The notes: generated from the sequence alone by a model not told the origin. Positions 1 through 44,985 are shown, numbered from the stretch's first letter. The stretch: DNA of 44,985 nt from an uncultured Candidatus Poseidoniales archaeon (GCA_964016345.1 CAXHFM010000002.1:1-44985), one strand, 5' to 3'. Numbers and translations are program-made.

Positions 1-23
1 CACATGAGTCCGAGAAGCCCGCC

Positions 24-503
24 ATGAGAGATTTGGCGTCTCTAGTTCATGATCTATCGAGAATACATTACAGAGTAGTAACCAACCTCATCCTAAGGGA
101 ACTAAGGACGTCCTTGATCGGAGGATGGAGAGAAACCGCACCAGACGAGTGGACTTCAGACACCGCCTTCTACTCTCATAGAGGAGGGATGGCAATCTGG
201 GAGTACGAACAATGCTTGATGGATGTTCTTGAGGCATCCGCGAACCAATCCGGCGCTCCTAAACCAGCCATAGATACTCTGCAATATGTTAAGATGTATC
301 AAAAGAAGATGTTCAACAACAGGACTTTCGCAGCACTATCCTTCATGTCATTCTTCTTTGGGATTAGCACCATGATCAACCAGTTTCCACCGTCTCTGAC
401 TGAGATGATACCTCCTCTAGCATTCTTCGCAGCAGGATTTTTCTGTCTAAAAATATACAGGGGAATGTCACCCTCCCCGGAAATTCCATTTAGGGAGATA
501 TGA
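24..503 (+). CDS. hypothetical membrane protein; the frame stays open to the left window edge, so it may be 5'-truncated
   Basis: 159-aa ORF with two C-terminal hydrophobic segments (FAALSFMSFFFGISTMI, PPLAFFAAGFFCLKIY). There is no stop in this frame between nt 3 and 24. No family was recognised. Confidence 0.4.
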   Translation: MRDLASLVHDLSRIHYRVVTNLILRELRTSLIGGWRETAPDEWTSDTAFYSHRGGMAIWEYEQCLMDVLEASANQSGAPKPAIDTLQYVKMYQKKMFNNRTFAALSFMSFFFGISTMINQFPPSLTEMIPPLAFFAAGFFCLKIYRGMSPSPEIPFREI

Positions 504-504
504 C

Positions 505-512
505 TTTTTTTT
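505..512 (+). terminator. oligo-T tract (8 T) directly after the stop of the first ORF; archaeal-type intrinsic terminator candidate
   Basis: The sequence is TGA CTTTTTTTTGCC, with the stop at 501-503 followed by a run of 8 T. Archaeal RNA polymerase terminates at oligo-dT runs. Confidence 0.35.
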
Positions 513-542
513 GCCTATTTTGGCGGTTTTACTACAACTATC

Positions 543-550
543 TTTTATAC
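543..550 (+). promoter_or_regulatory. TATA-box-like element upstream of the proteorhodopsin gene
   Basis: TTTTATAC lies about 21-28 nt upstream of ATG 571. That spacing fits an archaeal TATA-to-TSS distance and a leaderless or near-leaderless mRNA. Confidence 0.4.
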
Positions 551-570
551 TCAAAATAGGTGCCGTGGCT

Positions 571-1371
571 ATGGGATTAAACAAGCCCAACTCAAATGCA
601 ACAAGAACGAAAGTGGCGCTCAGTGCGTTGCTAGCTCTGTTAGTGGTCGGAACACAGACCGTGAGCGCAGCAACAACCGCACTTGCCAATGATGACTGGG
701 TCGGGATAAGCTTCTGGATCGCAACAGCGATGATGCTAGCCTTCACCGTGTTCTTCCTCATAGAGAGGCAGAACGTCCCCGACAAGTGGAAGACATCCAT
801 GACTGTGGCCGCTTTGGTCACTGGTGTGGCATGGTACCATTACACCTACATGAGAGAAGTTTGGGCAATGGGAGACGGTTCTCCTCTAGTCTACAGGTAC
901 ATCGACTGGCTGATCACAGTACCACTGCAAGTCGTTGAGTTCTACCTAATCCTCGCCGCTATCGGTGTAGGAACCTTCGCCATGTTCAGGAACCTCATGG
1001 GAGCATCCATTGTCATGCTAGTGGCTGGATTCTTCGGTGAGTCAGGAGCTATGGACAGCACTATCGATCTATCTGCTGAGATTTGGTGGGTCATCGGAAT
1101 GGCTGGATGGGGATACATCCTATACGAGCTATGGTCCGGAGATGTCAAAGAGGCCTCAGAGACTGGTAGCCCAAGCGTTCAGTACGCATTCAACTCAATG
1201 AGGTTGATTGTTACTGTAGGATGGGCAATCTACCCAATAGGATACCTAATGGGAGCTGGGACTATCGATGGCATGGGAACAGACGACATGAACATCCTAT
1301 ACAACGTTGCTGACTTGGTCAACAAGGGCGCGTTCGGTATGATGATCTGGTATGCTGCAAAGATGGAATAA
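571..1371 (+). CDS. proteorhodopsin, a light-driven proton pump with a DTE motif and Gln at the spectral-tuning position
   Basis: RYIDWLITVPLQVVEF carries the D/T/E triad (Asp codon 904-906, Thr 916-918, Glu 937-939). The Schiff-base Lys lies in NVADLVNKGAFG (codon 1324-1326). There are seven hydrophobic segments and an N-terminal signal-like segment. ATG 571 is preferred over the TTG 511 in the ORF track. Confidence 0.93.
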   Translation: MGLNKPNSNATRTKVALSALLALLVVGTQTVSAATTALANDDWVGISFWIATAMMLAFTVFFLIERQNVPDKWKTSMTVAALVTGVAWYHYTYMREVWAMGDGSPLVYRYIDWLITVPLQVVEFYLILAAIGVGTFAMFRNLMGASIVMLVAGFFGESGAMDSTIDLSAEIWWVIGMAGWGYILYELWSGDVKEASETGSPSVQYAFNSMRLIVTVGWAIYPIGYLMGAGTIDGMGTDDMNILYNVADLVNKGAFGMMIWYAAKME

Positions 1372-1413
1372 TCGGTAAAACGATAACTGTAGAAACCAAG
1401 GTAAAAACGTAAT

Positions 1414-1442
1414 CCGGGCGGTCGGTAACACCGGCCGTCCGG
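1414..1442 (+). terminator. GC-rich 12-bp stem-loop downstream of proteorhodopsin; candidate terminator or RNA-stability hairpin
   Basis: CCGGGCGGTCGG-TAACA-CCGGCCGTCCGG pairs over 12 bp (10 Watson-Crick plus 2 G:U). It starts 43 nt after the stop at 1371. No T-run follows it. Confidence 0.35.
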
Positions 1443-1476
1443 ACACACACAAATCTAAATCTCAACTCCATCTCCT

Positions 1477-1983
1477 ATGTCTATGAGAGGTTGGCCGTTC
1501 TATGCTGAGAACTCAGTCATTATAGAAGCTCCAAAGTCAGAAGTCTGGAAATCGATAAGCTCACCAGGCAATCTAAACGACTCTCATCCTTTCTGTAAGG
1601 AGAACACCGTTCAGAACTGGCCTGGAATGGAATCGGTTGATACCTTGGAGTATCTAAACGGGTTTGTGTTGATCAGAGAGTTCCAGACTTGGGATGAGGG
1701 CGAGGGGTATTCTCTGATGATAGGTAGAGACGGCGGGAGAAAGTCATTCGTCGAGTGGTCAATCTCAGAGATCAGTGAAAAAAGATCCACCCTCAAAATA
1801 AGAGTCCATCCACACCTTCTTTCTGATTCGAATAGAATTACCGCATCTCTGGCTTATTTATTCTATATCAGACCTAAATTGCGGAAGTACCTATTCTCAG
1901 TCACCAGGGGATTCAAATGGCAAATCGAGAATAAGAAGAGGATTCCGAGAAATCACTTCGGAAAGCACCCATGGTTCTCATAG
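1477..1983 (+). CDS. SRPBCC / polyketide-cyclase-like (START/Bet v1 fold) ligand-binding protein
   Basis: The N-terminal pattern SVIIEAPKSEVWKSISSPGNL...HPF and the length (168 aa) are typical of SRPBCC family proteins. The family call is from pattern memory only. Confidence 0.5.
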   Translation: MSMRGWPFYAENSVIIEAPKSEVWKSISSPGNLNDSHPFCKENTVQNWPGMESVDTLEYLNGFVLIREFQTWDEGEGYSLMIGRDGGRKSFVEWSISEISEKRSTLKIRVHPHLLSDSNRITASLAYLFYIRPKLRKYLFSVTRGFKWQIENKKRIPRNHFGKHPWFS

Positions 1984-2580
1984 ATCTTCTCTAGTGATTT
2001 GACCATCTTCGAAATTGTAGAACAGTGGCTTTCCAGTGGGAATCTCAACTGAGACAATATCTTCAGGACTTATGGACTCGATATGCATGACAATAGATCT
2101 CAGGGAGTTACCATGAGCCGAGACGAGAACATTCCTTCCGGCTTCCAGATCCCCCATTATAGTCTCCACGAAGTAGGGAACTGTTCTCGCGGCATTCATC
2201 TTCAGACTCTCGCCACCAGGAGGAGGGATATCGAAAGACCTCCTCCAGATATGCACCTGCTCTGCACCGTGAATCTCAGCCGTTTCTGCCTTGTTCAGTC
2301 CTTGTAGGTCCCCATAGTGCCTCTCGTTCAGTAGCTCATCCTTGATTACCGGGATATTACCGGAGAAAGAACTCCTGCTAATGATAATCTCAGCTGTCCT
2401 TTGCGCCCTCTTGAGTCCACTGGTGTGGACTACATCGAACGGTATCTCTGAAAGAAGATCACCCGCTTCCTTTGCTTCCTCTACTCCTCTATCAGAAAGA
2501 TCGACATCCGTCCATCCAGTGAATCTATTCTCAGCATTCCATACCGACTGGCCATGCCTGATAAGAACGAGTATCCCCAT
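1978..2580 (-). CDS. gpmA: 2,3-bisphosphoglycerate-dependent phosphoglycerate mutase (histidine phosphatase superfamily)
   Basis: LIRHGQSVWNAENRFTGWTDVDLSDRG contains the RHG catalytic His. SAHGNSLRSIV contains the second His, and IPTGKPLFY is also present. Confidence 0.85.
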   Translation of the reverse strand: MGILVLIRHGQSVWNAENRFTGWTDVDLSDRGVEEAKEAGDLLSEIPFDVVHTSGLKRAQRTAEIIISRSSFSGNIPVIKDELLNERHYGDLQGLNKAETAEIHGAEQVHIWRRSFDIPPPGGESLKMNAARTVPYFVETIMGDLEAGRNVLVSAHGNSLRSIVMHIESISPEDIVSVEIPTGKPLFYNFEDGQITREDL

Positions 2581-2589
2581 TCTATTACC

Positions 2590-3687
2590 TCAGACGGTGT
2601 GACTTTCCCTGAATCTAGGCTCGTGGAACTTCAATCCAAATTCGCTCGCTCTGGATTTTGCCATTAACGCGACATCCTCCTTCATTTCCCTCTCGGACTT
2701 AGCGGAGGAATCACAGTAGAAGTTGGTCTGAACAATGATCTTAGAGGGTCCTACTGAGCTTATTCTCACCCAGGAGTCATCCTTCTTCATCGACCTGGGA
2801 TCAGACGTTACTTGCTCCAGAAGAGAACTGCAGAAGCTCTTTATCGACTCCTGGTCGCTACTAGCCTCAAACTCGTATGATGGCTTTATCCTCCTGAACC
2901 TCCTCTGGCTAAAATTCTCAACAGAGGAGTTAGTGATGTTAGAGTTGGGAACGGTGACTAGGGTATCAGCGCTGGTTCTGATCAGAGTTGTCCTCAGGGC
3001 TATGGTCACTACCTCTCCCTCTACCCCATCTACAATAATCCAGTCTCCCACATTGAATGGCTGGTCAATTAGGATGCTTATGGCTCCGAATATATTCGCC
3101 ACCGTGTCCTTAGCAGCCAGAGCTAGTGCGAGACCTGTAATTCCTAGTCCGGCGATGAGCCCACTCAGATTTACCCCTGCGAGCCCGGCCATCATGAAGA
3201 CACCAGTGACGACGACCGCCACCCTTCCAACCGACTCCGCCACGCTGGCAAGAGATCTCCTGGCAGCTAGATTCTCCCCATCTACCACAATGAAAGCGTC
3301 CAAGTAGTCAACTAAACGATAGGCGGCCACAAGCATAAGCAGTACGAAGCCAGCGTATACGTACGAATTCAGACGTTCAACAGAACCTTCGTCCCATATT
3401 GGATCGGTGTTTGACACCAGCCAGTCTATCGCTAGCGTGAATACCAAGAATCCAATCATCCAGCCCAGAGAAGCAGGAGCCAACAGCGACCTCCCATCAA
3501 TCCTTTCTGTCTTTGATATCAGATTCATTAGCCTAGGGAAAAGTATCCTCCTGGAGGCAAAACCAGCAATTGCGCTGATGGCGATCACTACAGCCATCAC
3601 TATCATTGTTCCACTAGAGAAACCCGCCAAAACCGTGTCTCCCGACATGAACTCATCCAGTTGTTCCATGATTTGGGCGACAGGCAT
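2590..3687 (-). CDS. MscS-family small-conductance mechanosensitive channel
   Basis: Four or five N-terminal TM segments are followed by the conserved PFNVGDWIIVDGVEGEVVTIALRTTLIRTSADTLVTVPNS beta-domain motif. Confidence 0.85.
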   Translation of the reverse strand: MPVAQIMEQLDEFMSGDTVLAGFSSGTMIVMAVVIAISAIAGFASRRILFPRLMNLISKTERIDGRSLLAPASLGWMIGFLVFTLAIDWLVSNTDPIWDEGSVERLNSYVYAGFVLLMLVAAYRLVDYLDAFIVVDGENLAARRSLASVAESVGRVAVVVTGVFMMAGLAGVNLSGLIAGLGITGLALALAAKDTVANIFGAISILIDQPFNVGDWIIVDGVEGEVVTIALRTTLIRTSADTLVTVPNSNITNSSVENFSQRRFRRIKPSYEFEASSDQESIKSFCSSLLEQVTSDPRSMKKDDSWVRISSVGPSKIIVQTNFYCDSSAKSEREMKEDVALMAKSRASEFGLKFHEPRFRESHTV

Positions 3688-3704
3688 CCACTCATAAACC
3701 CCGC

Positions 3705-3721
3705 CCGGTCCTAAGGACCGG
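3705..3721. repeat. perfect 7-3-7 inverted repeat CCGGTCC-TAA-GGACCGG in the divergent mscS / M14 promoter region; function unknown
   Basis: Read directly from the sequence. It lies 18 nt from the mscS start (3687, minus strand) and 36-45 nt from the M14 start. Confidence 0.6.
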
Positions 3722-3756
3722 TTAACGAGGGATTCAATACGTGACCTCCTTTCGCA

Positions 3757-5955
3757 TTGTCATACATGACGACTCGAGAGGACAGGAGAGGGGCTAGAAA
3801 AAGCCAGGGCACCACTGTAATGGCCATGCTCCTTCCACTGCTTCTTTCAGTCCTCGCACCAGCCTCCCTCATTGCCCCCGCCGCAGCCCAAGACGCCGAG
3901 ACAGGAATAGCTCCTCAAGATATCTGGTCTGACGAGTACTCGCTCCAGATTTTCCCATGGGGGGGCGATAGTAGAGTTCAGTTCAGAGAATATCACGATT
4001 ACTTCACAATGAAACAGCGAATGCAGAACCTAGCAGATCAGAACACAGAGATAATGACTTTTCACGATGGTATGAATGGTGGCATGAACGCCCGCGGTGA
4101 GGAGACAAACCGTGGAACCTACCAAGGCTGGCATTACAACCACGATAGCCCATGGATGAAAATCACTGCTGATGTACACGGGGGCGAATGCAACGCATTT
4201 GTCGGAGACTGCGGAAACTATGAAGACAGACCGGATATCATGCTAGCCGGGAATTTCCATGCCAGGGAATGGATGTCCTACGAGGTACCAATGCTGTTCT
4301 TGGAGACCATTGCATACTACTACGGCATGGCCGGAGTCGATAATGACGGCGACGGGCTTGTGGACGAAGACGGATGGGATGGAATCGACAATGATGGGGA
4401 TTGCCTGATGCTTAACTCCTCCTTCCAAGACAGCAATGGCGATGGAAACCCATGCGGTCCTGGTGACTTAGGAGTAGACGAGGACTTCTCAGAGCAGTTC
4501 ATCACCGATATGGTAAATACAAGAGAGATGTATCTTATCCCAATGTTAAACGTGGACGGCAACAGGTATGACCGAGAGGTATATTGCGGGCCAACCGCAT
4601 GGGAGAACTGCCCCACCTCAGGTTGGAGAAAGAATCTGAGAGACAACACAGTCACAGGGGTAACCCCAATTCCAGATGTTGATGAAGAACCCGACCCAAG
4701 CTGTGACGGAGTAGATCTGAATCGTAATTTCCAGTACGAATGGGGCGCTCCCCTGGGTGCTACAGGGCCTCTCTTTCCAGGTATGTGCTATGCTGGCGAT
4801 GCCGGAGCTAACAATGACGTCTACAACGGGCCTGTAGACACTGTAGATCAAGACGGCGACAACCGACTCAATGAGGATCACGTGGATGGAAATGATGATG
4901 ATGCAGATGGTCTGATAGACGAGGACTGGTTGGGTGGAAACAGCGAGCCTGAGACCAAGTTCATCCAGGATATGACCGAGATGAATGATGACAACAATGA
5001 CGGATTCTCGGAGTTCAAAGCCACACTTAGCTGGCACTCATTCTCAGAACTCGTACTCTGGCCATGGGGGCATTGCACTGGATGCTATTCTCCAGATGAT
5101 GAGTTCCTGGTATATCACGGTGTAAAGATGGGCGAAATGACTGACTATGCCCCTATGCAGTCTTCCGATCTATATCCCACTACTGGGGACTTCTGCGACT
5201 GGCACTACGGAGTCCACAACTCCTACTGCTACACGATGGAGATAGGAACTGCATTCCACCAGCATCCAGATGATATCGCACACATCGCTGTGAGAAACCT
5301 TGGCGTTCCGTTCTACATGGTCGAGATGGCGGATGACCCCAGGTATCGTGCCATAGTGGGAATAGAGAACACCACGGTCAGCCAATGGCTCCAAGAGCCA
5401 TCAGATGTGCAGGTCAACAACGGAGACATTCCAATCTCACTCTGTCTCGAAGAGACTTTTCCATACTCCATCAACATCAACATGACACATCTTATGTGGA
5501 GGCTAGTACAGCCAAATAGACAGCAGGATGACTTCGGACCGACAGAGTGGGTTGATGTTCCATGGAAGATGTCAGCCTTCTCTGAACCTGGTCAAGATGA
5601 GGAGTCTGGATGCATACTTCTCGATGGTTCCAACGGGACCGTCATCCATTCTGAGATTCCTCTTCCCGATACATCGGTCGGTAAGATACAGTACAAGGCT
5701 ATGCTCGGTACTACTAACGGCGCATTCCCCTTTACGTACCCAACTCTGGAGGATGGAGGCAATTACTACGAGTTGGCAATACCATACCGTGCCTCATTTG
5801 GGTCTAGTATACTCTCATTGATGATGTTCATGGTGATAGCCAGCTTCGTCTGGGGAGGATTGGGTCTAACTCTGAGGGCGATGTTCGACGACGAGAGAGG
5901 GGTAATTGGACTCCCTGAAGATATGGCATCCGAATTTGACGGTGATGGAGAATGA
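3757..5955 (+). CDS. secreted, membrane-anchored M14 zinc carboxypeptidase with Asp-rich calcium-binding-type insertions
   Basis: M14 motifs are HAREW (HxxE), WRKNLRDN, VDLNRNF, SEPET and SWHSFSELVLWPWGH. There is a signal peptide (AMLLPLLLSVLAPASLIAPAAAQD) and a C-terminal TM segment (ILSLMMFMVIASFVWGGLGL). The ORF-track start is TTG 3757; ATG 3766 is an alternative. Confidence 0.85.
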   Translation: MSYMTTREDRRGARKSQGTTVMAMLLPLLLSVLAPASLIAPAAAQDAETGIAPQDIWSDEYSLQIFPWGGDSRVQFREYHDYFTMKQRMQNLADQNTEIMTFHDGMNGGMNARGEETNRGTYQGWHYNHDSPWMKITADVHGGECNAFVGDCGNYEDRPDIMLAGNFHAREWMSYEVPMLFLETIAYYYGMAGVDNDGDGLVDEDGWDGIDNDGDCLMLNSSFQDSNGDGNPCGPGDLGVDEDFSEQFITDMVNTREMYLIPMLNVDGNRYDREVYCGPTAWENCPTSGWRKNLRDNTVTGVTPIPDVDEEPDPSCDGVDLNRNFQYEWGAPLGATGPLFPGMCYAGDAGANNDVYNGPVDTVDQDGDNRLNEDHVDGNDDDADGLIDEDWLGGNSEPETKFIQDMTEMNDDNNDGFSEFKATLSWHSFSELVLWPWGHCTGCYSPDDEFLVYHGVKMGEMTDYAPMQSSDLYPTTGDFCDWHYGVHNSYCYTMEIGTAFHQHPDDIAHIAVRNLGVPFYMVEMADDPRYRAIVGIENTTVSQWLQEPSDVQVNNGDIPISLCLEETFPYSININMTHLMWRLVQPNRQQDDFGPTEWVDVPWKMSAFSEPGQDEESGCILLDGSNGTVIHSEIPLPDTSVGKIQYKAMLGTTNGAFPFTYPTLEDGGNYYELAIPYRASFGSSILSLMMFMVIASFVWGGLGLTLRAMFDDERGVIGLPEDMASEFDGDGE

Positions 5956-7793
5956 GCTCTGGATCGGAGTCCACCTCAGATGAGTTCAGTGGCAGACTCG
6001 GACTAATCTTTGCTACAATCGGCGCGGCAATCGGAACAGGGAACATCTGGAGATTCCCCCGTATGGTAGGTGCAAACGGAGGGGGTTCATTCCTGGTGCC
6101 ATGGCTTATCTTCCTCTTTGTGTGGTCGGTTCCTCTAATCATCGCTGAGTTCGCCTTAGGAAAGAGGAGCAGAACCGGAACAGTGGGAACCTTCCGAATT
6201 TTCGGAGGTAAGAACATGGCATGGATGGGCCTCTGGACCGCTTGGATATCAACAGCAATAGGATTCTACTACGCAGTCGTTACAGGATGGTGTCTGAATT
6301 ATTTCCAGACAGCAGTTAGAGGTGGCCTTGGGAGTGAAGTGGACACCACAGAGGTCTGGAACTCCTTCCTAGAGTCCCCAACTGACGTAATCTTCTTCCA
6401 GGCTATAGCGGTAATAATCACAATGGCTGCTATCTGGAGAGGAGCAAAGGCAATAGAAAAGGTGAATGTGATTCTAATGGTCTCACTGTTCATACTGCTC
6501 TTCTCAGCACTCTTCCTGGCTTTCGTGATGGATTTGAACGACGGAACCCTAGATGGTTTCGTCTACATGTTCAGTATCCAGCCCGAGTACCTGATGCAAC
6601 CGGAGACCTGGATCAGCGGACTATCCCAGTCAGCATGGTCCTGCTCGGCGGGTATGGGAATGGCAATTACCTACTCGGTCTACATGAGAAAGGATGAGGA
6701 TACCACTCTCAATGCGGCAACCATGTGCCTGGCAAACAACAGCATCAGCATAATTGCAGGACTAACAGTCATGATGGCTGTGTTCGCAGTAGTGGACGAC
6801 CCCCTCAGCGCTGTCGGAGCAGGGAGCTCCGCGATAACATTCCTAGTTCTACCAGAGGTATTCGCTCAGGCACCAGGCGGCCCAGTGGTACAGGTCGTCA
6901 TGGTAACAGTATTCTTTTTGGCCCTCTCATTCGCAGCTCTCACCTCAATGATTTCCACTGTTGAGCTATGTGTCAGGAACTTCGTTGATCACGGAGTCGA
7001 TAGGTCTCAGGCAGTAGGATTTACCAGTATCGCGATCTTCCTCTTCGGACTACCAAGTGCAGCACTTTGGATTAAGATGGACACTGCAACCGGCGTGGCC
7101 TTCCCACAGTTCCTAGAGGTACAAGACCACATTTGGGGATATGGACTGATGTTCAGTGGACTGTTCATCGCATACACAATATGGAAGTACGGCTGGAGCA
7201 GATACAAGCACTGGCAGGTTGAGAACGATATCGATGGATTCAGCTTCAGTGACTATCTAGACAATGGCGTTTCATCTTTCCGTGATGACTTCATTAACAC
7301 TGGTGACAATGATTGGTGGATAGGAAAATGGTGGGACTACATAATGTATCTCGGATTCCCAATAATGTTCTCTGTCTTGATGGGCTCTTACTTCATTGAC
7401 CTACTCGTCAATGTAGATGATCCATGGAACCCTTCTAACCCTAATGGGATTTCTATCATACTCCTCTTCTGGGGGGTTACAGCCTCCCTGTTCATCGGAC
7501 TAAACAGGTACATACTGGTCAATCGGATGATTCCTACGAGCTCTGCCTCAGGACCATGGCCCCTATACATACTCTCGGGGGACTTCGAGCTCGAGCCCCG
7601 TCCTCTGTACAGGAACGTACCCGAGGGCGCAGACGCACCTATCGACACACTCCCGGGAGGAGAGGACGAATTCATCGTCCAAGCAGGAGAGCAGGTACCC
7701 TCGACCTTCACGGATGATTATGGAGAAACCAGGGCACACACACTCGCCACCATTGAAGCAGAGCTTGTGGGAACATACACTCGTAACCCTTGA
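5952..7793 (+). CDS. sodium-dependent transporter of the NSS/SNF (neurotransmitter:sodium symporter) family; likely amino-acid uptake
   Basis: The N-terminal signature is GLIFATIGAAIGTGNIWRFPRMVGANGGGSFLVPWLIFLFVWSVPLIIAEFALGKRSR. There are about 12 hydrophobic segments. The ATG overlaps the M14 stop (ATGA at 5952-5955). Confidence 0.9.
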   Translation: MSSGSESTSDEFSGRLGLIFATIGAAIGTGNIWRFPRMVGANGGGSFLVPWLIFLFVWSVPLIIAEFALGKRSRTGTVGTFRIFGGKNMAWMGLWTAWISTAIGFYYAVVTGWCLNYFQTAVRGGLGSEVDTTEVWNSFLESPTDVIFFQAIAVIITMAAIWRGAKAIEKVNVILMVSLFILLFSALFLAFVMDLNDGTLDGFVYMFSIQPEYLMQPETWISGLSQSAWSCSAGMGMAITYSVYMRKDEDTTLNAATMCLANNSISIIAGLTVMMAVFAVVDDPLSAVGAGSSAITFLVLPEVFAQAPGGPVVQVVMVTVFFLALSFAALTSMISTVELCVRNFVDHGVDRSQAVGFTSIAIFLFGLPSAALWIKMDTATGVAFPQFLEVQDHIWGYGLMFSGLFIAYTIWKYGWSRYKHWQVENDIDGFSFSDYLDNGVSSFRDDFINTGDNDWWIGKWWDYIMYLGFPIMFSVLMGSYFIDLLVNVDDPWNPSNPNGISIILLFWGVTASLFIGLNRYILVNRMIPTSSASGPWPLYILSGDFELEPRPLYRNVPEGADAPIDTLPGGEDEFIVQAGEQVPSTFTDDYGETRAHTLATIEAELVGTYTRNP

Positions 7794-7817
7794 AGAAGAG
7801 CTCGCATTGTCAGTCTC

Positions 7818-7937
7818 ATGCTGGAACAAGTCGTAACGGCCATTGCAATCCTCATTGTCACTCCCGGATGGGCTGTGGCGATCATCGCTGTGGCCTACTG
7901 GTTTTGGAGAAGGCTGAACCCCCTAGTAAAGGAATGA
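7818..7937 (+). CDS. possible 39-aa single-pass membrane micro-protein (below the ORF-track size cutoff)
   Basis: The ATG-to-TGA ORF encodes MLEQVVTAIAILIVTPGWAVAIIAVAYWFWRRLNPLVKE, a hydrophobic core followed by a positive patch. It fills the otherwise empty 196-nt gap between the NSS gene and hisS. Confidence 0.3.
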   Translation: MLEQVVTAIAILIVTPGWAVAIIAVAYWFWRRLNPLVKE

Positions 7938-7989
7938 TGCGCCCTCCAAGTGCCATAGGTCTTGAAGTGGTCAAGTTCGTGGCGAAGTC

Positions 7990-9246
7990 ATGGCACAGGG
8001 CGTGCGCGGAACCCGGGACTTCTACCCCGAGGACATGCGACTGAGAAACTGGCTATTCAACAGGTTCCATGAGGCATCCCTATCTCACGGGTTCGAGGAG
8101 TATGACGCTCCCATAATAGAGCATGAAGCCCTCTACACTAGGAAGCAGGGCGAGGAGATAACCCAACAGCTCTACAACTTCGAGGACAAGGGAGGCAGGA
8201 GAGTATCGCTGAGACCAGAGATGACCCCCTCTCTCGCAAGGATGGTAATGGCCAGGTCAGGAGCACTTCCCCTACCCATAAAGTGGTACTCAATTCCCCA
8301 GTGCTGGAGATATGAGAGGACTCAGAGGGGCAGAGGAAGAGAGCACTACCAGTGGAACGTCGATATATGGGGGATGGATGGCATCGAGGCTGATGCAGAG
8401 CTCCTTTCGGTAATGGTAAGCCTGTTCAGGAGCGTGGGCCTGACCTCTGAAGATGTGGTGATAAAGATCAGCAGCAGGAAGGTCCTCGAGGAAGTCCTAG
8501 GAGCTCTGGGAATAGTAGGGGAATCCTTCGCCAAGACTTGCGTCATTGTGGATAAGATGGACAAGCTACCAACCGAAGCCATCGCCACTCAGCTATCGGA
8601 CCTGGGATTGGATGATGACTCCATTTCTACAATCCAGTCAGTCCTTGGAATCACCAACCTTTCCGATCTGGGAGGGTCTCTTGATGCAGGAAGCACCGCG
8701 TCGAGTGAGCTTGAGTCACTTTTCTCACTGATTGACTCATACGGGATATCCGATTGGGTTCAGTTCGACGCGTCAATCGTCAGGGGCCTGGCATACTACA
8801 CTGGTCCCGTTTTTGAGGCTCATGACAGGTCTGGTAATCTCAGGGCCATATGTGGCGGGGGAAGGTACGACAAGTTGATCGGGACTCTTGGTGGAAAAGA
8901 CCTCCCTGCCACCGGGTTCGGCTTCGGCGACATGGTCATCATTGAGCTCTTGTCGGACAAGGGACTCCTTCCTGATATCTCATCAAGGGTCTCGGATGTG
9001 GTCTTCTGCATGGACGAGTCTCTCAGAGGGGCCGCGATGTCAGTGTCCTCGAAGCTCAGGGAGAGTGGGAGGAAGGTAGACTTAGTTCTCGAGAGCAAGA
9101 AGATGAAGTGGGTGTTCAAGCAAGCTGAGAGGACCGGAGCCGAGAGACTGGTCATGTTGATGCCTGACGAGTGGTCATCGGGTAAGGTCAGAATCAAGGA
9201 TCTGGACACAGGTGATGAGAGCGATGTCGCTTTCGAATCCCTCTAG
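7990..9246 (+). CDS. hisS: histidine--tRNA ligase
   Basis: The N-terminus GVRGTRDFYPEDM, the RPEMTP motif, GGGRYD and a C-terminal anticodon-binding-like domain are typical of class IIa HisRS. Confidence 0.95.
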   Translation: MAQGVRGTRDFYPEDMRLRNWLFNRFHEASLSHGFEEYDAPIIEHEALYTRKQGEEITQQLYNFEDKGGRRVSLRPEMTPSLARMVMARSGALPLPIKWYSIPQCWRYERTQRGRGREHYQWNVDIWGMDGIEADAELLSVMVSLFRSVGLTSEDVVIKISSRKVLEEVLGALGIVGESFAKTCVIVDKMDKLPTEAIATQLSDLGLDDDSISTIQSVLGITNLSDLGGSLDAGSTASSELESLFSLIDSYGISDWVQFDASIVRGLAYYTGPVFEAHDRSGNLRAICGGGRYDKLIGTLGGKDLPATGFGFGDMVIIELLSDKGLLPDISSRVSDVVFCMDESLRGAAMSVSSKLRESGRKVDLVLESKKMKWVFKQAERTGAERLVMLMPDEWSSGKVRIKDLDTGDESDVAFESL

Positions 9247-10064
9247 TCATCACGAGAGGATCTACTTGCTGCAACTGCAGCCATAGCAAGAGAACCTACT
9301 CCTGCTAGAAGGCCGAATCCTGGAACAGAGTCAGTTACGCCTCCAATGAGCCCACCATCGCCTTCCTCCTCCATGGGCATACTCTGGTTGACTATTGGGA
9401 ACTCAACTTCAGCCGCAGGGTTATCTGGGGTATGGTAGTACATCCTGAATGACCCCCCGCAAGTCCCCAGTATCCCGCAAATGAAATCACTGTATCCTGG
9501 GTGTGAGAACTCTACCTGAATTTGGGGTTCCTCACTTTTGTTGAATCTTGTCATGTTCTCGTTTATTGGAATCTCCCAATCTACAGAGTTTGTTGCACCA
9601 TTGGTAGCCACAGAGAGGAATTCCTCTTTGGCTATTTCAAATCCCCCTTTGAAGAACGTCAAAGTCAGATTCTTACACTGTGCATCGGTATCTTGACAAT
9701 CTGCGGTATCAATCTCAAACTCCAGGTGTAGACTGATTGTTCCATTCTCACTGTTGTACATATCCTGCTTGAATGACTCCATTCTACAAGTGTAGTCAAC
9801 CTCAACTCTTGCATTCTGTCCAGTCCATACTTTCTCTCCGTATCCATCAGCGGCAGAGCCACTGGTATCGTTTGAGTCAAAGTGCGTGAAGCAGTTTGAG
9901 AGATCATCAGAACCATAGACATACATCACAGGGTTCTCGAATGATGGTTGCCTAGGGTCAACAACAGCTTCCTGCGCCGCCACTGGAGCGCCCAAAGTTG
10001 ACAGAGCCATGAGAGCAACGAGTCCCACTGCCATCGTCACTCTCGCGTGTGCCATATGGTACAC
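9243..10064 (-). CDS. secreted protein of unknown function with a PGF-CTERM-type C-terminal sorting signal
   Basis: There is a signal peptide (MAVGLVALMALSTLGAPVAAQE). The C-terminus is VPGFGLLAGVGSLAMAAVAASRSSRDD: PGF, then a hydrophobic helix, then a basic tail. Confidence 0.6.
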   Translation of the reverse strand: MYHMAHARVTMAVGLVALMALSTLGAPVAAQEAVVDPRQPSFENPVMYVYGSDDLSNCFTHFDSNDTSGSAADGYGEKVWTGQNARVEVDYTCRMESFKQDMYNSENGTISLHLEFEIDTADCQDTDAQCKNLTLTFFKGGFEIAKEEFLSVATNGATNSVDWEIPINENMTRFNKSEEPQIQVEFSHPGYSDFICGILGTCGGSFRMYYHTPDNPAAEVEFPIVNQSMPMEEEGDGGLIGGVTDSVPGFGLLAGVGSLAMAAVAASRSSRDD

Positions 10065-10109
10065 CCGACATTCAACCGGTTTGAGACTTACCCTTGTCTG
10101 AGTGGGAAA

Positions 10110-11225
10110 TCAGTCGAATCTCTGGAAACCGCTTTCACTCGGTTTTCTACCTTTTCTGGCTATATTAAGGGCTTCTCCAAGCATATCTGCGCTCATCATC
10201 TCCTCATCGAGGCGCTTGTTGGCGACACCGGTTATTATCGACATCACCTTGATGGTGTCACCGAAGGCAGGATCCTGCCTCGCCCCGAAGATAACGTTGG
10301 CTTCAGGGGATAGCCTGGAGGTCATAAGATCACAGACCTGAGTAGCTTGCTCCATTGTCATGTATGGCCCTCCAGTCACGTGTATGAGGGCACCGGTTGC
10401 CCCCTCGATCTCTATGTCCAGTAACGGGTGGTTCAGAGACTCGTGAACGACCTCCTCTGGGCCTTGATCGCTCTCTCCGTAGAGCATCATGGTGACTCCA
10501 CCGTTCTTCATAATGCTCCTGACGTCAGCAAAGTCCAGATTGATGAGGCTGGGAAGTGTGATCGTCTCGACGACTCCCTTCACAATCTCAGCTATGAGCT
10601 GGTCCATGATACTGAACGCCTCGTCGAGAGGGAGATTGGGCACGAAGTGTAGTAGCCTGTTGTTGTCCAGGACCAGGACGGCGTCCGCCGTGCTCCTAAG
10701 CAGGTCAAGACCCTCCAGGGCCCGTTGCATCCTCTGACGCCTCTCAACTGTGAATGGAGTCGTCACAACTGCTACGACCAGAGCACCTGCTCTCTTCGCC
10801 TCCTCAGCGACGATCGGTGCGATACCAGTACCTGTGCCGCCACCGAGGCCGGCGGTGACGAAGACAAGATCAGCCCCATGTACGATCTTGCCAATTACGT
10901 CCCTGCCAGCCTCGGCGCAACGTCTTCCCATCACCGGGTCCCCCCCTGCACCGAGTCCCCTGGTGATGTGCCTGCCGACGAGCAACTTCTGCATCGCCCT
11001 AGTCAGGTCGAGATCTTGCTTGTCGGTATTGATAGCTACCGTAATCGCACCCTCGACCCCGATGTGTGTTATTCGATTCATGGTGTTGTTGCCCGAGCCC
11101 CCACAACCGCAGACCAGAATCCTTGGGTCCGGAGTTCCGAAGGATTCCAGCTCCCTGTCCGTAAGCGCAGTCTTCATCCTGCCCGAGGATGGCGAGGATG
11201 TCTGAGAATCAATGGCGCCTCTCAC
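10110..11225 (-). CDS. ftsZ: cell division GTPase FtsZ
   Basis: The tubulin signature GLGGGTGTGIAPIVAEEAKRAGALVVAVVTTPF and the N-terminal CGCGGSGNN are present. An alternative start is Met17 at 11177. Confidence 0.93.
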   Translation of the reverse strand: MRGAIDSQTSSPSSGRMKTALTDRELESFGTPDPRILVCGCGGSGNNTMNRITHIGVEGAITVAINTDKQDLDLTRAMQKLLVGRHITRGLGAGGDPVMGRRCAEAGRDVIGKIVHGADLVFVTAGLGGGTGTGIAPIVAEEAKRAGALVVAVVTTPFTVERRQRMQRALEGLDLLRSTADAVLVLDNNRLLHFVPNLPLDEAFSIMDQLIAEIVKGVVETITLPSLINLDFADVRSIMKNGGVTMMLYGESDQGPEEVVHESLNHPLLDIEIEGATGALIHVTGGPYMTMEQATQVCDLMTSRLSPEANVIFGARQDPAFGDTIKVMSIITGVANKRLDEEMMSADMLGEALNIARKGRKPSESGFQRFD

Positions 11226-11397
11226 TAATCATCCCCCGTGCATCCCCAGCATTGCTGCCTTACGAACGTGAGTTCCGATTCTTCGCATTCTTAAGTTTGA
11301 GGGGACAATGATGTCCCAAGGTGCCGGTTTATCAGACCAATGGGTAGGGCCGTTCTCCGGAAAGCGACATAAGGCAAAGGCCTCAGCGAAGCACGCG

Positions 11398-11502
11398 CCG
11401 CGCTTAGCTCAGTTGGCTAGAGCACCTGACTGTAGACTGGAAACACATTGGTTGTAGGCAGCCATCAGGGGGTCCCCGGTTCAAGTCCGGGAGCGCGGAC
11501 CA
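11398..11502 (+). tRNA. tRNA-Tyr(GTA) with a 28-nt canonical-position (37/38) intron and an encoded CCA
   Basis: I folded the cloverleaf by hand:
- Acceptor stem: CCGCGCT / AGCGCGG, with the C1:G72 pair typical of archaeal/eukaryal tRNA-Tyr.
- D arm: GCTC-AGTTGGCTA-GAGC.
- Anticodon stem: CCTGA / TCAGG, with loop CTGTAG(A) and anticodon GTA at 11432-11434.
- T arm: CCCGG-TTCAAGT-CCGGG.
- Discriminator A, then CCA at 11500-11502.
- Intron: 11436-11463, with a relaxed bulge-helix-bulge that can be drawn (central helix CUGU/GCAG; 3-nt bulges AGA and CCA). Confidence 0.9.
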
Positions 11503-11682
11503 CTAATCTCTTAGAAACTCCAATGTAATCGATAGTTTGGGAATTTTGAATGTCATAGAGTGACGACTTGTCTTGGGCGGATAGAGACTGTCTGAGAGTC
11601 CCATATCGACCACATCCCTCTTAGTAACAGATGAAATCCCACAATCCGGCCAGACATCCACGGATATTTCACTGCTATTCAG

Positions 11683-11925
11683 TTAATCAATACGGATGGC
11701 CATGACACGACTGAGGCCTAATAACTTCGCAGCTTTCCACTTGTGGTGACCGTCTGGGATTAACTTGGTAACAGAGTCTACAAGAATAGGCTTGTAGAAT
11801 CCCCTAGAAACTAGCTTGTTGAGTCTAGTATCTAGGTTGCTGGGAATTACCTCCTCATGTGGAAGAAGACTATCCAAAGGCTCCAAATCAAAGGTTCTGC
11901 CTCCCTCTTTCATGGTTTCGGACAT
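11683..11925 (-). CDS. stand-alone ParB/sulfiredoxin-like N-terminal domain protein (80 aa)
   Basis: PILVDSVTKLIPDGHHKWKAAKLLGLSRVMAIRID matches the DGHHR-type core of ParB-like nuclease domains. I chose the start at MSETMKEGG because the longer ORF-track version (to 12108) would overlap the L15e gene. Confidence 0.5.
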   Translation of the reverse strand: MSETMKEGGRTFDLEPLDSLLPHEEVIPSNLDTRLNKLVSRGFYKPILVDSVTKLIPDGHHKWKAAKLLGLSRVMAIRID

Positions 11926-11978
11926 GTGGGCAGGCTCATAAAGGAGACTTTGCTCGGCGAGCTGCTGGAGGTTCTCAC

Positions 11979-12566
11979 ATGGGCATTGCAAAGTACGTTC
12001 GCGAGACATGGAAGAAGCCCAAGGCTGGCATGCCAATGCTTCACCGCCGTGACAGAATGGCATCATGGAGGAAGGACCCAGTTTTCCAGCGCGTCCACCG
12101 CCCCACAAGGATAGACGCCGCTCGAAGGCTAGGCTACAAGGCCAAGCAAGGAGTTGTCATCGTCAGGACCAGAGTGAGGAGGGGAGGACTCAGGAAGGGC
12201 AAGATACACATGAAGAGGAAGCCTTCCAAGGCAGGTATCAAGAAGATCACTATGGCCAAGTCAATCCAGAGAATCGCAGAGGAGAGGGTCAGCAGGAGAT
12301 ATCCCAACCTAGAGGTTCTGAACTCATACTGGGTTGGAGAGGACGGGAAGAACAAGTTCTACGAAGTAATCCTTCTAGATCCGTCCCATCCATCCATAAT
12401 GGCCGACAAGGAGCTATCTTGGGTCTCTGATGGCAACAGCCACTCGGGTCGTGCCTTCAGGGGCAAGACCGGCGCAGGAAAGAGGGGACGAGGGTTGCTC
12501 AATAAGGGTAAGGGAGCAGAGAAGCTCCGCCCCAGCCTCAAGGCTAACAAGAACCGCGGTAAGTGA
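11979..12566 (+). CDS. rpl15e: 50S ribosomal protein L15e
   Basis: MGIAKYVRETWKKPK...RKDPVFQRVHRPTRIDAARRLGYKAKQGVVIVRTRVRRGG is the conserved L15e N-terminus. A GGAGGT Shine-Dalgarno sequence lies 8 nt upstream of ATG 11979. Confidence 0.93.
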   Translation: MGIAKYVRETWKKPKAGMPMLHRRDRMASWRKDPVFQRVHRPTRIDAARRLGYKAKQGVVIVRTRVRRGGLRKGKIHMKRKPSKAGIKKITMAKSIQRIAEERVSRRYPNLEVLNSYWVGEDGKNKFYEVILLDPSHPSIMADKELSWVSDGNSHSGRAFRGKTGAGKRGRGLLNKGKGAEKLRPSLKANKNRGK

Positions 12567-12868
12567 TTCCTTCTGCCGTCATATTGATTCGGTGTGATGC
12601 TCCCCCTCGTGCTGTGACGGACCTTCATGCCTCGGAAATCAGAGGTCTCCCTGTCATACTTCCCAGTGGAAGGCTACTGGGCACGGTGTACGACTGCTTC
12701 GTCAATACCGACGACTGGTCGTGTACCCACATCTTCGTATCAGACCCACCGGCCGATTTAGTAGAGGGGAGAACACACTTAGCAATACCATGGAAATGGG
12801 TTAGGTCAGTCAGTGACGTGGTTCTCCTGAGATGGTTTCCACCCACTCCTCTTCCCAAGAATCTTTGA
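12563..12868 (+). CDS. PRC-barrel domain protein
   Basis: ASEIRGLPVILPSGRLLGTVYDCFVNTDDWSCTHIFV...HLAIPWKWVRSVSDVVLL follows the PRC-barrel pattern. The GTG start overlaps the L15e stop. The exact start is uncertain. Confidence 0.55.
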   Translation: MIPSAVILIRCDAPPRAVTDLHASEIRGLPVILPSGRLLGTVYDCFVNTDDWSCTHIFVSDPPADLVEGRTHLAIPWKWVRSVSDVVLLRWFPPTPLPKNL

Positions 12869-12924
12869 CTTTCCAATGAGCGTATCGGCGATATGATTCA
12901 AAAGGGGAACGACGACGCTAAACT

Positions 12925-15321
12925 GTGCGGACTACGACGATATTGACTCTGAGCGTCTTGTTGATGGCCACCTGCTCCCCCCTTGTCAATGCAGATACAA
13001 AGGGAGTGATAATCTGTGCCGGTGCTGATATAGAAATGATGCCAGCTAACTGGGAGATTCAGGATCAGGCTTGCGTGAGAGTGGATCTCGGGGTTCTTCA
13101 GCAGGGAGAAACCCTCTCCTTCGATATCTCTACTGACTCCGGGGTGGATATACTGCTATTCTCATCAAACGCTATCACTGTCTACCAGAATGAGCAGTCA
13201 TACAGGAGCGACTCAGTATGGGAGAGCGACTCTGTCTTCGAGGAATTCAATGGCTCTGGAGACTGGCACTGGACCGTCCCATCTGACAGGGATCCAACAC
13301 GCTGGTACATGATCGTGGACAATCTCGCGCACCCTCAAGATTCTGGTTCAGGGGATCAAGGAGGTTCTGGCGCATCGGTGACTCTGGATGTAGCGAAAAT
13401 AGTTCCAGAACCATTCACCCTGGTGGATACCATAGTCAGACTGGATTCCGGAGAGAGCTCAGTACTTTATGGCCCCTTCTCGATGGACGAGGGGACTCAA
13501 GTTAACATCGAAGTGAGTACCATGGAAGGTGCTCCAGATGTATTCCTGATGAATCAGGATCAAGTCGATCTGTATAATTCAGGAGGTACAGCGGCCGCAC
13601 GTATACAAGGAACAGATATGCTTCTTGTCACATCTAGTCGGGACATAGTCTGGACGGTCCCGTCGTCGTTAGATGGAACAAATCTGTATCTAGTCGTTGA
13701 CAACAGACCTGGCCCTTCTGGTGGAGGAGCTGGCACACTGTCAATAGCCTCCACAGTAGTACTGAGCTTAACTCCCATCATGGACCCAACAATAACTGGG
13801 ATCCCGTCCTCTGGAATCGTGGATGTGGGCAATGAGATAACACTAGACGCGTCTGATACTCCAAATCAATCGAATCAGATCTCAGAGTCGGGATACTCAT
13901 GGGACACTAATGGGGATGGATTCAATGATAACTCCGGAGCATCATTCAACATCAGCTGGCCCGAGCCAAGCAACCTAACCATCAGGCTCTCAGTAGTGGG
14001 GATCGATGGAAGGAGTACTAGTGTGTATGAGGAAATAAGAGTCGAGGATATATCTCCTCCTTCAGTGGACATTTCCGTCGATGGTATTCTCGAGAGAGCG
14101 TTCAATGAGGATATCGTAATCATTGCCTCCTTCGAAGATAACTGGGGAATTTCCGTGGTGGAGTGGATAGTAGATGGAATAGTAATCTCAGAGTCCACAT
14201 CCGACTTTGACTCTGCGAAGACTTTCTCACATGTTTTCCAATCAGGAGAAGAATCAGGAATCCACTTGGTCACTCTGAGGGTCACAGATCTCTCTGGAAT
14301 GATTGCGGAAGATACCGCATCCATCCAAGTTTTCGACTCGTCCCCACCTATCGAAGGAGATTATGATGATTCCCAGAACTCCGTTGTCGGTGAGATGATA
14401 ACTCTAGAGGTACCATTTGAGGACGATGAATCTGAGAATATTTACTACTCCTGGGACTTCGATGCCCTTCTGGACTCAGATGGCGATGGCGACGAGGATA
14501 ATGACGAGGATGCTGTCGGACGTACAGTTTCACATGTATTCGATAATTCAGGTGTTTACAGAGTGATTTGCAGAGCTCAGAATGATGAGGGCCTAGTATC
14601 TGAGGCTGAGATTCTAGTATCAGTTACGTTGACTTCTGGAGACGATGAATTTGGTATGACCGAGATTCTGATGGCTGTGGCGGCTCTGATATTACTGGCT
14701 ATCATATCATTCGTCCTTTACCTCAGAATCGCCTCCAACAGAAGAATGTCAGCATTATTGGCAGAAGAGGAAAAATCCGATGATGGTCAGGAATCTCAGC
14801 CAATGGAAATCTCGGTGGAGGACCAGAAGGCAATGTGGGGGGGTAGTGGTACCGTTTCCACCTCCTCCCCTCCTCAGAGTTTTGGGGCAATAGGGAGTGG
14901 TATGTCGGGTTCCATCTCTCCAGATTCAGAGACCTCCTCATTAGATCTCAGCGATGAGGAGTTTGATGAGCTTCTATCAGAACCTAGTACAACGAAGGCT
15001 AACAATCGAGCTGATGATCTCCTGAGTGCGTTCCAAGACGATGACGAAGAAATAGATACCGAAGAGAGTATCGTGGAATACTCCTTTCCAGAAGATGACT
15101 TAGGTGAGGAAGACACTGCTAACGAAGTAAACCCGGCTAAGGTTTTCGAGATAGTCCAGGAAGAACCGGAACTAGAGTCTGACAAGGGCCAGATTAGGAC
15201 CGTAAGGAGCGAGTGCTCCTCCTGTGTAAAGATGTTCGAAGTAGATCTGCCAGAAGGCGTCGATAGAGCAAGGACTGCCTGCCCGCACTGTGGCTCAATC
15301 GAGTCAATAGCCCTTGAGTGA
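12925..15321 (+). CDS. type I membrane surface protein
   Basis: From N- to C-terminus:
- A GTG start and signal peptide (ILTLSVLLMATCSPLVNA).
- Two duplicated modules sharing the D[IV]xL[FM]...WTVPS...Y[ML][IV]VDN pattern.
- About three PKD-like domains, with motifs YSWDTNGDG...IRLSVVGIDGRS and YYSWDFD...VSHVFDNSGVYRVICRAQNDEG.
- A TM helix, ILMAVAALILLAIISFVLYL.
- An acidic cytoplasmic tail of about 200 aa.
- A C-terminal CxxC-x18-CxxC zinc ribbon (CSSC...CPHC). Confidence 0.75.
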   Translation: MRTTTILTLSVLLMATCSPLVNADTKGVIICAGADIEMMPANWEIQDQACVRVDLGVLQQGETLSFDISTDSGVDILLFSSNAITVYQNEQSYRSDSVWESDSVFEEFNGSGDWHWTVPSDRDPTRWYMIVDNLAHPQDSGSGDQGGSGASVTLDVAKIVPEPFTLVDTIVRLDSGESSVLYGPFSMDEGTQVNIEVSTMEGAPDVFLMNQDQVDLYNSGGTAAARIQGTDMLLVTSSRDIVWTVPSSLDGTNLYLVVDNRPGPSGGGAGTLSIASTVVLSLTPIMDPTITGIPSSGIVDVGNEITLDASDTPNQSNQISESGYSWDTNGDGFNDNSGASFNISWPEPSNLTIRLSVVGIDGRSTSVYEEIRVEDISPPSVDISVDGILERAFNEDIVIIASFEDNWGISVVEWIVDGIVISESTSDFDSAKTFSHVFQSGEESGIHLVTLRVTDLSGMIAEDTASIQVFDSSPPIEGDYDDSQNSVVGEMITLEVPFEDDESENIYYSWDFDALLDSDGDGDEDNDEDAVGRTVSHVFDNSGVYRVICRAQNDEGLVSEAEILVSVTLTSGDDEFGMTEILMAVAALILLAIISFVLYLRIASNRRMSALLAEEEKSDDGQESQPMEISVEDQKAMWGGSGTVSTSSPPQSFGAIGSGMSGSISPDSETSSLDLSDEEFDELLSEPSTTKANNRADDLLSAFQDDDEEIDTEESIVEYSFPEDDLGEEDTANEVNPAKVFEIVQEEPELESDKGQIRTVRSECSSCVKMFEVDLPEGVDRARTACPHCGSIESIALE

Positions 15322-15403
15322 GCAATTCTGAGCACGACTCAACCGTTTATTTTGATAATCATGAGGGGCAATACCCTTTAGCGCTCCTCTTTGAGGTCCG
15401 AGC

Positions 15404-18400
15404 ATGACAAAGAGCGGTGTCCGCGTGATTCACAGGGCCCCCCGCCCCGAGAATAACACTGCCTTACTGATTGTAATGCTGATGATAATACCGTTATTCG
15501 CACCAATACAAGGAGCAGAGGCCGAGGCCAGGATCGAGTCGCAAGACTTCGAAGTTCTCGATAGGCTGTCTGACGTCCTAGACCAGCGTGAACAGGTCTT
15601 GCAGTCCAATTCTGTGGGCCAATTGGCTGGACCGGCTATTCAAGGAGTGAAGGATGGAATATCGCAGAGCGGACAGTCTCAGCCACTATCTTCCATAGGG
15701 GACTCCTTAGAAGGGGCCTCGTTCGTTGAAACGTTACCTGAAGAGCCTAATCATCCGCTCCCATATAGGTTGATACTGGGAATTGAAGATGACGCCGTCA
15801 GCGTGGATAACGTCTGGCAGACTCTCGTTAATATCACCGACTATGTGATTCTGACCGAGTACACAGACCTCGATGGCAATGTTGTCAGAGGAACCGAGGT
15901 AGTCACATTCACAGCCAACTTCCTCTCTCTGCTCAATCTGCAAACCGACCCCTTGAGTCATGCCGTGGATATTGACAATGATGGCGATAATGACATTCAA
16001 GTAGGCCTGAGCGTTTCCCTTGGAAATATCGGTCTGGAAAACATAGATATCGAAACTGGGACTTTATGGATTCAGCCATCAGTGTCATACACAGTAGACG
16101 TCCTTGACTCCAGTCAAACTGACAGTGTTTGGGAAGACATGGACTCCCTACAGGTATCATTGATCAAGTCATTCGCTTACTCCAGTCCGGACTCAGTTCT
16201 GGCTCTCGGCGATGGAGAGAGCTACATCTGGGTCATAGACTCCAAATTCTCAACAATGCCACAAGACTTCTCGTTAAGTGTTGGAATTGAGAGGGTATTC
16301 TTCAACGCTAGCGCCGTTCTCCAAGATCTAATCCAGTCGATAGTAAACATTTTTTCATCGGATTTCGATGGCTCTGGACTGACTCTGATAGGCATCACAG
16401 CACCATACTCGATATCTATAGACTCCAGTGAAATGGACTCCTGTCCCGATAGGTATAGTCCCGAACAACTGCTGTTTCTCCCTCCTGAAGAAATAGACTG
16501 TGGGGTTACAGTCGGACTTGGATATGCCAGGTTCTCACCTCCATCAGACGGGGATAGACAGCTATGGGAACTCGCCTACATTAATCTCGATGTCAAACCT
16601 AACGGAGTATCTTCAATGATTCCTGGGGATGTCGAGCTAGTTATCAGGACTGATAGTAGCATCCCAGCATTGGGGGGGATCGAGGGAGACAGGAGCCTAA
16701 CCACGGTAGAGTATTTTGCGGACAGGAGATCTGACCTTCATATTCACTTCCATGAAGATAGATCAGGGGTTTCCCAAGAGGAAAATGGAGGCTCATTTGG
16801 AAATACTACGGAGTCACTCGGATGGCTAAGAGGAATGCCTGAAGGTTCAATGTCCCAGGGGGAGATCACTAGGATATTCAGAATGTTAGGATCATCAGAT
16901 GAGCCCGAACTACCGGGAGGTAAGCCCAGTAGATTAGGTCTGATCATAGGTATCAAGAACTTCTCAAGGGACACCAGTCCCAATGAAGACGATCCTACAC
17001 TGCCAGTAAATCCAGCCCATCCCCCAATTAGCATGATACTTCTCAGATCCGCCCAACCTTTGGACTCTCTTGATTACAGCTCATGGTACGAAAGAGGGGG
17101 CGAAAACTCAGATCATAGGAGGGTCGACATCTCAATTGAAGCAATTCCAACCGCACTGGTTCTCTACGGATCGTTCGATGTGAGCGGATCAGATGATGAG
17201 GAAAGGGATCTGGACGATTCTGACAATCTGGATTTCGTTTCACGGATTATGGACTCTCTGATTCTTGATTTGGTAGACCTATACCTAGATGTTGGTGGAA
17301 TACTCAACAATATTCCAACTACAGTGGTGGAGGCCATAACAGGCAGTGTCGGTCCTGGAGGAGACCTCCAAGGAAGGGAATTCAACCTCATAATGCATGA
17401 CGACTGGGGTGCTCTCAGGAATGAGATGTCTATAGGTAGAATAGGTCTGCAGATAGGTTCCAGTGCCCATCCGATGATTCAAGGGGACCACCTCGTCCTC
17501 TCCAAGGACAGATCCCTGACTCAGCTGGTAAGCAGGGATGGAAATCTTGTAGATCCTCTAGTCCCTGTCGCTGCTAGTATTGGATTCAGCGGTCTCTCTG
17601 CCTTCTCAATAGATGACGATGACATACTCGATGAATTAACGGCATCCGTCAACACATCGTCCAGTGAGCCATTCAATTTCGTCTATATTGACCACGAGCC
17701 CGGGTCAGTCACGAACTCTTCTTTCCAATCACTCTACATTTCCGATATTCCTGATGATATCAAAATATCTACTGATGCTGAGACTGCAGTTTATACCGCA
17801 TCAGAGGAAATAGGAAAAATTATCTACACTGGAAAGGATATGGAACAAAGGCAGGCGGTTGAGATAACAGACTTCCCTGGCGACTTCTCTGCAATATTCG
17901 GGGGATTTTCTAGCTGGAGTACGACCACCTCTATTGGTTCCATAGAGGCACAGATCACCGATTCTGAGTCACCAGAAACTATGACAGGCGACCACTTCAT
18001 GTTCCACCATGATCCAAATGATGGCACATCAACTATATCTTCCAGAATCTCTGGGATATCAGAAGTAAGCTGGATACCTCCAGTCTCTGAAGGTTCTCTA
18101 GGTCCTGAAGGCAGAGGAAAAGCCTCTATCTCTGCGTCTGGAGATAGATCAATGAGCTTTAGTGTAGATCATGCTCCAACACTAGACGAAGAGCACCTCA
18201 CGGCAGTCGCGATAATTGACCCTCTCCCTTCTTCGGTATCCATAGAGATTCCAACAAGCTCTGACTCTGGACCAGCTCTAGATATCCCAGAGCTCAATAC
18301 ATCTCAGGGACTTTCGGGCCTTGCCTTCTTCCTAGGTGGATTTGCAGACCTTGGCAGATCAGTTAACTCCGTTCTTTCAGGGATAACAACTGATATTTCC

Positions 18401-19801
18401 ACCGGTACCAATTCAGGAGAATCGAACGAGGACTTCTCTTTCGGTATGCAGTTGGAGGCAAACGCACCCTTCGATCTGACAGTTGAGTCAAGTCATGGAG
18501 ATGGCTCACTCGAAGCCCCTCCATGGGTTCATGGTGTATCATTCAGCGCGGCACCATCAGGGATATCAGACGGCTTTCATCTGAGGACGTGGATTCCAGA
18601 TCTTCCCCCAGTAGTAGACATGTCAGTCACTAGGTCTGTCGCAGGGGAATCGCAAGACTGGGAAGTCATGCTCGCGTTGGATGGTTGGATTCCCGCACAT
18701 AGTGAAATGATGATTCAAGCTAGAGGAATTAACGGTCAAGACCTTCTGCTTACTCTAAATGGCTTAGAAGTGGGAACTCCCACTGGGATGCTAGTTGACG
18801 CCACCTTCGAATTCGAGACAGTTGCTGGTATTACAGAGGTCTCCACATCTGCACACTATTCAATGACAGAGAGACTTGACTGGGCACATGTTCTACTGAT
18901 TAACAGAGATGCTGGAAGTCGTACAGAGATAATGATAGATGAGATTCCTGAGGTTATTGACATCACCGCAAGTCTCGGGACTGCTGTTTCTATAGATATG
19001 ACAGTCCCGGATCTTTATCTCAGAGACGATGGTGTAGGAATCAACTCGATTATGATGCAACAGATGCAGTGGCTTGACTCCGCATGGTGGCCAGCGACAA
19101 TATTCCTAACCGATGTACCAGGTTCAATCAACCTAACAACTGAGCCTGACACAAATTTCGATATTACCAAGAGCCTAGCTTTCCAGGGAATACCAATCCT
19201 AGACTATCGAGCTTCTGGAGATGGGATGTCACTCTACATAGAAGCCTTTGGAAGAGCAATAAACACAAAGGGAGACATAATATTGCTCGCAGAAGGGATG
19301 ACTGATAGCCTACAGATCAAACCCGCCGAAGGATTTGGATTGAATATCCGCTCTGGAGGAGAAGGCGTAGAAACGATTTACATTAGATCGAGCAATATTC
19401 CTACGACTCCTCCAGTCACTATGGAGGAAATGGAGGCACTTGGAGAGAACCTGAAAAGCGCTACAATACATATCCACGAGGTAGGCAGAATTTCATCTAC
19501 GTTACCCGGTTATCCAGTGATAGAGCTCTCAGAAGTACAAGGTGGCAGAATCATCATCTCTGCGAGGGCAACCGCTGAGGTGGCGGGGCAGGAGTTCGAT
19601 CTAAGGGGTGTTCTTCTGGACGCACAGACAACCTCTGGCATTCCTACTGCGACGACCATAGGTATCAACGGCCTAGCCTCGGATCTTTCAATTCTGAATA
19701 TGATTCCAGGATTTGACGGAGACACTCAGCATATCATGGTGGTCGAGCCAGTTTCTTCTGGCATAATGACACTACTTGCAACTTTCCTAGGAGGGAGCTG
19801 A
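15404..19801 (+). CDS. giant (1465 aa) acidic secreted or anchored protein with no recognisable domain
   Basis: This is a long uninterrupted ORF. It has an N-terminal signal/anchor (ALLIVMLMIIPLFAPIQGAEA) and only 2 Cys. One DIDNDGDND calcium-type loop is present. A degenerate hPxxhxhx[ST] segment recurs, and a short hydrophobic stretch sits at the C-terminus. A GAGG lies 9 nt before the ATG. Confidence 0.7.
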   Translation: MTKSGVRVIHRAPRPENNTALLIVMLMIIPLFAPIQGAEAEARIESQDFEVLDRLSDVLDQREQVLQSNSVGQLAGPAIQGVKDGISQSGQSQPLSSIGDSLEGASFVETLPEEPNHPLPYRLILGIEDDAVSVDNVWQTLVNITDYVILTEYTDLDGNVVRGTEVVTFTANFLSLLNLQTDPLSHAVDIDNDGDNDIQVGLSVSLGNIGLENIDIETGTLWIQPSVSYTVDVLDSSQTDSVWEDMDSLQVSLIKSFAYSSPDSVLALGDGESYIWVIDSKFSTMPQDFSLSVGIERVFFNASAVLQDLIQSIVNIFSSDFDGSGLTLIGITAPYSISIDSSEMDSCPDRYSPEQLLFLPPEEIDCGVTVGLGYARFSPPSDGDRQLWELAYINLDVKPNGVSSMIPGDVELVIRTDSSIPALGGIEGDRSLTTVEYFADRRSDLHIHFHEDRSGVSQEENGGSFGNTTESLGWLRGMPEGSMSQGEITRIFRMLGSSDEPELPGGKPSRLGLIIGIKNFSRDTSPNEDDPTLPVNPAHPPISMILLRSAQPLDSLDYSSWYERGGENSDHRRVDISIEAIPTALVLYGSFDVSGSDDEERDLDDSDNLDFVSRIMDSLILDLVDLYLDVGGILNNIPTTVVEAITGSVGPGGDLQGREFNLIMHDDWGALRNEMSIGRIGLQIGSSAHPMIQGDHLVLSKDRSLTQLVSRDGNLVDPLVPVAASIGFSGLSAFSIDDDDILDELTASVNTSSSEPFNFVYIDHEPGSVTNSSFQSLYISDIPDDIKISTDAETAVYTASEEIGKIIYTGKDMEQRQAVEITDFPGDFSAIFGGFSSWSTTTSIGSIEAQITDSESPETMTGDHFMFHHDPNDGTSTISSRISGISEVSWIPPVSEGSLGPEGRGKASISASGDRSMSFSVDHAPTLDEEHLTAVAIIDPLPSSVSIEIPTSSDSGPALDIPELNTSQGLSGLAFFLGGFADLGRSVNSVLSGITTDISTGTNSGESNEDFSFGMQLEANAPFDLTVESSHGDGSLEAPPWVHGVSFSAAPSGISDGFHLRTWIPDLPPVVDMSVTRSVAGESQDWEVMLALDGWIPAHSEMMIQARGINGQDLLLTLNGLEVGTPTGMLVDATFEFETVAGITEVSTSAHYSMTERLDWAHVLLINRDAGSRTEIMIDEIPEVIDITASLGTAVSIDMTVPDLYLRDDGVGINSIMMQQMQWLDSAWWPATIFLTDVPGSINLTTEPDTNFDITKSLAFQGIPILDYRASGDGMSLYIEAFGRAINTKGDIILLAEGMTDSLQIKPAEGFGLNIRSGGEGVETIYIRSSNIPTTPPVTMEEMEALGENLKSATIHIHEVGRISSTLPGYPVIELSEVQGGRIIISARATAEVAGQEFDLRGVLLDAQTTSGIPTATTIGINGLASDLSILNMIPGFDGDTQHIMVVEPVSSGIMTLLATFLGGS

Positions 19802-20361
19802 TGGGACTTCTCGAAAGACTCAGACTGGCCGACGTCCCAGAAGAGACTCTGGAAGAGAAAACCGCCCATGATGCCCTGGAGAAAATTGAGGACAGGATTA
19901 GTCAAATCTCCCCTTTCAGGGTTATTTTTGCTTCAATAACCGCATTACTGGTTCTATCAGCGTCTGTAATTGCCTTGGTTTGGCTAGTCCCTTATGATAG
20001 GGTATCTGTAGATGTGATATACAAACAAGCTGGATCTAGTCACATTGTCCTCTCGGAGATAAATAACCAGGGCAGTAGGGCAATCGAATCGGTCTCACTA
20101 GATCTCGTGTTCATTGATTCGGAAGATATTGAGATACAAAGGATCCACTTTGAATCAGAAAGAATACCAGCACACAAGTCAGTTGCAGGAGACGAATTGG
20201 AGATGATTGTTAACGGGGAGTCGGTTTGGGACAATTACTCTATCGAAATCATTCTAACATACGACTACTACGGCGGTAGTATCTACGAGAAAAACACCAT
20301 GGATGTCGGAGACTGGACTCTAGAACTATTCACAATGAGGCCGCCATTGCAAATTCTATGA
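19801..20361 (+). CDS. small type II membrane protein with one NxG beta-sandwich (CARDB/NEW3-like) ectodomain
   Basis: The ATG shares its A with the TGA of the upstream giant gene (TGATG). The N-terminal 38 aa are charged, followed by a TM segment (FRVIFASITALLVLSASVIALVWLV). The motif LSEINNQGSRAIESVSLDLVF is present. Confidence 0.6.
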   Translation: MGLLERLRLADVPEETLEEKTAHDALEKIEDRISQISPFRVIFASITALLVLSASVIALVWLVPYDRVSVDVIYKQAGSSHIVLSEINNQGSRAIESVSLDLVFIDSEDIEIQRIHFESERIPAHKSVAGDELEMIVNGESVWDNYSIEIILTYDYYGGSIYEKNTMDVGDWTLELFTMRPPLQIL

Positions 20362-20363
20362 TA

Positions 20364-20377
20364 AACTGAGTTCAGTT
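20364..20377. repeat. 14-nt palindrome AACTGA-GT-TCAGTT in the 23-nt gap upstream of the S8 peptidase gene; function unknown
   Basis: Read directly from the sequence. It lies 8 nt upstream of ATG 20385. Confidence 0.5.
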
Positions 20378-20384
20378 AACCCAT

Positions 20385-23300
20385 ATGCTCAAAATGGTCA
20401 TGATGGGGGGAGTTATGATGACCAAGCGCGCCGTTGTCCTAGTACTTGCCGTCTTGCTTTTATCATATCTGCCAATTTTGGGAGACGAAGACGACTCCTT
20501 TGACCATCAATTCGAAGACCCAAGCCCCAATATTGAGAGAGTGGAGATTTCACCTGATTCCACCAGTATCCAAGATCTAGGATTTCCACTTATCTCTGAG
20601 GGATATGAAGAAGCAAGGCAAGCAATCGCCCATTCTAGCATAGGGACTTACACGCCCGAGGGATTAATTCCAAGCACACATATGGACCATTCACTTTCTT
20701 TACCAAGATTGGATCTAGTTCTAGCAATTATCGATGGTCAGATTGGACTTTGGGACTCTAGGTTGGATATTCTACAGATTGAGGGATTATCTATCAGATC
20801 GACAATACCTCCTTCTGGATTCCTAATTCAAGGCTCAGCCGAAGCACTTGAGAGACTGCAGGATATAGAGTCGATCATGGCGATTCATGACGTTCCTAGC
20901 GGATTGATGATTCACCAATCCTTGAGAAATCACCAGTCACCTTCTAACTTCATGGTCGAAGTGATAGGTTGGAAAGGAGATGATATGGTCAGAATGGAAG
21001 ATTCAGGCTTAGAACTACAGGATTCACTACTTACTGCCATGGACTACCTCTCAGATTCATGGTCTCCAGAGAAGGGCGTTTTATGGGGGAGCACATCCTT
21101 CGATAATTTATCTAGGATAGTTTCAATTCCGTCTGTATCGTACATTTCTCCATTACCATCGATAATCCTCCATAACGACCAATCTAGGATAAATATGGGA
21201 ATTAATACTGTGGAAAATGCCTTCATAACAGGTCTAAACGGTAGTGGTCAGATTGTTGCAGTGGGAGACTCGGGATTGGATGGCGATCACGGAGATTTCA
21301 CTGGGAGACTCTCAGGAGTTACTTCCGTTACACCTGGGGATTCTTCTACAGCCGACTTGAGTGATGGACATGGGACTCACGTAGCCTGTACTGTTCTAGG
21401 CTCTGGATTCAGGAGTAATGGAGGTTACCAAGGAATTGCCCCTGAAGCCGATTTATACTTCCAAGCGATGGAGGATGATGATTCTGGTGCTCTTTATAGC
21501 TACGGAATCAACTCAATGTTGAACTCTGCATACAACGCAGGAGCGAGAATACATACCAACAGTTGGGGGTCTCAGAGTGGATTCGGTGGATATTCTACCC
21601 AATCAGAAGACGCAGACGACAGGACTTCCACATGGGATCAATACTGGTCCTATGATGGCATGACTGTATTATTTGCTGCCGGTAATGAAAGGAATGACGG
21701 GGTCTCTGCCCCAGGTACAGCAAAGAACGTAATCACGGTTGGCGGACATAAGAACAGATACAGCGGTGCCCCGGATGAGATGTATTACTGGAGTAGCAGA
21801 GGGCCTACAGATGATGGTAGGATTAAGCCTGATATCGTAGCTCCAGGGGACTATGTGCGGTCATGCAAATCTCAGGAGGCCACTTCAGCAGGTGGTACAT
21901 GGTCCAATACGTGGTATATGGAATATAGCGGTACGTCGATGGCCACTCCAGCAGCCGCTGGATCATCAGCACTTGTAAGGGAGTATCTAACGGAGGTGAT
22001 TGGAAGGCAGGCACCACAGGGATCACTGGTCAAGGCTCTGCTAATACTCGGGGCCAAGGACATGGGAGCTCGTGATATTCCAAACGATGACGAGGGTTGG
22101 GGAAGAGTAGATTTGGTAAATTCCTTGATTCCTGACGGAGAAGTGGGAATTTTCGTTGATGACAGATCTAGGATTGGAAGTGGCCAAGTAGTTGAGTATA
22201 CTTTCGATGTCAATACAGCTGGAAAGGAGTTCAAGGCAGTATTGGCTTGGTCTGATTACCCCGGATCATCAAGCTCTTCCATTCAGCTAAGGAATGACCT
22301 AGACTTAGAGTTGGTATCTCCAGATGGCATTACATACAAGGGTAATGTTTTCACGAATGGACGCTCTACCCAGGGCGGTTCTAAGGATTCAGTGAATAAT
22401 GTTGAAGTCGTAGCTCTCGATAGTACTGCTCAGGGGATCTGGACAATTAGAGTCAAGGATTCACAACATGGAGGTTCAAGAACATGGCAACCATTCTCAA
22501 TAGCCGTAAGAGGGCACAATGTCAATGATCTCAGCCCAGATCCAACTTTCGTTCCAGACTCAATGATTGTATCTACCCCTATTCCGCAAGTAGGTGAAGA
22601 AGTACAGGTTTCAGTACAAATAAAGAATATCGGAGCAGGATCCATCACTGATATACCAGTCATGGCAAGAGTCGACTCCGCTCTTCTTGGAGAGCAGTTG
22701 GTATCTCTATCACCCGGTCAAACAGAGGAGCTATTCTGGTCCTGGACTCCTGAAACAGAAGGGGACTCTGCTTTCGAGTTCTTCATTGATCCGAACAACC
22801 AATTTGATGAAATGTCAGATTCGAATAATTATTTTGGTGAGATAGTAATTGTCAGTGCTCCCGGAGTCAGGATTTCCGCACTTGAGGATACTCTCACAGT
22901 GGTCGATGCTTCTTCTACAACTTCAACTTGGGATATAATACTGACAAATACTGCACTTTTCGAAACTAATGCCACTGTATTTGCCTCTTCCCCTACCAGG
23001 GTTCAAGATGGCACTCAATTCGGGTGGTTCCAGTCCTTTACATCGAACACTTTCAACCTAATGCCAACAGAACAGGTCTCCATTGGAATGACTATGGTGC
23101 ACCCAGCACCACCTCCCCCTGGAACTTATTCCATGACCATATCCGGATACGATATAGAGAACGATGTACTTTCCGAAATGACACTTTACTTCGAGGTTCC
23201 AGTACTGGCAGATGCAAACGTACAATTGTTGAATGAGCAGATTCTAGTCAGTCCTCTCGAACCGACCAAGACACAGATTACTATTGTTAACGAGGGGAAT

Positions 23301-24899
23301 GGTGCCCAATCATATGACGTTGAACTAGTCTCTCCTGCAGGGTGGCACCTAGGCCTCGACTCAATCGGGACATTCGAAGGATCGTCTCATGGGTCAACCG
23401 GAACACTGCAGAAAGGATCTAGCAAGACTGTGGATATCACCATTAACTCGCCAGGGGCGATGATACCATCCGGGACGACGTTCGAAGCCGCAATTATTGT
23501 ACATTCAAGAGTCAGCTCTATATCATGGACACAGGATATATTCCTAATCGTTGGACCTGTAGACAATGTGTCCCTTTCTCCAGTATCAGGAGAGGTAAGA
23601 AACGACATATCTCCAGATTCCACGCTCATTATCGATCTCTCCATCGAGAATCTGGGTAATCGAGATTGGGAACTGACCCCATACCTAATGTCAGCACCTG
23701 GTGGCTGGAATATTGTTGAGATGGATCCAGTTACTGCTCCCGCCGGACAGTCCGTAGATTGGTCCATGAGCCTGCAAGGAAACGGACTAGCCTCGAGTGG
23801 ATTAGTCCAAATCAGATTAGCCACTTCGGATGGATTCAAAATCAACTGGAATACCACAATCGAGGTTTTATCTGCCGCTTCTCCAAGGCTCCTCTTTGAT
23901 CAGGTGTACCTTCCAGACGGTTCCTCTTCCAGCGAAATACTAGGAGCAGGACCCCATCCTGTAGGAAACCCCGGTTTTGATTTACACTGGATGGTCTGGA
24001 ACGAAGGCTCAGGAGTATGGAGACCGTCTTCCAATTTAGAGCTTCCAAATCAGGCGTGGTCATCGTCCTGCTCATCACCATCTTCCCTATCTCCAGGTGA
24101 ATCGGACATAATTGAATGCCTAGTAGTGATCCCGGAAGATGAGCCTGCCAGTTCTGAGCCAGTTATCACCTTAGTAATGGAGGGGGATGGAATAGAGATT
24201 AGAGACAGTAAATCACTCCTCGTCGAACACGCGCCCAGGCTATCTTGGAATCTGAATACAGAACCCATAGCGTACGAAGGATACCCCTCATCTTACAGGA
24301 TAGATGTTACGAATACTGGCAACACAGACATATCCCACACTTTAGATGTCGTTGCCCCGAGCTCTTGGGACGCTAGGGCCATTGACGGAGTCAGAGTAGT
24401 ACTTAGTCCCGGAGAATCCCGTAGTGTTATTTTAGAATTCACCCCTCAAAGTGGGAGTGATGGTACAATCTCATTGAACTTGATAAATGCTCCAGACACT
24501 GAGGGTTCTACATTCGAAATATCCGTCGATGTCAAGCCATCCCTTGGTGGTGACTCTATTCTGGAAACATATCTACCACTATTTTTGAGTATGCTACTAT
24601 TAGCGATAATTGCAGGACTGGGTGCCTTCGCATATGTAAGAACCAATGGAGATCCAATGAGTCTATTCAAGAATAAGGTCGCTGGCAGGAACAAAGGGTA
24701 CAAGGAAGACACCAATATAGCAGAGAGCGGAGTCCCATGTTGGATATGTAGTACCGATACGACGATTGGAAATGCATGGGCCTGCTCATCATGTGGAGCA
24801 AGGTATCACAAGATTGGCCAAGTTACCGGATGTGACATTATTTCAATGGGAAGATGCCTTCACTGCGATGCACTGGTTGATGATTTAGTAGAGGCCTGA
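20385..24899 (+). CDS. giant membrane-anchored subtilisin-like serine peptidase (S8)
   Basis: From N- to C-terminus:
- A signal peptide.
- An I9-like propeptide region.
- The catalytic triad motifs VAVGDSGLD (Asp codon 21267-21269), HGTHVA (His 21369-21371) and GTSMATPAAAG (Ser 21936-21938), plus AAGNE.
- About six NxG beta-sandwich modules, including VQIKNIGAGS, ITIVNEGNGAQ, LSIENLGNRD and RIDVTNTGNTD.
- A TM helix at 24570-24638.
- A Cys-rich cytoplasmic tail at 24738-24866. Confidence 0.9.
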   Translation: MLKMVMMGGVMMTKRAVVLVLAVLLLSYLPILGDEDDSFDHQFEDPSPNIERVEISPDSTSIQDLGFPLISEGYEEARQAIAHSSIGTYTPEGLIPSTHMDHSLSLPRLDLVLAIIDGQIGLWDSRLDILQIEGLSIRSTIPPSGFLIQGSAEALERLQDIESIMAIHDVPSGLMIHQSLRNHQSPSNFMVEVIGWKGDDMVRMEDSGLELQDSLLTAMDYLSDSWSPEKGVLWGSTSFDNLSRIVSIPSVSYISPLPSIILHNDQSRINMGINTVENAFITGLNGSGQIVAVGDSGLDGDHGDFTGRLSGVTSVTPGDSSTADLSDGHGTHVACTVLGSGFRSNGGYQGIAPEADLYFQAMEDDDSGALYSYGINSMLNSAYNAGARIHTNSWGSQSGFGGYSTQSEDADDRTSTWDQYWSYDGMTVLFAAGNERNDGVSAPGTAKNVITVGGHKNRYSGAPDEMYYWSSRGPTDDGRIKPDIVAPGDYVRSCKSQEATSAGGTWSNTWYMEYSGTSMATPAAAGSSALVREYLTEVIGRQAPQGSLVKALLILGAKDMGARDIPNDDEGWGRVDLVNSLIPDGEVGIFVDDRSRIGSGQVVEYTFDVNTAGKEFKAVLAWSDYPGSSSSSIQLRNDLDLELVSPDGITYKGNVFTNGRSTQGGSKDSVNNVEVVALDSTAQGIWTIRVKDSQHGGSRTWQPFSIAVRGHNVNDLSPDPTFVPDSMIVSTPIPQVGEEVQVSVQIKNIGAGSITDIPVMARVDSALLGEQLVSLSPGQTEELFWSWTPETEGDSAFEFFIDPNNQFDEMSDSNNYFGEIVIVSAPGVRISALEDTLTVVDASSTTSTWDIILTNTALFETNATVFASSPTRVQDGTQFGWFQSFTSNTFNLMPTEQVSIGMTMVHPAPPPPGTYSMTISGYDIENDVLSEMTLYFEVPVLADANVQLLNEQILVSPLEPTKTQITIVNEGNGAQSYDVELVSPAGWHLGLDSIGTFEGSSHGSTGTLQKGSSKTVDITINSPGAMIPSGTTFEAAIIVHSRVSSISWTQDIFLIVGPVDNVSLSPVSGEVRNDISPDSTLIIDLSIENLGNRDWELTPYLMSAPGGWNIVEMDPVTAPAGQSVDWSMSLQGNGLASSGLVQIRLATSDGFKINWNTTIEVLSAASPRLLFDQVYLPDGSSSSEILGAGPHPVGNPGFDLHWMVWNEGSGVWRPSSNLELPNQAWSSSCSSPSSLSPGESDIIECLVVIPEDEPASSEPVITLVMEGDGIEIRDSKSLLVEHAPRLSWNLNTEPIAYEGYPSSYRIDVTNTGNTDISHTLDVVAPSSWDARAIDGVRVVLSPGESRSVILEFTPQSGSDGTISLNLINAPDTEGSTFEISVDVKPSLGGDSILETYLPLFLSMLLLAIIAGLGAFAYVRTNGDPMSLFKNKVAGRNKGYKEDTNIAESGVPCWICSTDTTIGNAWACSSCGARYHKIGQVTGCDIISMGRCLHCDALVDDLVEA

Positions 24900-24951
24900 C
24901 AACCGCATCTCCCAAGGTCAGGGGGTGCGAAGACCTTAGAGGGTCGGTACA

Positions 24952-27654
24952 GTGCGAAATGCGATGGTCACAAGGAAGTCGCTCACTTTTCTCACTGTTG
25001 TGATGTTACTGAGCATGTCTGCGACGATAGTTTCAGCCGATGTAGACATCAATCTTTCTGCAAATCCTAGTTCTGCTGAAGCAACAGCAGATGAAGCTGC
25101 AGAATATACGATTATTGTCCAAAATTCCGGTGATGATGACGCTGCGGTATCACTCAGTACCCAACAAGGTGACGATTGTAACGGGTTCTCGTCTACCCTA
25201 GAGACCACATTCGTACAAGTTTCTTCCTCATCATCAGAGTCAGTAACTCTGACAGTAACCGTTACTGAACAGGCAAGTGGAGAGTGTGAGACCACTGTAA
25301 ACGCTCAGGGACAGGTATCCGGCGGAGCCCCCGGAACTCCCTCTAATGCCGATGTAACTGTCACAACCACAGCCGGCGATGGTGGCGGACTTTACTCTGT
25401 GAGCCTATCCACCGATGAACCGTCCACCAAGAATTATGATGGAGAGGATAATCAAGTTGCTTGGGATGTTGATGTGGAGAACAATGGCGAGCAACAGGCC
25501 AATGTACAATTGGAAATGACATCTGACAGTGATTGTGAGTCTGAAGATTTGTCTGCAACAGTAGACCCCTCTGTTCTTCAGTTGGAACCAGAGGGACAGG
25601 AAGAGGTCACAGTAACAATTGATATGCCCAATGGTGCAGAGACAGATGCCGGTTCTCATTGCTTCATCCTCAAGGCTACGGTTACCAATGATCCGAATGC
25701 AGCAGACCAAGCTGAAGACAATCTAACACTGAGCCTTAATGTGCCTCAAATCAAGGAATGCGATGCTTCTCTCCAGTATTCCTCCCATAATTTGGATCCG
25801 GGAGAGTCTGCTCCAAACTCATTCGAGGTTGAGAACATAGGGAACACTGAGTGGACAGTTACCGCCAATGCTCAGTCTCTCGATGGGGACGATATTTCAG
25901 GTTGGGTTGATTTCGATAGCCCACTTAGTAAGCTTCTGGAAGAGCCAGGTAGCTCCGATGATTCTCACACTTTTACATTTGAAGTCTCACCTGATGATTC
26001 TCTTGAGGCAGGGACCCAGGTAGCAATAGGAATCCAAGGAAGAGCAGGATCAGAAATTGGATGCGAGAAAGTACTAACGGTTACCGTAGGACAAGAGTTT
26101 GGAGCCTCTATGTCACTCAGTAAATCCACGCTTTCTAATGTCGAGCCGGGCACTTCAGGAACACTCTCCATGCAGATCACAAACCAAGGAAATGGCCAAG
26201 AAACTATGGCACTAGGAACTTCTGGCGTCCCACCCGGATGGCAAGTCTCATTCAGTCAATCCACTGTTACTCTAGGAAGCTCTCAATCATCTAATAACAA
26301 AGAGACCGTGGGTGTCGAAATCTTTGTTCCGGAAGACGCAAGCGCTGAATCGGATGCACTGATCTCCTTCACTGTGGGCAGAGGAGGAGGGACGACACCT
26401 TACGACTCGAAGGACCTAACTGTTTCAGTTGCACCGAGGCATGAGGTCTCTTCGTCTATGGTTTCGGACCAACAAACAGGTAGATCCGATCAGATAGTAA
26501 AGTTCCCCATTGTAGTCACAAATGATGGTAACATCCGAGATACCTTCAGACTCCAAGCCTGTGATCCCGGAGATCAGACAGGATGCAGTAACCCTATGTG
26601 GGAATCGTCTTTCTCAGATTCCGATGGAAACTCAATAAGCCAAATTGTACTAGATCCAAGCCAGTCTTCACAAGTCTATCTGGACGTGTTAGTCGAGGGT
26701 GAGGAAGATGCCGACTCTGCAAGAGTCTTGGTAAGAATAGCAATTTTCGGAACTAGTGAAACCTCAGAGCATACGGTTTCCGTAGTAGTCTCGAACTACA
26801 ACTATGGAATGGCCGTGTCCCCTCAGTCACCCGGAGAAACACCCGGTCAAATGGATGTTACTTTACCTCCAGGGGGTACTCTGTCAACATTCTTCTGGAT
26901 TGATAATACAGGGGATTATCCAGCCGGTGATACCGCAGTTATCACCATCACAGGATTGGAGTCATCAGTTTCTAGAAATATATTTGTCGATGGAGTGGAG
27001 ATAGAAGACTCCATTCAGATTCCCAAGGAAGGCAGAGTGCTTGCAGAAGTCCAGATGGAGGTAATGGAAGGAGTCTCAAACGGAGTATCGGGAATAATCA
27101 AGGTATCAGCAGCCTCAGAGAGGAATGCTGCACAGACTACCTCGGTTGATGTTTCGATCCAAGTAATGACCATACACGATCTGGTTTTTACTCTTGAGGG
27201 GGTCGACGAGCAAACGGTGAACTATCCAGATAAGGCATTCTTCACAATGTTTGTAACCAATAACGGAAACGTGATTGAAGATGTAGAGATAATCTCAGGG
27301 GAATCACTCAGAGGTTGGACGGTTGATGTTATCGATGATGAATTCCTGCTTCCTCCTGGAGAAACCAGAGAGATTCAGGTTCGAGCTACTCCTCCTTCTG
27401 AACTTCTTTCTGACGACACGTACAGATTTACTGTCATCGCCCAACCGGAGGGTATTCCCGTTGCAGGTCAACCAATCGAACTAACGGTTGTGTCAGTAAC
27501 ATCGAACTCTTTTCTCAATCTCTCACAAACCACTCAAGACTTACTGGTTTACGGCCTCACAGGATTCGGTGCTTTGCTCGTAATCGTTCTTTTCATGAGA
27601 TCTAGGGCGGAAAACAAGAGAATAATTAGAGCACTAGATCAAGACGATTCATAG
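24952..27654 (+). CDS. 900-aa surface protein built from about seven tandem NxG beta-sandwich (CARDB/NEW3/DUF11-like) modules with a C-terminal membrane anchor
   Basis: There is a signal peptide (LTFLTVVMLLSMSATIVSADV). The motif recurs about every 115-125 aa: IIVQNSGDDD, VDVENNGEQQ, FEVENIGNTE, MQITNQGNGQ, IVVTNDGNIR, FWIDNTGDYP, FVTNNGNVIE. The C-terminus is LTGFGALLVIVLFMRSRAENKR. The start is GTG 24952 or ATG 24964. Confidence 0.75.
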   Translation: MRNAMVTRKSLTFLTVVMLLSMSATIVSADVDINLSANPSSAEATADEAAEYTIIVQNSGDDDAAVSLSTQQGDDCNGFSSTLETTFVQVSSSSSESVTLTVTVTEQASGECETTVNAQGQVSGGAPGTPSNADVTVTTTAGDGGGLYSVSLSTDEPSTKNYDGEDNQVAWDVDVENNGEQQANVQLEMTSDSDCESEDLSATVDPSVLQLEPEGQEEVTVTIDMPNGAETDAGSHCFILKATVTNDPNAADQAEDNLTLSLNVPQIKECDASLQYSSHNLDPGESAPNSFEVENIGNTEWTVTANAQSLDGDDISGWVDFDSPLSKLLEEPGSSDDSHTFTFEVSPDDSLEAGTQVAIGIQGRAGSEIGCEKVLTVTVGQEFGASMSLSKSTLSNVEPGTSGTLSMQITNQGNGQETMALGTSGVPPGWQVSFSQSTVTLGSSQSSNNKETVGVEIFVPEDASAESDALISFTVGRGGGTTPYDSKDLTVSVAPRHEVSSSMVSDQQTGRSDQIVKFPIVVTNDGNIRDTFRLQACDPGDQTGCSNPMWESSFSDSDGNSISQIVLDPSQSSQVYLDVLVEGEEDADSARVLVRIAIFGTSETSEHTVSVVVSNYNYGMAVSPQSPGETPGQMDVTLPPGGTLSTFFWIDNTGDYPAGDTAVITITGLESSVSRNIFVDGVEIEDSIQIPKEGRVLAEVQMEVMEGVSNGVSGIIKVSAASERNAAQTTSVDVSIQVMTIHDLVFTLEGVDEQTVNYPDKAFFTMFVTNNGNVIEDVEIISGESLRGWTVDVIDDEFLLPPGETREIQVRATPPSELLSDDTYRFTVIAQPEGIPVAGQPIELTVVSVTSNSFLNLSQTTQDLLVYGLTGFGALLVIVLFMRSRAENKRIIRALDQDDS

Positions 27655-27714
27655 CACTTCTACTGACTCCGCACCGGATAGGCTTATTGCCCAATTTCAG
27701 GTGGGCTACATCAA

Positions 27715-27731
27715 CGGTCCCTACGGGACCG
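27715..27731. repeat. perfect 7-3-7 inverted repeat CGGTCCC-TAC-GGGACCG immediately upstream of nuoA; function unknown
   Basis: Read directly from the sequence. It ends 5 nt before the nuoA GTG start (27736). It shares the CGGTCC/GGACCG half-sites with the repeat at 3705-3721. Confidence 0.6.
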
Positions 27732-27735
27732 GTGG

Positions 27736-28185
27736 GTGTTTGTCTTGTCTACCGTTCCAGAGGCCTATCTCGCGGTTGCTGTGATGGCTCTCGTGGGCAT
27801 TGGTTTTCCAGTTCTTAGCTTCGTAGGCTCAGGCTTCTTGAGACCAAGAAAAACTGCGAATGACCCCAACAAGCTGAGCTCATGGTTACTTCCTGGTTAT
27901 GAGTCGGACCAATCCCTGTACCTCAGGAGGGAAACCACATATGAATGCGGTTCAGACCCTGTAGGTGACGCTCATATTAACTTCCATTTTCAGTATTACT
28001 GGTACGCCATAATTTTCCTGGTTTTTGATATTGCTTTCATGTTCTTGGCCTTCGGTGGCGTCTTAGTTATTCAAGAAGGAGCAGTTTCAATCTACAGCTC
28101 TCTTGCAACACTGACAGTCTTCATCATCCTGATGGGAGCCGGCGTTTGGCATGTTTTCAGGAAAAGAGGAAGAATATACATCTGA
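27736..28185 (+). CDS. nuoA: NADH-quinone oxidoreductase (complex I-like) subunit A
   Basis: The YECGSDPVGDA...FQYYWYAIIFLVFDIAFMFL motif and three TM segments are present. Confidence 0.85.
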   Translation: MFVLSTVPEAYLAVAVMALVGIGFPVLSFVGSGFLRPRKTANDPNKLSSWLLPGYESDQSLYLRRETTYECGSDPVGDAHINFHFQYYWYAIIFLVFDIAFMFLAFGGVLVIQEGAVSIYSSLATLTVFIILMGAGVWHVFRKRGRIYI

Positions 28186-28194
28186 GGTTAGACT

Positions 28195-28791
28195 ATGGCG
28201 GACGATGATCAGAATTATGCAGTTTTCAACAGCAGGATGCTTATAGACACGGTTGGTGACATAACTGACGAGGCTCTCAAGGCTAGTAGAATTAAGGACA
28301 TCATTGGAGTACTAGCTGGCAGGATATTCAATTGGGGTCAGAGAAAATCCCTCTTTCCTCTTCATCTGGGGATCAAGTGTTGCGCATTGGAGATGGCGGC
28401 TGCAGGGGCGAGTCGTTTCGACGCTGAGAGATTCGGCGTATTCTTTCGCTCCAGTCCCAGACAGTGTGACGTCCTCTTGGTTAACGGGCCAATTAGCAAG
28501 AAGTTTGCAGATCCAATAGTGAGGCTGTGGGAACAGATGCCAGAGCCCAAATGGTGCATCGCGATGGGCGAATGTGCTATATCAGGTGGACCCTACTTCC
28601 AGTCATACAACATCCTCGAAGGGGTTGATACCCTTATTCCCGTTGACGTATACATACCAGGATGTCCTCCACGCCCGGAGGCACTGATAGATGGTTTCGA
28701 TAAGCTGAGGCAGAAGATTATCCGTATAGGAGCGAAACCAAGTAGTGATCGTCCAGCAACTCAGAGGCCTCTGATTGCTGGAGATTTGTGA
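28195..28791 (+). CDS. nuoB: complex I subunit B (N2 Fe-S cluster subunit)
   Basis: CCALEM, SPRQCDVLLVNGP, MGECAISGGPY and IPGCPPRPEAL motifs are present. A GAGGT Shine-Dalgarno sequence lies upstream. Confidence 0.93.
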   Translation: MADDDQNYAVFNSRMLIDTVGDITDEALKASRIKDIIGVLAGRIFNWGQRKSLFPLHLGIKCCALEMAAAGASRFDAERFGVFFRSSPRQCDVLLVNGPISKKFADPIVRLWEQMPEPKWCIAMGECAISGGPYFQSYNILEGVDTLIPVDVYIPGCPPRPEALIDGFDKLRQKIIRIGAKPSSDRPATQRPLIAGDL

Positions 28792-28800
28792 GGTCTTACC

Positions 28801-29460
28801 ATGTCTAGAGTAGTCCCTTCCTCAACTCAAAAGTCAGCCGCAGAGAAAATGGTAACTGCGGTTGGTAGAATCAAGGGATGCGATGCAGAGCTTGTTGAGA
28901 GATCCAGTGGTACGAAATCTCGTTGGACAGTTTCCATTGAGTGCAATCCAGAAAATTGGAGGAGCCTTGCTGAGAAGCTCCTCACAACCCATGAAGTGGA
29001 CTACTGTTCGCTCATAACCGGAATCCATTGGCCAGATGGGCCAGATGGAAAAAAGTGGGAGGTAGTATATCACTTCCTTCGTACAGGAATCAAGAATCCT
29101 CCTGAAATAGACGGTGTTCAACAACCAATAATCACGGATCCAACTACTGTAAAAGGCAAACTAGTCCCTCTGGAGATAGAAGTCAGTATCGCAATTCCGG
29201 AAACCAGAACTCCAACGGTGGCCAGCGTGCAAGACTTGTGGATAGGGGCCGATTGGAATGAGAAAGAAACATGGGATTTAGTGGGCATCGACTTCGATGG
29301 GCATGAAGGAATGAGAAGAGTTCTCCAACCACACGAGACTCCAACCGGATATCATCCTCTTCAGAAGCATCATAACATCCGTTATCATGGATTTGAGGAG
29401 ATGTATGATGACGCTCAGGGATTCTCCAGGAAGCCTGATGATGTTGGCAGGGTAAAGTAG
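28801..29460 (+). CDS. nuoC: complex I subunit C (30 kDa subunit)
   Basis: WEVVYHFL and ADWNEKETWDLVGIDFDGHEGMRRVL motifs are present, and the gene sits between nuoB and nuoD. Confidence 0.85.
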   Translation: MSRVVPSSTQKSAAEKMVTAVGRIKGCDAELVERSSGTKSRWTVSIECNPENWRSLAEKLLTTHEVDYCSLITGIHWPDGPDGKKWEVVYHFLRTGIKNPPEIDGVQQPIITDPTTVKGKLVPLEIEVSIAIPETRTPTVASVQDLWIGADWNEKETWDLVGIDFDGHEGMRRVLQPHETPTGYHPLQKHHNIRYHGFEEMYDDAQGFSRKPDDVGRVK

Positions 29461-29468
29461 GTGATAAA

Positions 29469-30605
29469 ATGGCAGAAATGTGGATTTCCATGGGTCCCCA
29501 GCATCCAATGACCCATGGACTCTGGACCCTGAAGATAAAGGTCGATGGGGAAACTGTAGTTGACACAGTTCCTGATCTTGGGTATATACACAGAGGCGTG
29601 GAAAAAATTTGCGAGTCCCGTGACTTCACTCAGATTACCACCTATTGCGACAGGCTCTGTTACGCTAGCGCCAATACATGGTCACACTCTTACATTTATG
29701 CCGCAGAAGACCTATTGGGCGTCGAAGTACCTGAGAGAGCCGAGTATATCAGGCTGATAGCAGTAGAACTGCAAAGAATAGCTTCCCACCTGATGTGGCT
29801 TGGTGCTTATGGCCCAGATACTGGCAACCTTTCTGTCTTGGTCTGGTGTCTCCGAGAGAGGGAGATGATGATGGATCTCCTGCAAGAAATGGGAGGTTCA
29901 AGGATGCATTATAATTTCCCTCGTATTGGCGGTGTGAAGAGAGATCTTCCTCATGGTTTCGCTCAGAGGGCGCGTTCGAAGTTAGAGTTATTTTTGCAGA
30001 GAATACAGGAGTATGAGGCATTGTATGATGAGAGTACTGTTTTCCTGGTCAGGACACAAGGAGTTGGATATGCCAAGGCTGAGGAGATGGTCAATCACGG
30101 GGTTTCAGGTCCAAATCTGAGGGCTGCTGGAGTAAACTATGATGTCAGATGGGCACATCCATACTCCGTCTACAGCGAACTAGATTGGGAACCTCCCGTG
30201 GAGAGATCTTCGATTAAAGGAGCTGACTGTTACGATAGATACAGAGTTAGAGTGGAGGAAATGAGAATAAGTGCCCTGTTAACTCTTCAGGCCTTAGACA
30301 AGATGCCGGGCGGTTCTGATACTTACCACGAGCCTGGAGATCCAAAATTACTCGCCAAAGCACCCAGTCGGGCCCCTGAGGGAACAAGTGGATATCATCA
30401 CTTTGAGGACAGTCGAGGAGAGTCCATGTTCTACATTGCAGGAGGGGGAGAGGCCCGAGGGAAGAATCCCTACAGAGTATCGATAAGGTCCCCTATGTTC
30501 ATCACAATTCCATATGCCTCAAAATGCATGATCGGATACAAGGTCGCAGACATTCCAGCAATAATGGGCTCTTTCGATCCATGTATTGGGGAGACTGATA
30601 GGTGA
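29469..30605 (+). CDS. nuoD: complex I subunit D (49 kDa subunit)
   Basis: The motif GPQHPMTHGLWTLKIKVDGETVVDTVPDLGYIHRGVEKICE is present, with the C-terminal DPCIGETDR. Confidence 0.93.
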   Translation: MAEMWISMGPQHPMTHGLWTLKIKVDGETVVDTVPDLGYIHRGVEKICESRDFTQITTYCDRLCYASANTWSHSYIYAAEDLLGVEVPERAEYIRLIAVELQRIASHLMWLGAYGPDTGNLSVLVWCLREREMMMDLLQEMGGSRMHYNFPRIGGVKRDLPHGFAQRARSKLELFLQRIQEYEALYDESTVFLVRTQGVGYAKAEEMVNHGVSGPNLRAAGVNYDVRWAHPYSVYSELDWEPPVERSSIKGADCYDRYRVRVEEMRISALLTLQALDKMPGGSDTYHEPGDPKLLAKAPSRAPEGTSGYHHFEDSRGESMFYIAGGGEARGKNPYRVSIRSPMFITIPYASKCMIGYKVADIPAIMGSFDPCIGETDR

Positions 30606-32146
30606 TATTGATGGCGAGTAGTGACTGGTTAGACGTGAGTGGCTGGCTCCAATCAATGATAGGCTGGTCAATGGACCAAACCCATGACCTACTTCCCAAT
30701 GTAGAATATGGTCTCGGGCCAATAGGATCTGTTAACCCTCAAAGTGGTTTTTCATCAATTCAGCCCGCACTTGAGGCATTTTTCCATGCATCAATAATGT
30801 GCACAGTGGTCTTCACCACATTGATGCTGACAATGCTTGCAATTCCATACATTGAGAGGAAATTCATTGGTAGATTGATGGATAGACTTGGAGCAACTAC
30901 GACTCTGAGAAGCCTATGGGTCGGCGAGAGTGGAGCTACAGCAGGCGATTGGTGGGATCAACTTCCATTCGGAATTGGCACTCCGATTGGATGGACAATA
31001 AACACTCTAAACTCAATTTGGGGAAACGATCACGAATTAGAGACAGTTGCCAGAGTAAATAACAGGAGTTACCATGGATATTGGTTCCTTCTCCCAGGAT
31101 TCTTCCAAGCCTTCGCTGACTTCTTCAAATTCGCAACAAAGGAACACATGGTACCCAAGGATGCCGACAAGGTCGTGTTCGAGGTAGCCCCTGTCATCAT
31201 AATCTCAACCACTGTGATGGTATTCGCCTTTGTCCCATTCGGACCACATATTTACGCAGCCAACCCCGACCTCTCACTCTTGTTCATGATGGCAATATTT
31301 GGGGTGGCCCCGTTGGGAGTCTTCTTCGCAGGATGGGCATCTAACAACAAGTACACACTAATCGGCGGGATGAGGTCCGCAGCCCAACTCACTGCCTACG
31401 AGATTCCACTTCTTATCACAGTCCTCGGTGTCGCCGTTCTAAGCGGCTCGCTGAACATCATAGAGATTGTAGATTTTCAGATGGGGCAAGAGGAAGGAAA
31501 TGTTTGGAACTTCTTCTTGATGCCTCTAGGCGCGGCTCTCTTCCTGATTACCATGATTGCTGAAGTTGAGAGAATCCCTTTCGATATGCCAGAAGCAGAG
31601 GCGGAGCTTGTTGAGGGCTGGTGGACAGAGTATGGGGGAATTCGTTGGGGTCTAATGTTCTCTGCAGAATATATGAGATCGTATGCAGCCTGCATCCTTT
31701 TCGCACTTTTCTTCCTTGGAGGATGGGAAGCACCATTCCAGCACACCCTTTCCGACCTTCCTGTCTTAGGTGGGGTCTTTACGACAATTTTCGCAGTCAT
31801 ACCTGGACTAGTTTGGGTACTTCTAAAGGCATGGTTTTTGTTCGGCGTGTTCGTTTGGATTAGAGCATCACTACACAGAGTAAGAACCGATCAGATTCTA
31901 GAATTTGGCTGGAGATACCTCCTGCCACTATCACTTCTCAACTTGGTTATAGCCACCTATCTGAGACTTGAATTATACGAGGGAGGTAACTGGAATCTAT
32001 GGGTACCAGCAGTGGTAACAACTGTCTCCTTAATTGTCTTCTTAGTGTACATCTTTGACGAAGATGAAGAGGCTGCCAGACTGAAGAGCAGACCATATAG
32101 CACACAAGCTGTTGTTAAGGCATCTCCAGGGAGTCACAGGGATTAG
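30602..32146 (+). CDS. nuoH: complex I subunit H; unusually long (514 aa) with an N-terminal extension and an insertion in the first loop
   Basis: PYIERKFIGRLMDR ... FFQAFADFFKFATKEHMVPKDADKVVFEVAP and EAEAELVEGWWTEYGGIRWGLMFSAEYM are NuoH/ND1 motifs. The GTG start overlaps the nuoD stop; ATG 30611 is an alternative. Confidence 0.88.
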   Translation: MILMASSDWLDVSGWLQSMIGWSMDQTHDLLPNVEYGLGPIGSVNPQSGFSSIQPALEAFFHASIMCTVVFTTLMLTMLAIPYIERKFIGRLMDRLGATTTLRSLWVGESGATAGDWWDQLPFGIGTPIGWTINTLNSIWGNDHELETVARVNNRSYHGYWFLLPGFFQAFADFFKFATKEHMVPKDADKVVFEVAPVIIISTTVMVFAFVPFGPHIYAANPDLSLLFMMAIFGVAPLGVFFAGWASNNKYTLIGGMRSAAQLTAYEIPLLITVLGVAVLSGSLNIIEIVDFQMGQEEGNVWNFFLMPLGAALFLITMIAEVERIPFDMPEAEAELVEGWWTEYGGIRWGLMFSAEYMRSYAACILFALFFLGGWEAPFQHTLSDLPVLGGVFTTIFAVIPGLVWVLLKAWFLFGVFVWIRASLHRVRTDQILEFGWRYLLPLSLLNLVIATYLRLELYEGGNWNLWVPAVVTTVSLIVFLVYIFDEDEEAARLKSRPYSTQAVVKASPGSHRD

Positions 32147-32154
32147 GTGATAAA

Positions 32155-33135
32155 ATGAAAGCTGCATATCCTGATGAGTATAATACTGGCCATCCAAGAG
32201 CCACTCCAAACTTCAGGAATCTGGTCATGAGGCCCATGTGGATGACTCTTAAGACCGCCCTTCGAACCTTTCCCTTCGTTGGTCGTTTGTGGTTCCTTAG
32301 GAATGACTACCATGGCAGATCCGCAATAATGATTGATAAAAACACGAAGAATAGATTGGGCGAGGAACACCCAAGCTTAGGACAGAAGTTTGCCGCGGAT
32401 AGGGAAACGAGTCAAATCATGCCCTTCTTGGAAAGGCCAGTCACTGTGATGTATCCATATGAAAGACTGGAGGATCTAGAGCCATGGCTATTCGTTCCAG
32501 GAAATTACAATGGGAGAATCGGAGTAATCTGGGAGACTTGCACTGCCTGTAAGGCCTGTGTCAGAGCTTGTCCCAACGACTGCCTTCACATGACTTCGGA
32601 AGTGAGGGTAAACGTCCTTGACTTGACTGAAGAGGGTGATGAGTGGCATGGTTATGGCAATCAGCTCGAACCTGGGGGCTTCGCAGCCAGGCCCAAGGAT
32701 GACTCAGGGTCTGCGAGCTTCGATCTGATGACGGCCCACGAATCAGCTCCTGCCGAGTATGATTTTGCTGAGATTATTGATCTCAGTGGGGGCAAGGCAA
32801 CGGTAAGATGGATGGATGGATCAGGAATTGAGACGCTAGACTCTTCCGATCTTAAACCAGCAGAGAAAGACATTGTCTCAGGAAGGATAGATCTTGGGAG
32901 GTGCATGTTCTGTGGACTTTGCATGGAATCTTGCCCCTTCGAGTCTTTCTTCATGACTAATGAGTACGATGGAATGTCAGGATTCACTAGGCAGGACTTG
33001 TGGATGGATGCAGACCGTACTAGAGTCCTACCTTCTACACACAAAGAAAGGGTGGACATGGAATTGGCTAAAAGGGCCGAGAAAGAAAAGGCGAAACTGG
33101 CTCGTAAAGCCGCCAAGGCAATCGCTGAGGGATAG
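32155..33135 (+). CDS. nuoI: complex I subunit I (2x[4Fe-4S] ferredoxin-type); unusually long (326 aa)
   Basis: There are two CxxCxxCxxxCP motifs, CTACKACVRACP and CMFCGLCMESCP. PVTVMYPYE is also present. A GGTGAT Shine-Dalgarno sequence lies 8 nt upstream. Confidence 0.88.
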   Translation: MKAAYPDEYNTGHPRATPNFRNLVMRPMWMTLKTALRTFPFVGRLWFLRNDYHGRSAIMIDKNTKNRLGEEHPSLGQKFAADRETSQIMPFLERPVTVMYPYERLEDLEPWLFVPGNYNGRIGVIWETCTACKACVRACPNDCLHMTSEVRVNVLDLTEEGDEWHGYGNQLEPGGFAARPKDDSGSASFDLMTAHESAPAEYDFAEIIDLSGGKATVRWMDGSGIETLDSSDLKPAEKDIVSGRIDLGRCMFCGLCMESCPFESFFMTNEYDGMSGFTRQDLWMDADRTRVLPSTHKERVDMELAKRAEKEKAKLARKAAKAIAEG

Positions 33136-33137
33136 CT

Positions 33138-33407
33138 ATGAGTGTGAATTTCGAAGCCGTGGTGTTCCTCATTTTAGCTGTAGCTACAGTTGGAGGGGCA
33201 ATAGGATGTGTATATGGCAGGAGGGTAGCACACTCACTTCTTTTCCTAATGCTAACTTTCTTCGGCGTAGCAGGCATATTCGTCCTAGCGAGTGCTGAGA
33301 TGCTAGCAGCTGTGCAGATTCTAGTTTACCTTGGATCAGTAATGCTAGTCGTCCAATTCGGTGTGATGTTGACCAGAAGACAAATCCAAGAAGGTGACAT
33401 TGAATGA
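33138..33407 (+). CDS. nuoJ: complex I subunit J, N-terminal half (split gene, J1)
   Basis: Three TM segments are present, ending in LAAVQILVYLGSVMLVVQFGVMLT, which is typical of NuoJ TM3. Confidence 0.8.
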   Translation: MSVNFEAVVFLILAVATVGGAIGCVYGRRVAHSLLFLMLTFFGVAGIFVLASAEMLAAVQILVYLGSVMLVVQFGVMLTRRQIQEGDIE

Positions 33408-33685
33408 GATTTCTATCCATCCTAGCTAGGATTGGAACTGTCGGCTTCATACTCGTTCTCCTTAGAGAGACCATGACTCATCCCATGTGGGAGGGGCCTC
33501 TGTGGGGAGGTAATGAGAATCCTCCAACAACCTTCGAGTTAGCAGACGCACTATTCAATGAGTGGGCTGTAGCCACACTAGTTCTTGGAGCTCTTCTTTC
33601 TATGGCGATGATTGGATCCTCATACTTAGTGAGAGATGAGAGGTTAGTCAATCTGGTCTGGGATATGGGAGGGGACGATCAGTGA
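33404..33685 (+). CDS. nuoJ: complex I subunit J, C-terminal half (split gene, J2)
   Basis: It overlaps J1 by ATGA. LADALFNEWAVATLVLGALLSMAMIGSSYL matches the NuoJ C-terminal helix region. Confidence 0.7.
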   Translation: MRFLSILARIGTVGFILVLLRETMTHPMWEGPLWGGNENPPTTFELADALFNEWAVATLVLGALLSMAMIGSSYLVRDERLVNLVWDMGGDDQ

Positions 33686-33984
33686 TTGACCCTAGTTGGA
33701 TAGCTGGATTGGGAGTAATACTATTTGGTGTAGGACTAATCGGAGTTTTCACCAGGAATAACGCCATAGTAGTCCTCATGTGTATCGAGGTAATGCTCAA
33801 TGCCGCCAATCTTAATTTCGTAGCTGGTACCATGCACTATGGAGACGTCAACGGGTGGGTATTCACTGCAATAGCTATCGCAATTGCGGCCGCAGAGGTT
33901 GCGATCGGTCTTGCAATTTTCCTCTCACTGTACAGCACACAACAGACAATTTCTCTGGACGATGCTACTACATTGAGAAACTGA
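33682..33984 (+). CDS. nuoK: complex I subunit K
   Basis: The protein is 100 aa with three TM segments and the motif GLIGVFTRNNAIVVLMCIEVMLNAANLNFVA. Confidence 0.9.
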   Translation: MIDPSWIAGLGVILFGVGLIGVFTRNNAIVVLMCIEVMLNAANLNFVAGTMHYGDVNGWVFTAIAIAIAAAEVAIGLAIFLSLYSTQQTISLDDATTLRN

Positions 33985-33987
33985 GGG

Positions 33988-36297
33988 ATGATGATGGGAG
34001 AAAGCAAGAACGAGTCTGGACTTCTGGTGTTCATACTTCCATTCTTGGCCGTCGTTCCAGCGCTATATATTCTGGAGTGGGAATCCCATGAGGCTTCAAT
34101 CTTGATAGTCGCAATTCCCTTCATGACATTCCCTGTGATACTAATAGCAGGTCAGATTTACAATGGGACAGAATACTGGAAACTTAAGCTGAAAGAAGGC
34201 GGAATACTCGCTTTGGGAGCTCTTGGAGCATCACTTTCCGCTTCTTTGTGGCTAGTCTACGATTATGTAGACTCTCTGCCCGACTTCTACGATCAACAGA
34301 GTATCACACAATGGCTGGAATGGGTATCCTTCGATCTTCTGCAGTCAGACTACACACTGACACCGGGAACCAAGATACTTGGGATGGGGGTTTGGATAGA
34401 TTCCATTACTCTGATGATACTCTTTGTGGCTACTTTCCTGTGCTTCCTGATATGCTGGTTTAGTCTTGGCTATATGAATACTGATCCCATCAACGAGGAC
34501 AGGAATCATAGGTTCTATGGGGAATTTGTACTCTTTGCTATGGGCATGTTTGGTATGGTCCTAGCTGACAACTTCCTTTGGCTATTCATCTTCTGGGAAG
34601 TCATGGGTCTTTGCTCTTATCTCTTAATCGGTTTCTACTACTGGAAAGACAGTGCGGCATACGCCTCAAAGAAGGCTTTCCTGACCACCAGGGTGGGGGA
34701 TGTCTTCCTCATGATAGGACTCTTCATACTGTACGATATATACGGCTCACTGGAATTCTCTGTAATATTCCACGATCCGTCACTTGATGGAATGGTGGAC
34801 TCTAACAAACTATTCTGGGCCCTATTGTTGATGTTCATTGGTGCAGTTGGCAAATCAGCTCAGTTTCCCTTGCACGTCTGGCTTCCAGATGCTATGGAGG
34901 GACCAACTCCAGTTTCCGCATTAATTCATGCCGCAACAATGGTGAATGCCGGACTCTACTTAGTGGCTAGAATGGTACCATTCGTTGACGTTGGACACCA
35001 CGGTGTGCCAGGTCTAGAAGAACTCGGACTGATTATTGCATATGTCGGTGGTATTACCGCATTCATGGCTGCTGCCATCGCCTTCGTTCAGAATGATATC
35101 AAGAAGGTACTGGCATACTCCACGATGAGCCAGCTCGCCTACATATTCACGGGCCTTGGCTCAGCTCTTTGGTTCTACAACAATGATGAACACCATGCTG
35201 CCATAGTGGTCTTCGGGTCATCCATGTTCCATCTTTTCAATCATGCTATGGCCAAGGGGATGCTGTTCATGGCAAGCGGTTCAGTAATTCATGAAATGCA
35301 TCATGCTCATGACCACATACACCACGGGAGTGGTGAAGGTCACGACGATGATTTTGACCCTCAAGATATGAGGAATATGGGGGGTCTAGCTTCGAAGATG
35401 CCTGTAACAGCTACTGCAATGATGTTCGGCTCCATGTCAATTATTGGAATTCCTCTGATTGGAGGATTCTGGTCTAAAGAGGGGATTATCGCTGAGACTT
35501 GGTTGGCCGCATTGGAGCACGAGCCATTGATGTTGGGACCAGCAATTTTGGTATTACTAACAGCTGGAATGACAGGTTTCTATATGTCAAGAATGTGGTT
35601 TATGACATTTGCAGGATTACCAAAATCAGATGTGGTAAATCATGTACATGAAGAGACACCATGGATTAAAACTCCCCTAGTGATTTTATCCATCATAACT
35701 GCGCTCGGCGGTTTCGCATTCGCACTTCTAGGTGCTACGGATTACCTTGCTTCTGCTTACGACTATTCCGGGCATCTAAAGCTCAAGAAATCAACCTTAC
35801 TAGACTCGATCATTTACAAATTGGAGTACGCATTTCTTCCAGATAAGATGAATCTCAGAATTGTTGGCTGGGTTACAATCTTCCTTTCATTCATCGTGGG
35901 ACCTATTTTTGCCGCCAGGATACATGGGGGTAAGCTAGCAAAGGGAGAGTCCTCAACTCCCTTGGTTTCATGGCTGGTATCACTATCGTCCAAATTTGGC
36001 AGTCAAGATGTAAGTAATCTGTCAGAATCTGAGCTATCAGTAGCTCTGCAAAATAGATTATATTTCGACGATTTGTACGAAGGTATTCTGGCTAGGACAG
36101 TCATACCGTTCTCTGAATTCACAGCTTGGTTTGATAGGAAAGTCATAGACGGTATGGTCAAGCAAGTAGAGTCGAAATCAGTTCTCGGCTCTGTCCAAGT
36201 CAGGAATCTGACCACAGGAAGTGCACGAGACTACATCCTCATGGCCACTATAGGGATGCTAAGTATCATTGCTCTATTATGGGGGATTAACTCATGA
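33988..36297 (+). CDS. nuoL: complex I subunit L (antiporter-like); long form (769 aa)
   Basis: KSAQFPLHVWLPDAMEGPTPVSALIHAATMVNAGLYLVAR is present, together with a long C-terminal amphipathic region and final TM segment typical of NuoL. Confidence 0.92.
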   Translation: MMMGESKNESGLLVFILPFLAVVPALYILEWESHEASILIVAIPFMTFPVILIAGQIYNGTEYWKLKLKEGGILALGALGASLSASLWLVYDYVDSLPDFYDQQSITQWLEWVSFDLLQSDYTLTPGTKILGMGVWIDSITLMILFVATFLCFLICWFSLGYMNTDPINEDRNHRFYGEFVLFAMGMFGMVLADNFLWLFIFWEVMGLCSYLLIGFYYWKDSAAYASKKAFLTTRVGDVFLMIGLFILYDIYGSLEFSVIFHDPSLDGMVDSNKLFWALLLMFIGAVGKSAQFPLHVWLPDAMEGPTPVSALIHAATMVNAGLYLVARMVPFVDVGHHGVPGLEELGLIIAYVGGITAFMAAAIAFVQNDIKKVLAYSTMSQLAYIFTGLGSALWFYNNDEHHAAIVVFGSSMFHLFNHAMAKGMLFMASGSVIHEMHHAHDHIHHGSGEGHDDDFDPQDMRNMGGLASKMPVTATAMMFGSMSIIGIPLIGGFWSKEGIIAETWLAALEHEPLMLGPAILVLLTAGMTGFYMSRMWFMTFAGLPKSDVVNHVHEETPWIKTPLVILSIITALGGFAFALLGATDYLASAYDYSGHLKLKKSTLLDSIIYKLEYAFLPDKMNLRIVGWVTIFLSFIVGPIFAARIHGGKLAKGESSTPLVSWLVSLSSKFGSQDVSNLSESELSVALQNRLYFDDLYEGILARTVIPFSEFTAWFDRKVIDGMVKQVESKSVLGSVQVRNLTTGSARDYILMATIGMLSIIALLWGINS

Positions 36298-37886
36298 TTT
36301 CAGATCCACTGACAGTGATTACGATTGTTCCTTTGTTAGTCAGCCTCGCTCTGTTAATACTGCCTAAGATTTCCGGTTCTGCAGAAGGGCTGGCTAGGGC
36401 ATCCAGAGCCATTAGCATGGGAGTTTCTTTAGCAATGCTGACCATCACGACCATGATCTTCTTCGGAGAAATTGGAAATGTGGACTGGACTGACTACAAC
36501 TCGGGGTACTCCTTAACCAACGATGCTTTCGCTCTGATACCTTCCATTGGAGTTCATTGGAAAGTCGGTGCAGATGCCCTCTCCTTTCCAATGATTTGGC
36601 TAACTACCCTACTGATACCGATCTCAATGCTCGTCGAGTGGGACGCTAAGAAAGGCCATCTCTTCCATCCTCTGATCTTAATGATGGAAGGAGCACTGAT
36701 AGGAGTATTTGTTTCACTTGATATGTTTGTTTTCTACGCCTTCTGGGAGCTTACACTGGTTCCAATGTTTTTCCTCATCATGGTCTGGGGTGGCGAGGAT
36801 AGGAAATACGCCTCGATGAAGTTTTTCATCTACACATTCACAGCTAGCGTGATTATGCTAATCGGAATTTTAGTGATGTATTTCTATACCCCAGATGTCG
36901 CATCATCAGGCACTATTACAGGGCACACATTCGATATGTCAGTCATGGTCGCATCGTCAGATTACATTCCCAGCGAGGGGCTTAGGCATCTCGTTTGGCT
37001 ACTGCTTCTAATTGGATTTGCAACAAAGATGCCAAGCGTCCCTGTTCACACTTGGCTTCCAGATGCACACGTACAGGCTCCTACTGCCGGCTCAATGCTA
37101 CTGGCAGGAGTCATGCTAAAGATGGGAGCATATGGATTCCTGAGAATAGCCGTCTCTGCGTTCCCTGAATCCACAGTCGCATTCATCCCTTTGCTAATCT
37201 TCCTTGGAATGGCCAGCCTAGTTTACGGGGCTTGGGTATGCATGGGTCAGACTAATCTGAAGAGAATGGTGGCTTACTCATCGGTATCTCATATGGGACT
37301 TATATTCCTGGGAATCGCTACTATGCAACCACTGGGCATTGCAGGTGCCCTATTCATGATGTTCGCACATGGTATCATCAGTCCTCTTCTCTTTGCTGTC
37401 GCTGGTTCTTTCAAGCACCACTATCATACACTAGAAATAGGCTCCATGAGAGGAATAGCACACCACAGTCCATGGCTCGCCGCACACATGATGCTAGGGT
37501 GGATGGCTAGCTTAGGGCTTCCACTATTAGCAGGGTTCGTGGCCGAAGTAACAATACTAATCGCCTTCTGGATGTCATTCGGATGGCTCGTGCTGCTTCC
37601 AACCCTGACACTAATAATCACAGCTGTATACTATCTTACGTCAATGCAGAAGACCATTTTCGAATCTAATAACCCTCATCATGGAATTCTCCCAGATAGC
37701 CTTCATGGGGAAGATCCAAGGGACATCTCATGGCATGAAAATTCTGGAATGATCATTCTAGGAGCACTTACTATTCTTTTTGGAATACTCCCATTCATAT
37801 TCTGGGATATGATGTCCGAATGGAGCTCCGGATTCCTAATCGATACTTTGGTTGATGCTTTGCAATCAGAGGGGGTGAAGCCTTGA
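36294..37886 (+). CDS. nuoM: complex I subunit M (antiporter-like)
   Basis: KMPSVPVHTWLPDAHVQAPTAGSMLLAGVMLKMGAYGFLR is present. The start overlaps the nuoL stop by ATGA. Confidence 0.92.
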   Translation: MISDPLTVITIVPLLVSLALLILPKISGSAEGLARASRAISMGVSLAMLTITTMIFFGEIGNVDWTDYNSGYSLTNDAFALIPSIGVHWKVGADALSFPMIWLTTLLIPISMLVEWDAKKGHLFHPLILMMEGALIGVFVSLDMFVFYAFWELTLVPMFFLIMVWGGEDRKYASMKFFIYTFTASVIMLIGILVMYFYTPDVASSGTITGHTFDMSVMVASSDYIPSEGLRHLVWLLLLIGFATKMPSVPVHTWLPDAHVQAPTAGSMLLAGVMLKMGAYGFLRIAVSAFPESTVAFIPLLIFLGMASLVYGAWVCMGQTNLKRMVAYSSVSHMGLIFLGIATMQPLGIAGALFMMFAHGIISPLLFAVAGSFKHHYHTLEIGSMRGIAHHSPWLAAHMMLGWMASLGLPLLAGFVAEVTILIAFWMSFGWLVLLPTLTLIITAVYYLTSMQKTIFESNNPHHGILPDSLHGEDPRDISWHENSGMIILGALTILFGILPFIFWDMMSEWSSGFLIDTLVDALQSEGVKP

Positions 37887-39586
37887 ATTCGATAGGTCAG
37901 CTTTCTCTTGATTCAGAAACTGCATCATCCATGATGCCCGAACTAATAATGCTCCTAGGACTCATTGCCATCGTAGTCGTCCCAAATCTAGGTGATGCCA
38001 AATTCAGACTGCCCCTGACATCAATTAGAGTACCCGTACTTCTGGGTGGATCAAGATTTGATCTAACCAATGACCCAAGAATGCCAAATAGGATTTCAAA
38101 TCTGACATTCTCCTTGGCCCTCCTATCCTCATTACTGCTCATATCAAGATCGCCAAGTGAGGTCGGAGGGATTCTAGTGGTTGATAGTTTCAGTAGGTTA
38201 TTCTCAACCATGTTCCTTGCTGCACTTCTGTTGGTCAGCATTGCAACTACGCATCGACTCCCCGCGACGACAAATGCACATATTCCAAAAGAGTCAGACT
38301 CAGAGAAAGTATTCGATAGAAAAATCTCCATCCTCATAGACAATAGGAGACAAGTAGATTTCTACATACTCCTGATTATGGTTGGCCTAGGTATGACCAT
38401 GATGACAATGGCAGCAAATTTATTCATGCTCATAGTCTGTATTGAACTGGCATCTCTCTCAACATATGTCCTAGTTGCTTTCCACAAGGAAGACGGTACT
38501 GGAGGTGAGGCTGGTGCGAAATACTTCATCGTGGGATCGGTCGCTTCTGCTATAGGTATTTACGGAATGTCGCTACTTTATCTTTGGTCGGGAAGCCTAG
38601 ATCTGGAAATATTGAGGCAAAGCTGGCTTTCAATGGATGGCATAGATCCCTTTGCGGCTTTTGGTATCGGTATGATGCTAGTGGCATTTGGGTTCAAAGT
38701 CAGCGCAGCCCCATTCCACTTGGCGGCTCCCGATGCATACTCTGGAGCCGCTTCCCAAGTGTCAGGACTACTGGCAACTGCATCCAAGGCCATGGGATTC
38801 TTAGCATTGTTCAGGGTGCTTGTGATGATTACTGTTCCAGATGGCTCTGAGGCAATATGGATGATTGCACTGGGTATCTTCGCAATTGTAACGATGACCT
38901 GGGGGAACCTGGCCGCTTTAACCAGTGAGAACCCAAAAAGGATGCTTGCTTACTCCAGTGTAGCTCATGCAGGGTACATGCTGGCCGCCATTGCAGTAGT
39001 AGGAAGCGGAATCTCAAGTGTGGATCAAAACGCAATCATTCTAACAGCTGTTTCATTCCATCTGTTCGTTCTAGTTCTCTTCAAGTTGGGTGCTTTCCTA
39101 GTCCTAGCTCTACTGGAGACTGAAGGAAAGGGACACGAGATAGAGCATCTTTACGGTTTAGGAAGAAGAGATCCCCTAATTGCAGGCTCCATGTTTTTGT
39201 TTGTTCTCTCTCTTGCAGGAGTTCCACCACTGTCAGGATTCCTCTCGAAACTTTTGATGATCAATGGAATAGTCTCTACCGCGGCATCCACTGGCTCTTC
39301 CAGTAGCGTTGACATAGTTTCATGGGCCGAGTCTGTAGATCCGTTATTCTGGTTAGCAGCCGCAATCGTACTGAATAGCGCTCTCTCTCTGTTCTACTAC
39401 CTCAGAATAGGATTAGTGATGTTCTTTGAAGAGCCGTCAACCGAGAAATCGCTCAGAGCGGCTTCTTCACTCAGAATGGCTATTTTCACGTGCGCCCTAC
39501 TGACTTTAATGTGTGGAATTGGTCCGGTCAGTGAGTGGCTATTGGATACTGTTTCTTCAGCAATAGACTCACTCATCTATGAGTGA
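37883..39586 (+). CDS. nuoN: complex I subunit N (antiporter-like)
   Basis: FKVSAAPFHLAAPDAYSGAASQVSGLLATASKAMGF and KRMLAYSSVAHAGYML are present. The TTG start overlaps the nuoM stop. An in-frame ATG 16 codons downstream is an alternative. Confidence 0.9.
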   Translation: MNSIGQLSLDSETASSMMPELIMLLGLIAIVVVPNLGDAKFRLPLTSIRVPVLLGGSRFDLTNDPRMPNRISNLTFSLALLSSLLLISRSPSEVGGILVVDSFSRLFSTMFLAALLLVSIATTHRLPATTNAHIPKESDSEKVFDRKISILIDNRRQVDFYILLIMVGLGMTMMTMAANLFMLIVCIELASLSTYVLVAFHKEDGTGGEAGAKYFIVGSVASAIGIYGMSLLYLWSGSLDLEILRQSWLSMDGIDPFAAFGIGMMLVAFGFKVSAAPFHLAAPDAYSGAASQVSGLLATASKAMGFLALFRVLVMITVPDGSEAIWMIALGIFAIVTMTWGNLAALTSENPKRMLAYSSVAHAGYMLAAIAVVGSGISSVDQNAIILTAVSFHLFVLVLFKLGAFLVLALLETEGKGHEIEHLYGLGRRDPLIAGSMFLFVLSLAGVPPLSGFLSKLLMINGIVSTAASTGSSSSVDIVSWAESVDPLFWLAAAIVLNSALSLFYYLRIGLVMFFEEPSTEKSLRAASSLRMAIFTCALLTLMCGIGPVSEWLLDTVSSAIDSLIYE

Positions 39587-40145
39587 TGATGCTCAACTTC
39601 ACATAGGGGACTCTCAACGGAGTCTCGTGGCACGTAGGGAGGAGAAGGTCGACTTCGAGCGACTAGCTCAGCTAGAGTCTGGATCAGGAGATAGAATCAG
39701 GGTCCCTCTTCCAAATAGAAAGGTGAACGAGATGTTTGCTATCGCCGATGAGATATTGGGTGGAAGAAGAATAAGGGCGGTTTGCGAAGACGGCCTCAGC
39801 AGGATTTCTAGAATTCCCGGAAAGATGAGAAGAAGGCAATGGGTAAGAGAAGGGGATCTCATAGTTGTACAACCATGGGATTTCCAGGATGAGAAGGCAA
39901 ATGTATGCATGAGATATACCAAGACTCAGTCCCTGTATCTATCAAGAAAGGGAGCTCTTCCAGAGATTGTTGACCTTTTCGGCCTATCAGAGGACAGAAC
40001 AGACATCCAAGAAGAAGATATTTCAGAGAATATTGATGATGAGGTTCAAGAAACAGCTAAGCTTCCTGAAGAATCTACTGAGAAGGTCGAAAATCCTCCT
40101 TCCTCAAGTAATGATGAGGACGATATAGACTCATTCTTTGGGTGA
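39579..40145 (+). CDS. eif1a: translation initiation factor aIF1A with N- and C-terminal extensions (188 aa)
   Basis: The S1/OB core is RIRVPLPNRKVNEMFAIADEILGGRRIRAVCEDGLSRISRIPGKMRRRQWVREGDLIVVQPWDFQDEKANVCMRYT. The ATG lies 8 nt inside the nuoN 3' end. Confidence 0.88.
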   Translation: MSDDAQLHIGDSQRSLVARREEKVDFERLAQLESGSGDRIRVPLPNRKVNEMFAIADEILGGRRIRAVCEDGLSRISRIPGKMRRRQWVREGDLIVVQPWDFQDEKANVCMRYTKTQSLYLSRKGALPEIVDLFGLSEDRTDIQEEDISENIDDEVQETAKLPEESTEKVENPPSSSNDEDDIDSFFG

Positions 40146-40149
40146 GAAA

Positions 40150-41028
40150 ATGGATTTTGATGAGCATTGGGACGAAGACCCGGATGCAATAATGAAATCT
40201 CAGACTAAACATGACTGGATGTCCGAACCAAGATTCAAGAAAATCTTCAATGAAATAGAAGATGGACTACAAGGAGTCCTGGGCAAAGGTCCCTTCGAAT
40301 GGGTGGATAAGAGGGTATTCGACGCGGTTTTTGACAAGTCAACACTGCTTGCTTTACACAAACTGATGCAAAAGGGCGATATTGAGACAATTGACTACCC
40401 CATTGCAAGAGGTAAGGAAGCTCACGTATTTCATGCCACATCAACTAACGGTGCAGTTGCTGTAAAGATATTTCATACTACAAACGCCGTGTTCAAAGGA
40501 CTAGCTAAGTACATTGATGGAGATCCTAGATTTAGTGGACTATCTGGGAGACACAGGGAACTGGTCAATATATGGGTGAAGAAAGAATTCAGAAATTTAC
40601 GGAGAATGAGGAAACACGGAGTTAGGGTCCCCCTCCCAATTTCCTATCATAAGAATGTCCTAGTTATGGAGCTCATTGGCTCAGATAGTGCTGCTCCTAG
40701 GTTACGTGATATCGAGATCAAAGACAAATTTGAGACATTCACAGAAATGCTAGATATGGTCGCAATTACATGGCAGAATGCTAATCTGGTTCATGCGGAT
40801 CTCAGTGAGTACAATATTCTCTGGCACAATGGAGAACCCTGGTTCATTGATGTTGGCCAAGGAGTAACCGACCAGCACCCACATTCTGAGGAATTTCTAG
40901 TCAGAGATGTTTCCAGACTAGTTCATTGGATAAGTAAACGAGGATATGACGTCGAGCTGGCTGAGTGTATGCTTAGAGTTCTGGAAGAGCCCGTACCTAA
41001 GTTACAACCCCTTCCGGGCGGGGATTAA
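40150..41028 (+). CDS. rio1: Rio1-type atypical serine protein kinase
   Basis: GKEAHVFHATSTNGAVAVKIFHT (P-loop/Lys), LVHADLSEYNILW (catalytic loop) and FIDVGQGV (metal-binding loop) are present. ATG 40150 is preferred to the TTG 40138 in the ORF track. A GGTGAG lies upstream. Confidence 0.88.
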   Translation: MDFDEHWDEDPDAIMKSQTKHDWMSEPRFKKIFNEIEDGLQGVLGKGPFEWVDKRVFDAVFDKSTLLALHKLMQKGDIETIDYPIARGKEAHVFHATSTNGAVAVKIFHTTNAVFKGLAKYIDGDPRFSGLSGRHRELVNIWVKKEFRNLRRMRKHGVRVPLPISYHKNVLVMELIGSDSAAPRLRDIEIKDKFETFTEMLDMVAITWQNANLVHADLSEYNILWHNGEPWFIDVGQGVTDQHPHSEEFLVRDVSRLVHWISKRGYDVELAECMLRVLEEPVPKLQPLPGGD

Positions 41029-41053
41029 AGAAGGAGGCCCTGTTGATCAGACC

Positions 41054-41782
41054 ATGGAGCCAGTAGCCCGCATCCCCAAGGACCGTATTGCGGTAATAAT
41101 AGGCAAAGGAGGGGCGACTAGGAAGATGATCGAAGAAGCCTGTGGCGCGAAGTTGGAAATAGATTCTAGAACTGGTGAAATTTCAGTAGATTGGGCTGAT
41201 TCTGATGTTGATCCAGTAATCAGGATGAAGACTCCTGATGTCATACTAGCTATAGGAAGGGGACTATCTCCCAAAAGAGCTGTCCAACTTCTTGAGGACG
41301 AAATACACCTTCGGATGTACGATATCAGAGAATGGGTTGGTAGGCAACCAAACCAAATTAGGAGAATGAGGAGCAGACTAATAGGTAGGAACGGACTTAT
41401 CAGGAGTAGAATAGAGGAGCTTTCCGGCACTGAGATAGCCATATACGGCTCCTCGGTGATAGTTATCGGGGACGATATGGGCCTTGAGATTGCAAATCCT
41501 GCCATAGAGTCCATTCTAAGGGGGGCTGAGCACGGTAGTGTATTGCATGGTCTTGAGAAGGATAGGAAAAGACAGCGAATAAGATCTAGAAGTTTGGAGA
41601 GCTATGAAGAGAGGAGTGAGAAATCATCCGCCTTCGATTCACTTGTCCCTGGTCTTTCTGCAGCTAGAAGAAGAAGGGAGAGGAGACTAACGGACTCTCA
41701 GGTAAATCCCGAAGACTCTGAGGCTGTGAAAGAGATGCTGGAATTAGCAGAAGATGAGAAAATCACCTATGAAGAGGAGTGA
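41054..41782 (+). CDS. KH-domain RNA-binding protein (archaeal Dim2/Pno1-like) with a charged C-terminal extension
   Basis: Two KH-like GxxG segments are present (IGKGGATRKMIEE and IGRNGLIRSRIEE). A GGAGG lies about 18 nt upstream of ATG 41054. The position downstream of aIF1A and Rio1 matches a gene order I recall as conserved in archaea. Confidence 0.75.
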   Translation: MEPVARIPKDRIAVIIGKGGATRKMIEEACGAKLEIDSRTGEISVDWADSDVDPVIRMKTPDVILAIGRGLSPKRAVQLLEDEIHLRMYDIREWVGRQPNQIRRMRSRLIGRNGLIRSRIEELSGTEIAIYGSSVIVIGDDMGLEIANPAIESILRGAEHGSVLHGLEKDRKRQRIRSRSLESYEERSEKSSAFDSLVPGLSAARRRRERRLTDSQVNPEDSEAVKEMLELAEDEKITYEEE

Positions 41783-41824
41783 ATTCTTCCGCCATTTCTA
41801 AGTCCTCGACCTCCTCGTGGTCAT

Positions 41825-43105
41825 GTGACTGGTCGCAATTACGCACTCTATGACTATGAAAAGTGGTCTGTTTACACCCTTACTGCTATTACAACCCTGC
41901 TTTTATCAGCGCTCTTTCTTAACATACTCGACATCTCGAATCCATTAACAGATTTCATCACTAATTACTACGTCAACCCTGTTCTTGATGAATCAGGAGG
42001 GGATGCTGGATACAATCTTACCAACACAGTCACCTATGCAGTGGTATTAGCCCTATTCGTTGCGGCCCTTAGCGCATGGCTAAGGACTCTTGACATTGAT
42101 TCTAGTGATACCACACTCCTTGCATTACTTCCCTATGTCTTCTGGGCCGCGCTTGGAGAGGTTGTCGAAGATGCTGATATGTTCGACTCATCAATGGCAC
42201 CGCTATTCGTAAGTCCAAGTATACATTTCCAGACAGCCTTGTGGGTCATCATCGCTGGTTCGATCGGCTATCATGTCAGGAATTATGGATCTAAAATTAG
42301 TGATTCGGAGAAGGATAGAATTCTCGAATCACTTTGCATGATAGTAATTTTTGTTCAATTCCTCGTCTTTGGGCACTCCATTTCCTCTAGTGAGGTGGGG
42401 AGCCAACTAGATTTGACGATTTTTGCAGTAATTGGAATATCAGCAATCATGCTACCCCTCTTCTTCAGAGAATCAATCTCTGAATTCTCATATATTCAGA
42501 AGTCTGTTTACCTCGTTGGTTGCGGGGGCGTCTTGATTTTCTTTGGGGCTCTGGTATCCTTTGCAACAGTTCTTCCAGAAGACAAACTATCTCTTTGGCC
42601 ACTGATTATTGTGATAGGGGTGCCTCTACTACTATGCTATACAATGTTCTCTGTTGGAATAGAGTCTGCCAGAAAACTTTCCCAGAGAGGGTTTGTCGCC
42701 GGAATTCTCCCTGAGGGAATGTCTGAGCTAGACTACCAAGATCTCGTCTCGGAAGACAAGACATTCGTGGAAGACAATAGGAATAGAGCAGTCTTAGCAT
42801 ATCCCGTCGTATTTCTTTCAGTATCCGGGCAGGTGATGGATGGTCTGGCTACATGGATAGGAATTGAGTACTTCGGATATGACGAGAAGCACCTCCTATC
42901 AGCAAGAATAATCGAGGAGTTTGGCAACACATTTGGGTTTACAATGGTAAAGGCAGGTCTCGGGGTCATTATATGGTGGTTCTTTGCTAATGCGAACTTC
43001 GAGAACAGGCAACAACACCTTAGATTACTCGTCGGACTCATGATTTTAGTAGTGGGTATGGCACCTGGATTGAGAGGTGTCGGAAGACTAGTAATAGGTC
43101 AGTGA
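41825..43105 (+). CDS. polytopic membrane protein of unknown function (possibly DUF63-like)
   Basis: The protein is 426 aa with a GTG start and about 9-10 hydrophobic segments. The C-terminal region VMDGLATWIGIEYFGYDEKHLLSARII resembles what I remember of the archaeal DUF63 family. That is an unverified recollection. Confidence 0.5.
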   Translation: MTGRNYALYDYEKWSVYTLTAITTLLLSALFLNILDISNPLTDFITNYYVNPVLDESGGDAGYNLTNTVTYAVVLALFVAALSAWLRTLDIDSSDTTLLALLPYVFWAALGEVVEDADMFDSSMAPLFVSPSIHFQTALWVIIAGSIGYHVRNYGSKISDSEKDRILESLCMIVIFVQFLVFGHSISSSEVGSQLDLTIFAVIGISAIMLPLFFRESISEFSYIQKSVYLVGCGGVLIFFGALVSFATVLPEDKLSLWPLIIVIGVPLLLCYTMFSVGIESARKLSQRGFVAGILPEGMSELDYQDLVSEDKTFVEDNRNRAVLAYPVVFLSVSGQVMDGLATWIGIEYFGYDEKHLLSARIIEEFGNTFGFTMVKAGLGVIIWWFFANANFENRQQHLRLLVGLMILVVGMAPGLRGVGRLVIGQ

Positions 43106-43163
43106 ACCTTGAAAACAAGTATATTCGCTCCATTCAATTGAAGACTCGCACATCATCACGGAT

Positions 43164-44732
43164 ATGATTCACATGGACAGGCTGCCAACCAGAGTGGACA
43201 AATCTGGTGAGGATTTCGTCTCAAGAAAGGAGCATAACCTATCTTTGATTGCGAAACTAACTGAAAAGATGGAAATCGCCAGAGGCGGAGGTGGAGGTAA
43301 ATATGTCGAGAGACACGAATCCAGAGGAAAGGGCATGCCAAGAGATAGAATATCGGAAATTTGCGATCCAGGAACTCCCTTTCTGGAACTCTCAACACTG
43401 GCCGCCTATGAGATGTACGATGGGAGAGCTCACTCTGCTGGAATAGTTACTGGAATAGGTGTCGTTCATGGAAAGGAGTGCATTTTCGTAGCCAATGACG
43501 CCACAGTAAAAGGTGGATCATATTACCCCATGACTGTTAAGAAACATGTTAGGGCACAAGAAATAGCAGAGTCAAATAATCTACCATGCATATATCTGGT
43601 TGATTCAGGGGGGGCATTTCTCCCACTACAAGATCAAGTCTTTCCAGACAAGGGCCATTTTGGAAGAATCTTTAGGAATCAAGCAATATTATCAAGCAAG
43701 GGGATACCACAAGTCGCAGCTGTCCTTGGATCCTGCACAGCAGGCGGTGCGTATATTCCAGCAATGAGTGATGAGTCAATAATCGTCAAAGACAATGGTA
43801 CGATATTTCTAGCGGGACCGCCTCTAGTAAAGGCAGCAACCGGAGAGGAAGTAAGCGCCCAAGATTTGGGTGGTGCCGATTTACACACTAGAGAGTCCGG
43901 AGTTGCTGATCATTATGCAGAGGACGAGAAAGAAGCCCTACAAATTGCTAGGGACATCGTTGAGAATCTCAATGTCGGCCAGAAGGTAAGACTAGATTCG
44001 AAGGAAACTGAGGAACCTTATCACGATCCAATGGATTTAATGGGGATAATCCCCGCTGATAATAGGACTCCATATGATGTGAGAGAAGTGATATCAAGAA
44101 TTGTGGATGGGAGCAGGTTTCACGAATTTAAACAGAGGTATGGTACGACATTAGTCTGTGGATTTGCTAGAATTCATGGTTATCCCGTAGGTATCGTGGC
44201 TAATAATGGAATTTTATTCTCTGAGTCTTCATTGAAGGGAGCCCATTTCGTAGAGCTATGCGGACAGAGAGGAATTCCTCTAGTATTCCTCCAGAACATC
44301 ATGGGATTCATGGTTGGAAGAGACTCAGAGGCGGGCGGAATTGCCAAGGATGGAGCAAAATTAGTGACAGCTGTGTCATGTGTTCCTGTGCCAAAGTTCA
44401 CAGTGATCATTGGCGGTTCACACGGTGCAGGAAACTATGGAATGTGTGGAAGGGCGTATGATCCCCGCTTCCTCTTCATGTGGCCAAATGCCAGAATTTC
44501 TGTGATGGGAGGGGAGCAAGCGGCAAGTGTCCTTTCCACTGTTGGAAATGCCGATCCAGAAGCAATTAGAGAGAAATACGAAAGAGAGAGTAACCCCTAC
44601 TATTCTACTGCCAGACTATGGGATGACGGGGTAATTGATCCTCGTGATACTAGAGATATTCTAGGACTCTGTATCTCATCGTCACTAAATGCCGAGCTTC
44701 CAGATAACAAGTTTGGAGTATTCAGGATGTGA
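43164..44732 (+). CDS. acyl-CoA carboxylase carboxyltransferase (beta) subunit; methylcrotonyl-CoA carboxylase beta-like
   Basis: The protein is 522 aa. Supporting segments are [72 protein letters not shown] and the C-terminal [15 protein letters not shown]. Confidence 0.88.
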
Positions 44733-44942
44733 AATTATAACGGAAAGAATTAGCGACGAAGTCCCAAAAACGGAGCTCTGCTATCTAGAAATAGAGGGTC
44801 CCGTTGCAATAATTACCATCTCTAGAAAAGAGGTATTCAATGCTCTAAACGCACAGCTAATATCTGAGTTGATTGATTTAATCACTTGGACCTCATCAAG
44901 GGCCGCCGCTAAAAATAACTCTCTAAAGGACTCAGATGAAGC
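44689..44942 (+). CDS. enoyl-CoA hydratase/isomerase (crotonase) family protein; N-terminal fragment truncated by the contig end and adapter
   Basis: The frame is open from ATG 44689 (alternative TTG 44713). [33 protein letters not shown] is the typical crotonase N-terminal strand-helix. The gene overlaps the carboxyltransferase 3' end by 44 nt. Confidence 0.6.
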
Positions 44943-44985
44943 CTGTCTCTTATACACATCTCCGAGCCCACGAGACTTACGTGCA
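44943..44985. other. Illumina Nextera transposase adapter read-through (synthetic, not genomic)
   Basis: There is an exact match to CTGTCTCTTATACACATCTCCGAGCCCACGAGAC (mosaic end plus Read-2 adapter) at 44943-44976. It is followed by 9 nt (TTACGTGCA), where an index would sit. Confidence 0.92.

Follow-up and report, generated by a model that had tools for sequence, protein, structure and literature searches.

The slaA and slaB genes of Sulfolobales adjoin each other and are co-transcribed as a bicistronic pair; SlaA is a β-rich secreted protein of ~1400 aa, and SlaB is a smaller membrane-anchored partner that would hold SlaA on the cell (PMC5744192). The S-layer-less Thermoplasmatales Cuniculiplasma and Oxyplasma carry an unordered exterior protein layer (EPL), which is dense, ~20 nm thick, free of a lattice, and made up of as yet unidentified proteins attached to the membrane (PMC12448462). 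In Staphylothermus marinus, the subtilisin-family protease STABLE binds the coiled-coil stalk of tetrabrachion and is thereby held off the membrane within the envelope, where it has been proposed to supply peptides for metabolism or to act in the processing of envelope proteins. KP-43, a secreted endopeptidase, and SubHal (PDB 1wmd and 5fax) are high-molecular-mass subtilases of Bacillus. Choice-of-anchor T (NCBIfam NF041740) is a named family, for which we found no tested function in the literature. Poseidoniales are abundant ocean archaea, the most abundant planktonic Euryarchaeota, and are uncultured. To our knowledge, no component of their cell envelope has been described at the molecular level, and no lattice is known for MGII.

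We analyzed a 44,985-nt stretch of DNA (the window) from a Thalassarchaeaceae (MGIIb) archaeon, within Poseidoniales, which carries five co-oriented genes, g1 to g5. A reading made from the sequence alone (the sequence-only reading) had proposed that these genes encode one co-expressed envelope machine, such as a wall or S-layer scaffold with a tethered protease and adhesin, and that no such ensemble had been characterised functionally; in agreement with the latter statement, the MGII literature searched contained no account of the locus that we could find. That reading's suggestion of Poseidoniales as the source was also correct. The locus is a real, conserved set of co-oriented envelope or surface genes. 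As the best explanation overall, to which we give about an even chance, it is a composite with a joint role in coat and foraging rather than a single operon-encoded machine.

Organization and conservation of the locus

The five plus-strand ORFs, their sizes, and their spacers (82 nt, a 1-nt overlap in TGATG, 23 nt, and 52 nt, from g1 to g5) were as the sequence-only reading had given them (Table 1). It had also reported no genes on the opposite strand; six minus-strand ORFs (101-156 aa) do exist mechanically, all of them inside conserved plus-strand genes. Hydropathy scans bore out that every product has a signal peptide or a membrane anchor. Signal-like N-terminal segments were found in g1, g2, g4, and g5, and the four proteins said to be anchored were g1, g3, g4, and g5, the C-terminus of g2 having no convincing anchor. 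PGF-CTERM (a C-terminal PGF motif, a TM helix, and a basic tail) was absent from all of g1-g5; orf273 of the same window carries this signal, indicating that the genome uses the PGF-CTERM system.

Table 1. Genes and upstream elements of the five-gene locus (window coordinates; genes from the ORF listing).
Feature	Position	Strand	Description
promoter-like element 5' of g1	12888..12905	+	GCGATATGATTCAAAAGG; putative promoter
g1	12925-15321	+	798 aa
element 5' of g2	15366..15403	+	core GGGCAATACCCTTTAGCGC, then palindrome GCACCTCTTAGAGGTGC (consensus)
g2	15404-19801	+	1465 aa
g3	19801-20361	+	186 aa
promoter-like element 5' of g4	20378..20393	+	AACCCATATGCTCAAA; overlaps first listed ATG
g4	20385-24899	+	1504 aa as listed
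promoter-like element 5' of g5	24928..24944	+	CGAAG[A/C]CCTTAGAGGG
g5	24952-27654	+	900 aa as listed

The five-gene order was invariant across Poseidoniales, with L15e–PRC–g1–g2–g3–g4–g5–nuoA collinear in 80/80 species loci. Complete five-gene sets were present in 63 of the 80 loci, and no gene interrupted the set in 63/63 complete MGIIb loci. The same order was found in relatives whose g2 was only 32-36% identical, contiguity from g2 to g5 persisted down to 32-39% identity, and loci L082 and L083 kept the five-gene set at 24-45% identity. Insertions were seen in the PRC/g1 and g1/g2 gaps. In L082, four genes, two of them on the opposite strand, intervene between g1 and g2, which makes g1 separable from g2. 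Because the unrelated flanking genes L15e, PRC, and nuoA/B were as collinear as the five genes themselves, synteny alone is no proof of one machine; within the order, the collinearity of the locus reflects genome-wide collinearity.

Residual rate correlations were 0.86-0.88 among g1, g4, and g5, 0.41-0.66 for pairs involving g2 or g3 (r = 0.66 for g2-g3), and at most 0.39 between the five genes and L15e, PRC, nuoA, and nuoB, the comparison set being flanking housekeeping genes and the pairwise distances being non-independent. The covariation formed two blocks, {g1, g4, g5} and {g2, g3}, and could simply reflect five fast-evolving extracellular proteins. These data bear on the explanation that the genes are mere neighbours, that is, a nutritional exoprotease, two proteins that resemble adhesins or act as spacers, and a g2-g3 pair unrelated to them, all exported independently and kept together only by chromosomal collinearity. 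The equally collinear flanks and the insertions on either side of g1 are consistent with this explanation, whereas the gap between the correlations within the locus and those with the flanks, and the contiguity of g2 to g5 at such low identity, argue against it.

Upstream elements and transcript levels

Conserved elements of 16-19 nt were found 20-40 nt upstream of g1, g2, g4, and g5. The g1 element, with up to three mismatches, occurred near the g1 start in 56/64 orthologous loci against a background of 9 matches elsewhere in 1.52 Mb. The g4 element was present in 39/71 loci vs 7 background matches, and the g5 element in 60/68 loci vs 5. Upstream of g2, the core was found in 37/69 loci and the palindrome in 52/69 (4 background matches each); the palindrome is degenerate in the window and ends just before the ATG. 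This element, a putative promoter or operator, is kept between genera that share about 55% protein identity. For g3, the orthologous loci revealed no conserved upstream element of its own. The g3 start overlaps the g2 stop, and the median g2/g3 spacing across 76 loci was -1 nt. From the overlap and the lack of a g3 element, co-transcription of g2 and g3 appears probable. The separate promoter-like elements at g1, g2, g4, and g5 suggest four transcription units, namely g1, g2-g3, g4, and g5, and not one operon.

The elements also affect two gene starts. Since the g4 element overlaps the first listed ATG, the true start of g4 is probably 20415 or 20418, about 30 nt downstream of the one listed; the g3-g4 spacing has a median of 65 nt in orthologues vs 23 nt here. 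The real start of g5 is probably the ATG at 24964, ~12 nt downstream of the listed start.

Transcript coverage was taken from the MGIIb MAG SIMO Bin 19-2, for which two samples, FN66 and FN71, were informative among the rows listed (supplement, PMC9723583). In FN66, g1, g2, the S8 gene (g4), and g5 had coverages of 0.13-0.17 and the g3 transcript was not detected; in FN71, all five genes had coverages of 0.04-0.20 (PMC9723583). The coverage of g2 was 0.13 in FN66 and 0.10 in FN71, vs 1.24 and 0.33 for L15e, and these data are weak. Transcript coverage in this MAG was about 8-fold under L15e and similar to nuoA. All five genes were transcribed at similar levels in this one published MGIIb data set with two informative samples, as co-expression would have it; the levels resembled those of nuoA/B as much as one another, which is also what mere neighbours would give.

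The strong version of the sequence-only reading, one five-gene operon that yields one stoichiometric envelope machine, can draw on the shared strand, the short spacers, the lack of interrupting genes in the complete MGIIb loci, the similar coverage of g1, g2, S8, and g5, and rates that covary among all five genes. Four separately conserved promoter-like elements, the intervening genes of L082, the split of the rate covariation into two blocks, and the co-occurrence of g2 and g3 alone outside Poseidoniales (see below) argue against it, and we consider it very unlikely. What stands of the proposed co-expressed machine is a conserved, similarly transcribed group of surface genes; its unity is undercut by the equally collinear flanks, the four elements, and the restriction of linkage outside Poseidoniales to g2-g3.

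g2 is an orphan secreted protein

The g2 product is an acidic protein of ~160 kDa, with a signal peptide followed by a body predicted to be almost entirely β-strand. Its C-terminal hydrophobic stretch spans only ~14 residues and is not followed by a basic tail, so a C-terminal anchor is unconvincing; the protein ends in …EPVSSGIMTLLATFLGGS, with neither PGF nor a basic tail. An acidic loop of the DxDxDG type at aa 189-197 may bind Ca, a long helix lies at aa ~611-646, and the hydrophobic, Gly-rich segment at aa ~967-1000 is highly conserved. In the family-wide W-x-H-G motif at aa 1041-1044, W and G never vary and H is kept in at least 90% of members. The C-terminal tail, H-x-M-V-x-E-P-x-S-S-G-I-L-T-x-L-A-T-x-L-G-G, is likewise conserved. 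The polar residues conserved family-wide include D191 and K255. In the orthologue alignment, conservation was even along the length, with almost no indels.

No match to g2 was found in Pfam or NCBIfam, and 34 diverse members of its family had none in Pfam at E<=1. Two family profiles (A1 and A4) matched no PDB sequence. AF2 models of the two halves were of medium confidence (pLDDT 72 and 73; pTM 0.74 and 0.72). Foldseek searches with these halves gave no PDB match at E<1e-3 (best TM<=0.15). In BFVD, they gave no match of significance, the one at E 5.6e-4 having a TM of 0.06; the queries were whole halves of ~700 residues, from which domain-level similarities may have escaped. The family is small, with 170 clusters at 50% identity among 1.84 billion proteins. 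g2 therefore belongs to an unannotated small family with no described family or fold, and the earlier description of this product as containing nothing recognisable was borne out by Pfam, NCBIfam, PDB sequences, and Foldseek alike.

g3 and its linkage to g2

The g3 product is a single-pass protein with a short cytoplasmic N-terminus, a TM segment at aa 41-59 (hydropathy scan), and a ~125-aa extracellular β-domain with an N-x-G motif; no Pfam family matched it at E<=1. In distant Thermoplasmata MAGs, where g2 was only 19-26% identical, g2 and g3 were adjacent in 10/11 loci and often overlapped, and in these 10 loci the g3 profile matched a single ORF, the one that immediately follows the g2-like gene. 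The remaining locus, L089, had no g3 beside g2. Neither g1, g4, nor g5 lay beside g2-g3 in any non-Poseidoniales locus examined, and the other neighbours all differed. Since only g2 and g3 stay linked at this distance, they represent an ancient two-gene module. The absence of g1, g4, and g5 there, together with a promoter-like element for each gene except g3, for which none was found, adds to the points consistent with mere neighbours. A further point against that explanation is the unusual cytoplasmic zinc-ribbon tail common to g1 and g4, which the M14 exoenzyme of the window lacks. On balance, we regard the locus as a set of mere neighbours as somewhat improbable, though a serious contender.

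A large secreted β-rich protein coupled to a small membrane protein parallels slaA/slaB (PMC5744192). A two-component S-layer, with g2 as lattice canopy, g3 as SlaA/SlaB-like membrane stalk, and g4 as a STABLE-like S-layer-associated protease, would also fit the size, the acidic character, and the possible Ca-binding DxDxDG loop of g2, the five N-X-S/T sequons kept in at least 92% of its orthologues, and the precedent of STABLE on tetrabrachion for a protease on an S-layer. The comparison weakens in detail. No sequence or fold similarity between SlaA/SlaB and g2/g3 was found, and neither Foldseek nor the sequence searches linked g2 to a solved structure, in a PDB library that presumably includes solved archaeal S-layer proteins. 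g3 is shorter than SlaB (186 vs 475 aa), lacks a recognised coiled-coil stalk, and, unlike SlaB, is anchored at its N-terminus. g2 is not sequon-rich as SlaA-type proteins are, its 9 sequons being at the composition expectation (8.7 +/- 2.6), and it lacks the PGF-CTERM signal although the genome uses that system. Its even conservation with almost no indels is unlike that of typical fast-diverging S-layer proteins. As a rule, S-layer genes belong to the most strongly expressed ones, whereas coverage here was near nuoA and far under L15e; such similar, modest levels speak against one dominant S-layer gene. In cryo-ET, the cultured Thermoplasmatales studied were without S-layers, and the extremely expressed surface candidates reported for MGII are disordered collagen-like proteins (PMC5069720). 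The S-layer scaffold proposed earlier drew no support from the comparison of folds, from the density of sequons, or from transcript levels, and we judge a two-component S-layer to be quite unlikely.

Genes for an ABC-2 ATPase and permease, one with an NPCBM_assoc domain, adjoined g2-g3 in three distant loci; they diverge from g2-g3 in L081 and L086, and share its strand in L089. This arrangement would suit a non-structural g2-g3, an extracellular enzyme or a substrate-handling (e.g. polymer) complex that works with an ABC-2-type transporter, and the conserved W-x-H-G, D191, and K255 and the compact-looking models of g2 would fit as well. No catalytic family in Pfam, NCBIfam, or PDB was matched, however, and the ABC-2 neighbour was absent from the Poseidoniales loci and from L084, L087, L088, L090, and L091. 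As L081 and L086 are close relatives, they amount to roughly one observation. We hold such an enzymatic role to be highly improbable.

g4 is a predicted membrane-tethered subtilase

The g4 product has a signal peptide, a ~250-aa pro-region without an assigned family, and an S8 catalytic domain at aa 286-573 (Peptidase_S8, PF00082; 159.5 bits vs a cut-off of 21.8, E 1.5e-46), which was, as had been claimed, the sole recognisable catalytic domain in Pfam among the five products. The catalytic residues D295 (DSG), H329 (HGT), and S518 (GTSMA) and the oxyanion residue N392 (NSWG) followed the order and motifs of subtilases; the first three were kept in 72/72 orthologues and N392 in 71/72. Residues 274-692 matched KP-43 (1wmd, 9.1e-76) and SubHal (5fax) in alignments that span the whole enzymes at E of about 1e-75. 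The 1wmd alignment (query 282-692, chain residues 17-418) reached into the C-terminal β-barrel domain, which corresponds to a β-barrel/P-type domain at aa 633-697 (P_proprotein, 1.3e-5). A CARDB domain followed at aa 724-817 (60.5 bits vs 22.7, E 1.9e-16), and beyond it the ectodomain had about five further Ig-like domains, in an Ig-like stalk of ~570 aa that includes a second CARDB-like domain (90% hhalign probability). A C-terminal TM anchor at aa 1397-1415 (hydropathy scan) precedes a Cys-rich, zinc-ribbon-like cytoplasmic tail, whose cysteines were present in about 69% of 72 sequences.

By these sequence features, g4 is predicted to be a membrane-tethered KP-43-type subtilase on an Ig-like stalk. 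It exceeds KP-43 and SubHal by the ~250-aa N-terminal region, CARDB, the Ig-like domains, the TM anchor, and the Cys-rich tail. Like STABLE, it would be a protease held off the membrane; unlike STABLE, it has its own stalk, TM anchor, and zinc-ribbon tail, and no tetrabrachion-like protein is present here.

g1 and g5 are modular surface proteins

In g1, a signal peptide is followed by two homologous modules (aa 25-160 and 161-290; 94% hhalign probability) without a Pfam match, and by three PKD-like domains (aa ~291-570). The PKD scores exceeded the Pfam thresholds (PKD_4, 47 bits vs 27; PKD, 41.6 bits vs 23.5), and the third PKD domain matched the first at 95% hhalign probability, indicating an internal repeat. 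A C-terminal TM anchor (aa 581-599, hydropathy scan) leads to an acidic, poorly conserved cytoplasmic tail that ends in a Cys4 zinc ribbon (aa 764-789). C764, C767, C786, and C789 were 100% conserved in 66 sequences, and every zinc-ribbon Pfam match to the tail was under its cut-off. The Cys4 tails predicted for two products were thus present in g1 and g4, as judged from conserved cysteines in the orthologue alignments.

In the g5 product, a signal peptide precedes some seven Ig-like domains of the CARDB/NEW3/FixG_C type, which contain conserved pairs of cysteines; a C-terminal TM segment (aa 864-882, hydropathy scan) and a short basic tail follow. Its eight cysteines were 99-100% conserved in the orthologue alignment. 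It scored above the curated cut-off of choice-of-anchor T (NF041740 choice_anch_T, 76.5 bits vs 70; four matched stretches) and above the Pfam cut-offs of FixG_C (42.7), fn3_5 (35.6), and a HYDIN-type Ig (34.7 bits); NEW3 was under its cut-off (21.3 vs 24.4). Consequently, the remainder that had been called unrecognisable shrinks: g4 resolves to a KP-43-type subtilase and g5 to choice-of-anchor T, and g2 stays an orphan. An NxG module had been proposed to be common to three of the genes. It is a bona fide, confident CARDB domain in g4, but the g5 domains resembled the g4 CARDB only weakly (hhalign 12-26%), and the g3 ectodomain, which matched none of the CARDB, NEW3, or choice-of-anchor T models, shared the motif alone (hhalign 3.9%).

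A proposed composite surface locus

In the composite that we favour, the core would be an ancient, translationally coupled pair, a secreted, compact, almost all-β g2 and a small membrane protein g3, whose β-sandwich-like ectodomain may tether or receive g2 on the outside of the cytoplasmic membrane. At a fixed stoichiometry, the two would interact physically to form a membrane-attached surface complex. In Poseidoniales, this module neighbours the genes of three type-I membrane proteins, g1, g4, and g5, each probably with its own promoter, and the subtilisin of g4 would be kept off the membrane by ~700 aa of β-barrel, CARDB, and Ig-like stalk. In their most likely joint role, the products would contribute to a non-crystalline protein coat, by which extracellular protein is captured and cleaved, with g4 as tethered endopeptidase, g1 and g5 as binding or spacer elements, and g2-g3 as a structural or organising component. 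Such a coat may serve the peptide-based heterotrophy of these archaea. S8 peptidases dominate the extracellular peptidase transcripts of MGII (PMC5069720), and extracellular S8 peptidases were present in all MGII MAGs of PMC6864105.

The EPL-bearing Thermoplasmatales belong to the same phylum as this archaeon and, by analogy, the five products could be the kind of anchored, stalked ectoproteins able to build an EPL-like layer. A bolder proposal, which we think unlikely, is that g2-g3 is the core of an unrecognised Thermoplasmatota envelope structure. This structure would be a novel all-β architecture, with a dedicated single-pass protein as its tether; it would organise the non-crystalline exterior protein layer of S-layer-less members and in Poseidoniales would have recruited the stalked protease and the two Ig/PKD proteins, with zinc-ribbon tails, into one assembly. 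If true, the most abundant planktonic Euryarchaeota would for the first time have a cell envelope accessible in molecular terms. The locus provides a concrete set of envelope candidates across the order, and g2-g3 reaches into other Thermoplasmata. As an envelope organiser, g2-g3 would account for the way the cell surface is constructed in S-layer-less Thermoplasmatota and would place the tethered subtilase that drives protein-based heterotrophy. Should the genes be mere neighbours, the practical return is more modest, namely the annotation of a KP-43-type protease with a tether, a defined orphan family that merits structural work, and, for MGII, a collection of conserved promoter-like elements.

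Another anchored exoenzyme is encoded elsewhere in the window (3757-7793), where the gene of a tethered M14 carboxypeptidase overlaps that of an SNF-family symporter; unlike g1 and g4, this enzyme has no cytoplasmic zinc-ribbon tail.

Gene content and topology of the locus

The ORF listing of the window matched exactly the coordinates and lengths first read from the sequence for five plus-strand surface-protein genes, g1 to g5. The gaps are 82 nt (g1-g2), 23 nt (g3-g4) and 52 nt (g4-g5), and g2 and g3 overlap by 1 nt; translation of g4 and g5 probably begins about 30 and 12 nt, respectively, downstream of the listed starts. The sequence-only reading had claimed no opposite-strand genes. Minus-strand ORFs of 101-156 aa were found, but every one lies inside a conserved plus-strand gene. 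A hydropathy scan revealed signal-like N-termini in g1, g2, g4 and g5 and an N-terminal TM segment in g3 (aa 41-59), as expected if each product carries a signal peptide or membrane anchor, together with C-terminal TM anchors in g1 (581-599), g4 (1397-1415) and g5 (864-882). All products are very acidic (net charge -18 to -151).

Upstream of the locus lie ftsZ, an evidently intron-containing tRNA gene, and the genes for ribosomal protein L15e and a PRC-barrel protein (PRC); the nuo (complex I) operon starts downstream at 27736. The tRNA was detected with Rfam and missed by ARAGORN in bacterial mode. Since g2 homologues carry the names Thalassarchaeaceae, Poseidoniales or Thermoplasmatota archaeon, the window was assigned to a Marine Group IIb (MGIIb) archaeon. 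Horizontal transfer of the locus was rejected, because its GC content (0.46-0.48) equals that of the downstream nuo region and gives no sign of foreign origin.

Features of the window; for upstream elements, loci with a match and background matches in 1.52 Mb are given
Feature	Position	Strand	Remarks
orf286	511-1371	+	7-TM protein
Palindrome CCGGTCCTAAGGACCGG	3705-3721		mscS/M14 spacer
M14 carboxypeptidase and SNF-family sodium symporter	3757-7793	+	4-nt overlap
orf273	9243-10064	-	PGF-CTERM protein
ftsZ	10110-11225	-	upstream of locus
tRNA	11398-11499	+	102 nt; between ftsZ and L15e; Rfam tRNA 56.4 bits
g1 element	12888-12905		56/64 loci; background 9
g1	12925-15321	+	798 aa
g2 elements	15366-15403		core 37/69 loci, background 4; palindrome 52/69, background 4
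g2	15404-19801	+	1465 aa
g2 Gly-rich segment	18302-18403		aa ~967-1000
g2 W-x-H-G motif	18524-18535		aa 1041-1044
g3	19801-20361	+	186 aa
g4 element	20378-20393		39/71 loci; background 7
g4	20385-24899	+	1504 aa
g5 element	24928-24944		60/68 loci; background 5
g5	24952-27654	+	900 aa
Palindrome GGTCCCTACGGGACC	27716-27730		before nuoA

Domain architecture of g1, g3, g4 and g5

Pfam searches identified PKD in g1, Peptidase_S8, P_proprotein and CARDB in g4, and several Ig-like families in g5, with no match for the window proteins of g2 and g3. Residues 274-692 of g4 aligned with the secreted Bacillus subtilases KP-43 and SubHal (E about 1e-75); catalytic D295, H329 and S518 were invariant in 72 of 72 orthologues and N392 was present in 71. 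Before its TM anchor, g4 has a long stalk composed of CARDB, another CARDB-like domain and additional, weak Ig-like domains. g1 is built of two homologous N-terminal modules without a Pfam match, three PKD-like domains and a TM helix, followed by an acidic, poorly conserved tail and a Cys4 ribbon. The two Cys4-type tails that had been proposed were recovered: the ribbon of g1 is invariant in every orthologue, and the Cys-rich tail of g4 occurs in approximately 69%. Such a cytoplasmic zinc-ribbon tail is restricted to g1 and g4, and the anchored M14 carboxypeptidase of the window is without one. g5, in which four cysteine pairs are conserved, scored above the 'choice-of-anchor T' cut-off of NCBIfam. 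The NxG module thought to be shared by three genes was solid in g4 but weak in g5 and a mere motif in g3; assignment of g3 as a CARDB domain was supported by neither hhalign nor Pfam.

The PGF-CTERM signal was absent from all five products. orf273, which lacks a Pfam domain, combines a signal peptide with a textbook PGF-CTERM archaeosortase signal (…PGFGLLAGVGSLAMAAVAASRSSRDD), indicating that an ArtA-type system is in use in this genome, though by none of g1-g5.

g2, a conserved, predicted nearly all-beta protein of no recognised family

Neither Pfam nor NCBIfam contained a model matching the g2 window protein, none from Pfam matched any of 34 diverse members of the family with the threshold relaxed to E<=1, and two g2-family profiles (A1 and A4) retrieved nothing from PDB, or noise at E>0.3. 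AF2 models of the two halves (residues 36-770 and 761-1465; 68-sequence alignments) had pLDDT of 72 and 73 and pTM of 0.74 and 0.72, and were nearly all beta, made up of long antiparallel hairpins plus two long helices. Such relatively high pTM values point to a compact body, not beads on a string. Foldseek of both halves against PDB gave no match at E<1e-3 (best TM <=0.15), and the C-terminal half gave nothing meaningful among BFVD viral models, where the single match at E 5.6e-4 had TM 0.06. The impression that the 1465-aa product resembles nothing recognisable was thus borne out by HMM searches and structure prediction alike. The top Foldseek matches were FadL, LptD, ushers, ApoB and phage fibres; homology to these was not accepted, because they are generic large antiparallel beta-sheet proteins matching at TM<=0.16, and an outer-membrane beta-barrel, unsupported by these matches, was dropped.

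Conservation of g2 is even and nearly indel-free across its 1465 residues. It has a DxDxDG-type acidic loop (aa 189-197), and its most conserved stretch is a Gly-rich hydrophobic segment (GLSGLAFFLGGFADLGRSVNSVLSGI), a low-confidence helix in the AF2 model. The nearby W-x-H-G motif is kept family-wide: among the 34 diverse members, W and G were invariant and H was present in at least 90%. The conserved C-terminal tail is unlike any classical sorting signal; a PEP-CTERM/PGF-CTERM-type signal was rejected, as a basic tail is missing and the hydrophobic stretch spans just ~14 residues.

Gene order in Poseidoniales

One genome per GTDB species was scanned; g2 relatives were found in 154 species, and 80 loci were kept and compared by tblastn with the five products and four flanking genes. 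All 80 loci showed the contiguous, collinear run L15e-PRC-g1-g2-g3-g4-g5-nuoA-nuoB. All five genes were present in 63, and absences were confined to the run ends, mostly where the locus reaches a contig end. Identity to the window ranged from 35-91% for g1 up to 44-98% for g2, and median protein lengths of g1 to g5 were nearly constant (799, 1460, 187, 1497 and 896 aa). The proposed five-gene order is therefore conserved, but this does not show a functional link, since L15e, PRC, nuoA and nuoB are equally collinear.

The first MGII (Marine Group II) genome assembly belongs to MGIIa. eggNOG seed numbers, listed in the published MGIIb gene table as MG2_0423 (L15e), MG2_0429 (S8) and MG2_0433 (nuoB), indicate the same gene spacing in that assembly (Iverson et al. 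2012). A metallo-beta-lactamase-fold gene lies between PRC and g1 in loci L082 (3481-4605) and L083 (2900-4027) and in 13 MGIIb loci (e.g. L043, 4960-6000); the window has no such gene. Genes have thus been gained or lost at the upstream boundary of the locus.

g2 and g3 form an older two-gene module

Among 1.84 billion cluster representatives, an exhaustive HMMER search recovered only 170 g2 relatives, in three tiers: ~55% identity (MGIIb), 33-41% over the full length, and 19-26%. A third search, with the deep-tier alignment, gave those same 10 proteins again and no new ones. Gene contexts were retrieved for ten relatives. In the 33-41% tier, L082 (3.0-Mb contig) and L083 kept L15e, PRC, a g1-like PKD protein, g2, g3, S8, g5 and nuoA; in L082 an insertion of four genes separates g1 from g2. 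The S8 orthologue of L083 (12271-16882) is frameshifted and split over several frames (tblastn pieces of 45%, 32% and 29% identity), a sign of pseudogenisation or of an error in the assembly.

In the 19-26% tier, where the few source names available read 'Thermoplasmata archaeon', neighbours of the g2-like gene were unrelated (Pus10, ABC-2 transporters, ftsZ, TatA, translation factors), and no S8, g5 or g1 homologue adjoined it. A gene of 148-232 aa directly follows the g2-like gene, often overlapping it (in L088 the contig end truncates it to 111 aa). A g3 profile built from MGIIb alone matched solely the ORF directly after the g2-like gene in 10 of 11 loci, L089 being the exception. The other neighbours differ. 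g2 and g3 therefore constitute an old two-gene module, and g1, g4 and g5 are its neighbours at the Poseidoniales level.

ABC-2-type transporter genes, both ATPases and permeases, adjoin g2-g3 in some non-Poseidoniales Thermoplasmata MAGs (L081 5354-9802, L086 5379-9809, L089 6378-8329), and an NPCBM_assoc/NEW3 domain occurs in one of the permeases. In the distant relative L087 (3730-10734) ftsZ and the g2-like gene (1836 aa) are direct neighbours in divergent orientation, and in the window ftsZ is 4 kb upstream of g2; this proximity could be left over from a former ftsZ-g2 adjacency or be a coincidence.

Upstream elements and transcription units

A canonical TATA scan (TTTAWA-type) of the upstream regions gave few matches; visual alignment revealed conserved GC-flanked TTAG-type elements. 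Across loci, conserved non-coding elements were located 20-40 nt before the starts of g1, g2, g4 and g5, and g3 had none in the same alignment. The locus-specific elements are conserved across genera. GC-flanked palindromes centred on TTAG/TAAG/CTAC also occur ~20-40 nt before start codons elsewhere in the window. Because similar palindromes precede nuoA and occupy the mscS/M14 spacer, they appear to be a general promoter/operator type of the lineage. The elements may represent a putative MGII promoter/operator type for leaderless or short-leader mRNAs; alternatively, the palindrome directly before the g2 ATG could be a regulator site. Judged from these elements, the likely transcription units are g1, g2-g3, g4 and g5.

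Expression and rate covariation

The orthologous locus corresponds to genes 392-400 of the MGIIb MAG SIMO Bin 19-2 (Damashek et al. 2021 supplement, PMC9723583), for which two samples were informative.

Normalised transcript coverage of the orthologous locus (PMC9723583)
Gene	FN66	FN71
g1	0.17	0.11
g2	0.13	0.10
g3	0	0.08
S8 (g4)	0.13	0.04
g5	0.17	0.20
nuoA	0.15	0.20
L15e	1.24	0.33

The similar, ordinary levels of g1-g5 are compatible with the co-expression that had been proposed, but do not set the locus apart from nuoA. The ordinary transcript level of g2 argues weakly against its being a dominant coat protein. In a Red Sea study, the exceptionally abundant MGII transcripts were those of disordered collagen-like surface proteins, and S8 peptidases predominated among MGII extracellular peptidase transcripts (PMC5069720).

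Pairwise protein distances from the 43 loci with all nine genes were regressed on a housekeeping background and the residuals correlated. Correlations were 0.86-0.88 among g1, g4 and g5, 0.66 for g2-g3, 0.41-0.60 between these two sets, and at most 0.39 between g1-g5 and L15e, PRC, nuoA or nuoB. These values are suggestive of two co-evolving blocks, {g1,g4,g5} and {g2,g3}, and no more than suggestive: g1-g5 are all exported proteins that evolve fast, and the comparison was with linked housekeeping flanks. The reading of g1-g5 as mere neighbours, with which the collinear flanks and the nuoA-like coverage agree, is a serious rival.

A proposed composite surface locus

The best supported reading is a composite surface locus. 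Secreted g2 would be held at the membrane by g3, as translational coupling and deep co-conservation lead us to infer; g4 is a tethered endopeptidase presented on a stalk, and g1 and g5 are anchored Ig/PKD proteins. Together they would plausibly contribute to a non-crystalline protein coat for protein foraging, in line with the peptide-based way of life that has been inferred for MGII. The proposed coat recalls the ~20-nm exterior protein layer of S-layer-less Thermoplasmatales, the components of which are unidentified (PMC12448462). A SlaA/SlaB-type S-layer made by g2-g3 would share their gene-pair logic, but it failed the tests run, on fold, sequon density, expression and anchor type. A role of g2-g3 as core organiser of an envelope structure shared throughout Thermoplasmatota is improbable.

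Clusters of archaeal surface proteins that include an anchored subtilase are familiar in kind; the g2-g3 module and its predicted architecture appear to be new. Literature searches on an MGII S-layer, metaproteomic evidence and the five-gene locus returned nothing specific and no description of the locus or of the g2/g3 family, for which database names are all 'hypothetical protein'.

Other genes of the window

The M14 carboxypeptidase carries a signal peptide as well as a C-terminal TM anchor, and its gene overlaps the start of the symporter gene. Such a pairing of tethered exopeptidase and likely importer of amino acids fits a coupling of surface proteolysis to uptake. The C-terminal region of orf286 (…DLVNKGAFGMMIW…) looks like that of proteorhodopsin.
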